Shown: positions 1 through 64,000 of the stretch, piece by piece
Layout of the letters: every line of letters starts with the position of its first letter
How positions within the stretch are numbered: position 1 is the first letter of the stretch
Source of the DNA: a virus
Length of the DNA stretch: 64,000 nucleotides
Virus record (IMG/VR): IMGVR_UViG_3300020165_003419
Location: 1 to 64,000 of that record
Strand: one strand, 5' to 3'
Notes under the pieces: model-generated
The model's database searches: none
Told to the model about the DNA's origin: nothing
The model's input: only the letters and a program-made list of their open reading frames with translations
Program-made: the position numbers and the translations under genes

Positions 1-453
1 GAATAACCAATCAACTTTACCGAGTTTGATACGCAGGGCATCTTCAACAATCGCACCATTTTGACTTAAAACCTCTTTTCCATATTCTACGTTTTTTCCA
101 ATCCCATCTGAATCGGGGATGAGGACAACGTGATCCTCTTCTACATTCTTTGGAATATCTTTACCTGTTGAATTTACGAGTAGCGTCTTATTGAAGCCTA
201 GTTCAATAAACGCATTCGCCATTTTATTGCCTCCACCGCCGACACCAACAAAACCAATATTAATCGAAGAGGGTGCTGTGTTTTCTGGCAAGAGGTCTTC
301 ATCAGAGTATTCCATCTGGAGTCCAAAGTCTTCTACCATACCGAAATCTTCAGCATCTACCTGTTCGTGATAGTGGTCTTTCTCCTGATTGAAGGAGGGT
401 GGTGGTTCTGCGGGAGGCAGAAAATCAAATTCGTTGTTATCGTTGTCGTTCAT
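1..453 (-). CDS. Tubulin/FtsZ-superfamily GTPase (PhuZ/TubZ-like), 5' part only; runs off the left edge
   Basis: Not in the ORF track. Manual translation from ATG at 453 is open to base 1: MNDNDNNEFDFLPPAEPPP...SINIGFVGVGGGGNKMANAFIELGFNKTLLVNST...DSDGIGKNVEYGKEVL...LGKVDWLF. It shows the T1 loop GVGGGGN and a T3-like GIGKNxxxG; the GGGTGS signature should lie just beyond the edge. Confidence 0.85.
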   Translation of the reverse strand, partial: MNDNDNNEFDFLPPAEPPPSFNQEKDHYHEQVDAEDFGMVEDFGLQMEYSDEDLLPENTAPSSINIGFVGVGGGGNKMANAFIELGFNKTLLVNSTGKDIPKNVEEDHVVLIPDSDGIGKNVEYGKEVLSQNGAIVEDALRIKLGKVDWLF

Positions 454-456
454 TGT

Positions 457-1431
457 TTATTCCTTCGATGCTACAGATTCTCTTGTAAACTGTGGCGGCT
501 TGCTGGATTTCTTCTTGGCGGTCTTAAGGTGACCTCGACGAGAACCAGTCTTGTTAGCCAACGCCAGTGCATCGACGAGAGAGACGATTCGGCGGCCCAA
601 ACGATCGTTTTCAACAGCCAACTTTATATTATCCATATATTTTTCTAGAGATATATCAAGGCCTGCGTCTTCAAGAAACTGGGCTATCGTTGGCTTGTCA
701 AAAACGCTGAGGGCGCCGCCGGCTGCTTTCCATGCAGCTTTTTCTTGAGCGTCAGGTCTTCTTTCGGCGCCGTGCTTCTCTAGATCTGGGTTGGGTATCT
801 TGGTAAATGTGTCTTTAAATTTTCCACGAACCTTTGGTGGGACTAAGTCTCGCATCCGAAAGCCTTCGTCATCTCCAAATTCCTCGGCCAATGTCGCTTC
901 AATTTCTTCTTTGACAATTTCCTCAAGACCAGCATAGCCGCTGCGTTGGTTATAACGATCACCGACTTGTTGGGCAACCGCATTGCGGCGCCTTCTCTCG
1001 GCGTTCGCATTTTTCTTTTTCAGCTTGTCGTATTCCCGGTCGTCACGGCGCCGGCGAATGTTATCTGGATGATCAGGATCGTCCGGGCTTATACCCGTTG
1101 AGCGTCGTTTCGAACCCGTATCGCGTGGACCAACCTCTCTATTGGTTGGTGTAGTGCTCACTATCTTTTTAAGATTAGCTATCAAACTAAGCAAGTCGGG
1201 ATCATTTCCCTCGTCGTGGCTCTCTAATGTTTCGATAGCATCATTGATCGAGTCGATATCCACGCCGCCAGATGATGGCGGTCCGCTAGTCTTCCAACCG
1301 GGCAGACTTGCAGCTATTTGTTTCATGTCTTTTGATTTTTGAGAAAAACCTAACATGTCCATAAAGCCTTCATCAAGTCCGGATAATTCTTCTGCGATAA
1401 TATCTTTAAGTTCTGATCTTTTGATTTTCAT
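457..1431 (-). CDS. Hypothetical protein with MKIxxSELKxIIxEE leader (putative head-internal protein)
   Basis: 324-aa ORF. N-terminus MKIKRSELKDIIAEELSGLDE, with an internal echo LEEIVKEEIEATLAEE. The start overlaps the stop of the upstream gene. Confidence 0.6.
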   Translation of the reverse strand: MKIKRSELKDIIAEELSGLDEGFMDMLGFSQKSKDMKQIAASLPGWKTSGPPSSGGVDIDSINDAIETLESHDEGNDPDLLSLIANLKKIVSTTPTNREVGPRDTGSKRRSTGISPDDPDHPDNIRRRRDDREYDKLKKKNANAERRRRNAVAQQVGDRYNQRSGYAGLEEIVKEEIEATLAEEFGDDEGFRMRDLVPPKVRGKFKDTFTKIPNPDLEKHGAERRPDAQEKAAWKAAGGALSVFDKPTIAQFLEDAGLDISLEKYMDNIKLAVENDRLGRRIVSLVDALALANKTGSRRGHLKTAKKKSSKPPQFTRESVASKE

Positions 1432-2345
1432 TTTTCTGTTCCGGGCTTGGCAGCTTTGTAAGCTGCTTTGTAATTAACCCCGCCAGATTGCATTTTTTTA
1501 ACCACACTTCCAAGATTAACTTGTCCGTCATGAGTTTCACCACCGTCGAACTGTGGCATATAACTTCTTTCTGGACCTTGTGGGGGTGGAAGTTGTGATA
1601 GATTGTTGGAGATAACATTAACAATTTGATTCATAGTGTCTTCGGGGGACATACCGGGCTTGACTCCCCACAATTTTTGAGCAGCAGGCACTTCAACAAT
1701 TTTTTGCAAATATTCGTCTCCCAACAAAATACCGCCTTCTGTTTTTTGTCCACGGCGCTCAAGGATCATTGATTTTATTTCGCCAGCACTTTTGCCCAGA
1801 ATATTATCGGTTGCATCAGCGGTCGCTTTGGGAACATTTCCGGCATCTGGTGGCATCGTAGCGACGATTGCTACTTGGGCAGACGCCAACTTATTCAACG
1901 GTCCGTCGCCCGGAAGATCAATATTTAATGCATTAATTTTTGCTTTGCTGCCGGCAGTCGCCCATGTCGATGACCACCGGTGATGACCATCGATAACAAG
2001 ATCTCCAGATGAAACAATGCTTTTTCCTCTACCGGTAATATCTCCTGTTAAGGAGTTCGTTACTGAGTTTAAGGTAGACAGTGGCCAGCCGACAGATTTC
2101 ATCAAACTAATTTGGTTTTGCGTAGGTTTCAAACCTCCCACTGGTGGCTGAGCTTTTGAAACGCTGATAGCCTCATCGTTAGGGCGTCCGTCACCCTCGC
2201 CGGATCCAAGCATAGCTCTGACTTTTGGATCTTTTCCTTCTGGTGAATTTAAAAAGTCCACGACAGGCACCACTTGCGCTTTGGAGAAATCTGGTGGCAG
2301 TTCCTCATTTACAAACTTTTTCCAGCTTTCCATTAACAGTTTCAT
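1428..2345 (-). CDS. ParB/Sulfiredoxin-like N-terminal domain protein with MKLLMESWKKFVNE leader
   Basis: LKPTQNQI...IVSSGDLVIDGHHRW is the ParB/Srx core motif; GGAG RBS upstream. Confidence 0.65.
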   Translation of the reverse strand: MKLLMESWKKFVNEELPPDFSKAQVVPVVDFLNSPEGKDPKVRAMLGSGEGDGRPNDEAISVSKAQPPVGGLKPTQNQISLMKSVGWPLSTLNSVTNSLTGDITGRGKSIVSSGDLVIDGHHRWSSTWATAGSKAKINALNIDLPGDGPLNKLASAQVAIVATMPPDAGNVPKATADATDNILGKSAGEIKSMILERRGQKTEGGILLGDEYLQKIVEVPAAQKLWGVKPGMSPEDTMNQIVNVISNNLSQLPPPQGPERSYMPQFDGGETHDGQVNLGSVVKKMQSGGVNYKAAYKAAKPGTEK

Positions 2346-2360
2346 TTGGTTGCAATCTCC

Positions 2361-5300
2361 TTATTGATTTACTCTTGCGTATCCGTTTTTCTTTTCAATC
2401 ACGATTTGCATATCAACACAGTCTTTGAGTGAATCAAGGTGGGAGATCAACAAAACGTTCTTAAAATACACTTTAATTAGTTCTAAGATCCGAATAAAAC
2501 CCTCCATATTTTCCTCGTCTAATGCTGTGCCGGGTTCGTCAAGGATAAACAAGTCGCCCTTTGGCAAAGAAGAAACAGACAATAGCGACAATCGAATTGC
2601 CATGGCCGCCATTGTTTTTTCTGCGCCGGATGCCATCTCAATTGGGCGTTCATTGTAAAGAGGGTGCTTAATGAAGATGTCAAATTTGTTGCCAGAGCTT
2701 TCAAAGAATATTTCAAAATCTACAATATTAGCAAGAACCTTGGCGATCTCTTCGTTGATCACTGGAATTTTCTTCTTAATCACGTCATATGCAATTCCGT
2801 TCGGGTGCATCGCCTGCATGAACAGGTCGTATGCTGCATATGAATTCTGCAAGTCTATGTGTTCTTTCTTTTGTTCTTCTAATGTTTCAATCTTTTGCTC
2901 GCAGGAGCCAAGCATTTTGACAACCTCTAATGTGTCAGATTCGCAGGCATCAAGATTACCTACCATGATTGTCACCTGATTGCTGAAGTTAGTGCGAGCA
3001 GTCATAAGTTCTTCAAGGTTTTCAATAGCATCTTTGTTTTCATCGTATTCCTTGATCATATTCGTAATATCTTTTAAATCAAGTTCTATCTTAGCTTGAG
3101 AGTTTTTATTTTTTTCTCTAAACAGCTTTAGTTCTGACAATTCTTTTTCGACTACCACCAACTCTGATGTAACCGATTCATATCTTGTTATGCTATTCTT
3201 AACATGTTCTGGTTTTAAACTGCTTAATTGCGTCTTTTTATCCTCAAGGACAACGATGTTCTCTTCGCGATAGGCTGCGGCTTTATGAGCATCTTTTACA
3301 AATGTGTTTTCAGAACAGAATCGACAATCTGGATCATACTCGTGGTTCTCCAGCATCTTTATCTTCTTGTTGGATTCAGCGATGTTTCGATTTAAGGATG
3401 TGATCTTCTTTGTAAGGGTATCAATTTTTGTTTTATCCTCTATGAAGCTCCCTATATCGACCGAGTCTATAATCTCATTGAGAGTATCGAGTTTGACCTG
3501 CTTTAGCCTAACCAAACTGTTTTGCTCAGAAATAGTAGTTGCTAACGAAACCAACATTCGTGACTTACTTTTCTGCTGCTCTCTTACGTTTCTAATGTCA
3601 ATTAGCTCTGCTGGGATTGCAGAAATTTGCTCATCTACGAGCATTAACGCTGTCTTGGTGGCTTCAATCTTTGCCTTAAGCTTGGTGCAGTTCGACTGAT
3701 TGGTTTCTGATTTTTCAATTTGCCGTGATAATAGTTCTCTTGTTTCTTCTATTTCTTCGTCATAACTTCTGTCTTCGTGCTTTTTAATTAAAACTTTAGC
3801 TTCAACAGAATTTTCCTTAGCCATCCTAAATTTCTTTTCAAATATCTCAAGATCCAAAAACTTTGCAATTATCTCTTTTCGGCGGGTAGAACCCTCATCG
3901 ATAAAAGCTAAAGCGCCGTGTTGAGAGGCTAAAGAAGATACCATGAAATCGTCAATCGTACCAAAATGCTTACGAATATTTGCGTCTGTTTGGTTACGAG
4001 TGGTGCCGTTAAGCGATGTAGTTTCCTCTGTGACTGGGTCATACACCTCAAAGTTGAGATCCGTCTTAGCTTCCATGGTCTCTTCACCCTTTAAGCGCTT
4101 GACGTATTTTTCAGATTCTCGCTCAATAGTGTATATCTTATTATTGCATTCAATAGTCAGTGTGCCCTTGCCGATTTCCCTGTTTTGATTAATGACATTA
4201 AGGTTCTTGCGCTCGTTCTTTGACGTTGTATTAAACAAAGTGTAAAGAGCAGCATCAATAATGGAGCTTTTACCGCTAAAGTTCTTTCCGAAAATTCCAA
4301 CAATACCACCAAGAGAACCAAAATTGACAACGTTATCTTCACCATAATTAAAAAGATTATCAAATTCAAACTTTGTCAGCTTCCAATTAACATTGCGCGA
4401 GACTTCCTCTTTCTCCTCAATAATTTTATTGTAAGTACGATTAAGCTCATAAACTTTTTCTAGAGTGTCAGAAGGAACCTGATGGTCCTTAAGGTACTCT
4501 GAGATAAGCTCCTCTTGTATCTTCGGATCTCGCAGGTTTTCGGAGCGTAATCCGTCTGTAATTTCCTCTACATTTCCGCGTTCTCCGCTAGCGCGGTTTA
4601 AGAAGGAGATACTCTCCGGTTTAAATCTGTGCTTAGCAATATCCATTGCTCGTTTCATTACATTGAGCGGCAGATTATTAGTGCTCACCAGCCGAAGGCG
4701 TGCGTTCATTGGAACATCAATCTTCTTTGGCATGCGCCCACGCAAGGTTAGTGGGATTGTGAAGAACGGCTTGGGGTTCTGCAATACAACAGGTTCAATC
4801 TCCCAGTCGTCCTTTGACTTAATATCCCAAATAAGAATTCCCTTATCGTTAGTCTCACCATGATTCTGTTGGACCGTCGAACCTGCGTACCAGATACGGC
4901 CGGCTTCATCTAAGAATTGGCGTCTGTGAATGTCGCCAAGCATTGCAAAATCAAAATCATCAAAGATCGTAATCTCGTCTTCACCAAAACTCATTGTCCA
5001 GTTGGTGTCAGTTTGGCAGCGACTAATCGAACCATGATACAAAGCAATATTGATCTTGTCTGTGTTGCTTGGCTTTACCCAGTTGTCTCTATCAAAGACT
5101 GACAGGACATTTAAACAGAAGTCATCGTTTAGGTGTGTTTCTCCTGAGTCCTTGAGCAAATGCAACCTAGGAAGGTTTAACGCATCTACGATGGGTGTAA
5201 GCGCATCTTGGCGGCTACTATTCTTTAGATTGCCGTCGTGGTTGCCCAAGATAATATATGTTGGTGCAATCTCTGCTAAGCTGCGAAAGAAGTCAGAACA

Positions 5301-5495
5301 CATCTCGACAAACTCAGGTGAGATTTGTGTCTTCGTGTGGGCGATGTCGCCGCAGTGGACAATATAGTCTACTTCTTGCTCTCGCAATGATTGGTATAGT
5401 TGGTCGAATACAATTCGGTATTCGTAATGATACTTTAGGTTTTTAATGTGAGTATCACTAATGTGTGCAAATTTCAAGGGTGCCTCCAGATACAA
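2361..5495 (-). CDS. Fused Mre11/SbcD nuclease - Rad50/SbcC ATPase (T4 gp47+gp46-like)
   Basis: Metallophosphoesterase motifs HISDTH, GDIAH, GNHD, LGDIH. Walker A GKNFSGKSS, coiled coil with zinc hook CRFC, signature ASGAE, Walker B ILDEP, D-loop ALD, H-loop ISH. An alternative TTG start at 5477 has a GGAGG RBS. Confidence 0.93.
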   Translation of the reverse strand: MYLEAPLKFAHISDTHIKNLKYHYEYRIVFDQLYQSLREQEVDYIVHCGDIAHTKTQISPEFVEMCSDFFRSLAEIAPTYIILGNHDGNLKNSSRQDALTPIVDALNLPRLHLLKDSGETHLNDDFCLNVLSVFDRDNWVKPSNTDKINIALYHGSISRCQTDTNWTMSFGEDEITIFDDFDFAMLGDIHRRQFLDEAGRIWYAGSTVQQNHGETNDKGILIWDIKSKDDWEIEPVVLQNPKPFFTIPLTLRGRMPKKIDVPMNARLRLVSTNNLPLNVMKRAMDIAKHRFKPESISFLNRASGERGNVEEITDGLRSENLRDPKIQEELISEYLKDHQVPSDTLEKVYELNRTYNKIIEEKEEVSRNVNWKLTKFEFDNLFNYGEDNVVNFGSLGGIVGIFGKNFSGKSSIIDAALYTLFNTTSKNERKNLNVINQNREIGKGTLTIECNNKIYTIERESEKYVKRLKGEETMEAKTDLNFEVYDPVTEETTSLNGTTRNQTDANIRKHFGTIDDFMVSSLASQHGALAFIDEGSTRRKEIIAKFLDLEIFEKKFRMAKENSVEAKVLIKKHEDRSYDEEIEETRELLSRQIEKSETNQSNCTKLKAKIEATKTALMLVDEQISAIPAELIDIRNVREQQKSKSRMLVSLATTISEQNSLVRLKQVKLDTLNEIIDSVDIGSFIEDKTKIDTLTKKITSLNRNIAESNKKIKMLENHEYDPDCRFCSENTFVKDAHKAAAYREENIVVLEDKKTQLSSLKPEHVKNSITRYESVTSELVVVEKELSELKLFREKNKNSQAKIELDLKDITNMIKEYDENKDAIENLEELMTARTNFSNQVTIMVGNLDACESDTLEVVKMLGSCEQKIETLEEQKKEHIDLQNSYAAYDLFMQAMHPNGIAYDVIKKKIPVINEEIAKVLANIVDFEIFFESSGNKFDIFIKHPLYNERPIEMASGAEKTMAAMAIRLSLLSVSSLPKGDLFILDEPGTALDEENMEGFIRILELIKVYFKNVLLISHLDSLKDCVDMQIVIEKKNGYARVNQ

Positions 5496-5499
5496 ATGT

Positions 5500-5542
5500 G
5501 CCTCTACTATACAAGTATATCTTGTTCAGTAGAGGCTGTCAA
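5500..5542 (-). promoter_or_regulatory. Sigma70-type promoter TTGACA-N17-TATACT inside an inverted repeat
   Basis: On the minus strand, -35 is at 5537-5542 and -10 at 5514-5519. Inverted arms GCCTCTACT/AGTAGAGGC lie at 5500-5508 and 5528-5536. Confidence 0.8.
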
Positions 5543-5556
5543 GTGTTTTTTTGCTA

Positions 5557-5889
5557 TTATGAATTTTTTACTATTGTGAGGATAGTGCGGAAATTGTGGG
5601 AGACACGAGGTGTCATCGAATTTCCAGTGTCTCGGTGGTATTGAACCAGATCAGTCCACATTCTGTTGTGGTCTGAACGAATAGTCTCGTAGTCGCGGGC
5701 TTTGATAAGGTCAATCATTTCTTGTAGAGCAGGCGGAACTTCATCGGCATATGCGGAGAGCATTCTATCTGCCATGTAATCCAGCTGCATACCGATGGCG
5801 TCTGCAGAATTATCGGTAGGAGGGCTTTCCAGAGTGCTCTCAAGCTCTTCCTTGATAATCTGTTTAAGCTGGGATTTTGTGATTTTCAT
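5557..5889 (-). CDS. Hypothetical protein with MKITKSQLKQIIKEE leader
   Basis: The likely start is ATG 5889, immediately after the upstream stop, rather than 5940; about 110 aa. Confidence 0.65.
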   Translation of the reverse strand: MKITKSQLKQIIKEELESTLESPPTDNSADAIGMQLDYMADRMLSAYADEVPPALQEMIDLIKARDYETIRSDHNRMWTDLVQYHRDTGNSMTPRVSHNFRTILTIVKNS

Positions 5890-5890
5890 T

Positions 5891-6124
5891 TTATCTAAGT
5901 GCGTCGAGCATATCTTGAACTTTGCGAAGAGGTTCTGCAAGGTCTTCTCGCTCTTGGCTCACAAGATACTGGATTACATCCTCAAGGCGTGCTGCTCCGC
6001 GAGCTTCGTCAGATGCATCGCCGTCGGGTCCGGTAACAATCGTCTCACCGTCCATTTCCATGTGACCTTCGGAAGTAATCTCTTCCATAATAATTTTTCT
6101 AAGTTGTTTTTTTGTGATTTTCAC
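5891..6124 (-). CDS. Small acidic protein with MKITKKQLRKIIMEE leader
   Basis: 77-aa ORF with a GTG start and AAGGAG RBS; leader nearly identical to the neighbouring gene. Confidence 0.65.
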   Translation of the reverse strand: MKITKKQLRKIIMEEITSEGHMEMDGETIVTGPDGDASDEARGAARLEDVIQYLVSQEREDLAEPLRKVQDMLDALR

Positions 6125-6134
6125 GGGGTTCTCC

Positions 6135-7073
6135 TTATACAGCCGACAATAAATCTAACAATAAATAGTCGTCATTGTCGATAAATGCAGCATTGTTTTT
6201 TCTTTCATTAAACACAGCCTTCGGCATCGAGCCTACGTCTTCGTATCCAGACACATCAATTTTGTAAAGTTCGATATCATACTTAAGTAATGTTTTAATA
6301 ACCCGACGTTCTTTGTCGGCTGCATCGGGGTCGAGGGCAATGTAGACTGGCGTGTCATTTCTAACGATCTCTCTGATGAGATCCGAATCTGTACGTAACG
6401 TTGAACCCAAAATGGGAACAGCATTTCCTGCGACCAGTGCATCAAAGATTCCCTCTACTATAGTTAGGTCTTTGTTCCAGTCTACATACAAATGATTGAA
6501 CACAATATTCTTGGATGCTTTTGGGTTCTTATATTTATATGAGTCTCCATTATACGATCGGCCAACAAAATAATTCACATCGCCATCATTATCGAAAGAG
6601 GGAAAGATGATCCTATTTCTATATTCTCCGCTAAAGCAGTACCCAATCTTCCATCGTACGATGTCTTCTTTGGTGATGCCGCGGCTTCTTAAATATCGAA
6701 GTGCGTACATGCCTGTAGCCGGGATCTTGTCGTGACAAAGACTTATGAATTCCGGCGGGAGTTCAAGTTTCTGCGCGCTTGTTCCAGACTCTGGTTCCAT
6801 AAAGAGGTCAGCAAATCTCTCAAGATCTGTCCGGTTCGTAATTGCGTCCCATTTCTGTAGTTGGATATACGAACCAAAACGTCTAACAACGCGCCTAATA
6901 TTACGACCCCGATAATCACAAATCCAACACTTATAAGCATTTTTATCCAAGTTAACAGAGAACTTACGCTTGTGGTGACCGCATTCCGGACACGCGAAAA
7001 GTAGCTCGTTGCCTTTGTCTGAGTAGTTTCCAAGCGTTTCATATAAAATCTTCTTTGCTTCTCTTTTGTTCAT
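6135..7073 (-). CDS. dnaG: DNA primase (zinc-binding domain + TOPRIM)
   Basis: CPECGH...CWIC zinc ribbon, YLRSRGI, RIIFP, FVGRS, KYKNP, IVEGIFDA, ALDPDA. Confidence 0.9.
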   Translation of the reverse strand: MNKREAKKILYETLGNYSDKGNELLFACPECGHHKRKFSVNLDKNAYKCWICDYRGRNIRRVVRRFGSYIQLQKWDAITNRTDLERFADLFMEPESGTSAQKLELPPEFISLCHDKIPATGMYALRYLRSRGITKEDIVRWKIGYCFSGEYRNRIIFPSFDNDGDVNYFVGRSYNGDSYKYKNPKASKNIVFNHLYVDWNKDLTIVEGIFDALVAGNAVPILGSTLRTDSDLIREIVRNDTPVYIALDPDAADKERRVIKTLLKYDIELYKIDVSGYEDVGSMPKAVFNERKNNAAFIDNDDYLLLDLLSAV

Positions 7074-7077
7074 GTGC

Positions 7078-7116
7078 CCTCATGTATAAGGTAACACATA
7101 CTAATGAGGCTGTCAA
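7078..7116 (-). promoter_or_regulatory. Sigma70-type promoter TTGACA-N17-TACCTT (extended -10 TG) inside an inverted repeat overlapping the primase RBS
   Basis: -35 at 7111-7116 and -10 at 7088-7093. It shares CTTGACAGCCTC with the promoter at 5537; arms are CCTCAT/ATGAGG. Confidence 0.7.
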
Positions 7117-7118
7117 GC

Positions 7119-7144
7119 AAAAAAACCCCGCCGGGATGGCGGGG
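7119..7144 (-). terminator. Rho-independent terminator downstream of the FKBP gene
   Basis: Minus strand CCCCGCC-ATCCC-GGCGGGG followed by a T run. Confidence 0.85.
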
Positions 7145-7166
7145 CTTAAATATAACAAAGCAGCTA

Positions 7167-7730
7167 TTATCCCTGCAATGCAGCAATAAGTTGCGCTTTG
7201 GTTGTGCGAGTGTTGACGTCAAGACCCTTATCGCGGGCGAACTCAAGAAGCTCAGACTTCTTCATCTTGGGACTCCAAGTGCCACCTGAAACAGAAACAG
7301 AACCGTTGTCTGTAGACACCAACTCAATCTCAAAGCTCAGTGTTTCGCCGGCTAGTGGGTGATTCATGTCGAGCAAGACGTTATCGTCTGATACTTCTAC
7401 AATCTTTGCCAAGAATGGACCCATTGGACCATTACCTTGTACTGTTCCGCCGATTTCAAATTCGAAACCTTCACCAAATGCGGTGCGCGGGACGTTTTGT
7501 ATAGCCTTTTCGTTACGATATCCGTAAGCGTTTTCGGGAGTCAATGTTACTGACTTGGTTTCCCCAACTGACATACCCACCACAGCATCATTAAACCCAC
7601 TGATCATGCGTCCGGAGCCAATCTCAAAATTAAGAGCTTGTCCACGAACACGCGAGTTATCAAATTCTGTCCCATCTGTGAGGGTGCCTTTATAATGGAC
7701 ATTTACATTTTGTCCGGTTGTTACTTTCAT
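7167..7730 (-). CDS. FKBP-type peptidyl-prolyl isomerase (SlyD/FkpB-like) with C-terminal HeH/SAP-like domain
   Basis: VHYKGTLTDGTEFDNS, GMSVGETKSVTLTPENAYG, LDMNHPLAGETLSFEIELV; tail MKKSELLEFARDKGLDVNTRTTKAQLIAAL. Confidence 0.92.
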   Translation of the reverse strand: MKVTTGQNVNVHYKGTLTDGTEFDNSRVRGQALNFEIGSGRMISGFNDAVVGMSVGETKSVTLTPENAYGYRNEKAIQNVPRTAFGEGFEFEIGGTVQGNGPMGPFLAKIVEVSDDNVLLDMNHPLAGETLSFEIELVSTDNGSVSVSGGTWSPKMKKSELLEFARDKGLDVNTRTTKAQLIAALQG

Positions 7731-7769
7731 TTTATCTCCTAGGTATGATGAAAGATCATCTTAAGTATA

Positions 7770-8075
7770 TTAACATGTGTGTTGATTGTTGTCAACATCT
7801 TTTTTAGAAATTTTAATCCACCAGCCCCACATAATCGGGACTGCTAACCAGTGAAGGCACACCACCCACGCTACCGGAATTCCAGAATAAAATATTGGGT
7901 GTACGTACTTCCCTAAGCCCGCGAATAAAAGCGGAAAAAGAACGTCCTCTATTATTTCCCAAGCCACAATTATAATAACTAAAGCTAACCCATGCTCTTT
8001 CATAGTCTTCTTGAGAGAATTTATGCTTACATGACTAAGCTTGTGGCTTACTCTGTGCTTAATCCATTTCCACAT
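7770..8075 (-). CDS. Small membrane protein
   Basis: 101 aa with hydrophobic segments; fits the operon packing. Confidence 0.55.
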   Translation of the reverse strand: MWKWIKHRVSHKLSHVSINSLKKTMKEHGLALVIIIVAWEIIEDVLFPLLFAGLGKYVHPIFYSGIPVAWVVCLHWLAVPIMWGWWIKISKKDVDNNQHTC

Positions 8076-8619
8076 TTTCTAATCTCCATCCTGCTTTAGC
8101 AACAACAATTGCGTCAGCTTTATCATATGAGTCTGGCTTGGGGTTTCCGTGCTTGGTATATTCTACCTTAAATGCTGGCTCGTTGTCAAGCAAATGTTTC
8201 AGTACGACTTGTTTTGCTTTTTGTCCTCTTGGAACTTTAATACCGGCTTGCTTACGGGCAGAAGTGGCGCCGATGAATTTTGGTTTAATTTCAAACAATT
8301 CATATATAAGCCAAGATGCGATACCGTTAAACCTTGTTAGGGTTGATAAGGTCTTGGCCGAAGATTTGCCACCCATGAACATATGGAGAGATTGCTCTAT
8401 GTAGATATGCTCTATAGGGTAGTCTGAATCCCCCCATCTATATTCGTTATCCAATTGATACATTTCGTATATATCCAATAACTTCTCTTTGAACGCGGCT
8501 GTCTTGTCAAACACGTCTTTATATTTACGAAGATCAATTGAATCGTAATAAACCAATTCACCTTCAGCTACGATTGCAACACCAGTTATACTGGTGCTGA
8601 CGTCAAATCCAATAATCAT
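8059..8619 (-). CDS. ruvC: RuvC-like Holliday junction resolvase
   Basis: IIGFDVSTSITG, IYIEQ and DKADAIVVA give the RNase H-fold catalytic acidic residues. Confidence 0.8.
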   Translation of the reverse strand: MIIGFDVSTSITGVAIVAEGELVYYDSIDLRKYKDVFDKTAAFKEKLLDIYEMYQLDNEYRWGDSDYPIEHIYIEQSLHMFMGGKSSAKTLSTLTRFNGIASWLIYELFEIKPKFIGATSARKQAGIKVPRGQKAKQVVLKHLLDNEPAFKVEYTKHGNPKPDSYDKADAIVVAKAGWRLENVEMD

Positions 8620-8620
8620 T

Positions 8621-8965
8621 TTAAACCTTGTAGTTTCGCCAACTAAACTTTTTTCTTTCCGTTAAGTAGTTTTCTTTATACATTTGGTCATAAGCTTCTT
8701 GCTCAAATCTAATTTGAAAATAAGCTTTTTGTCTGTCGCGATATTTTATTAATCCGACAAGCCAATCCCATACATACAATATATAAAAGAATACCACAAA
8801 AAGTTCTTTTTGTTGAAGAATATGTATAGTTTCATGCTGAAGAGTGTCTGCGGACATCTCGTCGCGAGATATTATAAACGGATACAAAGTTATTGCCCAC
8901 ACGTCTATAACCCAGGAAATAGCGCGTGTGAACCGGGGTGCCACTATGGTAACTGGAATTTTCAT
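8621..8965 (-). CDS. Small HExxH-motif protein (putative zinc metallopeptidase-like, membrane associated)
   Basis: LQHETIHILQQ followed by a hydrophobic helix and RFEQEAY. Confidence 0.6.
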   Translation of the reverse strand: MKIPVTIVAPRFTRAISWVIDVWAITLYPFIISRDEMSADTLQHETIHILQQKELFVVFFYILYVWDWLVGLIKYRDRQKAYFQIRFEQEAYDQMYKENYLTERKKFSWRNYKV

Positions 8966-10257
8966 ATATCTAATTTTAGTTTGAATGCAATTTCTTGATC
9001 GTCTTGTTTTAACACAGGGGATCCTAAAGTCGCGACACCAATAAGGTTTTTGTTCTTGTCATAAATTCCAACTTTGGAAATATAAACTTGTCTTTTGAAC
9101 GGTGCGTTATACTCTGTGTAACTGGAACTGACGAAGTTTACAAGTTTTAAGTCCGAGCTTTCTTCATAAACCGACGAGCCAGTGGAAAATATTTTAGTTT
9201 GTCCAAACTGCAAAAACGAGGGGTTATTAGAATAGTTTACTTCTCCCTTCTTCGCCTTGGCAAACATTGTCAATACTTGAGTCTCGGTAACTCCCTTGAA
9301 AGAAAGTTTGTATGAACCGTTTCCAAACGAAGCGGCGGATGCTGCCCGAGTGTTTCCGTCATTTGCGCCGGCGCCAAAATAAATCCATTTCGGTTTCTTA
9401 AGTCCTATCGGAGCGGTTCCCACTCTCATGGTTTCTTCGTTGAGATCCCACGAGCCTGTCAGTAATATAATACCTTCTTCATACAAAACAACACCGGCCA
9501 CTTTGTTATCGTATGTGCTGTGAACCGATGAGGAGAACTGCCGCAATTCTCCATTTTGCTTTGTGTCTGCCACAACTGATACCAGTGAGCCGGTGTAGTA
9601 CCACTCTAACCTCACGCTTCCAGGCTTAATCTTTGTACCATAAAATATTGATGGTATATGGATCATATTTAGCTCTTGAGAGTCTTTGTTCCAATTTCCA
9701 CTTGATAAAACAGCATAGTGTTCGCTTCGTATACGATGATGGTTTAAGGTATTTCTAATTGCCATGTAGTTTGTGTTGTATTCACCGATGCCGTGTGGGG
9801 TGACGGCGCCGGCTGCTAATGAAGAAGACGGAGTTGCAACATATTCTCTCGTAATTGATGCAGAGAGGGGGTACTTTGATCTTAATATATCTCCATATCT
9901 AAACTCGTTATTATAACTAAGAGCCCCAACTGTTTTAAAGCTTGCGCCGGCAGAATCTTTTGATATCCATGGGTAGATTCTGCCATTATTGGGGACTCTA
10001 GTATCTACTTCGCCTTCTTCGGGCTCCGCTTCAGGTCCGATATATCGACCAGTAGCTACCTCTGGTCTGTCAATATTGAGTTCGTATAAACTTATGAAAC
10101 CATTTGCGACATTTCTAACTCTAGTGTTTCTTGTGCCGATTTGGTCAGGTCTTTGGTTATAATAAACATTACTATCATAAATAAGAAAATCACTATGAGG
10201 ATAAGCCCTCATAGTGTTTCTTAGAATATCATTCTTGTCGAACTTTTTGAACGACAT
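8962..10257 (-). CDS. Virion tail/baseplate structural protein
   Basis: C-terminal YISKVGIYDKNKNLIGVATLGSPVLK...FKLKLDI motif shared with the neighbouring gene; lies in the structural module. Confidence 0.6.
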   Translation of the reverse strand: MSFKKFDKNDILRNTMRAYPHSDFLIYDSNVYYNQRPDQIGTRNTRVRNVANGFISLYELNIDRPEVATGRYIGPEAEPEEGEVDTRVPNNGRIYPWISKDSAGASFKTVGALSYNNEFRYGDILRSKYPLSASITREYVATPSSSLAAGAVTPHGIGEYNTNYMAIRNTLNHHRIRSEHYAVLSSGNWNKDSQELNMIHIPSIFYGTKIKPGSVRLEWYYTGSLVSVVADTKQNGELRQFSSSVHSTYDNKVAGVVLYEEGIILLTGSWDLNEETMRVGTAPIGLKKPKWIYFGAGANDGNTRAASAASFGNGSYKLSFKGVTETQVLTMFAKAKKGEVNYSNNPSFLQFGQTKIFSTGSSVYEESSDLKLVNFVSSSYTEYNAPFKRQVYISKVGIYDKNKNLIGVATLGSPVLKQDDQEIAFKLKLDI

Positions 10258-10258
10258 A

Positions 10259-11314
10259 TTAGTAATCCAATCGGACGCGCAGTGTAATATCGTTTGTAGG
10301 ATCTTTCTTAAGTGGTTCGGACAGCTTTGCGACTGCTACTAATTGATTAGCGTCGTTGTACAGACCGACCGTAGTAATGTAAGAAACTGGATTGTCAGTG
10401 GATTGGTTTTTGACTACTATCTTGCTAGCACTCACATAAGTTGGGTTAGCACTATAGTTAAATTTATTGTGTGGAACTCTGCAGAAGAAAATTCTTGAAT
10501 TAATCTGCGTAGTATTATTGAATGACAGGTTTTTGACTCTGCGCCTAAATGCATCGCAAGATGAACTAATAGTTGAACCAGTAAGTGACTGGTCAATATC
10601 TCTGGTTGGGAGAGCAGCTTCTTTGTTGAATTCACCCTGCTGATTGCTAAACACTGACGCAGTTATGACTGCAACACCTGCTTGGTAGAATATCGCGCCA
10701 AGACCATTCGGGTATCCAGGTCCCCCATATAATACGCCATAATCGCCACCATCGGTGTTTAGGGTACCTTCTCCATTAACAGAGGCGCTGCGATCAGAAA
10801 GCGTAAGCTGCTTTGCAAATGATGTGGCATATGAACCGGTACCAAGGACTAATGAGAATGTTCCTTTTTTAATCTGGTCTTTTGTGAGTAGTCTCGAAAA
10901 GCTTAAGAAGAAACATTCCTTCATGTATCCCAATCCGTCAAGCGTTAGGTCACGTTCGAATTTTCTAATACCATCACCAGTGGACGAGGTATACCCTAAA
11001 AGCACTTGTGCAAACTGATTGTACATATTTATTTTTTTAGTGTTCTGAACGCTAGTGGAACCCGAAAGAGGGGACTTTTCGTCGTATCCCAATGTAATGT
11101 CAAATATGTGGTTAGCAGAAGAACTTAAGAAAGGATAATCATATACACTCTGAAACTGTCCATGTGTGTAATTTTTAATATTTCTTTCGCTTCTGTATAC
11201 TCCATATGTACCACTTACAATTGTACCCGTTAAAGGTATTGCTTCGTGTAACATTGTTGTGGTATTAGTAACATCGTTTGTTGAATCGATTGATTCGTAA
11301 TTTCTGACTGCCAT
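10259..11314 (-). CDS. Virion tail/baseplate structural protein, paralogue of 8962-10257
   Basis: IKKGTFSL...GAIFYQAG...NYSANPTY...YITTVGLYNDANQLVAVAKLSEPLKKD...RVRLDY. Confidence 0.6.
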   Translation of the reverse strand: MAVRNYESIDSTNDVTNTTTMLHEAIPLTGTIVSGTYGVYRSERNIKNYTHGQFQSVYDYPFLSSSANHIFDITLGYDEKSPLSGSTSVQNTKKINMYNQFAQVLLGYTSSTGDGIRKFERDLTLDGLGYMKECFFLSFSRLLTKDQIKKGTFSLVLGTGSYATSFAKQLTLSDRSASVNGEGTLNTDGGDYGVLYGGPGYPNGLGAIFYQAGVAVITASVFSNQQGEFNKEAALPTRDIDQSLTGSTISSSCDAFRRRVKNLSFNNTTQINSRIFFCRVPHNKFNYSANPTYVSASKIVVKNQSTDNPVSYITTVGLYNDANQLVAVAKLSEPLKKDPTNDITLRVRLDY

Positions 11315-11329
11315 TATATAACTCCTAAA

Positions 11330-12382
11330 TTATGATGCGCGCCGAATGAGTCTAACCGGTATTGAAATCTGAGCACCGGAAGTGTTGGCTTGCAAATACA
11401 CTGTAGTATCGATATAATCGTACGTGTTGCCATCGCTCCCTGCAGACCCAAAAGCCGCTTGAGCTGTCTGGCTTGTTTTACCGTATTCGGTATATTTTCT
11501 ATCTCTAACTCCAGCTTTAGAATGATCTAAGCCGGCTTGAACTGCAACGTTTAACATTACGATTGAATTCGAGGGTCCGGAGATCACACTATATGTGCTA
11601 GCTGTACTCGATGCATTATTCGGTTCGTATATATTAGAAGAAACTCCTCTTATCTGGTAATCGGTATAGTTGGTTCTGTTTCTAGAACCAAGAGACCTTC
11701 CAATGCTGGCTAAGTCTCTTGTCGCGGGATACGATGTTAATTTGTTATCGCTGAGATCGTTCACGTAGCTGTCGGCTTGCCGTCCAAGGGACATCACGCC
11801 GCCGATAAACAGGTTGTTAACCGAGACTAAATAGCTCATGTCTTTTATACCTGTGTTGTTGATATATTGTATTTTTGTTTGTTGATTTTTAGCAATTTCG
11901 GATGAATTGATTCCTAATTCATAGGCTATTGACCTGTGTGCAGTAGAGCCGGCTTGAATAATTTTTTCTGGATTTGCCGAGAAAAGTTGAGCAGATTTTT
12001 GCATCGCATCAACAGTTTCTGTATTAACAGCAACGTAGTACAGCTTCTGGTGTGTGGTAGCGAAGCCGGCTGAATTATCTTTTGTGTTTTGAACAAACGA
12101 TGGCATATACAAAATATTTGGATTAGCAAACGTAAGAAGCCCGTAATTAATATTTGCATTAATTTGCGTGGTTGCTTCAAAAACGGGTGTCTGCAATACT
12201 TCTAGATCATAGTAAGCTGAGCCACTGGGGTGTCCTTTATCGTATGATCCGTAATTAATCTCGTCATCGCCGAGCGCAAATTTACTAATAGTAATCCCGC
12301 GGCCGTTTGACATTAACCTTCTACCGACGTCGGTTAAAACAGCGTCGAGAATAATATCTCCTGAGTTATCTAAAAAAGCCAT
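11330..12382 (-). CDS. Virion structural protein (MAFLDNSGDIILDAVLT family)
   Basis: N-terminus IILDAVLTDVGRR...ISKFALGDDEINY and C-terminus YDYIDTT are shared with 12442-13419. Confidence 0.6.
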   Translation of the reverse strand: MAFLDNSGDIILDAVLTDVGRRLMSNGRGITISKFALGDDEINYGSYDKGHPSGSAYYDLEVLQTPVFEATTQINANINYGLLTFANPNILYMPSFVQNTKDNSAGFATTHQKLYYVAVNTETVDAMQKSAQLFSANPEKIIQAGSTAHRSIAYELGINSSEIAKNQQTKIQYINNTGIKDMSYLVSVNNLFIGGVMSLGRQADSYVNDLSDNKLTSYPATRDLASIGRSLGSRNRTNYTDYQIRGVSSNIYEPNNASSTASTYSVISGPSNSIVMLNVAVQAGLDHSKAGVRDRKYTEYGKTSQTAQAAFGSAGSDGNTYDYIDTTVYLQANTSGAQISIPVRLIRRAS

Positions 12383-12400
12383 TTATTTGTTTCTCCTGAT

Positions 12401-12410
12401 ATAAATAGTT
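12401..12410 (-). promoter_or_regulatory. Candidate late promoter element (AACTATTTAT, TAnTTA core)
   Basis: Lies in a short intergenic gap about 20 nt upstream of the ATG; similar elements at 17865, 37837, 38217, 7762 and 6162. Confidence 0.4.
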
Positions 12411-12441
12411 AATATTTTATTTCTATTCCAATTATTGATTT

Positions 12442-13419
12442 TTATGTTCCAGAAAAGCGTATAATTCTAATTCTAGCTTGATGGGTACGAACAGTAGATG
12501 TTCCTTCGATCATAATGTTGGTATCAACATAATCATATAAATTTCCATCTGAGAATACATTCTGTGCTGTTTCGCCAAACTTGGTATATCTAACATCTGC
12601 ACTACCATTTGATTTGGATCTCATTTTCTGGTTCACTATAAAATTTAGCGGTAGAAAACAACTACGAGGTCCATTGAAAGCAGATATACTGATTCCGTCC
12701 TCGCGATCATAGATGTTGTTCATAACTGATGTGCAATAATACGTATCGTAATTAGCTACTGGGGCGGCTAAAGAGATACTTTTAACTTGTGATAAAGCTT
12801 GGAAATCAGACTTTTCGTTTCCGGCTGCGTCTACGCTAACCGCAGTAGCTGTTGGTGGTGTTGACAATAAGCCTTCAAAAAATCTCGAATCTAGATAAAC
12901 AAAGTAATATCTATCGTGTAAGTCTAAATTGTGAATAAATCGCTCTTGAGTTTCTTTGGTTCCAGGGATAGTGTGATACTCTATGCCGGACTCAAAAAGT
13001 AAAACATTTTTAATTACCGCGTTATTTTCAAGAAGATATACTTGATTATCAAAGGCAGTCGCAATTTTTTTTGTAGTTTCATCATTTACGGAAAGATAGA
13101 TAATATTATTATATTCGCTGACTGCATTTTTTAAAGCTACATTTAGTTTGTGGTATGGCAGCAATAAGATATCGGCTCTATTATAATCCACCAGCCCGTG
13201 AATAATTGCTGAAGTATCTACTGCAAGTGCTTCTAACGTTGGGGGGGCATTATCTAACAAAAACTCTCCAGAATTTCTGTTTCCTAAAGAATAATCAACT
13301 TCATCATCGCCTAAAGAAAATTTAGTAATTCTTAACTTACCTTGTGAAGCTTGCCTTCTGCCAACGTCTGTCAATGTTGCGTCCAGAATAATACTACCTG
13401 CTTTGTTTTGAAATCCCAC
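12442..13419 (-). CDS. Virion structural protein, paralogue of 11330-12382
   Basis: IILDATLTDVGRR...ITKFSLGDDEVDY...LYDYVDTN. Confidence 0.6.
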   Translation of the reverse strand: MGFQNKAGSIILDATLTDVGRRQASQGKLRITKFSLGDDEVDYSLGNRNSGEFLLDNAPPTLEALAVDTSAIIHGLVDYNRADILLLPYHKLNVALKNAVSEYNNIIYLSVNDETTKKIATAFDNQVYLLENNAVIKNVLLFESGIEYHTIPGTKETQERFIHNLDLHDRYYFVYLDSRFFEGLLSTPPTATAVSVDAAGNEKSDFQALSQVKSISLAAPVANYDTYYCTSVMNNIYDREDGISISAFNGPRSCFLPLNFIVNQKMRSKSNGSADVRYTKFGETAQNVFSDGNLYDYVDTNIMIEGTSTVRTHQARIRIIRFSGT

Positions 13420-13422
13420 TTT

Positions 13423-16323
13423 TTATGCATCCTCTAACAGCTTATAATTTACGTTTAAATCTATTTTTTTGCCTGTCTTTTTAGAAGTTAATCTAATTTT
13501 GTATTTCTTGTTCCAAAGGTTGTCACTAAGAGTGTTGCCTATTTCCGCAGTTGTATATTGATCTTCAGAGTTTTCATTAAAATCTAGATCTGCTAAGTTA
13601 AAATCTATCTGGGGAATCGCTGGTCGTAACATAAGCAACTTTTTAAATTGAGTAGATGGGCTATCATATTCAACCCCTGTGGCTAATTCACTTTCTATTA
13701 TAGTATTGAAATTAGAATATTTGTAGCCTCCATCATCAATTAGTTCAGCTTCGATAATATTGCTCCAAGGTGAAGGCACATTGTTTTCATTTAAAAACCT
13801 GAAAGCATAGTAAAATTTGTGGCCGGTGGCTACTCTTTCTTCATAAAAACATGTAGGTGTGATATATGTCCTGCTGTTCTCATTATTTTTATCGCTAATT
13901 ATTAGACTCTTGGTTGCTGCTAAATTTCCATCAAAATCTGATATAGCCGTAGGTTTAGCACTTAAGCGGTATATTTCCACGATTGCTGGTCTCGATACCG
14001 TTCCAAATTTAAGATTATCTGTACTTAGCATATTCTGAGAAGTTAAGTATTTGGCATAATTCATCTCTTCAGTAATATTTTTTGGAGTAGGATATGATTC
14101 AGAGCGAGTGAGTGTTTCTTTCACTGGGGGGCTTTCTAATTTAATAAAAAAACCTATTCTTTGGCTTTGGTCTTTAACTTGATATGGCTGGACATCTATT
14201 TTAGGAGGCGGATTATCTAAAACTGTCAACTGCTTTGGCGCAAAGGAGTACTCAAATATTTTGATTGTTGGTTCAATGCTGATGTTGAAGTCAGCGTAGT
14301 TTATATGTGAGCCGGCTACTAATTCTTGAGCAGCTGTAGCGTATCCCACATTTTCCGCCTCATTGAGTAAATTTATTCTCATTGGTTCTAAAAGACGACT
14401 ATCTGAAGTTCTCATTGGTGATGGTTTAGTTTGACCAGTGCTTGGATCATAGAATTCAATGCACGTGAACTCTGTGTAGGGTCCAGAGTCTGCTCTGATG
14501 TTACTTTCATCATATTGTCCATATTCACTGATTCTCCTACTCAGTGTCAAGTCGGAATATTTGTATTGGTACCCAACAACCATAAAATACGCATGTGTGG
14601 TGTATTCGTAGGTCTCTCCGTACTTTACCTGCGTGTCATAATAACTCCACTGCTCTCTGTCAACATCGTCGGCACTGAAATATCCATCAGAATTTGCAAT
14701 ACTTGGTTGGTTTTGTATTATAATATTGGACTCTCTACCAGAGACAACGTTTCTTTTATTAATCCTAAGTGCTACACACTCTGCTCTATTGTTAAGGTCG
14801 CCATCCGCCATAGACAAAAAATCATTAATCTTAAAATTATCTAAATTCGACCATGGCATATAGCTATCTGGTGTAATCTCTGATGGCAAGGTGCCTACGG
14901 GGTCTACGGATAGCAAACCTTTCTGTATTCCGTCGAGCATGTGGGTTGCGGTTTTTTTATTAATATGTGCCATAACAGTGTTATTATCGAGGATAGCGCG
15001 CTTGGCATAATTGGCTTCTCCAATAAAACGACAATCAGTAGCAACAGTAGCCACAGCCGGATTATTAGTTATGCCGGCTAACACTCTTTTAAAATCAACA
15101 TATTTTAAAGAAATATTATCTGTGGTATGTGCTTCATATAAATTTCCGTCACCGTTAAGTGAGTTAAATTCTGCTGCTTGCACAAAACCGTTCTCTGCCG
15201 TTTCGTACACTCCGGCTACGAATATGTCATTTATTGATTTTAATAAAAGATCATCAAATTCTTGTGTAACAATTAGTGAATTCAGAGGTCCTCCATCGAA
15301 TGTTGGCAAGCCAATCTTATTATAGAATGGGTAAAAAGCGGAGTTGTCTCCGTCACCATAAGTGTGCGCTAACCCAAATAAATCTGAGACTGCTTTTTTA
15401 TTAAATAATGCGTTGTTGACTCCACCTATCGCTCCAAAAGCGCCACTAAGAGCAAGACTATAATAGTATTCTCGTATGGGCTGATATGAGTCAACATATT
15501 TTCTAGTGTCCGTAGGAGTTGTTTCAGGCGTTTCGTTTGCTGTTTTTATTAATGCAGGAACCTCTTGTTCCAATGATGCAAAAACTGAGTCCACATCATG
15601 ATTATACAATTCGCTTAGAGTAATTCGTTCTTTAACATCAGCAAAAACTTCATACTGACTGTACACAGAACAATATAATAAATCGTAAATATTTAACAAA
15701 GTTGCTTCTTCGTTTGCTGCGATTTGAGATTGATATTGCGGTAAGTACATGTTATAAACAGATTTTGACTCTATTGTTTCATAGGAACTTTGATTTTCTT
15801 CATCAATTGCTTTTACTGATAATAACTCGTATGGAGCGCTAAATGATAGGTTATTAACATTGTAAGTACCGACCTGATATACACCTGGATATTCTACTTC
15901 GTTAAAAGTGCCACCCATAATATATTTTTTCCATTTTTCATCGGAATTTAAAATAATTGCGTCGTCGGTCAAGGCATGGGCTTCTCCGGGTGCCGGGCTC
16001 GGACCGACGCCGATTATAGACATTGGTATAGTGTAGTATGGAAACATTGACTCTGGCGAAATGGTTGTGGCTAATTCAGTATTCGCCACTACCGCACTAA
16101 TCATAGCTGTTTGTATAGTGTCTATGACAGGTTCTGCGTCAAAACCAAAGTCTTCTGATGGCGTGCCCGCTTCGTCGGGTGGCGTGTAGTCTAACGTACG
16201 TTGAAGACCGGTTGTATCAAACGTAGAATTTTTAATTTGGTAATATCCCCCAAGAGATAATCTCAATCTATCACTTGAGCCAGTGATTAAGTTGGAATCA
16301 CGGAGTTGAACGCTTATTTTCAT
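13423..16323 (-). CDS. Large hypothetical virion protein
   Basis: 966 aa, acidic, Ig/FN3-like YYDTQVKYGETYEY segment; lies in the structural module. Confidence 0.55.
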   Translation of the reverse strand: MKISVQLRDSNLITGSSDRLRLSLGGYYQIKNSTFDTTGLQRTLDYTPPDEAGTPSEDFGFDAEPVIDTIQTAMISAVVANTELATTISPESMFPYYTIPMSIIGVGPSPAPGEAHALTDDAIILNSDEKWKKYIMGGTFNEVEYPGVYQVGTYNVNNLSFSAPYELLSVKAIDEENQSSYETIESKSVYNMYLPQYQSQIAANEEATLLNIYDLLYCSVYSQYEVFADVKERITLSELYNHDVDSVFASLEQEVPALIKTANETPETTPTDTRKYVDSYQPIREYYYSLALSGAFGAIGGVNNALFNKKAVSDLFGLAHTYGDGDNSAFYPFYNKIGLPTFDGGPLNSLIVTQEFDDLLLKSINDIFVAGVYETAENGFVQAAEFNSLNGDGNLYEAHTTDNISLKYVDFKRVLAGITNNPAVATVATDCRFIGEANYAKRAILDNNTVMAHINKKTATHMLDGIQKGLLSVDPVGTLPSEITPDSYMPWSNLDNFKINDFLSMADGDLNNRAECVALRINKRNVVSGRESNIIIQNQPSIANSDGYFSADDVDREQWSYYDTQVKYGETYEYTTHAYFMVVGYQYKYSDLTLSRRISEYGQYDESNIRADSGPYTEFTCIEFYDPSTGQTKPSPMRTSDSRLLEPMRINLLNEAENVGYATAAQELVAGSHINYADFNISIEPTIKIFEYSFAPKQLTVLDNPPPKIDVQPYQVKDQSQRIGFFIKLESPPVKETLTRSESYPTPKNITEEMNYAKYLTSQNMLSTDNLKFGTVSRPAIVEIYRLSAKPTAISDFDGNLAATKSLIISDKNNENSRTYITPTCFYEERVATGHKFYYAFRFLNENNVPSPWSNIIEAELIDDGGYKYSNFNTIIESELATGVEYDSPSTQFKKLLMLRPAIPQIDFNLADLDFNENSEDQYTTAEIGNTLSDNLWNKKYKIRLTSKKTGKKIDLNVNYKLLEDA

Positions 16324-17300
16324 GATCCATATACCGCGGTGAAGTCAGGAGACATTTCAAAACCAGACGGATCGGGTGCTTCAGTGTATTCGTCAATCAA
16401 CACTGCCTCTGCACCATCAGATAAGTTAGTGTTAACTGATGCCGAAAATGCAGATTCAATATTTGGGATTTCTCTTAAATTACTTTGTCTTATCTGCTTA
16501 GTTCCGTTGACCGCGAAAATGTTTTTTGTCAACATTGATGAATTATAGATTTGTAACGCATATTTGTCTATTTGCGCGGTCATAAATTCTGCAGTAGATG
16601 CTCCACCAATTGTTTCAAACTGGTCATTAATAAATGCTGCTTCTGCTGAAGAAATCGAGGTTATTACTGCATGAGTGCGGTCTTCGCCAAACACCTCTTC
16701 TTCAGTGTATTCATAGTAATCGTGTGTTATTAGCGGATTATCCGTGTAAGTCTGTTCTTGTGTATGTGAGTCAAATCCATCGGAGTCCCCTACTGGCGAA
16801 CTATGTGGATATATAAACCTGTCTGTTTCACTAACTATACCAACTGATGAAGGTTGTACATACAGTTCTTCAACATTTTGAGATACCTCGACAGACGGCG
16901 TTACTTCTCTGGTAACCCACTCATAGACGTCAGTGGAGGTGGTCTCTTCGAAGTCGCCAAAGCCTATTATAGTGTGATTAATTACACCGGTTTTGGTGTA
17001 AACTTTTTGTCTGCTGTACGTAGTAGTTTGGTTTGCATAAACATACACGTGGTCAGACCACCTAAAATTGTCTTGATAACCGTACTGCATATAAGAAACT
17101 TGATCAATAATTGATCCAGAATAATATAAATATGTTTTATTATATGTCATGCTGGAGGCGGACTCAACATCACCTTCTCTGAGTTCGCTAGTGGGGGGGT
17201 CCACCGACTCGGCACTCGTATCACCGTCTACGCTGTAGAGTGACCGAGTCTTCCATTTGATACCGCCTTGCGCAGTACTGCTTATTTGAGGGTCAGACAT
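16320..17300 (-). CDS. Hypothetical protein (structural module)
   Basis: 326-aa acidic ORF translationally coupled on both sides. Confidence 0.5.
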   Translation of the reverse strand: MSDPQISSTAQGGIKWKTRSLYSVDGDTSAESVDPPTSELREGDVESASSMTYNKTYLYYSGSIIDQVSYMQYGYQDNFRWSDHVYVYANQTTTYSRQKVYTKTGVINHTIIGFGDFEETTSTDVYEWVTREVTPSVEVSQNVEELYVQPSSVGIVSETDRFIYPHSSPVGDSDGFDSHTQEQTYTDNPLITHDYYEYTEEEVFGEDRTHAVITSISSAEAAFINDQFETIGGASTAEFMTAQIDKYALQIYNSSMLTKNIFAVNGTKQIRQSNLREIPNIESAFSASVNTNLSDGAEAVLIDEYTEAPDPSGFEMSPDFTAVYGS

Positions 17301-17846
17301 TTATTTGTTCTCCACAAGTTGTTTTAATCTATATGCATCCGGCGTAGCTAGATTTACCATACCTATTCTTGTGATAAGTTCTACGATGGACCTATTGTCA
17401 TTATCTTTAGAAGACCGCTTAGCTTTTTCATTTCTGTCTTTAACATAATCTGGTGGGCTTTTATCCATCTCGTAGTATGGATCATTTTGGTTTGGAAAAG
17501 TGTCGTTGGTATAGTTTTTTCTTTGCGCTTCATTATTTTTGTCTGCTTCGTTTTGAGGTTTTTTATTAGTTTCTTTAAATGTCATACTGTTTTCCTCAGA
17601 ATCTATAGTCTCAACTGTGATAGCCATAGCAGACAAGCATAGACCTGCAACATCCACATAAGAAGCACCCTCTCCTGTGTCTTGAGGCATATATCCATTT
17701 TTTGATAATATTGAAACTAATTTGTTCATCGCTAACCCTGCACTATCTGGTCGGGTTGGGATGCCATTTATAATTCTTTTTCTTGGCACAGGGCTATTAG
17801 CCATGGCTTGCGCGTTAAATTTCGATGCTTTTATTGAAGATGCCAT
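17301..17846 (-). CDS. Hypothetical protein
   Basis: 181-aa ORF with an AAGGA RBS. Confidence 0.5.
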   Translation of the reverse strand: MASSIKASKFNAQAMANSPVPRKRIINGIPTRPDSAGLAMNKLVSILSKNGYMPQDTGEGASYVDVAGLCLSAMAITVETIDSEENSMTFKETNKKPQNEADKNNEAQRKNYTNDTFPNQNDPYYEMDKSPPDYVKDRNEKAKRSSKDNDNRSIVELITRIGMVNLATPDAYRLKQLVENK

Positions 17847-17891
17847 TTTAATTTCCTTCTTTACTAAATATATGCTATTAGTAATTTATTG

Positions 17892-20800
17892 CTATAACCA
17901 CGAAAAGTTATTCATTTGCATTGGTGCCATCGCGCCGCGCATTGAAAGGATCGACATTTGCAAAGATTGGATGTTTTGTAAGCTGTCACTGTTCCCGGAC
18001 ATATAATCACTAACCGATGCTGTGGCGCTGTAGGCGCCGGAACTGAACATGTTGCCAATGGCCTCAGGTACCAGAGTGGCTAATTCAGAAGGGGTTGAGC
18101 TATTAAGAAAACTCATCATGTCTCCGAATATGTTAGCAATGGTTGAAAAATTTTCTATCATATACAGATGAGAAGAAGCGGCTGAGGCTCCCATATTCCC
18201 GTATGGATCTGTATAATTATTGATATCATCCATATCCGGGAACGTACTGCCTATCTTCCAGGACAGATTATTTAGAATATCGATATTATCCCATTGGAAA
18301 TAGTCAAATCCATATCGACCTTCTATATCCCACATGGTCTCCAGGAACGCGTCAATCATGGCTTCTAAGACGCTGTTACTGAGTTCGTAGGCGTCTTGAA
18401 GTTCCTGTAGCTTAAGAGCCAACGGTTCGTCTGTTACGTCCGGAGTGCCTACCAAATCCTGGTCTGGCGGATCAGGAAGCTCATATTGGCTTGTGGTGAT
18501 CGTCAGGTCAGCAGGGTACAAAGGATAATTATCATATCCAGCATCAGGAGTATAACAATTGTACTCATAGGTGTCAGGCATCAAGGTTTCGTCAGCCCCT
18601 TCACGGACTTTGACGGAGGCATCAAGGGCACCCACGTTAAAGGTAGTTTCTGCGGCGCTGTAATCTTCATCATAAAGAGGGGCATGTCCATAAATGTGTC
18701 CTGCGGTTATAAGCACTTCCCCAACATCGGTAACCATACTGTCAAGAGCTTCTTCAATAAACCCAAATCGACCCCAAGCGTTCTCAATCCCACTAACTGT
18801 GCCCGTATTTGGAGATACACTGTATGTTAATACTTTAATCTCTTCTAATATTAATTCTGAATCTCCACCGTATGTGCCAAAGAAAATGTCTTCAAAAATT
18901 ATTAACTCTACAATTGATTTAAAATATGGAGCATCGGCAGAATCTGGCCAATTTGATAACACGGTATCAATAAAAAATTGATTAAAAAATCCGGTGGTCT
19001 CATTAAAAGAACATTTATCATTGGCTGCGGAGCGGTATTGCTCAAACATAAAAATTGTATTTTCTAATTTATATTTCATATCAAGTATCACTTGGTGGGT
19101 CTTATCTTTCACCAATATAGCTGTTCTAAATGCCCCGCCGCGGCTAGATTCATCTACTTCTTGTGCTAAATCAGCAACAATACTCATGCTATGGGCTCCC
19201 TCGAATCCGTCATAAGCATCACATTTTTGAAATTCAATACACGCTAATCTATAATTTATAGGGTTTTCATCAAAAAAAGTCTCACTAACGTGGAAAGGGT
19301 CTACTCCATCTTGCACTGTAACCGGGCTGAACCCTCTGAGTGCCAAAAACGAATATTCAGTACTTCTGGTCATGGCGTCGGCGCCGCCAAACTCATTGGC
19401 TATCTTAATGCCGTCGTCGCTCTTCATCATCCCTTCTGCTGATTCGTAGACGAGCCCTGCAGCCTCGGGTAATGCATTTTCTACAGTGACATCAAATTTA
19501 TCAAGATTCATGCCCCCGTCGGCATTTCCTCCAACAGTGACAAGATCGGTACCGACAAATTCGGTCCACTGACTGGACCAATCAGTTCTTGTGAGATCAG
19601 GCATGTTTAACACCATAGTTCCTATTGAATATACTGCGTCCATAGCTTCGATGGTTTCGCCGAGTCCAGCCTCCAGGGTAATGGGATATGGATCATCGGG
19701 ATCTCCCCAATATGCTTTAAAGTAACACTGCTCCATTGTAAATAAGCTATTAAGAGTAGCAGAACCAAAGTATTTTTCATATGCTGTAATGTTCAAGTAC
19801 CTAGATGCGATGCTAGTTGTCTTGAGGGCTTTTTCGTAATTAAAAAACATAAAGCCATGGTCGATAAAATTATAATTCCACTGTCCACCTGTACGGGTAT
19901 ATTCCTCATATGCCCAGCTATCGTCGTTTAAACCCACAGCGCCCATAACAATGGGATTGCCCGCTGAGCCGAAGTCTGCGTCAGTGACTTCTGAAATATT
20001 GGCTTCTTCTGGATCGTGCCCCGTTACTTCGGTGTATCTGCTCCACAACGCATTTTCGAGACTAAACAGCTCATAATATGCTTGCTGGTAATCGTCGCCT
20101 ACGTGAGTGCTGGTACCCCCAGAACCATATATGTTGGTCCTCCAATCTTTCACAATTGGATTGGTCATCAATACCTTAGATAATTGTGTTCCTCTTTTTA
20201 ATGTTGTGTTCGTATTATATAGAATTTCAGCAAAAGCATTATAAAATTGCCCTTCAGAAGTAGTCGTACTTTTATCGGGAAATGCTTTTCTGTATTTATT
20301 TATTACTGGTAATATATCTGTAGGGTTTAGTGTTCCTTGCGATAATATATACTGAAAAGAAAGGGTTGTATCTGCGGAGATTGCAGAATCTGTTACTGCG
20401 GTTGTCATGCTCGATATCACAGACTCAAGAGGGGTACTTGTTGAATCATAGTAAGTCCCGTCTAAGGATCTCATCGCTTCCTGGTAAACTCTGCCATTAG
20501 CATCGACGTAAGCCACCGCGGGATCCCGTGCGACTTCATCGTTTGTAATAACTAATATATGGTTGGTGGCTGAAATACTGTTTTCCCAATACACTACTTC
20601 TGAACTTTCTGAAATAACAGCATCGCGAATTTCGTGATGAATATTTTCAATTGAGCGACCGCGGTCGCCAAACCATGGAGCAGTGAATGCTACAAATCCC
20701 ATATTTTTAATTCCAATTTGATTTTCTCTTCCATATACTGCAGGCGAAAACTGGCTACCGTTAATAGTGTGCTCTGCAGAAAGTTTTAAGATTACTGAGC

Positions 20801-21689
20801 CATCTTCTTTTTGTAGCACATCCGTTATATTGGCTGCGAAATCGGTGAAGTGCTTTGATACCGGCGCTGTTTTTGCGTGTATTTTCACTATTTGCATATT
20901 TGGTATTAATCCCGACTCATTAACGGGTGTTGGGAAGAAATCTGCTGGGTATGTGAGGTGCCCAAACAATGCGATAACTAAAGGGTAGTCATTATTTTCT
21001 ATTGCTTGATTGATTAAATCGATAATGACCGATCTAAGTTTAGAGTCGTAGGCGGTGGAATCCGCATCTGCCCACTCACCAGTAGTCATACCCGAAGGGA
21101 TGGCGCCGCCGGCTGACGCTACCGAATCTTCTACATAGTCAATTATTTGGGGAAATGTGGCGGAGTGTTGTTCCCCCTCCGAGTTCAATGGGAGCGAGTA
21201 TTCGGCAAAAAGATTCGTGTAAACTGCCATATGAGTATACACTTCAGACAGATCGGCTTCGCCCTGATTAAACACAAAATTAGTTACTATTTCTGTAAAC
21301 TCACTTTCATACGACGGATCGGACATCGTAGAAGTGTTTTCACCGTAAAAGTATCTAATAGGTGATACTTTGTGTTGAGTGTAATCTGTCCACGCAGAAG
21401 TAGATAAGTCTGTGAATAAGTTTTCTGTGAATTCGGGAGCTATCCCGCATGCGTCTGTATTTGAATTTCTATCAAATAATGCCATTATAACTATAGCTAA
21501 ATTATTAAAAGTTTCAAGATAGGCTGCCCCCTGATCAAAAGCGTAGTCTTGTTTCTGAACAGGTATATACATGGACGTCATTATTACTATTTTGTTGTCA
21601 TGTATTTCTACACTCTCCATATAAGGCACAGGAAGCGGAGTGTTTATACTTTCTTCCCCCATTGAGGCGATAAATTGTTTTATGGACAT
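17892..21689 (-). CDS. Large acidic hypothetical virion protein
   Basis: 1265-aa ORF overlapping the upstream stop. Confidence 0.55.
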   Translation of the reverse strand: MSIKQFIASMGEESINTPLPVPYMESVEIHDNKIVIMTSMYIPVQKQDYAFDQGAAYLETFNNLAIVIMALFDRNSNTDACGIAPEFTENLFTDLSTSAWTDYTQHKVSPIRYFYGENTSTMSDPSYESEFTEIVTNFVFNQGEADLSEVYTHMAVYTNLFAEYSLPLNSEGEQHSATFPQIIDYVEDSVASAGGAIPSGMTTGEWADADSTAYDSKLRSVIIDLINQAIENNDYPLVIALFGHLTYPADFFPTPVNESGLIPNMQIVKIHAKTAPVSKHFTDFAANITDVLQKEDGSVILKLSAEHTINGSQFSPAVYGRENQIGIKNMGFVAFTAPWFGDRGRSIENIHHEIRDAVISESSEVVYWENSISATNHILVITNDEVARDPAVAYVDANGRVYQEAMRSLDGTYYDSTSTPLESVISSMTTAVTDSAISADTTLSFQYILSQGTLNPTDILPVINKYRKAFPDKSTTTSEGQFYNAFAEILYNTNTTLKRGTQLSKVLMTNPIVKDWRTNIYGSGGTSTHVGDDYQQAYYELFSLENALWSRYTEVTGHDPEEANISEVTDADFGSAGNPIVMGAVGLNDDSWAYEEYTRTGGQWNYNFIDHGFMFFNYEKALKTTSIASRYLNITAYEKYFGSATLNSLFTMEQCYFKAYWGDPDDPYPITLEAGLGETIEAMDAVYSIGTMVLNMPDLTRTDWSSQWTEFVGTDLVTVGGNADGGMNLDKFDVTVENALPEAAGLVYESAEGMMKSDDGIKIANEFGGADAMTRSTEYSFLALRGFSPVTVQDGVDPFHVSETFFDENPINYRLACIEFQKCDAYDGFEGAHSMSIVADLAQEVDESSRGGAFRTAILVKDKTHQVILDMKYKLENTIFMFEQYRSAANDKCSFNETTGFFNQFFIDTVLSNWPDSADAPYFKSIVELIIFEDIFFGTYGGDSELILEEIKVLTYSVSPNTGTVSGIENAWGRFGFIEEALDSMVTDVGEVLITAGHIYGHAPLYDEDYSAAETTFNVGALDASVKVREGADETLMPDTYEYNCYTPDAGYDNYPLYPADLTITTSQYELPDPPDQDLVGTPDVTDEPLALKLQELQDAYELSNSVLEAMIDAFLETMWDIEGRYGFDYFQWDNIDILNNLSWKIGSTFPDMDDINNYTDPYGNMGASAASSHLYMIENFSTIANIFGDMMSFLNSSTPSELATLVPEAIGNMFSSGAYSATASVSDYMSGNSDSLQNIQSLQMSILSMRGAMAPMQMNNFSWL

Positions 21690-22744
21690 ATTTCTGGCTC
21701 CGTTACAGGACCGTAAAGGTCTACGTAGATATTTGAGTCTTCATTCGTCTCAGTACAGTCGAAATCTAAATCAACATAATAGCTTTCTCTATTAAAAATT
21801 TCCGCATTTTTGCATGCGATTTCAGGATCAATTTGATGATCTTTGAGCATATCAAAATAATACCCAACACTGGACGTTGTGTAGTTTAAATCAATATTTC
21901 TTATATCATCATCAATTGGATCAAATGCGTTCAATGACTCTTCCGTCATCATTGAGCCCATAATTCTTTGATGATCTTCTTTAAAGTATTTTCTCTTAAA
22001 CGCATCTCTTTTTTCAAGATGAGAACCGCCCAATGAGGCTCCATCATCTTCAATTTCAAAAATTTCAATATCAAAGTTTTCAGTAAGCATGTCTGTGTTT
22101 AGTTCTTCAACATAAACTAACAAATCATCACTAATAAGTTCAATTATTTTATTGTCTCTGAATGTTCTGGTTCGAGAAATTGCTTTCCTAAGACTCTGCT
22201 CTCTCAGCTCAACGCCATAATTTGCGGCTGCTATTGTTTTTTCATAATTCAATTCGATATTTACTTGTGGTATTTTAATATCATTTTTGTGGTCCGACGG
22301 TTCTGTGCTGGTTATTTTTCCGTTCAGTGTTACTACCTTCCATCCGGGAGCAATTTGCTGCTCTCCATCTAGGTGAGCATCTCCGATCATAGACGTATAA
22401 CGATAAGAATCTTTTTTAGGAGTTATCTGTATTGGGCTAACATCAACTTCAAAGTAATTTATATCAGAACCCTCTTGTGTAATTGGTGGATTTGTATTAG
22501 TCAAGACATCTTCGATATTCTCAAATAGCACCAAGCCTTCCATATATTGAGTATCTTTTTTAATTCTTTGCCCTATTTCACTTTGAGCCTCAGTTATTCC
22601 TGCATAATTTCCATCATAGATAATATTATCATCAAAAAAAGCATAGTAACTTGGCTGGAATGTTCCTAAAGACATCAAGTGTCGACCGTACGGTGTCAAT
22701 TGTATATCAAAAACTTGTTCTTTTTTGTTTATAAATTTAGCCAT
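21680..22744 (-). CDS. Virion structural protein
   Basis: N-terminus KKEQVFDIQLTPYGRHLMS...YAFFDDNIIY resembles the IILDAVLTDVGR...FALGDDEINY family. Confidence 0.55.
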   Translation of the reverse strand: MAKFINKKEQVFDIQLTPYGRHLMSLGTFQPSYYAFFDDNIIYDGNYAGITEAQSEIGQRIKKDTQYMEGLVLFENIEDVLTNTNPPITQEGSDINYFEVDVSPIQITPKKDSYRYTSMIGDAHLDGEQQIAPGWKVVTLNGKITSTEPSDHKNDIKIPQVNIELNYEKTIAAANYGVELREQSLRKAISRTRTFRDNKIIELISDDLLVYVEELNTDMLTENFDIEIFEIEDDGASLGGSHLEKRDAFKRKYFKEDHQRIMGSMMTEESLNAFDPIDDDIRNIDLNYTTSSVGYYFDMLKDHQIDPEIACKNAEIFNRESYYVDLDFDCTETNEDSNIYVDLYGPVTEPEICP

Positions 22745-25700
22745 CAGTAATTTCCTATATTATTACCACTGGGCGCCCCGGCGGTGGCCGCTGGTGCCGC
22801 GGCTTGTGTTGGTGCCGAAGACATCTGTGTTCGAGTGGCGGATACATTTGTATTTAGGACTTGCCCACTTGGAATTGTTGCAAGACTTTGCGTCGGAGAT
22901 GCCGTATATGTAGCAGCACTAGCAGCAGTTATATTGCCTTCAGAACTAATTGAACCGCCGTAATTTACCGAGGTATTTTTACCCGAGTTTTCGGGTCTGT
23001 TATTAAAGAGTACCTCTGTGTCCATATTAATTGACTCGATTATGGAACAGAAATCATACGGCCAATTAAACTGCATTGGGCTATCATCATCCCTGCTGAT
23101 TGTCTCCGAAGAGCCGGCTTGACGATTAACATAGTCATAGTAATCTGCCTGGGAACGTTGTTTTACTTTGAAAACCATCCATCTCATGTTCGTATTATTT
23201 AAAATGTCGCCGGCTTCTAAGGGATAGCCAGCAGATAACCTGTGTTCTGCGACTGCAGTTTTAAAGAATCCTTTCTCGTGGTTTCTCGGCATTAAATTTT
23301 GCCACATATACGATAAGTCATCTTTATCAAAGGTATAGCTAAATTCAAAGAAATACATCACAACCGGGGCGGCATTATCAGGATAGTTAATAAAGTCGAA
23401 CTGCGGAGGCAAAATATATTTGTTCATTGTTTGCGTTTGTTTGTTGATAACTGCTGCAGCGTCTGGTGAGGTTGACTCGCCGGCGGCAGGTAGCCTAAAC
23501 AAGTATTTTCCATTAAAGTTGCTGAATGTTTGCGAATCTTTTAAATTTTCGCTCGTAGATTCAACCACATAGGGAATCGCGACGATAGCTTCGTTTATAG
23601 TATGAGAGTCTTTCAGTTCTCCAATTCTAGAGTTTGTTTTGGTTTTCTTAAACCCGCACAGATCGCGAAGAGAGCCGACTTGCCCTTCTTTCGCTAATGC
23701 ACCGGCGTAATCAGGAATACCATCGTTATAAATACTACCAGACAACCTTACTTGGTAATGGTTTCTAAGCCAGTTTTTAGGCATGTCATCGATTTCAACA
23801 AACACCCCTGTTTTCTTATCACGCGGAATTTCGCCGAATTGATGCCACATTCCGTTAGGAGCAGAAGCGCTTCCAAATGTTGGCAACGTCTTAGTAGATG
23901 TTCGATAATTTAATAAAACATTACCTTTCGTTCGATCAATAGAAGAACTAACCGGCATCTGCTGATACTTGTCGCTAAAGTTGAGCATTGGGGTTTCAAA
24001 TTTTGTACTAATGATCCATCGCTTACCAACAACTTCATTGGTTTGTTCGGCTGCAACATCACTTTTTAGACCATTTGCGTTGTTTGCCGAATTTGCCGAA
24101 GTGCCGGTAGTTTCTTTAAACACCCTTTCAACACCAAATAAGTTGAGGCTCGCACTAAGTTGCATTGAATTGCCATTAATGCTGGATCCAGCGTACGGGG
24201 CTGTACTCACTACTTCTCCCTGACCTTTATATTTTGGATCATGGATAAGACTTGTGTATTCTTGATTTGCTATATATCCATATTTAGGACGGTAACTTGT
24301 GTTGCTCCCGATTGAACCAGAGGCGCCGACTTGAGATGAAATATGATTAGCAGAATAGGTAATACCATAGCCTTTTAATTTCGGTCCAGGATCCACTCTC
24401 CAATAGTTAACCGTTGTCTCAGCCAAGATTCTTTCAAGATCGTAAGCGACGTCGCCTTTAGGTCGGAATATTAAATCTGCCCACGATTCACCGTGATAGT
24501 ATGGCGGAGTGAAGGACCAGTTATATCCTTTAACAGAGTCCATAATCTGATATGTGTCTCCAGAACCAGATCTGTGTGCACTGCTAGTGTATGCTGAGAT
24601 TGGGGTAAGACCCTGTGACGTAGTCGGAAAATAGCTGTGACTAGATGTTACGTTTCCAGCATGACCAGCGACCGGCGGACCAAACGCGGTAGGTCGACTA
24701 TACATTGTAAATGTTTCATTAAAGTTCGGCGCAAACATTGGATCCTGCGGCAACTCGAAATAAGAGCCTTGGTCATACATAATTGCAGCAGTGTCAGTGG
24801 GACCGGTAGATAGTCTAGGTAACAGCGCTGTTCCACCGCCTTGAGTGTATGACTCAGGCATGAAGGAACCACTTTCGAAACTATAATCTCTTGAGCCGGT
24901 CACCGAACGACGCATTTTTACTCTAGCCATGAAAACAGAACCGGTTTCAAATCGGTAGTCGTCTTTGTACACAGTTTCTGATTTTAACGAGGTAAACTCC
25001 GAGTTCTTTAAGTAAAAATCAGCCACCCCTCCAAAGAAGTTTTTAGCCATCAAGGTATAAGTTGGATCCGAACTTGCTTCATAGGATGCCACTGCGTTTA
25101 TAGTAGCCGAAGGGTGAGCTTCACAGTCAGCAAACTGTGTATTGGCCATCATATTGGGTTCGATAATTGCTTCAAATGGGACTCTTTGATCCCAAAACGA
25201 TCCATACCCACGATCAAGTCTGTTTGCCGGCACTACGCCTTTTTCTAAACTTCCAGATGAACTGGCAGTCATAAATTCTTCAGTTCTTGTATTGATCATA
25301 TAATCTGACATAATCGGCACGTGCGGACCACAGTTTGTGGTTGTGGCTGCATAGTCGCCTGTTGATGCAGTGTATGATGTATTTATATAATGGCTCCCAA
25401 CCAGCATTTTATATCTGTTGTATAAAATAGGATAGTCTACAGCTATTCCGGACTTAATTGTGTTATATAAGATACCGGGAGCAAAGTATGTTTGCATTAC
25501 TGGTCTAAATCCGCCGGGTACTACATTAAATACATTTTTTCCAGCATAAGCGTTGGAGCCGGCAGCTGCAGCAATTTTAACTTTAGTTCTTGCGTGGTTT
25601 TCGTAAGAGTTTTTAAATTCGGACACCAAATCCATTGTTCTTTGAGAGGGGAAGAATCCCTTGTATGGATGGAATTTTATAGATGCGGAGCACACTAATC

Positions 25701-28700
25701 TTATTTCTGCCGGATTAAGTCCAGAATTGCTTCCTACTTCTGCAAAATATTTCAGGAAATCTGAGTTCGAGTAATCGATGTAGAAGCCTTGCTGCGAACT
25801 ATTAATTGAAGATCCTGGGATATCAAAATAATCTTGTTTGCCTTCAGAAAATGGACTGCCGTAACTCAAGTAGTCCGGTAAGTTCCTACTGATCCTGTAC
25901 TCTGGTACTATTGATCTGCCTCTAGATTGCAACCTAATTGATTCAACAAACTTAGCATATGAGTCGTACGCCGGCGCTGTGGGGGTAAACTTGCCGCGGT
26001 ACCGAGTCCGTCCCTGATCCTTATAGTTGGGTAGAACATCTGAAATTATCACCGCATTCTTATTGGCTTCCCACAGAGCCTCTCCTGCAAATATCTCGGA
26101 GGCGGAGGAGATAAGCCATGGCGTGGCTGCTGGACCTGCAGCCCGACTAAATCCCAATCTAGCAGTTTGCGAGTTTGGCGCAACGCCATTACGTCCGGCT
26201 AATGTATTGGTTATTGAGTTTGGATTAATGACCGATAACGGTGAACTAAGTAGATGCTTTCTTGCGTACAAAGGTGATGCTACAGCATTATAAGCTCGAT
26301 ATACATCTCTTGCAAAAAAAGTACCCTGACCGGTGGGGGCGCCAGGATATTTATTAGATTCGATAAAGAATGATTGCCAGTCATTTTGAAGTTCGCCGGC
26401 GGAACCGGTCCCGAGCCAATCGTAATTACGTTGAGGCGCTTCACCCCATCGAGCTATGATTTGTGCAGTATTTTTATTTTCAGCCGAGGGTCCTCTTCTG
26501 GTTAAGAAGTGTGTTGGTGCGTCCAAAGCCCAGGCACTCGCAGAAACTTTATATCCAAGTGCACTTGTCCGGACGTAAGCACCAGTGACTTGAGTGAAGT
26601 AAGTGCCAGTATAAAGGTCAGCACCCAATATGTTTCTTTGTTCTCGGTTGCTGTGCCAGTAATCATTTGAATAGTTGAGTCGCTGTGTAGAATGGCTAAC
26701 AAACTCATTTCTTGATGCGGGGTAAGAAGCTTCAGAATATTTAATATAGTTAATATTCGTGATTGAAGGTGCTTGATACGATGCTATAACAACAGCTTGC
26801 AACGGCGTTACTCTTTCGTTAGCAGTGACACTTATTAATCTATTGTCTAACTCTGTTGTAGCAAAATATTGAGGCTGGTGAGTAGTTTTTAACTTGTGTC
26901 GTTGACCGGTAACATCTTGAATACCTATTTCTTGTATTTTCTGTCGGAAAGATACTGGTTGCATGTTATAGGTTCTTGGCGCCTGATCAATCATGATCTG
27001 CAGTTTGTTTTCTTTTCTCTGCTCTCTGATAATCGGATGTTGTGCTTGTCGCGTTTGTTTCCAGGAGGGGAAACCGTACTGGTTGCCACGCTTAAACATA
27101 AGATTGTTGAAAGCATTAGGAGAACGTGAAAGTGGGACAACTTTTACGAGTGCATCAGCATTGTTGATATAATCAATGATATGAGTTGTCCCTTGTCCCA
27201 AAGTGTTAGTAGAGGAGGTAAGCGGCTCATAAATATTTAAGTTTAAATCGCTAACTTGTTGCAAGTAGCCGGCGCCGTTGGAAGCTCGATACCCAAATCT
27301 GCGCGCTGCCATGGTTGGGTCATAACTGCCGATCTCACTGGCACTGACAAAGTTGTATGCATCGATATACCCAGCTGAGCTTGAAATCTTAAAGTCTGTG
27401 GGGACAAAACCAACATGTCCGTTAGTGGAGACTAAGGATGCGGTAATCCAGGCATATTGTCTTGAAGAACGTGGAATTTGATGTTTAACAAAGAAGTTAT
27501 CATACAATGAACTAGATTTGAACGTGCGCTGGGTTTCGTATCTAGATATTGGAGGAGTACAGCCAGCCAATGGTGCTGGAATTTCATTCCTGTATGCATT
27601 TGACATAGTTAATGTGTTGAAATTTGTATTAACAGCCGACATCGGAAACAAGTTCCTAGAGTTTTCTGGCTTCCAGTCCCAAACTACATTCGATCCACTA
27701 ACAAATACGCCAGTGTTTGAAGTGTTGAGTTTATCATCCCTCTCTGCACCACCCATTTTATACCAAGCGTACAGTGTAGCGCTTGAACTAACGTATGGAG
27801 CCGAGGAAGTAACATCACAGGGAGTTCCGCCATTATATAAAGCAGCAACGTCTGTAGCCCTTAAAGAGCCAACCCACAGAGTAACTTGATCCATCGAGCC
27901 AGTAAATATACTGCTACCGCCTCCGGTACCGGTGCCGTCTGATTGCCCACCTATAACCAGTGCTGTTTGTCCGTCTCTTTTTACCTTTGAGCGAACTTGA
28001 TATGTACCGACAACCCTTTTTGCGTCGAATCGGTTATTTGGAGATGTGCCTGTTATAACATTCAATGCGGCGCCGTCGATGTACATAGCGACATCCGTGC
28101 CAATGTATCCGGCGCCATTGGTGCTTGATGTTGGACAAACGACTGCAAGATGATGCCAGTTTCCATCGTCGAGAACACTAGACGTTATATAATACTGTGC
28201 GAGTGCCGCGGTGCCGCCATGAGGATCCGTTGCTCTTGTTCGTGCAAAAAGTTCCAATCGATGAGCATTAGAAACATAATTTTTCTTTATTTCAAAAAAC
28301 GGATCGCCGCCGGCGCCTGATTTTCCGAGATTGTATAGGTGCCCTTGATTAAAGGCGGGACTAAATCTAATCCACGCTGCGTAGCTGAACCCGCTGGCTC
28401 TTGAAGACGTTAAAAAAGTGCTTGCCGAGGCTGAGTCTGCATTAATTAATTGCATGCCGCGGCTGGCGTCTGTGCCCCAGTAAAGAGATTTGTCATTAAT
28501 CAGGCGTGGTCCGGTTCGAACCCCGACTACAGTTTCGGTAAGCACCTTATCTCTTTGTAAATTATTGCGGTGTACTTTGTGCATTCCGGGTAATTCTGCG
28601 TATGATGCCCCGGGATTTAATGCAAGATTCGAGTCGCGACCGAACCGAGCTGTATGGCGTGCGAGGTGTGAACGGAGTCCAAAGTCTAGATTGTGTATAT

Positions 28701-31700
28701 CGTTGACTCTGATTCCGTATGTTTCAGAGATAGTTCCGCTCGGACCTTGAGATGGCTTGAGAACTGAAAGATTCTTATAGTTCAAAGCGTTATAAACCGA
28801 GAACTCATCTGCTCTAAAGTCGGTGTATCCGGGTGTCATTACCTCAATGCCACCAGGGGCCGAGAATTTTGTTTTAATGACAGATTTGTTAGCTGTGCCG
28901 GTTAAGTATCCAACGTTGTATTCATTAACAAAGTTGAAATGTTCTCGGTCAACTGTATCATAATCTCTTGTTGGTTTTGTGTCTAAGAACGTACGTACTG
29001 ATGTTGAGCTTGTTGCAGCGCCTTGAAATACGTTAGTCGGAAGCACTGGTAGATTTTCAATAAACTGCCTTGGGTTGGAGTGGGCTCCAAACGTGCTAAC
29101 AATTTCGTATGTGTTTGTATAGTTACCGAGTTTTGTCGAACCCGTAATCCTAATATTCTTAAAGTTAAAAGGTCTTTTTGCAACCATATCGCGATAGTGT
29201 GTTGCTCTCGGATAATCAGCGTGAGGGTATGGCTGGTTTGCGCCTGGAGGCGCGACATAATCTGGTGACATCGGATAGTCTGCACCGACCATACCGATGG
29301 CTCCGGAAACACTGGCTGCACAGGCACCCAGCAAAATTCTCCACGCTTCAGGGCGATTGTTATTATTATCTGTACCTGTATTTAAGGGAGTATGCCTGTG
29401 TTGATTTCCTCCGACATTGTGTTCCGTAAAAATTCCTTGTAATGGCTTTTCTTGATCCTCGCCATATACATCGTTGTGTAAGTTCGTGATTTCTATATTA
29501 AGCCCAAGACCAGCTTGGACATCAGACTGATATCCACTGTTTAAAGAGGAGCTAATTATATTAAACGGAAACGCTTTACTCGATTTAACATGGTAATAAC
29601 CGTCTTTGTCGTCATGGTGTCGACCGTAATCAACAGGAACTACTCTTTTAATTTTCTTAGCAGGAGTCTTGCTGGGATCTTTAAAATCAGTGATCGCTAG
29701 GAAATCGTCGTTAAAAGACAGCAGTATGTTTTGAGGAACAAAGACTCCGCCTTTTTGATTAACTGGTCCGCCGGGATATAACGCTGCTTTTGAGAATTCA
29801 ATATTTTTATCTATAGAAAAGTTTGTACCACCTTTATAAGTTCTTGCGTTAGGTATATCAGATGAAAAAATATTCGTTTGTTGGAAATTCTTGTTTGCAA
29901 ATTTCTTTGGTGTGTATTTGGTAGAAGCGTTGCTGACAATTATGTTATCTCTGCTGGAAGACAATACTGGTCTTGAGTTGATAACCTCTCTGAATTTCTC
30001 TCTCTGGTTATCGATATTTGCATCGCCCGAACTAATTTCGACTGAACTACGTTCAGCGCGCATTTTCCAATAATCAACTTGTTTAGTGGTCTTACGTGGA
30101 GAAGTTGGTAGCGTTGTAAACCCAGTTTCATATGGATAATTCTTTTCGCCAACACCATACATGGCTGCTTCTGGATCGGGCTGCTTCGCTTCCAAAGTAG
30201 GGAATGGTGTTCTGTATTTGTTTCTTTCTAAGACATGACTCTCAACCAAGTTAGTGATGCCATCTACAAAATTAGCGGAAGCGGGCACTAATTGAGAAAA
30301 TATTTCAGTTATTGCAGTATCAAACCACTTGTAATAATTGATGAATTTTTCAATATCCTTTGTGTCTTTTACGCGACGGAAAAAAGCTTCACGCAATTTT
30401 TCTAAATCTTTGTAACGACCGCGATATCTATTAACAGGGGCGCCTATTGTGTTGTTAAAGTCTACGATTCCAGAGAAAAAGATCAACATTTCTTCAGAGA
30501 TTGCGCGGTACATACTTTTCTCTGCTGTAATGACATAATTTGGAATTGTCTGTTCGAAGCCTAAAAGCTCGTCATCATCATTCAAAATACTGATCATTTC
30601 AGAAGAAACAACTTCTTCGGGATCTACAAACTTAAAAGAATTAACTCTTTCTCTGTCTATCACATTAGTCGATGAAGCATCAAAGAAATTTCCATAGCCA
30701 CTGTATTGATACCCTGTTAGTTTACCAAGCCAACCATAATTTTCTCTAATAACTGAGGAGCCTGAACTAAAGTCTTGAGTTACAAAATTGCCTGCTGCGT
30801 TTGAGCTTGTGAGAGCATCGAAATTCCATTCTAATACCAAGGTATCTTTGTTTAAGTTGTCAACCATGTTGGTTGAAGTATCGAGGGCAGAAATATTTTT
30901 ATAAGAACCAGAAACACCAGAGTTGTTTACATCGTATAAATGAAGCTCTAAATCTGAATTTTCAAGATGTTTGGCCCAATATTTAACATTTGAAATTTTA
31001 ACATCTGAATTGGAAACTAAAGTACCTGTAAGGTTGTTTCTATAAGCACCTGCATAAAGTCTTTTATGGTTTGTTAAGAAGTTAGAACCAGTTGTTGCAG
31101 ATATCGAACTACTAACTTGGAATGAATCTTTAATCGTGCCCAATACAGAGTGGACACCTCGGAATATCAAATCATAGCCCAGACTTGAACCACTAACAAA
31201 GCCGGTCAATCCCACAGACTTGGGCTTTAAGCGGACAGAAAGGTTCCATCTATTGTTATCATAGACACCCTTGAAAAGACTACTCGTTAAAGTCGGAAAA
31301 GGGTTGGCTGAGCCTGACGACTCTAGTTTGAAACGTACGTTTTTTGAATTTGAAGCGTCTCGAACAGCATAGACTTGAAAGTTTGCTAAACGACTTATCG
31401 AACCAGTGCGTGGTGTGGAAGTGTTCGTTCCTTTTTGGTGAGCCGGGTTAACCGGGTGTGCTAACTGTACAGCGCCGAATAACGATACTTGGGTGAAGGA
31501 ACGGTCGACTCGATCTTTCGTATTAAAAAACTTAGGAAAGATAACATCGGCTTCTGCTGTAAACCCGTAGTTTTTTTCGTAGGCACCGCCGGTGTAGCCT
31601 TGAATCGATGAACCTGATATGAATCCTCTCGAATCTTGATTAGTTGAGGCACTTCTCTGGTAAACAACTGCACTGGTTTGGGACGCTTTATTGAAGTTTG

Positions 31701-34464
31701 CGGATTTATTAATCGAAACTATTTGTTTTAAGTTATTTTTAACCTCGTAGATGTTGTTATCAGAATAGATTTTTAACTGCACAAGATCGTCATCAATATT
31801 GAAACACCTAAGAACGTTTTTAAATGCGTTTTCGGTACCCTTGGCTTTATAGATGTTAGCAAGGTTGTTATATAAATTTTGATAAATTAAGTTTTTAGTA
31901 TCAAATAAATTATTCTCAAATATTCTTGTGTCGTTTCTGTTTAACAACTGTTCTTGTACTGACGCATCTACAAAAATATCAGGTACGTACATACCCAAAG
32001 ATTGCGGAAGATGATTGGCGAAGGGTATAGCTGATCCTGATTCGCCTACATAATTTACTTGTTTAAACTTTGGAAACTCTTTTGTCAACAAGTGGACATT
32101 ATCAAAATATGAGCCCACAATATGAGAAATAACGTCAAGATTGTTGTTTTCCGTATCTTCGTGAGCTTCAAGAACCCAACTTGGTGCGTGATTTACGAAT
32201 GCTGAATGGTTAGTCGAGTCGTAAAATTTACCAACATCTAATAAATCTTGTCGGACGGATATATAGTTCGGGTGATTTGATCTTATGATCGGTTCTTCAT
32301 ATTCTGATATAGCTGCCGAGGCTGACAAAATCGCAGAACCTGTGTTTCTAGACTGAGCAGCATATCCTGTCCATGCTCCGTTGGATATTCGTCCGGAATA
32401 ATCTGATACTATACTGTCAGTCGCGGTGACACCAGTGATTCCTTCATTAAATTTAAAATAGACACCCAATGTAGTGTTTGAGATATCTGTATTAGAGCCG
32501 CCGCCAACTCTGTCGAAGTGATTTTCTGCTACTTGTGCAGCGTTTCGTTCTGCTTTCCAAAACCTAAACTCGTCAATAGAGCCGGAAAGCTTGCCGGCGC
32601 CGGGAGCGCCAGAAGTTCCGACCGGGGCGGTCTGCAAAGCTCCAATTCGTCCGATGGCAGATTTATTGTTTAGATCAGCTATCAGGGCTGTCGTTTTAGC
32701 CGGCATAGCAGTAGCACTGTAAATTGTTTTTATATCTGCTGCCGACACCGGTGTGTTCCATACAGCAACATCTGCGATATTTCCTTTGAAGGGTCCGGTG
32801 CCAGACGTGCTGTCTCCGATTAAACAATCATCTGAATCGCCGGCGCCGATGATCCCATAATAAGCACCCGTTCTCGAACTGGGAGAAGAAGCCCATGCAA
32901 CTACTGCCCCATTCACGTATACTACTGGATTATTGGACGTTGAGTTAGCATCGTAAGTGACGGCTACGTGTGTCCAGGTACTTAAGGGTATGACACTATT
33001 TGCTGTTGACCAAGTATAGCTGGTTCCGGCGCCCCATTTAACATTAAAGTTTAATTTTTCATCTGCATCAGTCCAGAATCCTATGTCTGTGTCAGCAAAG
33101 TCTATAATTCTGTCTCTAGTTGTTGTGCCCGATGTACCATCTGTCTTGTAAATCCAAGCAGCAAATGACATTTGTTGTGTCGAACCTTCTGCGTTCCCAA
33201 TCAATGAATCCCATAAACTGTCAGTGCCAATTTCAATATGATCATTAGAACCATCGAAAGTTGCACTACCAGAAGGTGAAATATAAAGATGTGGTCTCAA
33301 GCTTGTGCTAACTGTTGGAAGGTCTGCTCCGTCGCAGATACCATTTCGATTTTTACCGCTGCTATCAGGCCACTGGAGTCCCACGACATCGTTGAGGCGC
33401 CACCAACCTTGCAAACTTTCTTCCGAGCTATATGAGGAAGTAACGGTAGATGAGTTGTATGAGCGGAACGCGGCGGACAAATCATATGCTCGCCTGGATT
33501 CATCGTCTAATTTTCCATTAACGTATAATTTTGTCTTAAAAAGAGAGCCACTGTTGACCATGGAGATAGCGTAGTGTTTCCAATCTGACATTTCGTAATG
33601 CAGTTTACTACTTCCAAGACTAATAAAGTTTCTTGTTGTTGTAGTGCCAGACATCACAGTGACAACAAAAGGCTTTTGTGCGGCGCCGTTTCTACTAGTT
33701 GAGCTGGTTAATTCTACTAGAATGCGACCGTAGCTATTACTAGATGCCGCTTCTTGGTTCCACCAATCAAAAAGAACTTGTTTCTCTGTCAGTGATGTGC
33801 TGATTGAGCCAGTGTTTAACCAAAATTCAACTGTTACTCCAGTATCAAAGTCTGCGTGTAAGTTAGACTGCCTGGTACCTTTGCCATAGTCTGTGGGTAA
33901 CCCAGCAGTCTCATAGATACTCTCATCATAGATGTTGCTACGATCTATCTTAGAGGAGTGTTCGTCTGGGGATTGATCTTTTAAGGAGGTGCCTTGTGAG
34001 CCAGTATGGGGACCACCCTTGAAAGTTATGTATTCCAATTTACTTGGTAAGCCATATCCGTCAGCCGTTGAAGTCTGTGTTCCCCAACCCACTTCTCCAA
34101 CTGAATTTGGATTTGCTGATATTACAGCGTAACCAGTAGATCTGGGGTATTTCTTATTAAAGATATACTTTTCTACTGGCAGCAGCTTATTGTAGAATGC
34201 GTTTTGTTCTGCTAATGAACCATCATAAGGATAAAAATCTGAGACATGGTCGAACCCAGACTTGTAATAAAGATAGGCTGATCCGTAGAATACAAATTTT
34301 TCTGGATTTGAGTAGTCAATATCTGGAACAAAAGTTCGTTGTTCTTCTATTATATTAATTGCATTATCTGACGACTCAACTGACGCATATGCACCTTTCT
34401 CGGTTTCATAATCGCTATATTGTGTTGTCTTGTTTGATGCGTCAAAAAGTTTTTTAATGCTCAT
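22744..34464 (-). CDS. Giant baseplate/tail-associated protein with LamG (concanavalin A-like) domains
   Basis: 3906 aa. LamG motifs VTVEFWL/WKHYAIS/LYVNG, MSFAAWI/WTHVAVTYD/FKGNIADVAVW and FSYAAWI/WHHLAVV/FTGSMDQVTLW. The KAKGTENAFKNVLRCF segment is typical of baseplate wedge (gp7/gpI-like) proteins. Confidence 0.75.
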   Translation of the reverse strand: MSIKKLFDASNKTTQYSDYETEKGAYASVESSDNAINIIEEQRTFVPDIDYSNPEKFVFYGSAYLYYKSGFDHVSDFYPYDGSLAEQNAFYNKLLPVEKYIFNKKYPRSTGYAVISANPNSVGEVGWGTQTSTADGYGLPSKLEYITFKGGPHTGSQGTSLKDQSPDEHSSKIDRSNIYDESIYETAGLPTDYGKGTRQSNLHADFDTGVTVEFWLNTGSISTSLTEKQVLFDWWNQEAASSNSYGRILVELTSSTSRNGAAQKPFVVTVMSGTTTTRNFISLGSSKLHYEMSDWKHYAISMVNSGSLFKTKLYVNGKLDDESRRAYDLSAAFRSYNSSTVTSSYSSEESLQGWWRLNDVVGLQWPDSSGKNRNGICDGADLPTVSTSLRPHLYISPSGSATFDGSNDHIEIGTDSLWDSLIGNAEGSTQQMSFAAWIYKTDGTSGTTTRDRIIDFADTDIGFWTDADEKLNFNVKWGAGTSYTWSTANSVIPLSTWTHVAVTYDANSTSNNPVVYVNGAVVAWASSPSSRTGAYYGIIGAGDSDDCLIGDSTSGTGPFKGNIADVAVWNTPVSAADIKTIYSATAMPAKTTALIADLNNKSAIGRIGALQTAPVGTSGAPGAGKLSGSIDEFRFWKAERNAAQVAENHFDRVGGGSNTDISNTTLGVYFKFNEGITGVTATDSIVSDYSGRISNGAWTGYAAQSRNTGSAILSASAAISEYEEPIIRSNHPNYISVRQDLLDVGKFYDSTNHSAFVNHAPSWVLEAHEDTENNNLDVISHIVGSYFDNVHLLTKEFPKFKQVNYVGESGSAIPFANHLPQSLGMYVPDIFVDASVQEQLLNRNDTRIFENNLFDTKNLIYQNLYNNLANIYKAKGTENAFKNVLRCFNIDDDLVQLKIYSDNNIYEVKNNLKQIVSINKSANFNKASQTSAVVYQRSASTNQDSRGFISGSSIQGYTGGAYEKNYGFTAEADVIFPKFFNTKDRVDRSFTQVSLFGAVQLAHPVNPAHQKGTNTSTPRTGSISRLANFQVYAVRDASNSKNVRFKLESSGSANPFPTLTSSLFKGVYDNNRWNLSVRLKPKSVGLTGFVSGSSLGYDLIFRGVHSVLGTIKDSFQVSSSISATTGSNFLTNHKRLYAGAYRNNLTGTLVSNSDVKISNVKYWAKHLENSDLELHLYDVNNSGVSGSYKNISALDTSTNMVDNLNKDTLVLEWNFDALTSSNAAGNFVTQDFSSGSSVIRENYGWLGKLTGYQYSGYGNFFDASSTNVIDRERVNSFKFVDPEEVVSSEMISILNDDDELLGFEQTIPNYVITAEKSMYRAISEEMLIFFSGIVDFNNTIGAPVNRYRGRYKDLEKLREAFFRRVKDTKDIEKFINYYKWFDTAITEIFSQLVPASANFVDGITNLVESHVLERNKYRTPFPTLEAKQPDPEAAMYGVGEKNYPYETGFTTLPTSPRKTTKQVDYWKMRAERSSVEISSGDANIDNQREKFREVINSRPVLSSSRDNIIVSNASTKYTPKKFANKNFQQTNIFSSDIPNARTYKGGTNFSIDKNIEFSKAALYPGGPVNQKGGVFVPQNILLSFNDDFLAITDFKDPSKTPAKKIKRVVPVDYGRHHDDKDGYYHVKSSKAFPFNIISSSLNSGYQSDVQAGLGLNIEITNLHNDVYGEDQEKPLQGIFTEHNVGGNQHRHTPLNTGTDNNNNRPEAWRILLGACAASVSGAIGMVGADYPMSPDYVAPPGANQPYPHADYPRATHYRDMVAKRPFNFKNIRITGSTKLGNYTNTYEIVSTFGAHSNPRQFIENLPVLPTNVFQGAATSSTSVRTFLDTKPTRDYDTVDREHFNFVNEYNVGYLTGTANKSVIKTKFSAPGGIEVMTPGYTDFRADEFSVYNALNYKNLSVLKPSQGPSGTISETYGIRVNDIHNLDFGLRSHLARHTARFGRDSNLALNPGASYAELPGMHKVHRNNLQRDKVLTETVVGVRTGPRLINDKSLYWGTDASRGMQLINADSASASTFLTSSRASGFSYAAWIRFSPAFNQGHLYNLGKSGAGGDPFFEIKKNYVSNAHRLELFARTRATDPHGGTAALAQYYITSSVLDDGNWHHLAVVCPTSSTNGAGYIGTDVAMYIDGAALNVITGTSPNNRFDAKRVVGTYQVRSKVKRDGQTALVIGGQSDGTGTGGGSSIFTGSMDQVTLWVGSLRATDVAALYNGGTPCDVTSSAPYVSSSATLYAWYKMGGAERDDKLNTSNTGVFVSGSNVVWDWKPENSRNLFPMSAVNTNFNTLTMSNAYRNEIPAPLAGCTPPISRYETQRTFKSSSLYDNFFVKHQIPRSSRQYAWITASLVSTNGHVGFVPTDFKISSSAGYIDAYNFVSASEIGSYDPTMAARRFGYRASNGAGYLQQVSDLNLNIYEPLTSSTNTLGQGTTHIIDYINNADALVKVVPLSRSPNAFNNLMFKRGNQYGFPSWKQTRQAQHPIIREQRKENKLQIMIDQAPRTYNMQPVSFRQKIQEIGIQDVTGQRHKLKTTHQPQYFATTELDNRLISVTANERVTPLQAVVIASYQAPSITNINYIKYSEASYPASRNEFVSHSTQRLNYSNDYWHSNREQRNILGADLYTGTYFTQVTGAYVRTSALGYKVSASAWALDAPTHFLTRRGPSAENKNTAQIIARWGEAPQRNYDWLGTGSAGELQNDWQSFFIESNKYPGAPTGQGTFFARDVYRAYNAVASPLYARKHLLSSPLSVINPNSITNTLAGRNGVAPNSQTARLGFSRAAGPAATPWLISSASEIFAGEALWEANKNAVIISDVLPNYKDQGRTRYRGKFTPTAPAYDSYAKFVESIRLQSRGRSIVPEYRISRNLPDYLSYGSPFSEGKQDYFDIPGSSINSSQQGFYIDYSNSDFLKYFAEVGSNSGLNPAEIRLVCSASIKFHPYKGFFPSQRTMDLVSEFKNSYENHARTKVKIAAAAGSNAYAGKNVFNVVPGGFRPVMQTYFAPGILYNTIKSGIAVDYPILYNRYKMLVGSHYINTSYTASTGDYAATTTNCGPHVPIMSDYMINTRTEEFMTASSSGSLEKGVVPANRLDRGYGSFWDQRVPFEAIIEPNMMANTQFADCEAHPSATINAVASYEASSDPTYTLMAKNFFGGVADFYLKNSEFTSLKSETVYKDDYRFETGSVFMARVKMRRSVTGSRDYSFESGSFMPESYTQGGGTALLPRLSTGPTDTAAIMYDQGSYFELPQDPMFAPNFNETFTMYSRPTAFGPPVAGHAGNVTSSHSYFPTTSQGLTPISAYTSSAHRSGSGDTYQIMDSVKGYNWSFTPPYYHGESWADLIFRPKGDVAYDLERILAETTVNYWRVDPGPKLKGYGITYSANHISSQVGASGSIGSNTSYRPKYGYIANQEYTSLIHDPKYKGQGEVVSTAPYAGSSINGNSMQLSASLNLFGVERVFKETTGTSANSANNANGLKSDVAAEQTNEVVGKRWIISTKFETPMLNFSDKYQQMPVSSSIDRTKGNVLLNYRTSTKTLPTFGSASAPNGMWHQFGEIPRDKKTGVFVEIDDMPKNWLRNHYQVRLSGSIYNDGIPDYAGALAKEGQVGSLRDLCGFKKTKTNSRIGELKDSHTINEAIVAIPYVVESTSENLKDSQTFSNFNGKYLFRLPAAGESTSPDAAAVINKQTQTMNKYILPPQFDFINYPDNAAPVVMYFFEFSYTFDKDDLSYMWQNLMPRNHEKGFFKTAVAEHRLSAGYPLEAGDILNNTNMRWMVFKVKQRSQADYYDYVNRQAGSSETISRDDDSPMQFNWPYDFCSIIESINMDTEVLFNNRPENSGKNTSVNYGGSISSEGNITAASAATYTASPTQSLATIPSGQVLNTNVSATRTQMSSAPTQAAAPAATAGAPSGNNIGNY

Positions 34465-34465
34465 T

Positions 34466-36025
34466 TTAGCTCTCTTTCACCCTAAATTTAAAAGCCTTAT
34501 CTTGTTCGACCCATGAATTAAGTCTATCATCATAAAACACAAATTTAAAGGCGTAAGAGTAACCTTTTTCAAGAAGGCTCATATCAAAATCAAAATAATT
34601 GCCAGAAACATTGTACGACAGCGCTGTGTGTAAATCACTTCCGGTTCCATAAGGAACAACCATTTGGTCATCAATTATGCGCATCACCCCATATGAAGCG
34701 CTGCGGATGCCGACAGATTCTATATCATTGTTCGCCACATTATAGATTGTAGGGCTCCAATTTTTCTCTCGGACATAAAGGTTAAGTCTTACTTTTTCCT
34801 TGTCAGAATACCCATTCTTGAGGTTTGAGATGTTAAGATAGTAGGTTGGCTCATTTGATGTAACACCGCCGGCAGTGTTGAAGTTTTCTGGCGTTAACGT
34901 GCCAGTAAAATATTGTTTGGCTGATGCGGACGCATTAACAACAGTGTTAGAACCACTAAACCATACATCATAAAGTGTATCAAGATTTTCTGACGAGGTA
35001 AAGCACACTGAGCATGAGTAAATACCGGTTGAAACCCAGCCTCCCGTAACAACTGTTTTCGCGGTACTGGTATTATTTAAGAATATTGCTGATCCCGAAG
35101 GTCCAGTATTATCGATTGAGCCCGAGAACAAGCTAACACACACATCTCCACCAGAAGGAATTCCAGGAAGGTTTACAAGTCTTCCTCGAACAATATTATA
35201 AAAATAAATCTTGTTTAAGTTATCTGCTGCGGGTGCGCGAGAACTGCTGAAATAAACATTTGCCCTATCATCTTTAATAGAGGAATCCCAGCGGGCTTCA
35301 ATCATCGGCCTCTTAAAGAAATATTGTGTGCCTCTTCCAAAAAATCTTTTGGTGTAATAAGAATCTTTGGCTCCAAGAGAATTCGTTACAACTGAAGTAT
35401 CTGTTCTTCCGTATGTCTCTGATGCGGAAGCTTCGTAAGACGCACTCAAGCGGATGCCTACACCATAGTTTGTCTGATCTCCAGCCAACCATCGCTCAAC
35501 AAGTGGTGTTATGTTAACATCGATGTCTTCTAATCCACCGGATAAATGCGTGGTATATAAATAATCTGAGTGTTCCCTATAGGTTCCTCCACGATCGAAC
35601 CAGCTAGCGCCCTTCTTTCTCTGTATCCAGTTTGAGCCTATCTGTCCGCTGGTATCATCGGCATAGTTTTCTAAATCTAGTCCAATACCTTCTTCCCAGT
35701 CTTGACTTATAGCGGCAATATTTAATTTATATTCGATTGGTACCGTTTTAGAGTGAGGTGCATTAAACATTTTTAGATAAAAACTTACACTGCCGCTCGC
35801 CGGAATTGTGCCGGCAGTGCGATCAGCGGCAATACCAGTTGTTGGAAACTTGATAATTGCTCTCGATAATTCTTGCGACGCTGACGTTATACGACCGTAA
35901 ATTGAAAATACTTCTAACACGTCCGCCATACCAGCGTTTGAGCCAGTCGCTCGTTTATTGAGCGCAGGTTTATAAGCACTAACAATTGTATTATCAGCTG
36001 ATGCTGTGTACCTAAAGAGACCCAT
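34466..36025 (-). CDS. Virion structural protein (DNRLRE/CBM-like N-terminal domain)
   Basis: ADNTI...SRAIIKF...FYLKMFN...WEEG...DVNITPLVERWL...NYG pattern; follows the gp6-like gene. Confidence 0.55.
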   Translation of the reverse strand: MGLFRYTASADNTIVSAYKPALNKRATGSNAGMADVLEVFSIYGRITSASQELSRAIIKFPTTGIAADRTAGTIPASGSVSFYLKMFNAPHSKTVPIEYKLNIAAISQDWEEGIGLDLENYADDTSGQIGSNWIQRKKGASWFDRGGTYREHSDYLYTTHLSGGLEDIDVNITPLVERWLAGDQTNYGVGIRLSASYEASASETYGRTDTSVVTNSLGAKDSYYTKRFFGRGTQYFFKRPMIEARWDSSIKDDRANVYFSSSRAPAADNLNKIYFYNIVRGRLVNLPGIPSGGDVCVSLFSGSIDNTGPSGSAIFLNNTSTAKTVVTGGWVSTGIYSCSVCFTSSENLDTLYDVWFSGSNTVVNASASAKQYFTGTLTPENFNTAGGVTSNEPTYYLNISNLKNGYSDKEKVRLNLYVREKNWSPTIYNVANNDIESVGIRSASYGVMRIIDDQMVVPYGTGSDLHTALSYNVSGNYFDFDMSLLEKGYSYAFKFVFYDDRLNSWVEQDKAFKFRVKES

Positions 36026-37821
36026 TATCTAATCTTACCTCTAATATCTACTTCTGGAAATTTTAATTCAAAAATTGCGTTAGCTGGACATAGCAACTGG
36101 CTACCATCTGGAGACATATTTTTGTTTATTACAAACGTTGTAGCCGAATACTGACCACCAGTTTTATTATTTATTTTTACACTCACAACATCTAACACTG
36201 CGTCCAAGTCTTTTAGAGCAGTATAGATGCTACTAACATACATTGGCTCGCCAATAAAAAACCCTTCTGAAAATATACTTTTGATTTTCGCCACTGCCAT
36301 GGCTTGGATATCTGAGCGCGCATGTCCGGGCTTAAGCTTTAATACAAAATCAACTCCTAAATTAATTATATAAGGATCTAAAATGTCGATTGTGTCATTA
36401 ACCATTCGATAATTGTTTAACCAAGTCTGCAGGTTTTTCTTAATTGTGTTATTGGTAGTGGTCAGTTTACGAAAACTGTCCTCAGATACAACATACATAT
36501 TTAAGTTTCTTTTCATAGAGTCTTGGTCTTTGACCACAAGACATCTTTTAATTGAACCATACTTTCCTGGCATTCTGTATGCTATGTTTTCATAATCTGC
36601 CTGCGTAACCGCTCGATTTTGAGTTGGAAACGTATCGTATATTCTTCTTTTAATTTCAGACGTTGATGGGCTTGTTACATCACCTGTTATTGGCTTACTG
36701 TTTGAAACTTCCAAGCTATTTGTTAATGTATTTATTTCGTTGTTACTTAATACTGTTCTATCTTCAAATTCTAATATAGGAGAGGCAACTACGTTTACAG
36801 CATTGGATGCAACGTTAGAGTTCGTATTATTTGTAGTCCGGTAAACAATGAACAGAGAAGTATTAGATGGTACGATCCCATAGCTAATATTTTGTGATAG
36901 CCTAGTTGGATCAAAAGAAGTGTTAGTGACGTAATCTTTACCAAAAACGTCTATTGCAACTGACTGCGGTGATGCCACTACGTCTGTTTGGTTCGCATCA
37001 CCGGATCCAAATTGTAAAAAATATCCATCTCTACTAAATTCTGACACAAACTTTCGTGATACCAGCATTGGCTTCAATACAGACGGCACATTGTCATTTT
37101 TAAAATTTTCATTGGGTAGCTCTTTATAAACCATATCTTGAGCCAGATAGTCAACTTCGTAATATTGATTACCTTCTGCATCGAAAACTGAAATAATTTC
37201 TACAATGTTTCGATTAGTCAGCTTCACTTTCTTAAATCGTTCAAAAGCTCCGACCTTAACTGTTTGCTGCCCTAACTTTCCAGAAACTACGCGGCCGGTT
37301 GCACGTATAGCGTAATAAGTGGGGGCGCCGGTGGTATTATCAACTTGAGCCACAATAACTGGGTTTGAGGGGTCATTAAAATCTGTATTTTCTATTAACA
37401 TAAAAGACAAGCCATTCCTAGAGGTAAATCTTGTTCCTCTTTTTAAAATTGGAATGTATCGTGTGTCCGGTCCTAAACCGCTCGAAGCTGCGGGTATTTG
37501 AACATAAAGGTTAACTTCTCCAAAAGTAGAAGAGCGCCCAGGGGCTTTGTACCCTAATGCTCTTCCGTGGCGGACCACATTACTATATTGAAACGAGGTA
37601 TCTAAAAAAGATTCATTGATATTGTAATCTAAATAGAAATTAAGCTGATCGCCGACGTAGGCAACCGCATCTAACATCATGGCTCCAAACGAAGCCTCAC
37701 TAAAGTCTTGGAAGGTATCGGGGTAGAATCGCTCTGCCATTTCCAAGAGATCTTGGCGAATTTCTGTAAATTCTCTATTAGTGTAGTTTATTGGTATGAA
37801 TTTTTTTTGGTCTTCTGCCAT
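36025..37821 (-). CDS. Baseplate wedge subunit (T4 gp6-like)
   Basis: INYTNREFTEIRQDL...FQDFSEASFGAMMLDAVAYVGDQLNFYLD...NESFL...LGY...QNRAVTQADY. Confidence 0.85.
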   Translation of the reverse strand: MAEDQKKFIPINYTNREFTEIRQDLLEMAERFYPDTFQDFSEASFGAMMLDAVAYVGDQLNFYLDYNINESFLDTSFQYSNVVRHGRALGYKAPGRSSTFGEVNLYVQIPAASSGLGPDTRYIPILKRGTRFTSRNGLSFMLIENTDFNDPSNPVIVAQVDNTTGAPTYYAIRATGRVVSGKLGQQTVKVGAFERFKKVKLTNRNIVEIISVFDAEGNQYYEVDYLAQDMVYKELPNENFKNDNVPSVLKPMLVSRKFVSEFSRDGYFLQFGSGDANQTDVVASPQSVAIDVFGKDYVTNTSFDPTRLSQNISYGIVPSNTSLFIVYRTTNNTNSNVASNAVNVVASPILEFEDRTVLSNNEINTLTNSLEVSNSKPITGDVTSPSTSEIKRRIYDTFPTQNRAVTQADYENIAYRMPGKYGSIKRCLVVKDQDSMKRNLNMYVVSEDSFRKLTTTNNTIKKNLQTWLNNYRMVNDTIDILDPYIINLGVDFVLKLKPGHARSDIQAMAVAKIKSIFSEGFFIGEPMYVSSIYTALKDLDAVLDVVSVKINNKTGGQYSATTFVINKNMSPDGSQLLCPANAIFELKFPEVDIRGKIR

Positions 37822-37835
37822 TTTATTTCCTCACA

Positions 37836-38201
37836 TTAAATAGTAAGTTCAAGTAAATCTTTTATACCCATATCAGGGATCGAATAGGTTATTCTGATAG
37901 ATATGGTATTTGGAGCTTGAGCCGGTTCGGCAAAGTCGATGGCACCAACAATGATGGCTGGCATATATCTTCTAACTTGCTGGTTGATTTTTGCTATAAT
38001 TGCTGATCGGTAATCCGTTGATTTGTTGGTAAACAAAAATGTTTTGATTCCAACTCCGAATCCGGGCTCCATAACCCTCTCTCCCGGATTGGTAAGTATC
38101 AACATAATAAAATTTTGACGCAGCGTCTCCTTGACGGTATAATTCATAGCGAATCCGTCGGAAGAGTCTCTGTTAATTGGTAGTGATACGCCAAGTGCCA
38201 T
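37836..38201 (-). CDS. Baseplate wedge subunit (gp25/gpW-like)
   Basis: LRQNFIMLILTNPGERVMEPGFGVGIKTFLF is the gp25 signature. Confidence 0.9.
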   Translation of the reverse strand: MALGVSLPINRDSSDGFAMNYTVKETLRQNFIMLILTNPGERVMEPGFGVGIKTFLFTNKSTDYRSAIIAKINQQVRRYMPAIIVGAIDFAEPAQAPNTISIRITYSIPDMGIKDLLELTI

Positions 38202-38232
38202 AGTTATAACCTGTTATAATTATCTCGTTAAT

Positions 38233-41200
38233 TTAATTTTCTGGTTTTTTACACAAATCTCCATTAGCATTAAATGGATTATCGCGTAATTTGCTTCTTC
38301 TAAACCAGGGTAATATTCGGGCGCCCTTCGTGGGCTGTAGTGAAGCTTTTAGATTTTTAACGACCAGTGCAGCGTAATCTGTTGACTCGCCGTCGTCAGG
38401 CTCAAAATTAAACTTCCTGTTATAATAGTGGCTCTTAAATAGTTTTTTAATTCTACTTTTTGAGCTTTTAAGTAATGTTTGATCCCAATCATCCCAATCT
38501 AAATTAAATGGTGTAAAAACCTGCCTGTCGCTATACGATGCCCAAAGTGCATTGGATTCCGAATAATCGGCATCCCAATTCTCGGGTGCTCTTGGGAATG
38601 TAACTTTTATTCCGGGCTTAGATTCGAAAGTAGGTTTGGTCGAGTCGAGCATTCCGAGGAGAGTCGGGAAAGATTCGGCGTCTGCAACGGTCTGTTCTCC
38701 AATAGATGGCAGAAAACCCAGATCGTTATAAATTGCCAAAATCGATGGCACTTTTTTGGCAGAATACACTCCATTTAATACATATTGCATTTCTGGAACT
38801 TCTCTAAGCTGGTTAATCATGCAAAGTAATAGTTTGCTATTAGCTTCAATCGGAGCCGCGGCACCAACTGATAGATCTAGCATATCCATTTCTGTTGTTA
38901 CTAAAGTATATTTTTTGCCTGAAACTACTGCAGAGAACATCAATCCATATCTAGCTCCTAACTGCCCCGTGGTTCCTATGGGCGGCAGCGTTGTGTTCTG
39001 TTCGCCGTCTTGCCCAATTGGGTATACTAATTGCATATCTCCCGGATAAACTTCTGAAATATTAAGCGATAACTCATTACTTTTAATCCTTAATATAGCA
39101 TCGCTCGGGTTCATTTTTATTCCGTTAAGAGAGATATACTTCTCGATTACAAACGGGTGTGATTCTACAGTTGTGTAGCTCACCCCTGACGCATATTCAT
39201 TTATATCCCCAATAGGTACGACTAACTTGTTTGCGAAAGGAGTTAAGATATCATGTTGATCTTCAACGTGAAACTCTCCAGCCATATATATCACATTTCC
39301 ATCTTGATCTGTATGATTGTGGTAATAACCAACATATTCGCCACCTTCTGGCATTGAAAGCTCTCCGCCGGCTGTATAATGTTCCTCGCCTTCGGTGGGA
39401 AGACCAATTGGCTCTTCAACTATTTTCTTATCTAGATCCAACGTTTCGCCACCTTGGGTCATGTTTGACAAGATATAATAAAATATGTCATTAATTTTTG
39501 GTTCTACGCCGGCGTGTGCCATGTTTGTTAGGAATTTGTCACTAAGGAATTTCAATTCTTCTAATACAAATTCTTTTAAAACAATTTTCGCGTCTTCTTC
39601 AGTTGCTTGAACTGCTTCGAAATTCTTTTCGTCCCTGTATGTCCTCAGACCTCTTGTTTTAAGCGGCCAACGGTATGGTGCTTGTGTTTCATCTAAAACA
39701 TTTGCAATTTTGACGTCGTTTCTTTTATCAGTGATTCTTGGATATTTATAATTTTCTTGAGCGTCATTAATTCTAAATAAAGCTTGTAAGACTGCTTCCG
39801 GTGGATCTACAATTGTACCAGCGTCGACCAATCTGCCATAAGTTTGTACTGCCTGCTCTAGAAAAGCATACCAAAATTCGTCATCTTTAAAGGTGTTGAA
39901 GAATTCCCAGCCGGCGCCTTGAGCATCTCTAAAAGACCTCTCCATATTCTCAACTATATATTGTGGATATATTGTACTAAACACATTCTCAAAATCTGGT
40001 TTGAATATTGAAAATGTTGCGTATGTCTTCAAGTAATGCACACTAGCATAAATTCTACACGCGGATTTTATCAACCCTTGGATTCCTGCTTTGCCAGCGC
40101 GGGTTAATATTCTGTTGTATGGTACCTCTGTTACACAATCTGGATCTGATTGCAGTCTTTGATCTTCTGGAATTTCATTATACGTATCTGATATTTCTTT
40201 TGAGATAGAGCCAAAATCTACCAAGTCTGTATTGTGCGGCTTACACGGAGTAAACTCGGGGAACATTATGTTGACCATTCCCAGATATCCTTCGTGTTGT
40301 AAAGGTTTTATGTAGACTCCGGGGTTTGTATAAGACCCACCATAAGTGGTCGGATCAAGGTAGTAAACGCGGGCGTCATCTCCTCTTTCTAGTTGGTCCC
40401 TACTAACACCCATAATCATATCAGAATTTCTTATGGATCTTATCTCATTATCGTCGTCAAGAATGATCGCCTCTTCATATGGGGTGCCTGCTGCCGAGAG
40501 AGTTTGATCTTTTGCTACAACATATTCAGCATCTTCCTCAACCAGCGTGTCGTATTTTGCTCCATACATAAAAGCAAAATCATTCATTGCTATTTCTGTT
40601 TTAAACCTTTCAAATAGCTGGGTAACTACTTTACTGATATGTTCGTTTATAACTTGCTTAGACGGGATCACATCTAACACAGCGTTGTTGTTGATGAGAT
40701 CGTAAAGAAGAGCGACTGAAGGATTGTTTTCTGATTTTGATGAATAACATTCTGCAAATGTCGGATATTGTAGGGGATCTATTTCTCCAAAAGTATTGTC
40801 AATTGCGACAAACTCATAAAGCCTCTCATACATGAGAGGATCTCCATCAGAACTTGCTTTGTCTGATTTGTAATCTTTCCACTCGTCCGGACTCATCATA
40901 GCTCTTAGATCTGCACGATACATTGCTTTTAAATTAAATATGTTATTAATATTTATTCTTGTTGTGTCAAGTGGTTCAAACGCAGTTCCTAGGTTCGATA
41001 TTACTCCACCGGTTTCCATTAAATCTCCAAAATATGCGTCTATATCAAAACCGTATGCGAAACTCGTTCCCTCAAGGCTGCGGCGACCCTTGTTATTATC
41101 TCTAAATTTAAGTTTTATATCTTCGTCTGCTTTACGACCATTGCGAACAATTCTCATAGTCTCAGTGCCCAAGTTTGTTCTAAGTGACACGTTAAAGCCC

Positions 41201-44200
41201 ATATCGGGAATTGATATTCTGTCTATATCCACTCCTCCGAATAAGCCAGTAAAACCCAAATCGCTAAAACTCTTAGTAATTGAGGTTGAGGGTTTCCATG
41301 TATTATTCAATTCAACTGTCGTATCAACTGACAGGATCTCTTGTTGCAAATATGCTGCAACTTTTTCTGGAAAATTACCTTTTTGTAGCTCGGTTGAAGC
41401 GGGGTCAGAGAAAAAGAACAGAAATTGCGAGGAGTCAGGCGCCTCTCCGTCGGTGACAAAATCGACATATCTTGGGTTTGTGGCGCTTTTTCTCCAGTGA
41501 GCCGTTAATGGTTGACCCATTGTATCAGACAACACCATGTTGAGCAGTCCCCATTCGCCAAATCCAAATGCACCACCATTGCCTATTATGTCTTCTGCAT
41601 AATCTTTCTTAAGAGATTTTAAGCTACCAGCAAGACTTGTTGATGCTGCAGCTTGTTGTTGTGGTGATTCAAATGGAACCAAACCATCGTCACAACCGGG
41701 TTGCGATACCATCGGCGGCATGCCAATTGCCTCCGGATCAACAAACCCTTGCTGCATTACAGTAGCGAGACTTTCTAAATCATCTTGTAAGTCATCCTGC
41801 AAGTTGTTAAACATGGTGTCACACTGTTCCGGAGTTGCTCTACCCTCAAGCAAAGCGCAGCGCATTTCTTTAAATTTATCTAACTGATCAGGGGTTGCAC
41901 ATAACGTTGGGTTTGCCGGTAAATCATCATCTTCTGGCAAATCTGCCATAAAGTCTCTCATTCCTTGTTTCACATCTTCTGGCATCAATGTTCCGCAATT
42001 GGCCATAAAGTCGCCAATCGATGCTTGAGTTGGAAATGCTTCTGAAAACTGCGGGTATTCATATTGAACCAAATTATAAGCTGCCGCTCCCATCTCTGCA
42101 GACATATCACCCAGAAAAGCATTCATCATCTCGCTGCGAGTAACTGCAGAAGACAAGTCGCCAGCAAACGATACTACAGCATCCTTATCCGCTAGCGCGG
42201 CACCACCGACGCCAAGTTTTTCGAACATATCGGCGATTGTGTCGTCTATTTGACTGTCACTAGCAGAGTCTTCTCCACAAATTGCATCTTTGACAACGTC
42301 TCTAAATGTCGTGCTACCGTCTAATAATCCAGCTATGGAACCGACGAGCGATCCCAATGCTTCAAGCGCTTTACATATCGCAGAACCCAGTAGCTCACAA
42401 ATTTTGATCATTATCTTAACGATAATCATAATAAGTATTTTTTGTAACACAATCTTTAAAAGTTGGAATATGATCCAAGGGAGGTCAGATAGCTTAGGGA
42501 TCCATCCAAATGGATTAAAAAGCTTTGGCATCTTCATATCACGAAGAGAGCGACACCATGGTAAATCAATATCTTTAATAAAGTCTAAAAGGTTTGGCTG
42601 CAAAATCGGCGGTCTTGGGCAATCGAGCATCATGATCATCTTAGCAACCATTTGTGCGCCTGGATATTTATTGAGCATATCAGTTACTGACAATAAATCG
42701 TCAGCATATACTTCAATGAGAGCCTTAATATATGCTTCTATTATAACGTTATCGCTTAATTCATTTTCAGCATTACTTTGCACATCGAATTGTTGCGCCA
42801 ATGTTCTTCTTGTTAGTTCTGAAGATCCTGTTGCTGAATCGTATCCAGGTGCTTTGGAAAAAGCGGGGCGTTTACTCTTGTTTAATGTCGTTGGATCACC
42901 TTCCGGGGACCCTGAAGTGTTTGCCGGGGTTCTCTTCCAAGGTGGAGTATACTTTAATTTTCCAGATGTTACATCTGAGGCTACTGCCATTCCGCCCTCA
43001 AGGGCGGCACCAGATGCATTTTTCAGGATGTCTTGTTCCGCGAGCTTTTTGTTTACTAATTTCTCCATTTCTGCTTGTCTTTCGGGAGGTAGACCAATAA
43101 AGAAGTCTCCAAGATTTTCTATAGACATACCTCGGAGAGCCGCAGCAATAATACTAGATAAAGAGGCTTCAAGACTAAGTCCAGAAAGAAGACATCCTAT
43201 CGCTTCCATTACCAAATCGAACAAGCCGCAGATTTTTAGTCTGTCTAATCCATCAGCAAACAAATTATCTAAAATAGTATCGGCGCCGGGGATGGATATC
43301 CCACTAAATCCTGATAGAAAGTTTGCGCAAATCATCACGAAGATTTGTTCGTCGTCGTTCATCTGTTGGAACGCTTGTTCTGTAGCCATCTCCATTAGCT
43401 TTTTTGGTCGACCGAGCATTCCAGTTTCCGGATCAAAGTCGTTTGGGTCTATTACGACCCCCATTTTTATATTCTTCTTCTGGAACGAGTCAAAGGTCTT
43501 CGAACAGACGTCTTTGTTGAATTGGTAAGCCAATGCATCACCAATGCTGAAAAACTCATCTAATATTTCTTGTCCTAGGTTGAGCCCTTCGGTAGCTATC
43601 TTGTCTTGTATACAACTTGCTATAGTATCTGTTGTCTGCTCTTCGGGCCACTTTAGTGTACTATATACTTTAGGATAAGTAAACTCAGTAACCACATCAA
43701 GCCATTGGGGAGCTTCTCTTGCTTGCAGTTTTTGATCTATCCTGTTCATATTCGCAAAATACGCAACTGCAGTACGGTCCTTCCACGCTTGAGTAGAGAT
43801 AAGAGGCTTTAACCTTTTCTTCTTGTAAACATAAGGCTTTCCACCACAACCAAGAGTCCAGACTCTTAGTCTTTTTAGTTCGTATTTCGCAGAAAACTTA
43901 AACTCTATCTTGGTAATTCTATCCATCCCAAAAGCTATTTTGCCCACACCAAATATATTAAGACCTTTATCGTTTAAAAATCCATCTAAAGATGTAAGCA
44001 GTTGTGCAAGAGTGCTGGTTGGGAACAAACCTGCATCGCCATAACGACTGAATTGTTTAATAGAATACAATTTGTTTGATTCTTCAAACACAATTTTACC
44101 GCGTTCTATGGCAGTATACACTCTATAAAATCTTGAGTAAAGATTAAATGCCTTTCGAACCCTAATTAAGCGAGATTGCATAAGGTCGGCTTCCATCTCA

Positions 44201-44697
44201 ACAACGATTGGATTTCCGGGCGTTTCTTCTTCGTCTTCTTCTTCGTCTTCATCCTCTGTCTCCATGGACGGAAGATTAGCTAATATATCAAATGGTACAG
44301 AATATAATAATTTAGCGTATGACAATGGACGTGGGTCAAGGTCATATGCTTGGCTCTCAATCGATTCTTCGAGAGCACTTCGTGTTTCATCGGTGTCAGC
44401 TTTATTGAACCCGATTAGAAGACCTTCAATTGCTTCGGCTTTATATTCGGAATAAATTTCTTCTATATTTACGATGTTTTGATGACTTGTTTGTACAGAA
44501 ACTTGGTACGTACAGAACTTTTCATTGAACCATGGTTCAGTAGACTCTCGGGTTCTCCAGCTTGGCGTAATAAAATTTGGATTTGGTACGCATGTAGGGC
44601 ATTTTTTTCCAGGAACAACATCAATGATATCATCGCACTTGTCATTTAAACCATCACCGGTTTTATCTTGAAATTGTAAAAATTTAGATTCAGCCAT
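38233..44697 (-). CDS. Very large hypothetical virion protein (baseplate hub region)
   Basis: 2154 aa, acidic, Cys-containing, between the gp5-like and gp25 genes. Confidence 0.6.
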   Translation of the reverse strand: MAESKFLQFQDKTGDGLNDKCDDIIDVVPGKKCPTCVPNPNFITPSWRTRESTEPWFNEKFCTYQVSVQTSHQNIVNIEEIYSEYKAEAIEGLLIGFNKADTDETRSALEESIESQAYDLDPRPLSYAKLLYSVPFDILANLPSMETEDEDEEEDEEETPGNPIVVEMEADLMQSRLIRVRKAFNLYSRFYRVYTAIERGKIVFEESNKLYSIKQFSRYGDAGLFPTSTLAQLLTSLDGFLNDKGLNIFGVGKIAFGMDRITKIEFKFSAKYELKRLRVWTLGCGGKPYVYKKKRLKPLISTQAWKDRTAVAYFANMNRIDQKLQAREAPQWLDVVTEFTYPKVYSTLKWPEEQTTDTIASCIQDKIATEGLNLGQEILDEFFSIGDALAYQFNKDVCSKTFDSFQKKNIKMGVVIDPNDFDPETGMLGRPKKLMEMATEQAFQQMNDDEQIFVMICANFLSGFSGISIPGADTILDNLFADGLDRLKICGLFDLVMEAIGCLLSGLSLEASLSSIIAAALRGMSIENLGDFFIGLPPERQAEMEKLVNKKLAEQDILKNASGAALEGGMAVASDVTSGKLKYTPPWKRTPANTSGSPEGDPTTLNKSKRPAFSKAPGYDSATGSSELTRRTLAQQFDVQSNAENELSDNVIIEAYIKALIEVYADDLLSVTDMLNKYPGAQMVAKMIMMLDCPRPPILQPNLLDFIKDIDLPWCRSLRDMKMPKLFNPFGWIPKLSDLPWIIFQLLKIVLQKILIMIIVKIMIKICELLGSAICKALEALGSLVGSIAGLLDGSTTFRDVVKDAICGEDSASDSQIDDTIADMFEKLGVGGAALADKDAVVSFAGDLSSAVTRSEMMNAFLGDMSAEMGAAAYNLVQYEYPQFSEAFPTQASIGDFMANCGTLMPEDVKQGMRDFMADLPEDDDLPANPTLCATPDQLDKFKEMRCALLEGRATPEQCDTMFNNLQDDLQDDLESLATVMQQGFVDPEAIGMPPMVSQPGCDDGLVPFESPQQQAAASTSLAGSLKSLKKDYAEDIIGNGGAFGFGEWGLLNMVLSDTMGQPLTAHWRKSATNPRYVDFVTDGEAPDSSQFLFFFSDPASTELQKGNFPEKVAAYLQQEILSVDTTVELNNTWKPSTSITKSFSDLGFTGLFGGVDIDRISIPDMGFNVSLRTNLGTETMRIVRNGRKADEDIKLKFRDNNKGRRSLEGTSFAYGFDIDAYFGDLMETGGVISNLGTAFEPLDTTRININNIFNLKAMYRADLRAMMSPDEWKDYKSDKASSDGDPLMYERLYEFVAIDNTFGEIDPLQYPTFAECYSSKSENNPSVALLYDLINNNAVLDVIPSKQVINEHISKVVTQLFERFKTEIAMNDFAFMYGAKYDTLVEEDAEYVVAKDQTLSAAGTPYEEAIILDDDNEIRSIRNSDMIMGVSRDQLERGDDARVYYLDPTTYGGSYTNPGVYIKPLQHEGYLGMVNIMFPEFTPCKPHNTDLVDFGSISKEISDTYNEIPEDQRLQSDPDCVTEVPYNRILTRAGKAGIQGLIKSACRIYASVHYLKTYATFSIFKPDFENVFSTIYPQYIVENMERSFRDAQGAGWEFFNTFKDDEFWYAFLEQAVQTYGRLVDAGTIVDPPEAVLQALFRINDAQENYKYPRITDKRNDVKIANVLDETQAPYRWPLKTRGLRTYRDEKNFEAVQATEEDAKIVLKEFVLEELKFLSDKFLTNMAHAGVEPKINDIFYYILSNMTQGGETLDLDKKIVEEPIGLPTEGEEHYTAGGELSMPEGGEYVGYYHNHTDQDGNVIYMAGEFHVEDQHDILTPFANKLVVPIGDINEYASGVSYTTVESHPFVIEKYISLNGIKMNPSDAILRIKSNELSLNISEVYPGDMQLVYPIGQDGEQNTTLPPIGTTGQLGARYGLMFSAVVSGKKYTLVTTEMDMLDLSVGAAAPIEANSKLLLCMINQLREVPEMQYVLNGVYSAKKVPSILAIYNDLGFLPSIGEQTVADAESFPTLLGMLDSTKPTFESKPGIKVTFPRAPENWDADYSESNALWASYSDRQVFTPFNLDWDDWDQTLLKSSKSRIKKLFKSHYYNRKFNFEPDDGESTDYAALVVKNLKASLQPTKGARILPWFRRSKLRDNPFNANGDLCKKPEN

Positions 44698-44711
44698 TTT
44701 TAATTCATTCC

Positions 44712-45695
44712 TTACGTAGAGAACACGTTTGTGCTAACCACGTATTTATCTCCAAAAGGTTTAGTATAATTAACATCCCACAAAGTCTTGTTAACTCTGC
44801 TGTGGTATAAACTCGGTAAAACCCAAGCTATAGTCTGAGAGGAAGCGAATGCGCATGGTGCAGCATGCCACGGAATTGGAGTAACACTAAGCGAAGCAAA
44901 TGTCGTAACATTTAATAATGCTAAATTGAATACTGAAGACCACAATTCATCTACAACTTCAGACAAATCTCGAAGAGCGTCTCTCACGTGTTCACCTTTT
45001 GCCACACCTTGTAAAATTCTGTGGGTTGGTCCAAGACCTAAAAAGCCAGATTCCTGTTTTACATTTCCAGCGATCAATTCAATTGGGGGTGCGGGCTGTA
45101 TTATCTTACCTCCGCGCGCGTTCTGTTCACCGTTAAAGCCATGACCTTTAAATGCGTGGGCACGACCGGTGACTATTTTTACACCTTCGCGACCAATGAC
45201 TCGTACAGCATCAGCTTTAATTCCAATACCGCTACGACCTTTGATTTTTCCAGCTTGTCCGGGGTCGATGCCAAAGTTTAAGTCGATATCCGTCAGTTGG
45301 CTTATATAGATTCTTGCAGCATCACCACTAAATGAGTTATTGACTGCCATTCCATCTTTTAGTTTTGAATTGGACGCTATTCGACCCACCACTAAATCAA
45401 TTGTGTTCGCCTTTTGAGCACCTTTTCCGCCATAACCAGAAGCTAAGTGTGAGGGTCTATCTGATCCAATCACGATGCCGCAGTTTTTGGAACTGTCAGT
45501 TAGTAACACATTGTTAGCAGCTGCCACAAAGTTTACTCTCGGCTCCTCAACTACAGTGTTAAACAATCCAGAATGACTGCCAACTACATTCATTGTTTGA
45601 TTCTGCTCATCGAGAGTTTGAGCAGGAGGAACTACAATTGTTTGTCTCAACGCACCCAATAAAGAGTGGTCATATAATTTTGATTTTTTTGCCAT
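44712..45695 (-). CDS. Putative baseplate spike / gp5 C-terminal-like protein
   Basis: Beta-rich repeats IVIGSDRP, IDLVVGR, ARIYISQ, IGIKADAVRVIGREGVKIVTG; position in the baseplate module. Confidence 0.5.
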   Translation of the reverse strand: MAKKSKLYDHSLLGALRQTIVVPPAQTLDEQNQTMNVVGSHSGLFNTVVEEPRVNFVAAANNVLLTDSSKNCGIVIGSDRPSHLASGYGGKGAQKANTIDLVVGRIASNSKLKDGMAVNNSFSGDAARIYISQLTDIDLNFGIDPGQAGKIKGRSGIGIKADAVRVIGREGVKIVTGRAHAFKGHGFNGEQNARGGKIIQPAPPIELIAGNVKQESGFLGLGPTHRILQGVAKGEHVRDALRDLSEVVDELWSSVFNLALLNVTTFASLSVTPIPWHAAPCAFASSQTIAWVLPSLYHSRVNKTLWDVNYTKPFGDKYVVSTNVFST

Positions 45696-45712
45696 TTTTA
45701 CTAACCGATTTA

Positions 45713-46987
45713 TTAAGAACCGTCAACACTCCAGTGCCACGCTTCGTCTTGATAATTTTTAATTTTAAGAGTGCCGTTTCCGCGCAGTCCGATGCTTTTA
45801 AGCCACAAGTGTGCTTCTGAGGAGAATGAAGCTCCAAGTGAGCCTCCAAAATCTATTGCAAGCCCCACATTATGTCTAGACTTTCCTGGGCGAGCAGTCG
45901 GAGGTGTGCACTTTGGACGCGTTGGACTGCTCATGACTTCATTAAAATTTCTGTGTCCACAGTTTGCCATTCTAAGATATATTTGTGTTTCAATTGAACG
46001 ATATCCGCTTGAAAAGCAGATAGGATCAACTCCATTTTCTTCAACGTATGGATCCCACCATGATTGCTGCGTTGCTAATCGGTATACTTCCCGAAGTGTC
46101 GCGACCCACGTTGGGTGACCAGTAACACTAGTTTGTTTGTTATGTTTATTCCTACCAATTTGTTCTGTACGACAATTGGCTACAGGATACTGCGCGATAA
46201 GAGCTTGTTCAGCAGCAGAGGGACTTGCACCAAAAAAATCAGCCGGGAAGCCACATTGCCCGCTTGCTAGCTTAGTATAGCCCAGCTTCGAAGGGTCATC
46301 AATCAATTGTCTAGAAACTTCATCAATTAAAGGTTGAGCTTGTGCTCGGGTAATATCTGGTATCCGGGGTCCTTCGAAATCAAAAGATGCATACGCAATT
46401 GTAAGGTCACCAAGATCTTGATCCGGATCGAAATCATCAAATCTAGAAGCTAGATTGGTACACTCGGTTGCCATAGCATTTGCTACTACAGAAGACGATG
46501 ATGCATCAAAAATTTCTGTAAAGATCGCATTCTGAAGGTTAAGTTTTATATCTCCTGCTTGCAACTTCACTATTACCGTGTCTCCAATAGTTGGAATGCG
46601 GCCGGAATAGCCTGCTACTGAAGTAAAGGTAGTATGCATGTTAATAATTTTAATTGCTATGCCAGGAGAGGAGTGCATTTCTAAATTGCAAGGATTGGGA
46701 ATAGAAGCATGCGGCGAGATAAACCCATTACCTATAATCCTTCCTTTGAAAGATATACCACCTTCAAGGGTATTATCGTTCCATAAATCACTGGCGCCCG
46801 TAAACACAGCGTTGGCATCTGCTGCAGATTGTGGGATTGGTTTAGTTAATACAATAACAGAAAATTCTGTTTGAGTTCCATACGCATCGTAAGCCAAGGA
46901 CTCTCTAAGCGAGTTAGCCTCTAATTCGGACGCGCCTTGAGCATCTGTAAAAAGATCTGGGTCTATCGCTCTTCTATTCTGTCCCAT
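45713..46987 (-). CDS. Tail-associated peptidoglycan peptidase (M15/VanY-like C-terminal domain; possible gp5-like OB-fold N-terminus)
   Basis: SGYRS...Q...ARPGKSRHNVGLAID (SxHxxGxAxD) and EAWHW (ExxH) are M15 zinc ligands. Confidence 0.8.
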   Translation of the reverse strand: MGQNRRAIDPDLFTDAQGASELEANSLRESLAYDAYGTQTEFSVIVLTKPIPQSAADANAVFTGASDLWNDNTLEGGISFKGRIIGNGFISPHASIPNPCNLEMHSSPGIAIKIINMHTTFTSVAGYSGRIPTIGDTVIVKLQAGDIKLNLQNAIFTEIFDASSSSVVANAMATECTNLASRFDDFDPDQDLGDLTIAYASFDFEGPRIPDITRAQAQPLIDEVSRQLIDDPSKLGYTKLASGQCGFPADFFGASPSAAEQALIAQYPVANCRTEQIGRNKHNKQTSVTGHPTWVATLREVYRLATQQSWWDPYVEENGVDPICFSSGYRSIETQIYLRMANCGHRNFNEVMSSPTRPKCTPPTARPGKSRHNVGLAIDFGGSLGASFSSEAHLWLKSIGLRGNGTLKIKNYQDEAWHWSVDGS

Positions 46988-47276
46988 TTAGATCTCCTTG
47001 AATTAAATCAAATAGTTCATCTTTTTCTTTTTGATTCAATTCGACCGGTCCTACTGAGGTTTTTTGTTTTAAATTAATAATTTTAACCAACTGTTCATTG
47101 GACCTTTGCATAGTTTCGATATGTTTTGCAGCGACAGGGCTAAGATACTTATTTTCTTCTGAGTTGTTGGCGATCTGATTTGCAATCTCGTTCAAAAACT
47201 CTTTTGCAACTTTTCGATCACTTCGAATATTATCTAACGCTTCAGAAATCAATGTATCTATTCTGCTGTCACTCAT
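46974..47276 (-). CDS. Hypothetical helical protein
   Basis: 100-aa ORF coupled to the sigma-factor gene. Confidence 0.55.
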   Translation of the reverse strand: MSDSRIDTLISEALDNIRSDRKVAKEFLNEIANQIANNSEENKYLSPVAAKHIETMQRSNEQLVKIINLKQKTSVGPVELNQKEKDELFDLIQGDLNGTE

Positions 47277-47995
47277 AACATACCACCTTCCCAGTCACCT
47301 TTAAATGAATAATACTTCTTTCGAAATTTCTTTAAAGAGTTGACGATCTGTTTTGTATTAAGACCGGTTAATTCTCTCAGATATAAATAAATAGCTTTTT
47401 TGTTAAAAATTTCGATATCTTCTTTTGATTCAAAGAGCACAACTATAGCTTTATATACTTTTAAGTCGTTTTCTTTCATTTGTGTTTCATCCCAAGATGT
47501 CATTTCTTGATAGAATGATTTCCAGAATTCTTCTTCCTCTCTTATCGTAAGATATGATTCGCTAGTAGACAGATATTCTTCCTCAAATCTTTTGGAAATA
47601 TTATCATAATCAATTTCTCTTTTATTTCTTTTTTGTTGCCTCTTTACCTTATGAATAAACCAATTTTTAGTAATAACCGAGAAGTACGAGAAGGCTTTTG
47701 AGCCTTTGCTTTGATCATATTTGTCTAAGATGGTCATTAGCCAAATTTTGCACTCATCTCTTAGGGAGTCACAATTTGGTAAATTTGTAAATTTATAAGT
47801 AAAAACAATCTTATCAACCATTTGGTCAAATGCTGGTTGTATAAAACTTACGTAAAGCTCTGTTCTTTCGCGAATGCATTGTGTTTGTGAATATCTCACT
47901 ATTGCATCTTCATGAACTTGAGTAAAGTAATGGTTTTTTGTTCTCTTTTTTCTACGTCTCTTGATAGTTGGCTTCTTCGGCGTCGTCGTCGTCAT
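47273..47995 (-). CDS. Phage sigma factor for late transcription (T4 gp55-like)
   Basis: KNHYF...IVFTYKF...LRDECKIWLMTILDKYDQSKGSKAFSYFSVITKNWF matches the sigma region 2/gp55 pattern. Confidence 0.75.
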   Translation of the reverse strand: MTTTTPKKPTIKRRRKKRTKNHYFTQVHEDAIVRYSQTQCIRERTELYVSFIQPAFDQMVDKIVFTYKFTNLPNCDSLRDECKIWLMTILDKYDQSKGSKAFSYFSVITKNWFIHKVKRQQKRNKREIDYDNISKRFEEEYLSTSESYLTIREEEEFWKSFYQEMTSWDETQMKENDLKVYKAIVVLFESKEDIEIFNKKAIYLYLRELTGLNTKQIVNSLKKFRKKYYSFKGDWEGGML

Positions 47996-48293
47996 TATCA
48001 GCGGTTTCCTCTTCTATTAGCGAATATACATATTCGAATGTTTCTAACTGTTCATCGAACGAACGAGCATGGTCGACTAAACTTTTTAAAGTTTCATCTC
48101 CATAAAAAGTATCTGTTTCATACACAGCTTGAATATGGTTTGAAAACGATGAAATCATTCTTTGTAAATCACCTAATTCTTCTGCGACCCACAAAAGTCT
48201 AACTATTGCGGTTCTTGCATATATGAAAACACCTATGTTGAATATAGCCGAGAGCATCAATATGCTCGATAATATAATTTCAAGTCGGCTCAT
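47952..48293 (-). CDS. Membrane-anchored coiled-coil protein
   Basis: N-terminal hydrophobic helix and acidic tail. Confidence 0.55.
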   Translation of the reverse strand: MSRLEIILSSILMLSAIFNIGVFIYARTAIVRLLWVAEELGDLQRMISSFSNHIQAVYETDTFYGDETLKSLVDHARSFDEQLETFEYVYSLIEEETADNDDDDAEEANYQET

Positions 48294-48543
48294 GGGTATC
48301 TCGCTTAGCGTTCTTTTTTTCTTGTTCTAAAATCTCTCTATTTTTCTCAATGTATTCTTTTGTCGTCTCACCGATTTTTTGAATATCAGTGTTTCTGTTC
48401 TTATAGAGAGGAGTCGTTAACAGCTTTACCATTGTACCAAACTCTTGACAATTTGTGCAGAAATCTATTTTATCATTCATTGAATGAACAATAATCATGT
48501 TTACTTCACAACTAGAACACTGGTAGTTATAGCGCGGCATCAC
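48280..48543 (-). CDS. FmdB-family zinc ribbon protein
   Basis: MPRYNYQCSSC...CTNC. Confidence 0.8.
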   Translation of the reverse strand: MMPRYNYQCSSCEVNMIIVHSMNDKIDFCTNCQEFGTMVKLLTTPLYKNRNTDIQKIGETTKEYIEKNREILEQEKKNAKRDTHEPT

Positions 48544-48764
48544 TCAACCATGTTTAGCAAATCTTCTTTTGTGATCTCACTTTCGCTAGAAACACGTACA
48601 GTAGGGGGGTTTGTAACAGTGAGTCCTTCTTCGGTGGCCACTAATTCAAATCCTTTTAGGATTGGAACAATGTCGATTTGATTTAACAAAGATTCTTGTA
48701 ACGCCATCATTACGGCGCCGAGAGCCTGATTTGATAGTTTATAAGTTTCAGTATTATTATCCAT
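48540..48764 (-). CDS. Hypothetical protein
   Basis: Likely start is ATG 48764 (MDNNTETYKLSNQALG...), preceded by AAGGA. Confidence 0.55.
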   Translation of the reverse strand: MDNNTETYKLSNQALGAVMMALQESLLNQIDIVPILKGFELVATEEGLTVTNPPTVRVSSESEITKEDLLNMVE

Positions 48765-49620
48765 TTTTATTTCCTTTGTTGTTTGATGTGGCTCCTTCAA
48801 TTTTGAGCCAATCGTGGTTTTCTCTTACTTCTAAATTCTTTTGCCAAGATGCTGACATAACTGTGGGTTCTATATCGTTGTCTTCGTAATATTTGATAAA
48901 TCCGTTAATATCCTTTGGAAAACATTTTCCACCATAGCCTAGGCTACCGTCGTGTCCTGGGACGTCTGTATGTGAGTTACCTATCCGTCCGTCACTGAGG
49001 AACCCAGTCATTATTGATTGCCAGTTTAAATCTTTCATGTTTGCCATTTGATACATTTCGTTCATGAATGATACTTTAACGGAAAAGAAGCAATTGCACA
49101 TATACTTTATAAATTCAGCTGACTGTGTGTCAGTCTCTATAATCTGAGTTGCTGTGAATCGATCCCGGTACAGCTCTTTAACTCTTTGAGATAACTCTTT
49201 ATGCTCAGCGCCGATTACAATTCTTGAAGTATTAATAAAGTCTAAGCGTGCAGTTCTTTCCGTTAAAAACTCTGGATTAAAGACTATATTCAGAGTAGGA
49301 TAACGTTCAATGTATTTTAAAGTTGTGCCGGGGACTGCTGTTGATTTAACAATAACAATATTGTTCGATTGTTGATTTACTTTCTCTATCTGGTCAAGCA
49401 CTTGATCTAAAATAGATAAGTCAATCTCTCCGCCGTGACCAATGTTCATCGGTGTGGGCACGCTTACAAAAATAAACTCTGATTCATTAACCACTTCTTC
49501 AAATGTGTGAGTAGAACGCCTTTCATCAGCATCATATATTTTTACATTCGCGTGGAGCGTAAATCCAGATGCAATTGCGGAGCCGACAAAGCCATTTCCT
49601 ATAATCCCAACATTCTTCAT
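48757..49620 (-). CDS. ugd: UDP-glucose/GDP-mannose dehydrogenase family protein (short form)
   Basis: GNGFVG, FVSVPTP, VKSTAVPGTT, FNPEFL, AEFIKY and catalytic GYGGKCFPKD; no C-terminal UDP-binding domain. Confidence 0.85.
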   Translation of the reverse strand: MKNVGIIGNGFVGSAIASGFTLHANVKIYDADERRSTHTFEEVVNESEFIFVSVPTPMNIGHGGEIDLSILDQVLDQIEKVNQQSNNIVIVKSTAVPGTTLKYIERYPTLNIVFNPEFLTERTARLDFINTSRIVIGAEHKELSQRVKELYRDRFTATQIIETDTQSAEFIKYMCNCFFSVKVSFMNEMYQMANMKDLNWQSIMTGFLSDGRIGNSHTDVPGHDGSLGYGGKCFPKDINGFIKYYEDNDIEPTVMSASWQKNLEVRENHDWLKIEGATSNNKGNKNG

Positions 49621-49622
49621 GT

Positions 49623-50438
49623 TTATAATTCCTTAAAGTTTAAATATTTTTGGTGCACAAAAGATGCGCTTGGGTGCCAGTCATGTTCACTAAAGAAACA
49701 TGTTTTAGTGTTATGTGGGTTCCAATTTTCTTCGTATCGAATCTTGTTGTTAGGTATGGACCACACAACATGAGGTGTATTACACAAACTCGCTAAATGC
49801 ATAGGACCAGATGAAGGACCAAATGCACACTTAGCATTATACAGCAAATTAAATAAAGTTTGTAACTCGATACCTCTCTTGTCGTCAGTACCTTCAATCC
49901 ATCCAGATTCTGCTTCGGTACCTATACAAGCTATTTTCTTGTCTCCTAACAGGTTACTTAATTCTTTCCAGTTATCAAGACTCCAATTATCTTCTGGGCG
50001 AACTGTTTGTCTATTTCTAATGTGGAATATATAGTCATAGCTCTCATTTTGTTCTGACCCGTATATTTTATATTCTGGCTTAATGGTATGATTTCCAAAA
50101 ATTACCGGCTGAGAGAAGTGCGTAAACGGCGGCAACCCTATTCTTCTGGGTACCACCAATGCAGTTTCTTTATCGAGTTTTATTCCATTATCGACTACCA
50201 ATTTTTTAAAGTCTTTACCAAAGTCTACACCATGCATAAAAAAAGAATCAACAACTCCGCCAACAGGCACATGTTCATAGAAATCATCACAGAAATCATC
50301 ATACAACGGCTTTGAGTTTGGTCGAGAGATTATTGTAGTGTGTTCAAACTTTCTGGATAGTGCACGGATATATCCTTGCCATGCAAAAAGCTCCCAGCCG
50401 AACTCGCCAACCCAAGGTCCCGCAATCAATTTTTTCAT
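49623..50438 (-). CDS. GT9 (heptosyltransferase)-like glycosyltransferase
   Basis: GEFGWEL, NWSLDNWKEL, FGPSSGPMHLASLCNTPHVV. Confidence 0.7.
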   Translation of the reverse strand: MKKLIAGPWVGEFGWELFAWQGYIRALSRKFEHTTIISRPNSKPLYDDFCDDFYEHVPVGGVVDSFFMHGVDFGKDFKKLVVDNGIKLDKETALVVPRRIGLPPFTHFSQPVIFGNHTIKPEYKIYGSEQNESYDYIFHIRNRQTVRPEDNWSLDNWKELSNLLGDKKIACIGTEAESGWIEGTDDKRGIELQTLFNLLYNAKCAFGPSSGPMHLASLCNTPHVVWSIPNNKIRYEENWNPHNTKTCFFSEHDWHPSASFVHQKYLNFKEL

Positions 50439-51142
50439 TTATAAAGTCTCTGGTAATCTAGTTTTGCTTGGTGAATTTTGTTTTTAGCCTCGGAAGGATC
50501 AAACACCCCTTGACCAGCATAGTGTATTATATGGGAATCAAATCTATTTGGGGAACCGTTCCATTCCTCAGAAAACATTGTCATGTGATTATAATGATAA
50601 CTCAATTGTTTGACTTTGTAACCATATTTATTTATTAAATAACCAATATGAATATCATCTGTGCCCCAATCAACAAAATATTTACCGTCAATTTTTCGAT
50701 AAATGTCTCGGTGCATTTTTGATGTAACAAAAACACCGGTGTTAATATAGTTATCTCTCCATCCGATATCACCATATTGTGACTGGGCATTCAACATACA
50801 CTGCACTCTTTGACCTTTCCGGGAACCCACATCTTCGTAAATTGAACCAATGTGATCCTCTGGCACTTCTTCAAATAGATTAGGACAGTTAGGCGCCAGA
50901 AGCATATCTGAATCGAGGTGCAGAATTCTATCATATTCTTCGTGAAGATCGTAGTGCTTCATTATTCGATACTGATATACTCCGTTTCCGATGCCACCTA
51001 CAGCTTCCTTACAGTCTACCGCTTCATCCAAGACAATAAAATCTGCTCCAACTCTTTCAGCATATCGACGAATAATCGGATGTGTTAATTCAACCCAATC
51101 TAAACAGACTGCGTCTGCTCTTGTTGTAACCAAAAGACTCAC
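50435..51142 (-). CDS. GT-A fold glycosyltransferase (GT8-like)
   Basis: RILHLDSD (DxD), YINTGVFV, YNHM, IIHYAG. Confidence 0.75.
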   Translation of the reverse strand: MSLLVTTRADAVCLDWVELTHPIIRRYAERVGADFIVLDEAVDCKEAVGGIGNGVYQYRIMKHYDLHEEYDRILHLDSDMLLAPNCPNLFEEVPEDHIGSIYEDVGSRKGQRVQCMLNAQSQYGDIGWRDNYINTGVFVTSKMHRDIYRKIDGKYFVDWGTDDIHIGYLINKYGYKVKQLSYHYNHMTMFSEEWNGSPNRFDSHIIHYAGQGVFDPSEAKNKIHQAKLDYQRLYK

Positions 51143-51873
51143 GCATCACCTTTCTTTTCCATATATACTAATGCGTTAGTGGAGTGGTAAGAGTTGAGTG
51201 TGCCGGCATCGGCCCACCTTTCTTCCAAAATAGAATAACCACAGGTCCCTTCTTCAATAAATTTGTTATTAATACTTGTGATCTCATACTCACCGCGGTC
51301 TGACATGTCGGCATGTTCAATAATATCAAATACACCATTGGTGTAGAAATAGATCCCTACACACGCCAATTTGCTTTTTGGGTGTGCTGGTTTCTCTTCT
51401 ATTTCGATGATCTTATCTCCCTCAAAAACGCCAACTCCGTACCTTCTTGGATCATCTACATGTTTAAAAAATACTTTACAGTTATCTTCTGAGCTTAAAA
51501 AGTGCTCTACGTGAGGTCTTAGATCTTCTTTGAAAATGTTATCTCCCAGAATTACAACGCACGAACTATCTCCCACAAATCCCTCACATAAACGCAGGGC
51601 GCCAGCAATTCCATCAGGCTTGTCTTGTACCTTGTAAGTAAAACTACACCCGTGATCTGCTCCAGAGCCAAGGAGAGACATCATATCCCCACAGTGTTCT
51701 ACTCCGGTTACAATCATAATATCTTTTATTCCTGCTTCTACAAGGCGCGCTATCGGATGATAAATCATAGGTACATCCCCAACTGGTAGCAGGTGTTTAT
51801 TTGTTACTTTAGTAAGCGGGTACAGACGAGTGCCCATTCCACCAGCCAGTACTATTCCTTTAATGTTTTTCAT
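51139..51873 (-). CDS. rmlA: Glucose-1-phosphate thymidylyltransferase-like nucleotidyltransferase
   Basis: GIVLAGGMGTRLYPLTKVTNKHLLPV, LGDNIF, IEEKP, SDRGEYEIT, WADAGT. Confidence 0.9.
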   Translation of the reverse strand: MKNIKGIVLAGGMGTRLYPLTKVTNKHLLPVGDVPMIYHPIARLVEAGIKDIMIVTGVEHCGDMMSLLGSGADHGCSFTYKVQDKPDGIAGALRLCEGFVGDSSCVVILGDNIFKEDLRPHVEHFLSSEDNCKVFFKHVDDPRRYGVGVFEGDKIIEIEEKPAHPKSKLACVGIYFYTNGVFDIIEHADMSDRGEYEITSINNKFIEEGTCGYSILEERWADAGTLNSYHSTNALVYMEKKGDA

Positions 51874-52813
51874 TATACCACTCTATTGTTTTTTTCAATC
51901 CGTCTTCAAAAGTCGTTGAGGGATTCCAACCTAACTCATTAATAATTTTACTACTATCAATTGCATATCTTTGGTCATGACCCAGGCGATCTTTAACATA
52001 TTCAATGCTTTCGGACGGCTTTACATTCATTATAGCACATATTTCTTCAATAACATCAATATTTTTCTTTTCACAATCGGAACCTATACAATAAGTTTCC
52101 CCAGTTCTTCCTTTTGTAAAGACATCCCATATTGCTGCACAGTGATCTTCGACGTAAATCCAGTCTCTGATATTAGTACCGCTGCCGTACAGTGGGATTT
52201 TTCTGCCGTCTAATATACAATTAATGACAGTGGGAATAAATTTTTCACTGTGTTGATTGGGTCCATAATTATTTGAGCAATTCGATATAGTTATAGGCAT
52301 ATCGTATGTGTGGTGGTACGCACGCACAAGCATATCAGACGATGCTTTTGATGCAGAATATGGATTCTTTGGGTTATAAGGGGTATTTTCGTCAAACTTG
52401 CCGGTTGGTCCCAGATCCCCATATACCTCATCAGTCGATACATGATGAAATCTTTGGATATCAAACTCCATGCACATCTTTAACAAATTAAAAGTACCAA
52501 CAATGTTGCTTTGAATAAAAGCACTAGCATCTTTAATTGAGTTATCAACATGACTCTCGGCGGCCAAATGAATTATATGTGTAATCTTATGATTGTATAT
52601 GGTTCCTCTAAGGTTTTCAATGTCGCATAAGTCAATTTTTGCGAAAGAATACTTTGGGTTATTGATAAACTCATCTGTATTCTTTAAATCTGCGGCATAT
52701 GTCAGAGAATCCAAATTAACAATCTTGGAGACTTCGCTTGTTTTCTGTTCTAATATAAATTTTATGAGGTTGGAGCCGATAAAGCCACAACCTCCTGTTA
52801 CAAGTATATTCAT
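51860..52813 (-). CDS. rmlB: dTDP-glucose 4,6-dehydratase
   Basis: VTGGCGFIGSN, LTYA, HLAAESHVDNSI, HVSTDEVYG, PYSASKASSD, NNYGP, DRLGHDQRYAID. Confidence 0.95.
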   Translation of the reverse strand: MNILVTGGCGFIGSNLIKFILEQKTSEVSKIVNLDSLTYAADLKNTDEFINNPKYSFAKIDLCDIENLRGTIYNHKITHIIHLAAESHVDNSIKDASAFIQSNIVGTFNLLKMCMEFDIQRFHHVSTDEVYGDLGPTGKFDENTPYNPKNPYSASKASSDMLVRAYHHTYDMPITISNCSNNYGPNQHSEKFIPTVINCILDGRKIPLYGSGTNIRDWIYVEDHCAAIWDVFTKGRTGETYCIGSDCEKKNIDVIEEICAIMNVKPSESIEYVKDRLGHDQRYAIDSSKIINELGWNPSTTFEDGLKKTIEWYNEKH

Positions 52814-53460
52814 TATTTTCTAAACCCATATAGTTCATTACTATAATAACTTGTTTCAAAACCTAATGCAACTAATTTATTTGATAAACCGTCTATTAAT
52901 CGCTGTAATAAACCCGGGTCACTTGGATCCTGAATATAATGAACTTCCATTGACAACTGTTTTATTTTTTCTGCTACTTCAAGAGTCATAGTCTCCACTA
53001 AATCAAATTCAGCGCCTTCAATATCTAACTTTAGGTAATCTATTTGTCCCAATTCATATAAATCAAATATCTTTTTTAAGGTAATTGTTTCAACTATTGT
53101 TTCTTTTCTTTTTTTTCCACGTTCAGCAGCAAATGGGTCGTACATCCCGTTCATATTGCCCCACTCTGGGAGGTCTTCATATTCAATAAATTTTTCGTGG
53201 GTGTTACTGCTTTCTCCCACTAAGATTTTGTTGTATATTTTTACGTCCGAAACTCCTTTAAATTCAGCAGGCATGTTTGCGCTGTTTAGTGAAGAAGCTT
53301 CGAAACCTATGATCTTAAATTTTTCTGGATTTGTGTAGCAATGCAATTCATTAATAAAATCACCTTGACATACTCCTCCATCAATTATAGTTGCATTTTC
53401 TGGCAACATTTCAAAATTAATAATGTGTCCCAGATGTTTGCCTAAATATATGAGCGACAT
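52813..53460 (-). CDS. FkbM-family methyltransferase
   Basis: IIDGGVCQGDF...VETITL...IDYLKLDIEGAEF...QLSMEVH. Confidence 0.85.
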   Translation of the reverse strand: MSLIYLGKHLGHIINFEMLPENATIIDGGVCQGDFINELHCYTNPEKFKIIGFEASSLNSANMPAEFKGVSDVKIYNKILVGESSNTHEKFIEYEDLPEWGNMNGMYDPFAAERGKKRKETIVETITLKKIFDLYELGQIDYLKLDIEGAEFDLVETMTLEVAEKIKQLSMEVHYIQDPSDPGLLQRLIDGLSNKLVALGFETSYYSNELYGFRK

Positions 53461-53469
53461 GTTCCTGCT

Positions 53470-54807
53470 TTATTTTTTAACGTTATTTATATTTGTGCCA
53501 ATTGGCGTTGATGTTGATTGGGCTTCTAATTCTCTCATATCCCCAAATCCACCAAATTGCGATGAATCTTCTTGTCTTTCGCATAACAACAAATCATACT
53601 TAGTCTTAAAATATGCTTGCTGGGCTTTTAATTCGATGTTCGTAAAATGTTCTGTGGACCAGAAATCATTTGAATATTCATCTGCTGTTTCCCAGTTTAC
53701 GTTCTCGTGCAACTTTGGATCGTATAATTGTGTTCCGGGATACGGGCATAAAATTGTAAACCCAACCACATCTGGTCTAATCTCATCAATTAATTTTTCA
53801 GTGAGCAGTAGGTCTTCTCTTGTTTCATTAGGCATACCAAACAAGAAGAAGCCGCGTCTTTCTACTCCATATTTCTTAGCCCAAGCAAATACATTCTTGA
53901 TTGTTTTAACCTGTAGACCCTTGCCAACGTCGCGGAGGATTCTATCACTACCGCTTTCACATCCAATATTTACTTGGTGACACTGGGATTCTTTAAGCCA
54001 TTTAAACATCTCTTCGCTTGCAAAGCTAGCATGAATAAGGCACTCCCATTCTGTGGTGATTCCTCTCTTGATTTTTTCTTTGCAAAACTCAATAACAAAA
54101 GCAGCTGAGATATCAAAGGTTGCATCTACAAACTTAAAGTAAGTCAAGTCAAGTTCTTCGATTACTGATTCTATTTCATCACAAAGCTCGCTAACATCTC
54201 TGCTTCTGATCGGATTGTTGCGGCGGTGAAACCTGCCCGACACAATTCGTTCTGCACAAAAAGCGCAGTTAACAGGACATACCCTGTTACATTGAAAGGA
54301 TGCTGTGCGCTTACCATTCATGGACTCGCACAAATCAACGGTTCTGTAATTTTTGATTATACTACGGTCTGGCCATGGCAATTCTTGCATTGGCGGCTTG
54401 GTTCCTTGTATAACAGGGTCTGTTCGACCATTTACAATTTCTAAGAACACCTCTTCACCTTCGCCAATAACAACTTGATCAACATAAGGATGTGCAGCGC
54501 ACTCTTGTGGGAGTGCTGATGGATGGAAGCCACCAAATACTGTTCGTATTTCAGGATTTCTTTTCTTCATTGCCTCTGCTAATCTTAGGGCATGCGGCCA
54601 TGCAGGAGAGGTGCAAGAAAACCCTACAACATCTGCGTCAATTGAGCCTTCAATAATCACTTCATCTGTATCAAAGTTTCCCTGGTAGCATTCTACCTCA
54701 AGATCTCCAACAAAATGTTTCTTCAAATACCCCGCAATGAAGCCTAAACCAATTGGTTCCCAGATATTTTCATAATATGGTTGTACTAATACTACTTTTG
54801 TTGTCAT
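53470..54807 (-). CDS. Cobalamin (B12)-binding radical SAM protein
   Basis: PIGLGFIAGYL, DVVGFS, VFGGFHPS, IGEGE (B12 domain); CPVNCAFC cluster motif; GCESGS, FGMPNET, PYPGT. Confidence 0.9.
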   Translation of the reverse strand: MTTKVVLVQPYYENIWEPIGLGFIAGYLKKHFVGDLEVECYQGNFDTDEVIIEGSIDADVVGFSCTSPAWPHALRLAEAMKKRNPEIRTVFGGFHPSALPQECAAHPYVDQVVIGEGEEVFLEIVNGRTDPVIQGTKPPMQELPWPDRSIIKNYRTVDLCESMNGKRTASFQCNRVCPVNCAFCAERIVSGRFHRRNNPIRSRDVSELCDEIESVIEELDLTYFKFVDATFDISAAFVIEFCKEKIKRGITTEWECLIHASFASEEMFKWLKESQCHQVNIGCESGSDRILRDVGKGLQVKTIKNVFAWAKKYGVERRGFFLFGMPNETREDLLLTEKLIDEIRPDVVGFTILCPYPGTQLYDPKLHENVNWETADEYSNDFWSTEHFTNIELKAQQAYFKTKYDLLLCERQEDSSQFGGFGDMRELEAQSTSTPIGTNINNVKK

Positions 54808-55437
54808 TTATCGACCCTCCTTATATACATCATATATAGATAAGTCTTGGTATTCTCGCTCTAAATCATCGTTGTGATCTGCAATGCCGAGCATTAAAAC
54901 AAGACCTTTTGCAGCAATCTCCGGTAACATGTAATAATTCCAACCTAACATATCAAAGTGATCTACCATGTGATCTACCGGATTTCTACCAAAATAGCGA
55001 GCCCTCTTAAGCCACTCATACGCTTCTTTATCATCGGTTAGAATCATACCGCCCTTACCAAGCTTCAAGAACTTGTGGGGTCCACTAAACGAAATACATT
55101 GCATTTGTCCCGGTCGGTACATATCCTTAGTAAATCTTAAGGCACTGTCCCAAACTGGCAATGGAGAAAGTTGGTATTCTCCTTTTAATTTATTTCCGGC
55201 GAGAGCTGGGTGTTCTTTATCAAACTTTACGTGATTACCAGACTGTATGATAGCGCAGGGTACCGACATAAAGGTTCTTGCAGGAATAGTTAATTCTTGT
55301 CCTTGGGTTTTCAGATACTTAAGACACAAGAACATACCATTAGTTGCGTTGTCCACTGCGACGGCATATTTGGCGCCGGTGTACTCGGCTACTGTTTCTT
55401 CAAACATGTGCGTAACTTCGTATGGGTTGTGTTTCAT
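54808..55437 (-). CDS. Short DegT/DnrJ/EryC1/StrS-family PLP aminotransferase
   Basis: FEETVAEYTGAKYAVAVDNATNG, DSA, SFSGPHKFL..GKGGMILTDD, GWNY; only 209 aa. Confidence 0.75.
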   Translation of the reverse strand: MKHNPYEVTHMFEETVAEYTGAKYAVAVDNATNGMFLCLKYLKTQGQELTIPARTFMSVPCAIIQSGNHVKFDKEHPALAGNKLKGEYQLSPLPVWDSALRFTKDMYRPGQMQCISFSGPHKFLKLGKGGMILTDDKEAYEWLKRARYFGRNPVDHMVDHFDMLGWNYYMLPEIAAKGLVLMLGIADHNDDLEREYQDLSIYDVYKEGR

Positions 55438-56096
55438 TTGATACCTCGTAACTTCTTGTATATCATTTCAGCAACCATAAAATCAAATTCTGTATCAATA
55501 TCAATTGATTCAATTTCATCTAACACTTTAAAAGTGGGGTTATCTGTCACTACGTTTCTATATTTTATCATATCTTTTTTAGAGATTATGCAGATTCCAT
55601 AAGTTACTGCGTTAATATCTGGTAAATCTTGGCTGTTGGGCGACTCTGCAATGTCGTAGTTTAATGGTTTACCATCTAACCACATGTGATGTTTAATTTG
55701 AGACACTGTTACAAGATTTTCTAACTCATCATCTTGTTTAAATTTCTGAATACAGTCATGATATGTCTCTAACGATATCATTGGACACGTAACCGGGCTG
55801 TACATAAGATACTCTGCATCCATGCAGTGAGCTAGATTTTCAAAAAATTCAGAATTAGAAGCTTCGGAACTAGCGTGATACTGGTCACGAGTGTGAGTTT
55901 TTACTCCATGTTCTCTGGCAATAGAAAGCATTTTTTCACAATCGGAACTTACCACGATATCGTCTACAAGTTTGACTTGCTTAAGTTGATTAATTTTTAA
56001 TTCTAATAAGTTCGTATCTGCAAATGGCTTAAGGTTTTTGTTTTTAACTCTTACTGAGCCTTTACGCACTGGGATTACTGCTGTTATTTTTCTCAC
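55434..56096 (-). CDS. Acylneuraminate cytidylyltransferase family (NeuA/PseF-like)
   Basis: AVIPVRKGSVRVKNKN, IVVSSD, PVTCP, SIDIDTEFDF. Confidence 0.88.
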   Translation of the reverse strand: MRKITAVIPVRKGSVRVKNKNLKPFADTNLLELKINQLKQVKLVDDIVVSSDCEKMLSIAREHGVKTHTRDQYHASSEASNSEFFENLAHCMDAEYLMYSPVTCPMISLETYHDCIQKFKQDDELENLVTVSQIKHHMWLDGKPLNYDIAESPNSQDLPDINAVTYGICIISKKDMIKYRNVVTDNPTFKVLDEIESIDIDTEFDFMVAEMIYKKLRGIK

Positions 56097-57073
56097 TTAA
56101 GCCTCTCAAGGATCTCGCTCCAGTTGTTGGTGAATTCGATTGCTTTATCATCAATATAAAATTTTGCTCTTGGCTTCTCATGTGTGATTTCAGACACGTA
56201 ATCGCGTACACCATGAAATTCCAGCCACTCATCAACCAGTTCATAGCCTGTTTTGCCGTTTACAAACGGTCTGTCCGGGCGTACCTTGGCGGAAAAAATA
56301 ATAATGTTCCAGTCATCCGCCAGAGATTTTATTGCTTCCAGGGCGCCTTCTATGGGCGCCCCATAACACGTGCCATCGTGCCAGCCTTTATCAAATGTAT
56401 GCACGACACCGTCAAAGTCAATAGCTAAGTTTGCCAATTGACTCTCTAGTCCGGGCGGAACCTCTTGATTGTGGGTCTCAACCTCTGACTCGATGCCAAG
56501 TTTTTCAAATCTTCTTTCTTGGGCCTTCTTAGAAATAGTAGGACACATAAACCCTGCATCATGGATTAACTGGTATGTCATCGTTAGCGACAAAATCTCT
56601 GAGGTATGATAATATTTGGCGTGCTGAATAACTTGGATGACCTTGGGGTTTATTCCCTTCTCTTTTGGCTGTGCTGCCCAAAGTGCGCTTGGGATTCCTT
56701 GGTCTGCTGCCCAATTCAGTGCGGTTGCAAGACAATCAGATGATGCTCCATTAGTTGAGCAGGATAACCCAATAGCCAAGCATTCACTTTTGTCGAGGTT
56801 TCTTGTTCTGATCTCCAACCAATTTTGAATCCAATCATTGAAGCTTGTATCTCCCTGAATCGAAGTAACAACTACTCCGCCGCCGGGAGCATATACGTTC
56901 TTATCTGTTAGTCGCGATGCATCAACTGCAGCGTGCTCAGCAATACTCATATTACCGCCGTGACCAAAAAAGAAAACGTGCTTGGCGTCATTGTAAAGTT
57001 CTTGTAGCTGTTGAAATTCATCTGTAGCTACAATCGCTCTGAATTTATTTTCCATTGATTCAATGTCTAACAT
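56093..57073 (-). CDS. SIS-domain sugar-phosphate isomerase fused to a HAD-superfamily phosphatase
   Basis: VFFFGHGGNMSIAEHAAVD...IGLSCS (GmhA-like SIS); LAIDFDGVV...IIFSA...KPRAKFYIDDKA (HAD motifs I-IV). Confidence 0.75.
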   Translation of the reverse strand: MLDIESMENKFRAIVATDEFQQLQELYNDAKHVFFFGHGGNMSIAEHAAVDASRLTDKNVYAPGGGVVVTSIQGDTSFNDWIQNWLEIRTRNLDKSECLAIGLSCSTNGASSDCLATALNWAADQGIPSALWAAQPKEKGINPKVIQVIQHAKYYHTSEILSLTMTYQLIHDAGFMCPTISKKAQERRFEKLGIESEVETHNQEVPPGLESQLANLAIDFDGVVHTFDKGWHDGTCYGAPIEGALEAIKSLADDWNIIIFSAKVRPDRPFVNGKTGYELVDEWLEFHGVRDYVSEITHEKPRAKFYIDDKAIEFTNNWSEILERLK

Positions 57074-57081
57074 TTTTTAAT

Positions 57082-57801
57082 TTATCCTATATTATTTTGA
57101 TCTGCTGTCGGGAAGATATCTAATGACACTGGGTTTATTGAGTATATTTCAACGTCTGGGTAATTCTCTTCTATCCACCCTTTTACAATTCCCCAGTATC
57201 TAGCTATCCAATAACCGGCTCCTTGATCTTTACCGATCATTATTTTTGCAAATGTGCCGTTATCATAATTACAATCATGCCCAACAAGGTATATTTTTTT
57301 TACACCGCAATATAGCATGAACTGTAGCACCTCAAAAGATATAGAAGCGACTGCCATAAGTGGTCCGATTGTTATATCTTTTTTAAACATACAGGTGTCA
57401 GGATTTCCATCGCTATCACATTCATAATATTTTGCATTTTTAATTCTACCGGGCATTTGACCAGATCGAGGTACAACTCCAATCTCTGGGATCTCTATAA
57501 CTCTGTTGTCTTCCCAAATTGGATGTCTAATAAATTTTTGTATATTCGGTTTATACTCGTTGTATTCTGCATATCTATAATAAAACTTTGCTGGAACCTG
57601 TGGCATTGCATCTCCCATAAACCAATAATCTAAATTTAAATCTAGAAATATTTGATCGTTTACACCATATCTTAACACGTCCGGGGGCAGCTGTCCACTA
57701 TTAAATTCAAGAATTGTTGGTCCTGAACCGAATAATACAGCGCTGGCGCCCTCGTGTTTATTGTGGTACTCGGCAAATGCGTTCCAGTTAAGCACACTCA
57801 T
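57082..57801 (-). CDS. DUF115/Maf-like (sialyltransferase-related) protein
   Basis: AVLFGSGPT, YGVN, SISFEVLQFMLYCGVKKIYLVGHDC. Confidence 0.65.
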   Translation of the reverse strand: MSVLNWNAFAEYHNKHEGASAVLFGSGPTILEFNSGQLPPDVLRYGVNDQIFLDLNLDYWFMGDAMPQVPAKFYYRYAEYNEYKPNIQKFIRHPIWEDNRVIEIPEIGVVPRSGQMPGRIKNAKYYECDSDGNPDTCMFKKDITIGPLMAVASISFEVLQFMLYCGVKKIYLVGHDCNYDNGTFAKIMIGKDQGAGYWIARYWGIVKGWIEENYPDVEIYSINPVSLDIFPTADQNNIG

Positions 57802-58394
57802 TTTAATTTTCCAATATAAACAGGAATATTTCTTTTGTCTCCACCAAGTAATTTATTATTTGTAAGCCTCTGCCTGTTTTCAAATGTTTTATCAAACCAG
57901 TTTTCAAGTGTGGGCTGAAACGCCGGATCTTCGACTTCGTTGCCATAATCTATAACAAAACAATTTTTTACTCTCAAGTTTTCAAAAATGTCTGTATAAT
58001 AATTTTGTGGAGTTTCTGATAGGCAGTGTGTTTCGATTATCATATCCCATTCTTCGTCAAAAACTTTTTTATATTCGCTAGATTTAAAAAATCTAACATT
58101 ATCGCCAACATTTTGTTTGATGAGATCGAAATGTGCCTCAAGATCTAATATTGCGTAATCCACATTTTTATTTAATTGTAAAATATTTTTTGCCAAAAAT
58201 CCATTACCGGCGCCAATTTCTAATATTTTACCACTAAAATCAGAATAATGTTCTGACCACAGGTTAACATATTCTTGGTCACCGGTGGAAGATATTTTTC
58301 CTACTGGTGAGCTTGAGTTAAACCATGTTGGTTTTACGTTGTTTTCTTTGCTATCATTTGGAACCATTCCAGGTGCTAATTTCCATTTTGACAT
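57798..58394 (-). CDS. SAM-dependent (putative sugar O-) methyltransferase
   Basis: KILEIGAGNGFLA, YAILDL, THCLSE. Likely start is ATG 58394 with an AGGAG RBS. Confidence 0.7.
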   Translation of the reverse strand: MSKWKLAPGMVPNDSKENNVKPTWFNSSSPVGKISSTGDQEYVNLWSEHYSDFSGKILEIGAGNGFLAKNILQLNKNVDYAILDLEAHFDLIKQNVGDNVRFFKSSEYKKVFDEEWDMIIETHCLSETPQNYYTDIFENLRVKNCFVIDYGNEVEDPAFQPTLENWFDKTFENRQRLTNNKLLGGDKRNIPVYIGKLK

Positions 58395-58398
58395 ACTC

Positions 58399-59349
58399 CT
58401 ATCCCAATCCTCTTTTAATGTTGACGTATGGATTGACGAAATCGGCAACATTTAGTGCCTTGATTATCTCATCAATTCCCTCTTCAATCGTAACCTCTGT
58501 TTTAAAGCCAAGAGCTTTTATCTTATCATAACTTACGATGTAATTTCTCTTATCTGCGTCTTCACCAATTTCTTCGAAGTGAATGAATCCATTAGTTTTA
58601 TCGGCTACCATGCGGCAGACATCTTCTTTACTGTAGTTCATTGAGTCATCACCAATATTATATACATTGTTGACCATCTTATCAACGTTGTTGACCGCTA
58701 GCATAAAAGCGTTGGCCATGTCTGAAACATGGATAAACGTTCTCATAAAGTGTTTCTCGTAAACAACCAAATACCCATCACGCAAACACTTGTTGGTGAA
58801 GTCATTAATGAGCAAGTCAAGTCGAAGACGAGGAGAAACACCGAATGCGGTAGCAAATCGATACGCGATAACATTACCGCGCGCCATTAGCATGTGCTCT
58901 GCTTCTGTTTTTGTTTCTCCATATAGGCTCAACGGATTAAGAGGCGATTCTTCCGTACAAATATCCGTTACCTTGCCATAGTTGCTTCCAGTCGAACCAT
59001 ATAAGATTATCTGTTCTGGGCTGGTAGCGTCAATTATATTCTGGGTTCCGCCGACGTTAACGTTAGTTGCTAACTCAGGGTTGTTTTTACAGGCAGGGAA
59101 CCCAACAATTGCCGCTAAATGAATAATGATATCCTTATCTTTTACTGCAGCTTCTACGTCCTTCTTGATTGTAACATCTCCGTTAATGAAATGAAAATTC
59201 TTATTCCTGAAAAACGAGAGAAGTTGATTACCTCCTTGCATCAGATTATCAAACACTGTCACCTCATGCCCAGCTTCGATAAGCTTGGGTAACAGTGCGG
59301 TACCTACATACCCGGCGCCCCCGGTGACTAAAATTCTTTTCTTTACCAT
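58399..59349 (-). CDS. NAD-dependent epimerase/dehydratase (extended SDR)
   Basis: VTGGAGYVG, HLAAIVG, YGETK (YxxxK), RFATAFGVSPRLRLDLLIN. Confidence 0.9.
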   Translation of the reverse strand: MVKKRILVTGGAGYVGTALLPKLIEAGHEVTVFDNLMQGGNQLLSFFRNKNFHFINGDVTIKKDVEAAVKDKDIIIHLAAIVGFPACKNNPELATNVNVGGTQNIIDATSPEQIILYGSTGSNYGKVTDICTEESPLNPLSLYGETKTEAEHMLMARGNVIAYRFATAFGVSPRLRLDLLINDFTNKCLRDGYLVVYEKHFMRTFIHVSDMANAFMLAVNNVDKMVNNVYNIGDDSMNYSKEDVCRMVADKTNGFIHFEEIGEDADKRNYIVSYDKIKALGFKTEVTIEEGIDEIIKALNVADFVNPYVNIKRGLG

Positions 59350-59630
59350 ATTGATAACCTTCCTAATAAAATATCTTTAAACATAATCCAATCAGCTATT
59401 TTTGCTTTTACTGGATCATTGAATGCTGCTGGTTTGTTTTTTTCGAAAACATAATGTCCTGTCCAAGCAAATGGATATACGACGAATGGCGCGAACAGCA
59501 AACCGAACCATGCGTTATTAACTATTATAACACCTACATACAAAATTGTAAGCCATAAACCAATAAAATGCAATAATCTGCATTTTGGGTGGGTGTGTAA
59601 TTTTAAATAATTTTGATAATACTCATGCAT
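59343..59630 (-). CDS. DUF962/Mpo1-like membrane protein
   Basis: YLKLHTHPKCRLLHFIG...AWTGHYVFEKNKPAAF. Confidence 0.8.
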   Translation of the reverse strand: MHEYYQNYLKLHTHPKCRLLHFIGLWLTILYVGVIIVNNAWFGLLFAPFVVYPFAWTGHYVFEKNKPAAFNDPVKAKIADWIMFKDILLGRLSIW

Positions 59631-60342
59631 TTTCTTTTATAAACCTCTGGAATCTTTCTATTATCTCATCTTTGCTATACAGATAGGGACCTGTTCTTCC
59701 CCAATGAATCGAATGAGCAGTTAACATATTCTCATGTACAACTTTTTCGGGGTCTGTGCATAAATAGTCTGACTTGAATAACTTAAGTATATCATGAAAA
59801 AGTATCGGCTCTGTAGCTATGTTTAACGTTTTAAGTTTCGCGTTTTGCATTATTATTATGTCTTGCCACAGTAAGTCTAAGCAGTAATATTGAAAAGTTG
59901 AATCTTGGTGTGGTAAATAACTCTCTTCTTTGTTTAACAGATCGTAGATTGCATTCTTTCTCAATCCATCTCCAAACAAAGACGGCAACCGCACAACAGA
60001 GACATCATCAAAATGATTTTTTAAATATGTCTCCAGATAAAGACGATTTTGACCATATGCGTTATCAGCAGGGTTATCGTAAACAGCGATTGTAGAGATA
60101 AGAATTAATTTTTTAAATTTTGTTTTTTCTAAATTTTTAATCAATCTTTGAATTTGTGCAAAGTCTTCTTTTGGCTGCTTATTCGCTTTCCATTTTACGC
60201 TACTTACGCCAGCACACACTATCAACTCAAATTGTTGACCAGAAATCTCTTCAATGTTTTTAGAATTATAGTATCTGTCAAATTGCGTTTGTTCTGATAA
60301 ATTTGAACCAACAAACCCAGTGTGCCCGATAAGTGCTTTCAT
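59623..60342 (-). CDS. NAD-dependent epimerase/dehydratase-like protein
   Basis: ALIGHTGFVGSNL, ISTIAVY, YGQNR, VRLPSLFG. Confidence 0.75.
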   Translation of the reverse strand: MKALIGHTGFVGSNLSEQTQFDRYYNSKNIEEISGQQFELIVCAGVSSVKWKANKQPKEDFAQIQRLIKNLEKTKFKKLILISTIAVYDNPADNAYGQNRLYLETYLKNHFDDVSVVRLPSLFGDGLRKNAIYDLLNKEESYLPHQDSTFQYYCLDLLWQDIIIMQNAKLKTLNIATEPILFHDILKLFKSDYLCTDPEKVVHENMLTAHSIHWGRTGPYLYSKDEIIERFQRFIKENA

Positions 60343-61478
60343 TGATTGTCGTATTCTTTAATGTTTGTAATAATTCTGGTGACGTCGTCTTCAGTCAGAT
60401 CTGAATGTAAAGGGATGAGGATGACATCTTCGTCGGCTCGCTTAAGGTTTGGCAAGTCACAAAGCCCGCCGAACATCTCATATATATCATTTCTTCGATT
60501 ATTAACGTTAACTTGAATATTCCTATCCCACATGTAGTGAGCGAACTCTTCGCGGTCTTCGACATGGATAGGAAAAATCTGATAGTTGGGTGTCCAGTGA
60601 TCTTGGTAGTTTAAAAGCGTAACCTTTGTTAAACCTTGCAGCTCTCTTCGGTATCTTTCTCCAATCTGCTTACGATGTTCCAAGACTCTGTCTAAATGAT
60701 CCATTGCTACACTGGCGAGTGTTGCAGTGATGTCATTCATGTTTGATTTAAATCCAAGCCCATCGGGTGGGACAGGGAGAGGATCCAAAATGCTGGTCTT
60801 CTTGACCTCTCGATCAATCCCATACCAAGACTGCTTGCGAATCTTCTTATATAAAGCTTCATCAGTGGTGGTTATGACTCCGCCATCTCCACAGGTTACA
60901 ATCTTAACGCACTGGAACGAGAATGTTGCCACATCTCCGAAAGATCCAATAGGTTGTCCCTTGTATTCGCATGCCATTGCGTGCGCGCTATCTTCGATAA
61001 TTGGAAGACCATGACGGTCTGCTACTTCACGTAGCTCGTCCATATCAACAGGATTGCCCGCATAGTGAACGCACATGATCGCTTTTGTTTTATTTGTAAT
61101 CTTCTCTTCGACGCTCTTTGGATCAATATTGAGTGTATCATATTGAATATCCGCGAACACGGGTGTGGCGCCAATCTCAAGAATTGAAGTATTAGTCGCA
61201 ATAAAGGTGAATGGTGTACTGACTACTTCGTCGCCGGGGCCGACATCAAGAGCTTTGAGCGCAATTTTAAGAGCGGCGGTTCCGCTCATGCAAGCTGCAG
61301 CATATGGAGCTTTAAACCTTGCTCGAACTTTTGCTCTAAATTCTGCTTCTTTCTTACCGGTATTAAGCCACTTTGACTTAAGTGTCTTAGCTACTTCTTC
61401 ACCAGCTTCGTCTGGAACGTACACACTCCAGCACCTGATGATGGACTCTTCCATTTTAAAATCATTGTCAGTTGTCAT
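60339..61478 (-). CDS. DegT/DnrJ/EryC1/StrS-family sugar aminotransferase
   Basis: SGTAAL, GPGDEV, VHYAG, IEDSAHA, FSFQCVKIVTCGDGG. Confidence 0.92.
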   Translation of the reverse strand: MTTDNDFKMEESIIRCWSVYVPDEAGEEVAKTLKSKWLNTGKKEAEFRAKVRARFKAPYAAACMSGTAALKIALKALDVGPGDEVVSTPFTFIATNTSILEIGATPVFADIQYDTLNIDPKSVEEKITNKTKAIMCVHYAGNPVDMDELREVADRHGLPIIEDSAHAMACEYKGQPIGSFGDVATFSFQCVKIVTCGDGGVITTTDEALYKKIRKQSWYGIDREVKKTSILDPLPVPPDGLGFKSNMNDITATLASVAMDHLDRVLEHRKQIGERYRRELQGLTKVTLLNYQDHWTPNYQIFPIHVEDREEFAHYMWDRNIQVNVNNRRNDIYEMFGGLCDLPNLKRADEDVILIPLHSDLTEDDVTRIITNIKEYDNQ

Positions 61479-62344
61479 TTACTATTCTCCTTTACTTTTG
61501 TTGCTGTGACGTAATAAACTGAATTGGGTATCTTGCCACTACTGAATGTCAAATCTTCACTTTCAATCGCCCTAATTATTGCATCTCTTTCAAGATATAT
61601 GACGGCGCGGATCTCATCAACCTCATCTCCGAAGAGTCCGCTGGCTTCAAAAGGCATTATAACATGGTCGTCTTCTTTTTCAAAACCAAAATCTTTAAGC
61701 ATACAGTCAATAGTGTCTGGGTGATACATTCTCTGTCGATTAAATTGTATCTCTGTTTTTGCTCCGAATGGAACTGATAAGATAAGCTTTCCTCCAGGCT
61801 TTAAAACTCTATGGAACTCTTTTAAACCTTTTTGATCGCCGTAATAATCTAACTCGTCTCCATAACGACCAAGCCCAAAATGTTCTAAAGCGTGTAGACA
61901 TGTTACTATATCATAACTATTGGCTTTAAACGGCAGCAATTGAGCTTCACTAAGTTTCAACTCAAAAGATGGTATAGTAGCTGCACACCATTCGCCGTTT
62001 GGTTTTAATTCTTTAAATAAACAATTTACTCTAGGCTCCACATATGTAACCTCGCAGGTATGGCTAAAGAACAAAGCCGTTTCAAGTCGGCTGGAAATAT
62101 CAAGCAGTTTAGGCGGAGTTGGTACACCCAATGAGTATTCAAGAACCGCTCTTGTTGCTTGGTAATCTTGATACATATAAACGCTGTCAACGTTCAAAGT
62201 CCCAGCGCAGTCTTTAAAATAACTTCTTTCAATCTCATCTTCATCTTGTTGGAAATAATCAACAAATTTAGAGCTTTCATCTTTTTTCTGTCTAAGCAGA
62301 GCTTTAAGCTCCTCTTTTTCATCTTCGGCTGTCTTTACTGTCAT
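61475..62344 (-). CDS. DUF268-like SAM-dependent methyltransferase
   Basis: LLDISSR, YDIVTCLHALEHFGLGRYGD, RVLKPGGKLILSVP. Confidence 0.75.
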   Translation of the reverse strand: MTVKTAEDEKEELKALLRQKKDESSKFVDYFQQDEDEIERSYFKDCAGTLNVDSVYMYQDYQATRAVLEYSLGVPTPPKLLDISSRLETALFFSHTCEVTYVEPRVNCLFKELKPNGEWCAATIPSFELKLSEAQLLPFKANSYDIVTCLHALEHFGLGRYGDELDYYGDQKGLKEFHRVLKPGGKLILSVPFGAKTEIQFNRQRMYHPDTIDCMLKDFGFEKEDDHVIMPFEASGLFGDEVDEIRAVIYLERDAIIRAIESEDLTFSSGKIPNSVYYVTATKVKENSK

Positions 62345-63267
62345 TACACCAGCCCCCTATAATATTGTACTGTTTGGCTAACACCTTCTTGGTGATCATA
62401 AAAAACGTAATCTTTGAACAAATCTTCAAATTTGCCCATTCCTAAAATCTTAATTGGAGCGCCATCTTGGAAATCTGTATTGAATGTGAGCTTGCCTTGA
62501 TAGCCGGTGGCTTTTGCTATGTTTTGTGCTGTTTCAGCAATTGCAAAGCCCTGCCCTTGAGCTACGTTTACTGGTTCAATAACTTTTTCAAGCTGCAGTG
62601 ACTGCAGTAAAATCTTACACACATCGTCTATGTAGATCCATTCTCTGACTGGCTTACCTGTTCCCCAGATCTCAAACTCTGTGTCATTGTTCTCGATAGA
62701 TTCTAACATTCTAATGATCATACCGTTTAGGGCATGCACCTTATTGGGGTCAGTACTGTCGCCTGGACCATAAATACCCGAAAACATGAGATTAATACTA
62801 TTGATATTATACTGCATTTCATAACACCGAGAGATGTAATACAAAACTCTCTTGAAGTTACCGAACGAAAATACCGAGGGATGAACTGTTCCGTCAAGCC
62901 ACTTTTCTTCTTCTTGGATCTGCGGGCCGTCAACATAACAACAATTAGAGAGCAGATTTACAATCGGTGTCGTTGGGCAGTTCTCTAATACAGCTTTATA
63001 TAAGTTTAGGGCGATATAAGTATTATCTGATATTACATCTCCCGCGAATGCCGTTACATAATGAACACTGCCGACATTTGCTGCACAATTAAAAATAGCA
63101 TCAATTCCGCGGTGTCGAAACTCCAGCAGCTTCTTGCTTAATTGTGTGTAATCTCTTAAATCGCACTGTGCTCTGGATAGTCCAATTACTTCGTGACCTT
63201 CATCGGTCAAATATTTTGTTAGGTTTTTACCGACAAAACCAGTGTGCCCTAATACGATGTATCTCAT
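62344..63267 (-). CDS. GDP-L-fucose synthase-like epimerase/reductase
   Basis: VLGHTGFVG, CDLRD, NCAANVG, IYGPGD, HALNGMI, EIWGTGKPVREWIY, DG. Probable start is ATG 63267. Confidence 0.8.
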   Translation of the reverse strand: MRYIVLGHTGFVGKNLTKYLTDEGHEVIGLSRAQCDLRDYTQLSKKLLEFRHRGIDAIFNCAANVGSVHYVTAFAGDVISDNTYIALNLYKAVLENCPTTPIVNLLSNCCYVDGPQIQEEEKWLDGTVHPSVFSFGNFKRVLYYISRCYEMQYNINSINLMFSGIYGPGDSTDPNKVHALNGMIIRMLESIENNDTEFEIWGTGKPVREWIYIDDVCKILLQSLQLEKVIEPVNVAQGQGFAIAETAQNIAKATGYQGKLTFNTDFQDGAPIKILGMGKFEDLFKDYVFYDHQEGVSQTVQYYRGLV

Positions 63268-63998
63268 TTTGTTCTCTCCCAAATATATTTTATGTCTTCT
63301 TCATTAAAAAATCTAGCTGAAGACTGTTGTGCTATCACCAAGCCATCGGCTGTTTTTGTTGATTTCCTTTCTTTTATGGACTGTTCAAGTTCGGATATAA
63401 TCTCTTTTGATATATGTGGTGTTAATTTAACAATATTGTTTTGTCCTTTTGTATAAAGCTCCAGATATGAATATAAATGTGGCTCGTTGGGATAGCTGTA
63501 GTTGTAATTTAATATAGTTGCGCCATCAAATCGTGCGCGATTATCATTCACAAGTTCAAAATCCCATGATGTCATATTGGGTCGTAGATATTTCAAAAAA
63601 TATTCTTTAGACCATATTGCTGGATGCAACGACATTCGGTACTCGATATGTTGAGCAAACTCAAGCAAGTTTTTGTTATCTTCAAAAGTTTTTGTGGCAC
63701 TTAAAGAAATACCGCCGCCAAGCATTGCTTTTTGTGCTTTCTTATTTATGAGTTGTTCTTCTAATTCAGCTATCTTATTGAGCGGCACTTGATTCATTAA
63801 GATGTGATCATCAAATATTAGAGCGAAGTATTCTTCTTTAACTTCTTTAAAGAATGGGATAAGGGCATTTGTCCACGTTTTGCCATAATCTTCTTGTGTA
63901 CCCACACAAGCAACATTTACGTTATCTGGCAACTCTTTTAATTCTAACACATCTTCATAGCCGACGATCGTTATGTCTTGATTCGGCCAATACTTGTT
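63264..63998 (-). CDS. Putative glycosyltransferase-like protein; start lies beyond the right edge
   Basis: The frame stays open to the window edge (NKYWPNQDITIVGYED...). W...L...EEYFALIFDDH (DD motif), SLHPAIWSKEYF, WDFE. Confidence 0.5.
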   Translation of the reverse strand, partial: NKYWPNQDITIVGYEDVLELKELPDNVNVACVGTQEDYGKTWTNALIPFFKEVKEEYFALIFDDHILMNQVPLNKIAELEEQLINKKAQKAMLGGGISLSATKTFEDNKNLLEFAQHIEYRMSLHPAIWSKEYFLKYLRPNMTSWDFELVNDNRARFDGATILNYNYSYPNEPHLYSYLELYTKGQNNIVKLTPHISKEIISELEQSIKERKSTKTADGLVIAQQSSARFFNEEDIKYIWERTK

Positions 63999-64000
63999 GA

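Follow-up and report, generated by a model that had tools for sequence, protein, structure and literature searches.

Baseplate genes and the sugar cluster

The window analysed here comprises the first 64,000 nucleotides of a 98-kb viral contig from an uncultured marine T4-like phage (IMG/VR record IMGVR_UViG_3300020165_003419). Its minus strand carries a baseplate module of the T4-type contractile tail, in which both a gp6-like and a gp25-like wedge protein are present, and a long run of genes related to sugar metabolism, with a candidate late sigma factor between them:

36025..37821 (-), gp6-like baseplate wedge subunit, 598 aa (phrog_6, 1.3e-21; tblastn matches to annotated baseplate wedge proteins)
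37836..38201 (-), gp25-like baseplate wedge protein, 121 aa (PF04965, 5.1e-13)
47273..47995 (-), candidate late sigma factor (weak match to phrog_234, E 0.002)

The first-pass annotation had recognised the baseplate module, which is confirmed by the phrog_6 and PF04965 matches, and had named the late sigma factor, a label to which the phrog_234 match lends weak support. The latter gene flanks the sugar island and is conserved, being 69-89% identical in all five relatives (5/5). Between 48757 and 64000, 18-19 consecutive minus-strand ORFs occur, 12 of which have significant sugar-pathway matches in Pfam or NCBIfam. The cluster of about 19 genes described earlier is real and in fact larger, extending past the window to contig position 70850. 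It is composed of two parts, i.e., a hypervariable synthesis island and a pair of GT4 glycosyltransferases that forms part of the small core genome common to the clade:

48757..49620 (-), short nucleotide-sugar (UDP-glucose-type) dehydrogenase (PF03721, PF00984; TIGR03026 182.9 bits, cut-off 189.8), covering only profile positions 65-298 of 413
49623..51142 (-), GT9-like and GT8-like ORFs, 271 and 235 aa (PF01075 E 0.0097, PF01501 E 0.013, sub-threshold)
51139..52813 (-), RmlA-like glucose-1-phosphate thymidylyltransferase (Pfam; TIGR01207 227.5 bits, below cut-off) and dTDP-glucose 4,6-dehydratase (Pfam; TIGR01181 441 bits, cut-off 365.1)
52813..54807 (-), FkbM-family methyltransferase (PF05050; TIGR01444 38.8 bits, cut-off 37.7) and B12-binding radical-SAM enzyme (PF02310, PF04055, radical-SAM matches)
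54808..56096 (-), short DegT/PseC-like protein, 209 aa (PF01041), and PseF/KdsB-like cytidylyltransferase (PF02348; TIGR03584 69.5 bits, sub-cut-off)
56093..57801 (-), two ORFs without assigned function, 326 and 239 aa; the second MptE/Maf-like (PF01973, E 0.032, sub-threshold)
57798..64000 (-), rest of the island in the window: methyltransferases, three SDR epimerase/reductases (one GDP-fucose-synthase-like), Mpo1-like protein, full-length DegT aminotransferase and an ORF running over the edge
contig 64067-64849, GT-D glycosyltransferase (PF08759, 39.4 bits, cut-off 27)
island beyond the window, heptose-7-phosphate kinase-like protein (kinase domain 145.9 bits, under cut-off)
island beyond the window, ADP-heptose (ADP-glyceromanno-heptose) 6-epimerase (287.5 bits, cut-off 274.6)
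contig 68321-70850, outside the window, GT4 pair (PF00534: GT4b 37.7, GT4a 25.5 bits, cut-off 26.4)

The FkbM-family methyltransferase and the radical-SAM enzyme are candidates for sugar tailoring, and the DegT/PseC-like and PseF/KdsB-like pair may represent a CMP-ulosonic-acid branch. In the first-pass annotation, the labels GT8, GT9 and Maf-like correspond to sub-threshold matches (E 0.01-0.03). A flagellin-type Maf/pseudaminic-acid system was rejected: scores were under cut-off for Maf (PF01973, 14.5 bits vs 34.6), PseF (69.5 vs 205.7) and PseC (256 vs 423.5), and profile matches to the contig ORFs revealed no NeuB/PseI-type synthase. A hydropathy scan and Pfam detected no multi-pass membrane, flippase, polymerase-like or ABC-transporter-like protein in 48757-70850, the sole hydrophobic island ORF being the 95-aa Mpo1-like protein; the island thus encodes no export or lipid-carrier machinery.

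The tripeptide [ST]-[GAS]-S in distal tail proteins

In comparison with 500-1000 composition shuffles of each protein, four of the 92 ORFs of the contig are enriched in the tripeptide [ST]-[GAS]-S:

8962..10257 (-), 431-aa distal tail/baseplate protein; 7 motifs, 1.7 expected, z 4.1
10259..11314 (-), 351-aa distal tail/baseplate protein; 9 motifs, 1.8 expected, z 5.3
22744..34464 (-), 3906-aa giant baseplate-module protein; 59 motifs, 19.4 expected, z 9.3
34466..36025 (-), 519-aa protein encoded directly after gp6; 14 motifs, 3.0 expected, z 6.5

These outer baseplate proteins hold 89 sites where ca. 26 are expected, and the tripeptide occurs in them at three to five times its expected frequency. 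The high density reported earlier for the same four proteins, whose quoted peptide strings are present, is therefore borne out beyond composition. So is the reported scarcity elsewhere: neither the primase, the SbcC-like protein and the sugar enzymes nor the gp6-like protein (0 sites) are enriched over shuffles, and the same holds for the 350-, 326-, 966-, 1265- and 2154-aa structural proteins which, as gp6, have a similar Ser/Thr content.

An unbiased scan of all tripeptides ranked TGS, SGS, and SAS highest (5.2-, 4.4-, and 4.0-fold enriched), and the [ST]-[GAS]-S set is 3.4-fold enriched vs 1.4-fold for the remaining small-residue tripeptides. Since AGS, GGS, SGA, SGG, and TGA occur at or under expectation, hydroxyl residues matter at positions 1 and 3 alike. 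The excess is directional, persists when shuffling is confined to windows of 15, 30, or 60 residues (z 3.6-8.4), and lies above a first-order Markov expectation (89 observed vs ca. 48). The codons at the sites are diverse, which places the signal at the protein level and not in a DNA repeat. The motifs are internal and scattered along the baseplate proteins, and in most cases follow one or two hydrophobic residues of a strand (hydrophobic in 58% of cases at -1 and in 44% at -2, vs a background of 31%).

Sequence similarity among the four proteins is detectable only for the C-terminal domain in which the 431- and 351-aa proteins are paralogous. Homologues of the 431-aa protein occur in Microcystis phage Mel-JY01, Flavobacterium phage immuto, and Rhodothermus phage RM378, and those of the 351-aa protein in the same phages (at five places in Mel-JY01) and in LR756508. 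The giant protein contains LamG/ConA-like domains (Laminin_G_3 match, 1.4e-28), and self-comparison, which gave no self-hits, revealed no internal sequence repeats. The 519-aa protein, which has orthologues in both Mel-JY01 and immuto, is an all-beta protein whose N-terminal domain is CBM96-like (a lead from the Atlas), and its AF2 model (pLDDT 73.8) has fold matches to the CBMs 8wab and 7vbo. According to DSSP, 9 of the 12 assessable motifs in this model are predicted to lie at strand-loop boundaries (6 from the C-terminus of a strand into a loop, 3 from a loop into a strand) and none in mid-helix or mid-strand.

In the 519-aa family all homologues (76/76) have 9-18 motifs, 70% of which fall in 13 conserved columns; many sites are invariant columns, and substitutions in motif columns remain in the class (SSS/SAS/TSS/TAS). 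Conservation is higher within than outside motifs for Ser (0.73 vs 0.53), Thr (0.87 vs 0.46), and Gly (0.93 vs 0.67). The orthologues of the giant protein (16/16) contain 31-62 motifs (z 6.6-12.4), but pairwise sharing of sites is only 43%, and low- or single-occupancy motif columns are about as many as chance predicts. The post-gp6 proteins of Mel-JY01 and immuto are also enriched, at mostly different positions. Hence, in the giant protein and in the deep post-gp6 orthologues motif density is kept while positions shift.

Unbiased scans again placed SGS and TGS first in Mel-JY01 (25 vs 2.8 and 12 vs 1.5 expected), as well as in immuto. Per genome, enrichment is confined to 4-9 proteins, most of them from the baseplate/fibre module. 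The enrichment in RM378 is weak and concerns two adjacent proteins (z 4.5), and part of the excess in the immuto tail spike falls within a periodic repeat containing ASYSHAEG, which looks structural. No enrichment was found in 25 structural proteins of T4 (maximum z 1.6); in the complete relative G003, the major head protein has 2 motifs (z -0.2) and the sheath a z of 1.3, so that neither is enriched. These results support a motif that is real, specific, and selected as a class. It may, tentatively, be considered a lineage-specific functional tag that a deep clade of aquatic T4-like phages carries on its distal baseplate/tail proteins, the clade being made up of a marine group, Mel-JY01, immuto, and, more weakly, RM378.

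Glycosylation and other possible functions of the tripeptide

The content of the island is almost wholly different between relatives, all of which retain the motif. Mel-JY01 has the motif and lacks any SDR sugar-pathway gene, the 326- and 239-aa ORFs have a single close relative in IMG/VR, and the heptose module is part of the variable island and common to only some relatives. All five large relatives encode the GT4 pair (5/5, 50-74% identity), as do Mel-JY01, immuto, and RM378; no clade member lacking it was found, and it was not found in other lineages among 50,697 phage records. It is included in the only 26 proteins common to a complete relative, Mel-JY01, and immuto. Both GT4 proteins have an invariant E-x7-E motif. 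Because the island varies while the motif stays and the GT4 pair is conserved, the link of the motif moves from the island to this pair. The co-occurrence of motif and glycan genes anticipated in the first-pass annotation thus stands in that every motif-bearing relative encodes glycosyltransferases, but not for the 19-gene island, which is not conserved with the motif. The co-occurrence of motif and GT4 pair is, moreover, phylogenetically non-independent and may represent a single clade-level event.

The idea that the tripeptide is an O-glycosylation sequon was put forward in the first-pass annotation. A selected motif, its distal baseplate location, and the co-occurring glycosyltransferases are in line with it, whereas the changing island is not, and we regard O-glycosylation of the tagged tail proteins tentatively as the best reading of the sequence data. 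Glycosylation would take place in the cytoplasm, before or during tail assembly: the two soluble, adjacent GT4 enzymes would read the tag where strands meet loops and add the first sugar(s), and the strain-variable island enzymes would provide and lengthen the glycan. For this phage these would include dTDP-6-deoxyhexose, amino-sugar, methylation, CMP-ulosonic-acid, and ADP-heptose branches, with GT-D, GT8-like, and GT9-like transferases also contributed by the island, and the outcome would be a strain-specific glycan on the part of the virion that contacts the host. The motif statistics, the conservation of the motif, the genes, and their co-occurrence are observed, whereas the glycosylation of the tag, the identity of its reader enzyme, and the role of the glycan are what we infer here; the broader form of the proposal, with the GT4 pair reading the tag throughout the clade and the hypervariable island acting as a serotype locus for tail glycans, is slightly more speculative still. 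A general virion coat is not supported, because the major capsid protein and sheath of the complete relative are unenriched. That these most exposed virion surfaces lack enrichment also argues against O-glycosylation as such, and so does RM378, which has the GT4 pair yet is only weakly enriched.

The main rival, which we consider somewhat unlikely, is that the tripeptide is a lineage-specific structural or folding element of beta-rich tail proteins that is not glycosylated, the glycosyltransferases and the island serving another target. It could be a hydroxylated strand-end cap, a tight turn, or a chaperone or assembly signal. The hydrophobic flanks and the strand-end placement also fit a purely structural turn or cap, and the invariant columns, the periodic repeat of the immuto tail spike, the general 1.4-fold clustering of small residues in these proteins, and the unenriched capsid and sheath all agree with such a role. 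However, T4 baseplate and fibre proteins of comparable architecture do without the motif, its directionality is strict, with AGS, GGS, SGA, and SGG unenriched, and it recurs in proteins without detectable mutual similarity (the 431/351 domain excepted), including the repeat-free giant protein. The maintenance of density while positions move points in the same direction.

It is improbable that the island and GT4 pair instead act during infection on a glycoconjugate of the host (LPS, capsule, or S-layer glycan), which they would remodel, or produce a different glycoconjugate, e.g., for superinfection exclusion, with the motif being unrelated or the target of another modification such as phosphorylation or acylation. 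With RmlA/B, DegT, SDRs, methyltransferases, and the ADP-heptose branch, the gene content is similar to that of bacterial O-antigen and capsule loci, and its mosaic hypervariability is reminiscent of serotype loci, but the island encodes no initiating phosphoglycosyltransferase, flippase, polymerase, ligase, or ABC-transporter-like protein, for which host machinery could substitute. Furthermore, between phages whose hosts (Flavobacterium, Microcystis, and Rhodothermus) have differing envelopes, the GT4 pair is conserved to the same degree as genes for capsid, tail, and replication.

T4 DNA glucosyltransferases have a GT-B fold, and in T-even-type DNA glycosylation a ThyA-family dCMP/dUMP hydroxymethylase supplies the acceptor base. 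Hypermodification of the phage DNA with glycans by the GT4 pair and the island, in the manner of T-even phages and others whose hydroxymethyl-pyrimidines are glycosylated, is very improbable: the GT-B fold is shared, and a PD-(D/E)XK nuclease, which could indicate a DNA-related role, adjoins the pair wherever synteny was seen (this phage, Mel-JY01, and immuto), as does a DNA polymerase gene in RM378, but no ThyA-family hydroxymethylase scored above the PF00303 cut-off in the contig, three complete relatives, and Mel-JY01 (a search that covers the ThyA route only), and the protein motif would be left unexplained. In favour of this reading, viral glycosyltransferases are reported to make a diversity of DNA glycans (Pyle et al., 2024, cited in PMC12619734). 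Against it, immuto has been studied for a 7-deazaguanine DNA modification, according to bioRxiv 10.1101/2023.04.13.536721. Both DNA glycosylation and host-surface modification have less support than O-glycosylation or a structural motif.

If the tag is a glycosylation site, structural proteins of bacteriophages would have their first defined O-glycosylation sequon, and this would also be the first case on baseplate/fibre proteins of abundant aquatic T4-like phages. It would account for large strain-variable sugar islands, which are usually ascribed to remodelling of host LPS, and models of host recognition, particle stability, and oceanic arms races between phage and host would gain a variable layer of glycans. 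The idea can be tested directly, as three members of the clade have been cultured. A structural tag would remain a sharp lineage-specific signature of outer tail proteins, of use in the annotation of otherwise orphan genes.

Comparison with known glycosylation systems

Mycobacteriophage virions are reportedly glycosylated by phage-encoded glycosyltransferases (Freeman et al., 2023, Cell Host Microbe; cited in PMC12619734). In both cases, cytoplasmic enzymes of the phage are proposed to act on its own structural proteins, and their genes lie near structural genes; in our phage the GT4 pair and GT-D are such phage-encoded transferases. The mycobacteriophage glycans, however, are located at the C-termini of capsid and tail-tube subunits, whereas the candidate sites here are a dispersed internal tripeptide of baseplate/fibre proteins, and the G003 head protein and sheath are not enriched. 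Hosts and lineage also differ, and here a large hypervariable nucleotide-sugar island is attached.

In the systems Aah/AIDA-I and TibC/TibA of the bacterial autotransporter heptosyltransferases (BAHT), a beta-rich adhesin is modified at many Ser/Thr residues by an O-glycosyltransferase that is soluble and cytoplasmic, and the phage has the ADP-heptose branch that could supply the donor, its epimerase (287.5 bits) being above the cut-off. No significant match to the TibC/Aah heptosyltransferase family was obtained, only one to GT9 (E 0.0097, 15.7 bits vs a cut-off of 22), and the heptose module, present in only some relatives, cannot be the clade-wide reader. Aah also has no sequence consensus, in contrast to the evident tripeptide of the phage proteins.

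The GtfA/GtfB system of serine-rich-repeat adhesins has GT-D/DUF1792 and GT8 extenders and is similar in that the phage, too, has two adjacent GT4-type proteins, a GT-D-fold enzyme, and the hint of a GT8-like protein; its S-x-S type of acceptor pattern resembles SAS/SGS. We nevertheless rejected a GtfA/GtfB-type pair: GtfB is non-catalytic whereas both phage GT4s retain the catalytic E-x7-E, their matches to GtfA structures are insignificant (E 0.13-0.47), and the candidate sites are scattered over folded, repeat-free beta proteins instead of low-complexity serine repeats.

The chlorovirus/giant-virus system differs in that its glycans are N-linked and carried by the major capsid protein of a eukaryotic virus, whereas the candidate glycans here would be O-linked and on tail proteins of a bacteriophage. 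It is alike in combining its own nucleotide-sugar pathways with cytoplasmic glycosyltransferases, and, among solved structures, GT4b is matched best by B736L, a glycosyltransferase of chlorovirus NY-2A (E 1.5e-7).

The tripeptide in the distal tail proteins

When each ORF of the full viral contig (98,299 bp, its first 64 kb being the window) was compared with shuffles of its own composition, the tripeptide [ST]-[GAS]-S was in excess in only four of the 92 ORFs, with z values of 4.1-9.3. The first-pass annotation had reported this motif excess and a sugar cluster, and both are confirmed as real. Nearly every gene of the contig lies on the minus strand.

Motif-rich proteins of the distal baseplate and tail, with [ST]-[GAS]-S counts
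431-aa protein: 7 motifs against 1.7 expected
351-aa protein: 9 motifs against 1.8 expected
3906-aa giant protein: 59 motifs against 19.4 expected
519-aa protein: 14 motifs against 3.0 expected

The same shuffles revealed no excess in neighbouring structural proteins of equal Ser/Thr content, in gp6, in the sugar enzymes or in the replication proteins. A scan of the four proteins that presupposed no motif ranked TGS (17 against 3.0 expected), SGS (20 against 4.6) and SAS (18 against 4.6) highest, and the identical scan of all tripeptides in the other structural proteins returned nothing comparable. Of the 64 possible tripeptides built from S, T, G and A, those in the motif set are 3.4-fold over expectation and the remainder together 1.4-fold. 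AGS, GGS, SGA, SGG and TGA occur no more often than expected and, consequently, the signal is an ordered one, i.e., a hydroxyl residue, a small residue and Ser. A hydrophobic residue directly precedes 58% of the motifs (background 31%). The excess persists when residues are shuffled within windows of 15, 30 or 60 residues and lies above a first-order Markov expectation; these controls, the whole-protein shuffles and the unenriched AGS, GGS, SGA and SGG rule out Ser/Gly/Thr richness or local low complexity as its cause. A repeat at the DNA level is likewise rejected because the codons at the motif are diverse, and the giant protein displays no self-similarity at E ≤ 10 that would indicate internal domain duplication. 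The Bacteroidota sequon D-[ST]-[AILVMT] is not enriched in the four proteins (z -1.0). Separately, N-x-[ST] is depleted in them (8962-11314 and 22744-36025; 48 observed, 67 expected, z -2.7). Limited full-text literature searches yielded no published description of the motif.

The 431-, 351- and 519-aa proteins have no match in PHROGs or Pfam. The first two have a C-terminal domain in common, which is multi-copy in Microcystis phage Mel-JY01, and LamG/ConA-like domains are present in the giant protein. An AF2 model of the 519-aa protein (pLDDT 73.8) shows an all-beta fold, with the motifs located at strand-loop boundaries or within loops; the N-terminal domain of this protein is similar to carbohydrate-binding modules (8wab, 7vbo; CBM96 lead). 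Elsewhere in this region, a 424-aa protein (45713-46987) is probably a tail-associated cell-wall hydrolase, since it carries a C-terminal VanY-type D-Ala-D-Ala carboxypeptidase domain; it adjoins a 2154-aa orphan (38233-44697) with three hydrophobic segments and no family matches.

Conservation and lineage range

The contig represents about half of a genome (CheckV estimate), and the closest deposited phages, i.e., Mel-JY01, Flavobacterium phage immuto, LR756508 (a 484-kb uncultured phage) and Rhodothermus phage RM378, are distant (ca. 25-40% protein identity). Three members of the clade are in culture: immuto (vB_FspM_immuto, grown on Flavobacterium sp. LMO8), Mel-JY01 and RM378. In IMG/VR, the 519-aa protein has at least 160 closer relatives, three complete genomes (194-203 kb) being among them. 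Each of the 76 homologues of this protein that were examined carries 9-18 motifs, where about 3 are expected; 70% of these fall in thirteen alignment columns, substitutions in the variable motif columns stay mostly within the class (SSS/SAS/TSS/TAS), and Ser, Thr and Gly are more conserved inside motifs than outside. For the giant protein, each of the 16 orthologues has 31-62 motifs (z 6.6-12.4), with only 43% of sites shared pairwise. Motif columns occupied in no more than two sequences roughly match chance expectation in number, and the excess stems from some 74 columns whose occupancy is intermediate to high.

The 519-aa protein, encoded directly after gp6, found no match by tblastn against 50,697 phage records, and a family HMM was required to identify its orthologues at the same place in Mel-JY01 (386 aa) and in immuto (369 aa); both are motif-enriched, at mostly different positions. 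Unbiased scans of the tail modules of these two phages again rank SGS and TGS first. In whole-proteome scans each genome has only 3-9 enriched proteins, the majority belonging to the baseplate/fibre module; the major head protein and sheath of G003, a complete relative, have no motif excess, and enrichment in RM378 is weak. The baseplate and fibre proteins of T4 have none either, which rules out that the motif is common to myovirus tail proteins at large. The motif is conserved as a class and confined to this lineage.

Two further observations concern individual proteins. G003 encodes a 222-aa orphan near its head genes (190420-191088; L119:420-1088, a stretch of G003) that is motif-enriched (7 against 1.4, z 4.7) and whose counterpart would fall on the missing half of our contig. 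The immuto "tail spike" (L093:19630-22791, a stretch of immuto; 1053 aa) contains an ASYSHAEG-bearing repeat in about ten copies; this periodic repeat looks structural and accounts for part of the TGS, SGS and TAS excess of the protein.

The sugar cluster and the GT4 pair

The sugar cluster extends from 48757 to contig position 70850.

Contents of the sugar cluster
RmlA-like enzyme
dTDP-glucose 4,6-dehydratase, above the equivalog cut-off
48757-49620, short nucleotide-sugar dehydrogenase
FkbM-family and other methyltransferases
B12-binding radical-SAM enzyme
Full-length DegT aminotransferase
54808-55437, short DegT/PseC-like protein, 209 aa
PseF/KdsB-like cytidylyltransferase
Five SDR enzymes, including an ADP-heptose 6-epimerase above its cut-off
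Heptose-7-phosphate kinase-like protein
GT-D glycosyltransferase
Two adjacent GT4 glycosyltransferases (GT4a and GT4b)

The nucleotide-sugar dehydrogenase (287 aa) covers positions 65-298 of a 413-position profile, so that its NAD-binding domain is incomplete at the N-terminal end and the C-terminal domain is absent; this short form is kept in three relatives (41-56% identity) and is, therefore, no local truncation. The match of the 209-aa protein is confined to the N-terminal ca. 90 positions of the aminotransferase profile, and, as it is conserved at full length in the relative L083 (76%) and immuto (50%), it could represent a separate short family instead of a gene fragment. The GT8, GT9 and Maf-like labels of cluster ORFs correspond to sub-threshold matches, and IMG/VR contains a single close relative of the Maf-like ORF. 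No multi-pass membrane protein is present in the cluster.

Comparison with five large relatives divides the cluster into conserved flanks and a variable interior. The flanks, kept in all five, consist of small ORFs and a sigma-like gene on one side and the GT4 pair, a PD-(D/E)XK nuclease and PhoH on the other. The interior genes (49623-68324) form mosaic modules, each gene being shared with between zero and three of these relatives, and the island found no match among phage records by megablast. SDR genes occupy the same locus in all five relatives (3-6 each); Mel-JY01 has none and carries several GT1 and GT2 genes. Both GT4a and GT4b keep E-x7-E. Within the 50,697 phage records, Mel-JY01, immuto and RM378 also have the pair and other lineages do not; it belongs to the mere 26 proteins common to G003, Mel-JY01 and immuto. 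The best solved-structure match of GT4b (contig 69570-70850; L001:9570-10850, a stretch of the contig) is chlorovirus NY-2A glycosyltransferase B736L (E 1.5e-7).

The sequence CTANTTA (sense strand, often ACTATTTA) is found within 60 nt upstream of 12 contig genes (1.6 expected), including gp6, a 350-aa structural gene and PhoH (e.g., upstream of 37821 and 12382), and is a candidate late-promoter-like element. It does not occur inside the island, so that a co-expression test is uninformative in both directions.

Possible roles of the tripeptide

We tentatively favor, at somewhat below an even chance, that the tripeptide is a tag on distal tail proteins that would be read by the GT4 pair, resulting in virion O-glycosylation, and that the attached sugar would then be elaborated by the variable island. 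The first-pass annotation had regarded the motif as an O-glycosylation sequon served by a 19-gene glycan cluster; this holds only partly, because the motif does travel with glycosyltransferases, namely the GT4 pair outside the window, but not with that particular island. As a hypothesis, virion O-glycosylation would fit most facts, but several points count against it: co-occurrence of motif and GT4 pair lacks phylogenetic independence, the search found no member of the clade without the pair, RM378 shows weak enrichment, and capsid and sheath are untagged.

The strand-end context and the periodic repeat of the immuto spike would also suit a structural motif, the main alternative though a rather unlikely one. 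It is improbable that the enzymes target host or other glycoconjugates, and DNA glycosylation is very improbable. A search of the contig, three complete relatives and Mel-JY01 revealed no ThyA-family hydroxymethylase that DNA glycosylation would need. Besides this, O-glycosylation of the virion is favored by an ordered, class-conserved and lineage-specific motif on distal tail proteins, by conserved soluble transferases, and by a hypervariable sugar island without export machinery. Furthermore, the recognition of strand-loop sites that it would entail has, by analogy with autotransporter glycosylation, a precedent in bacteria.
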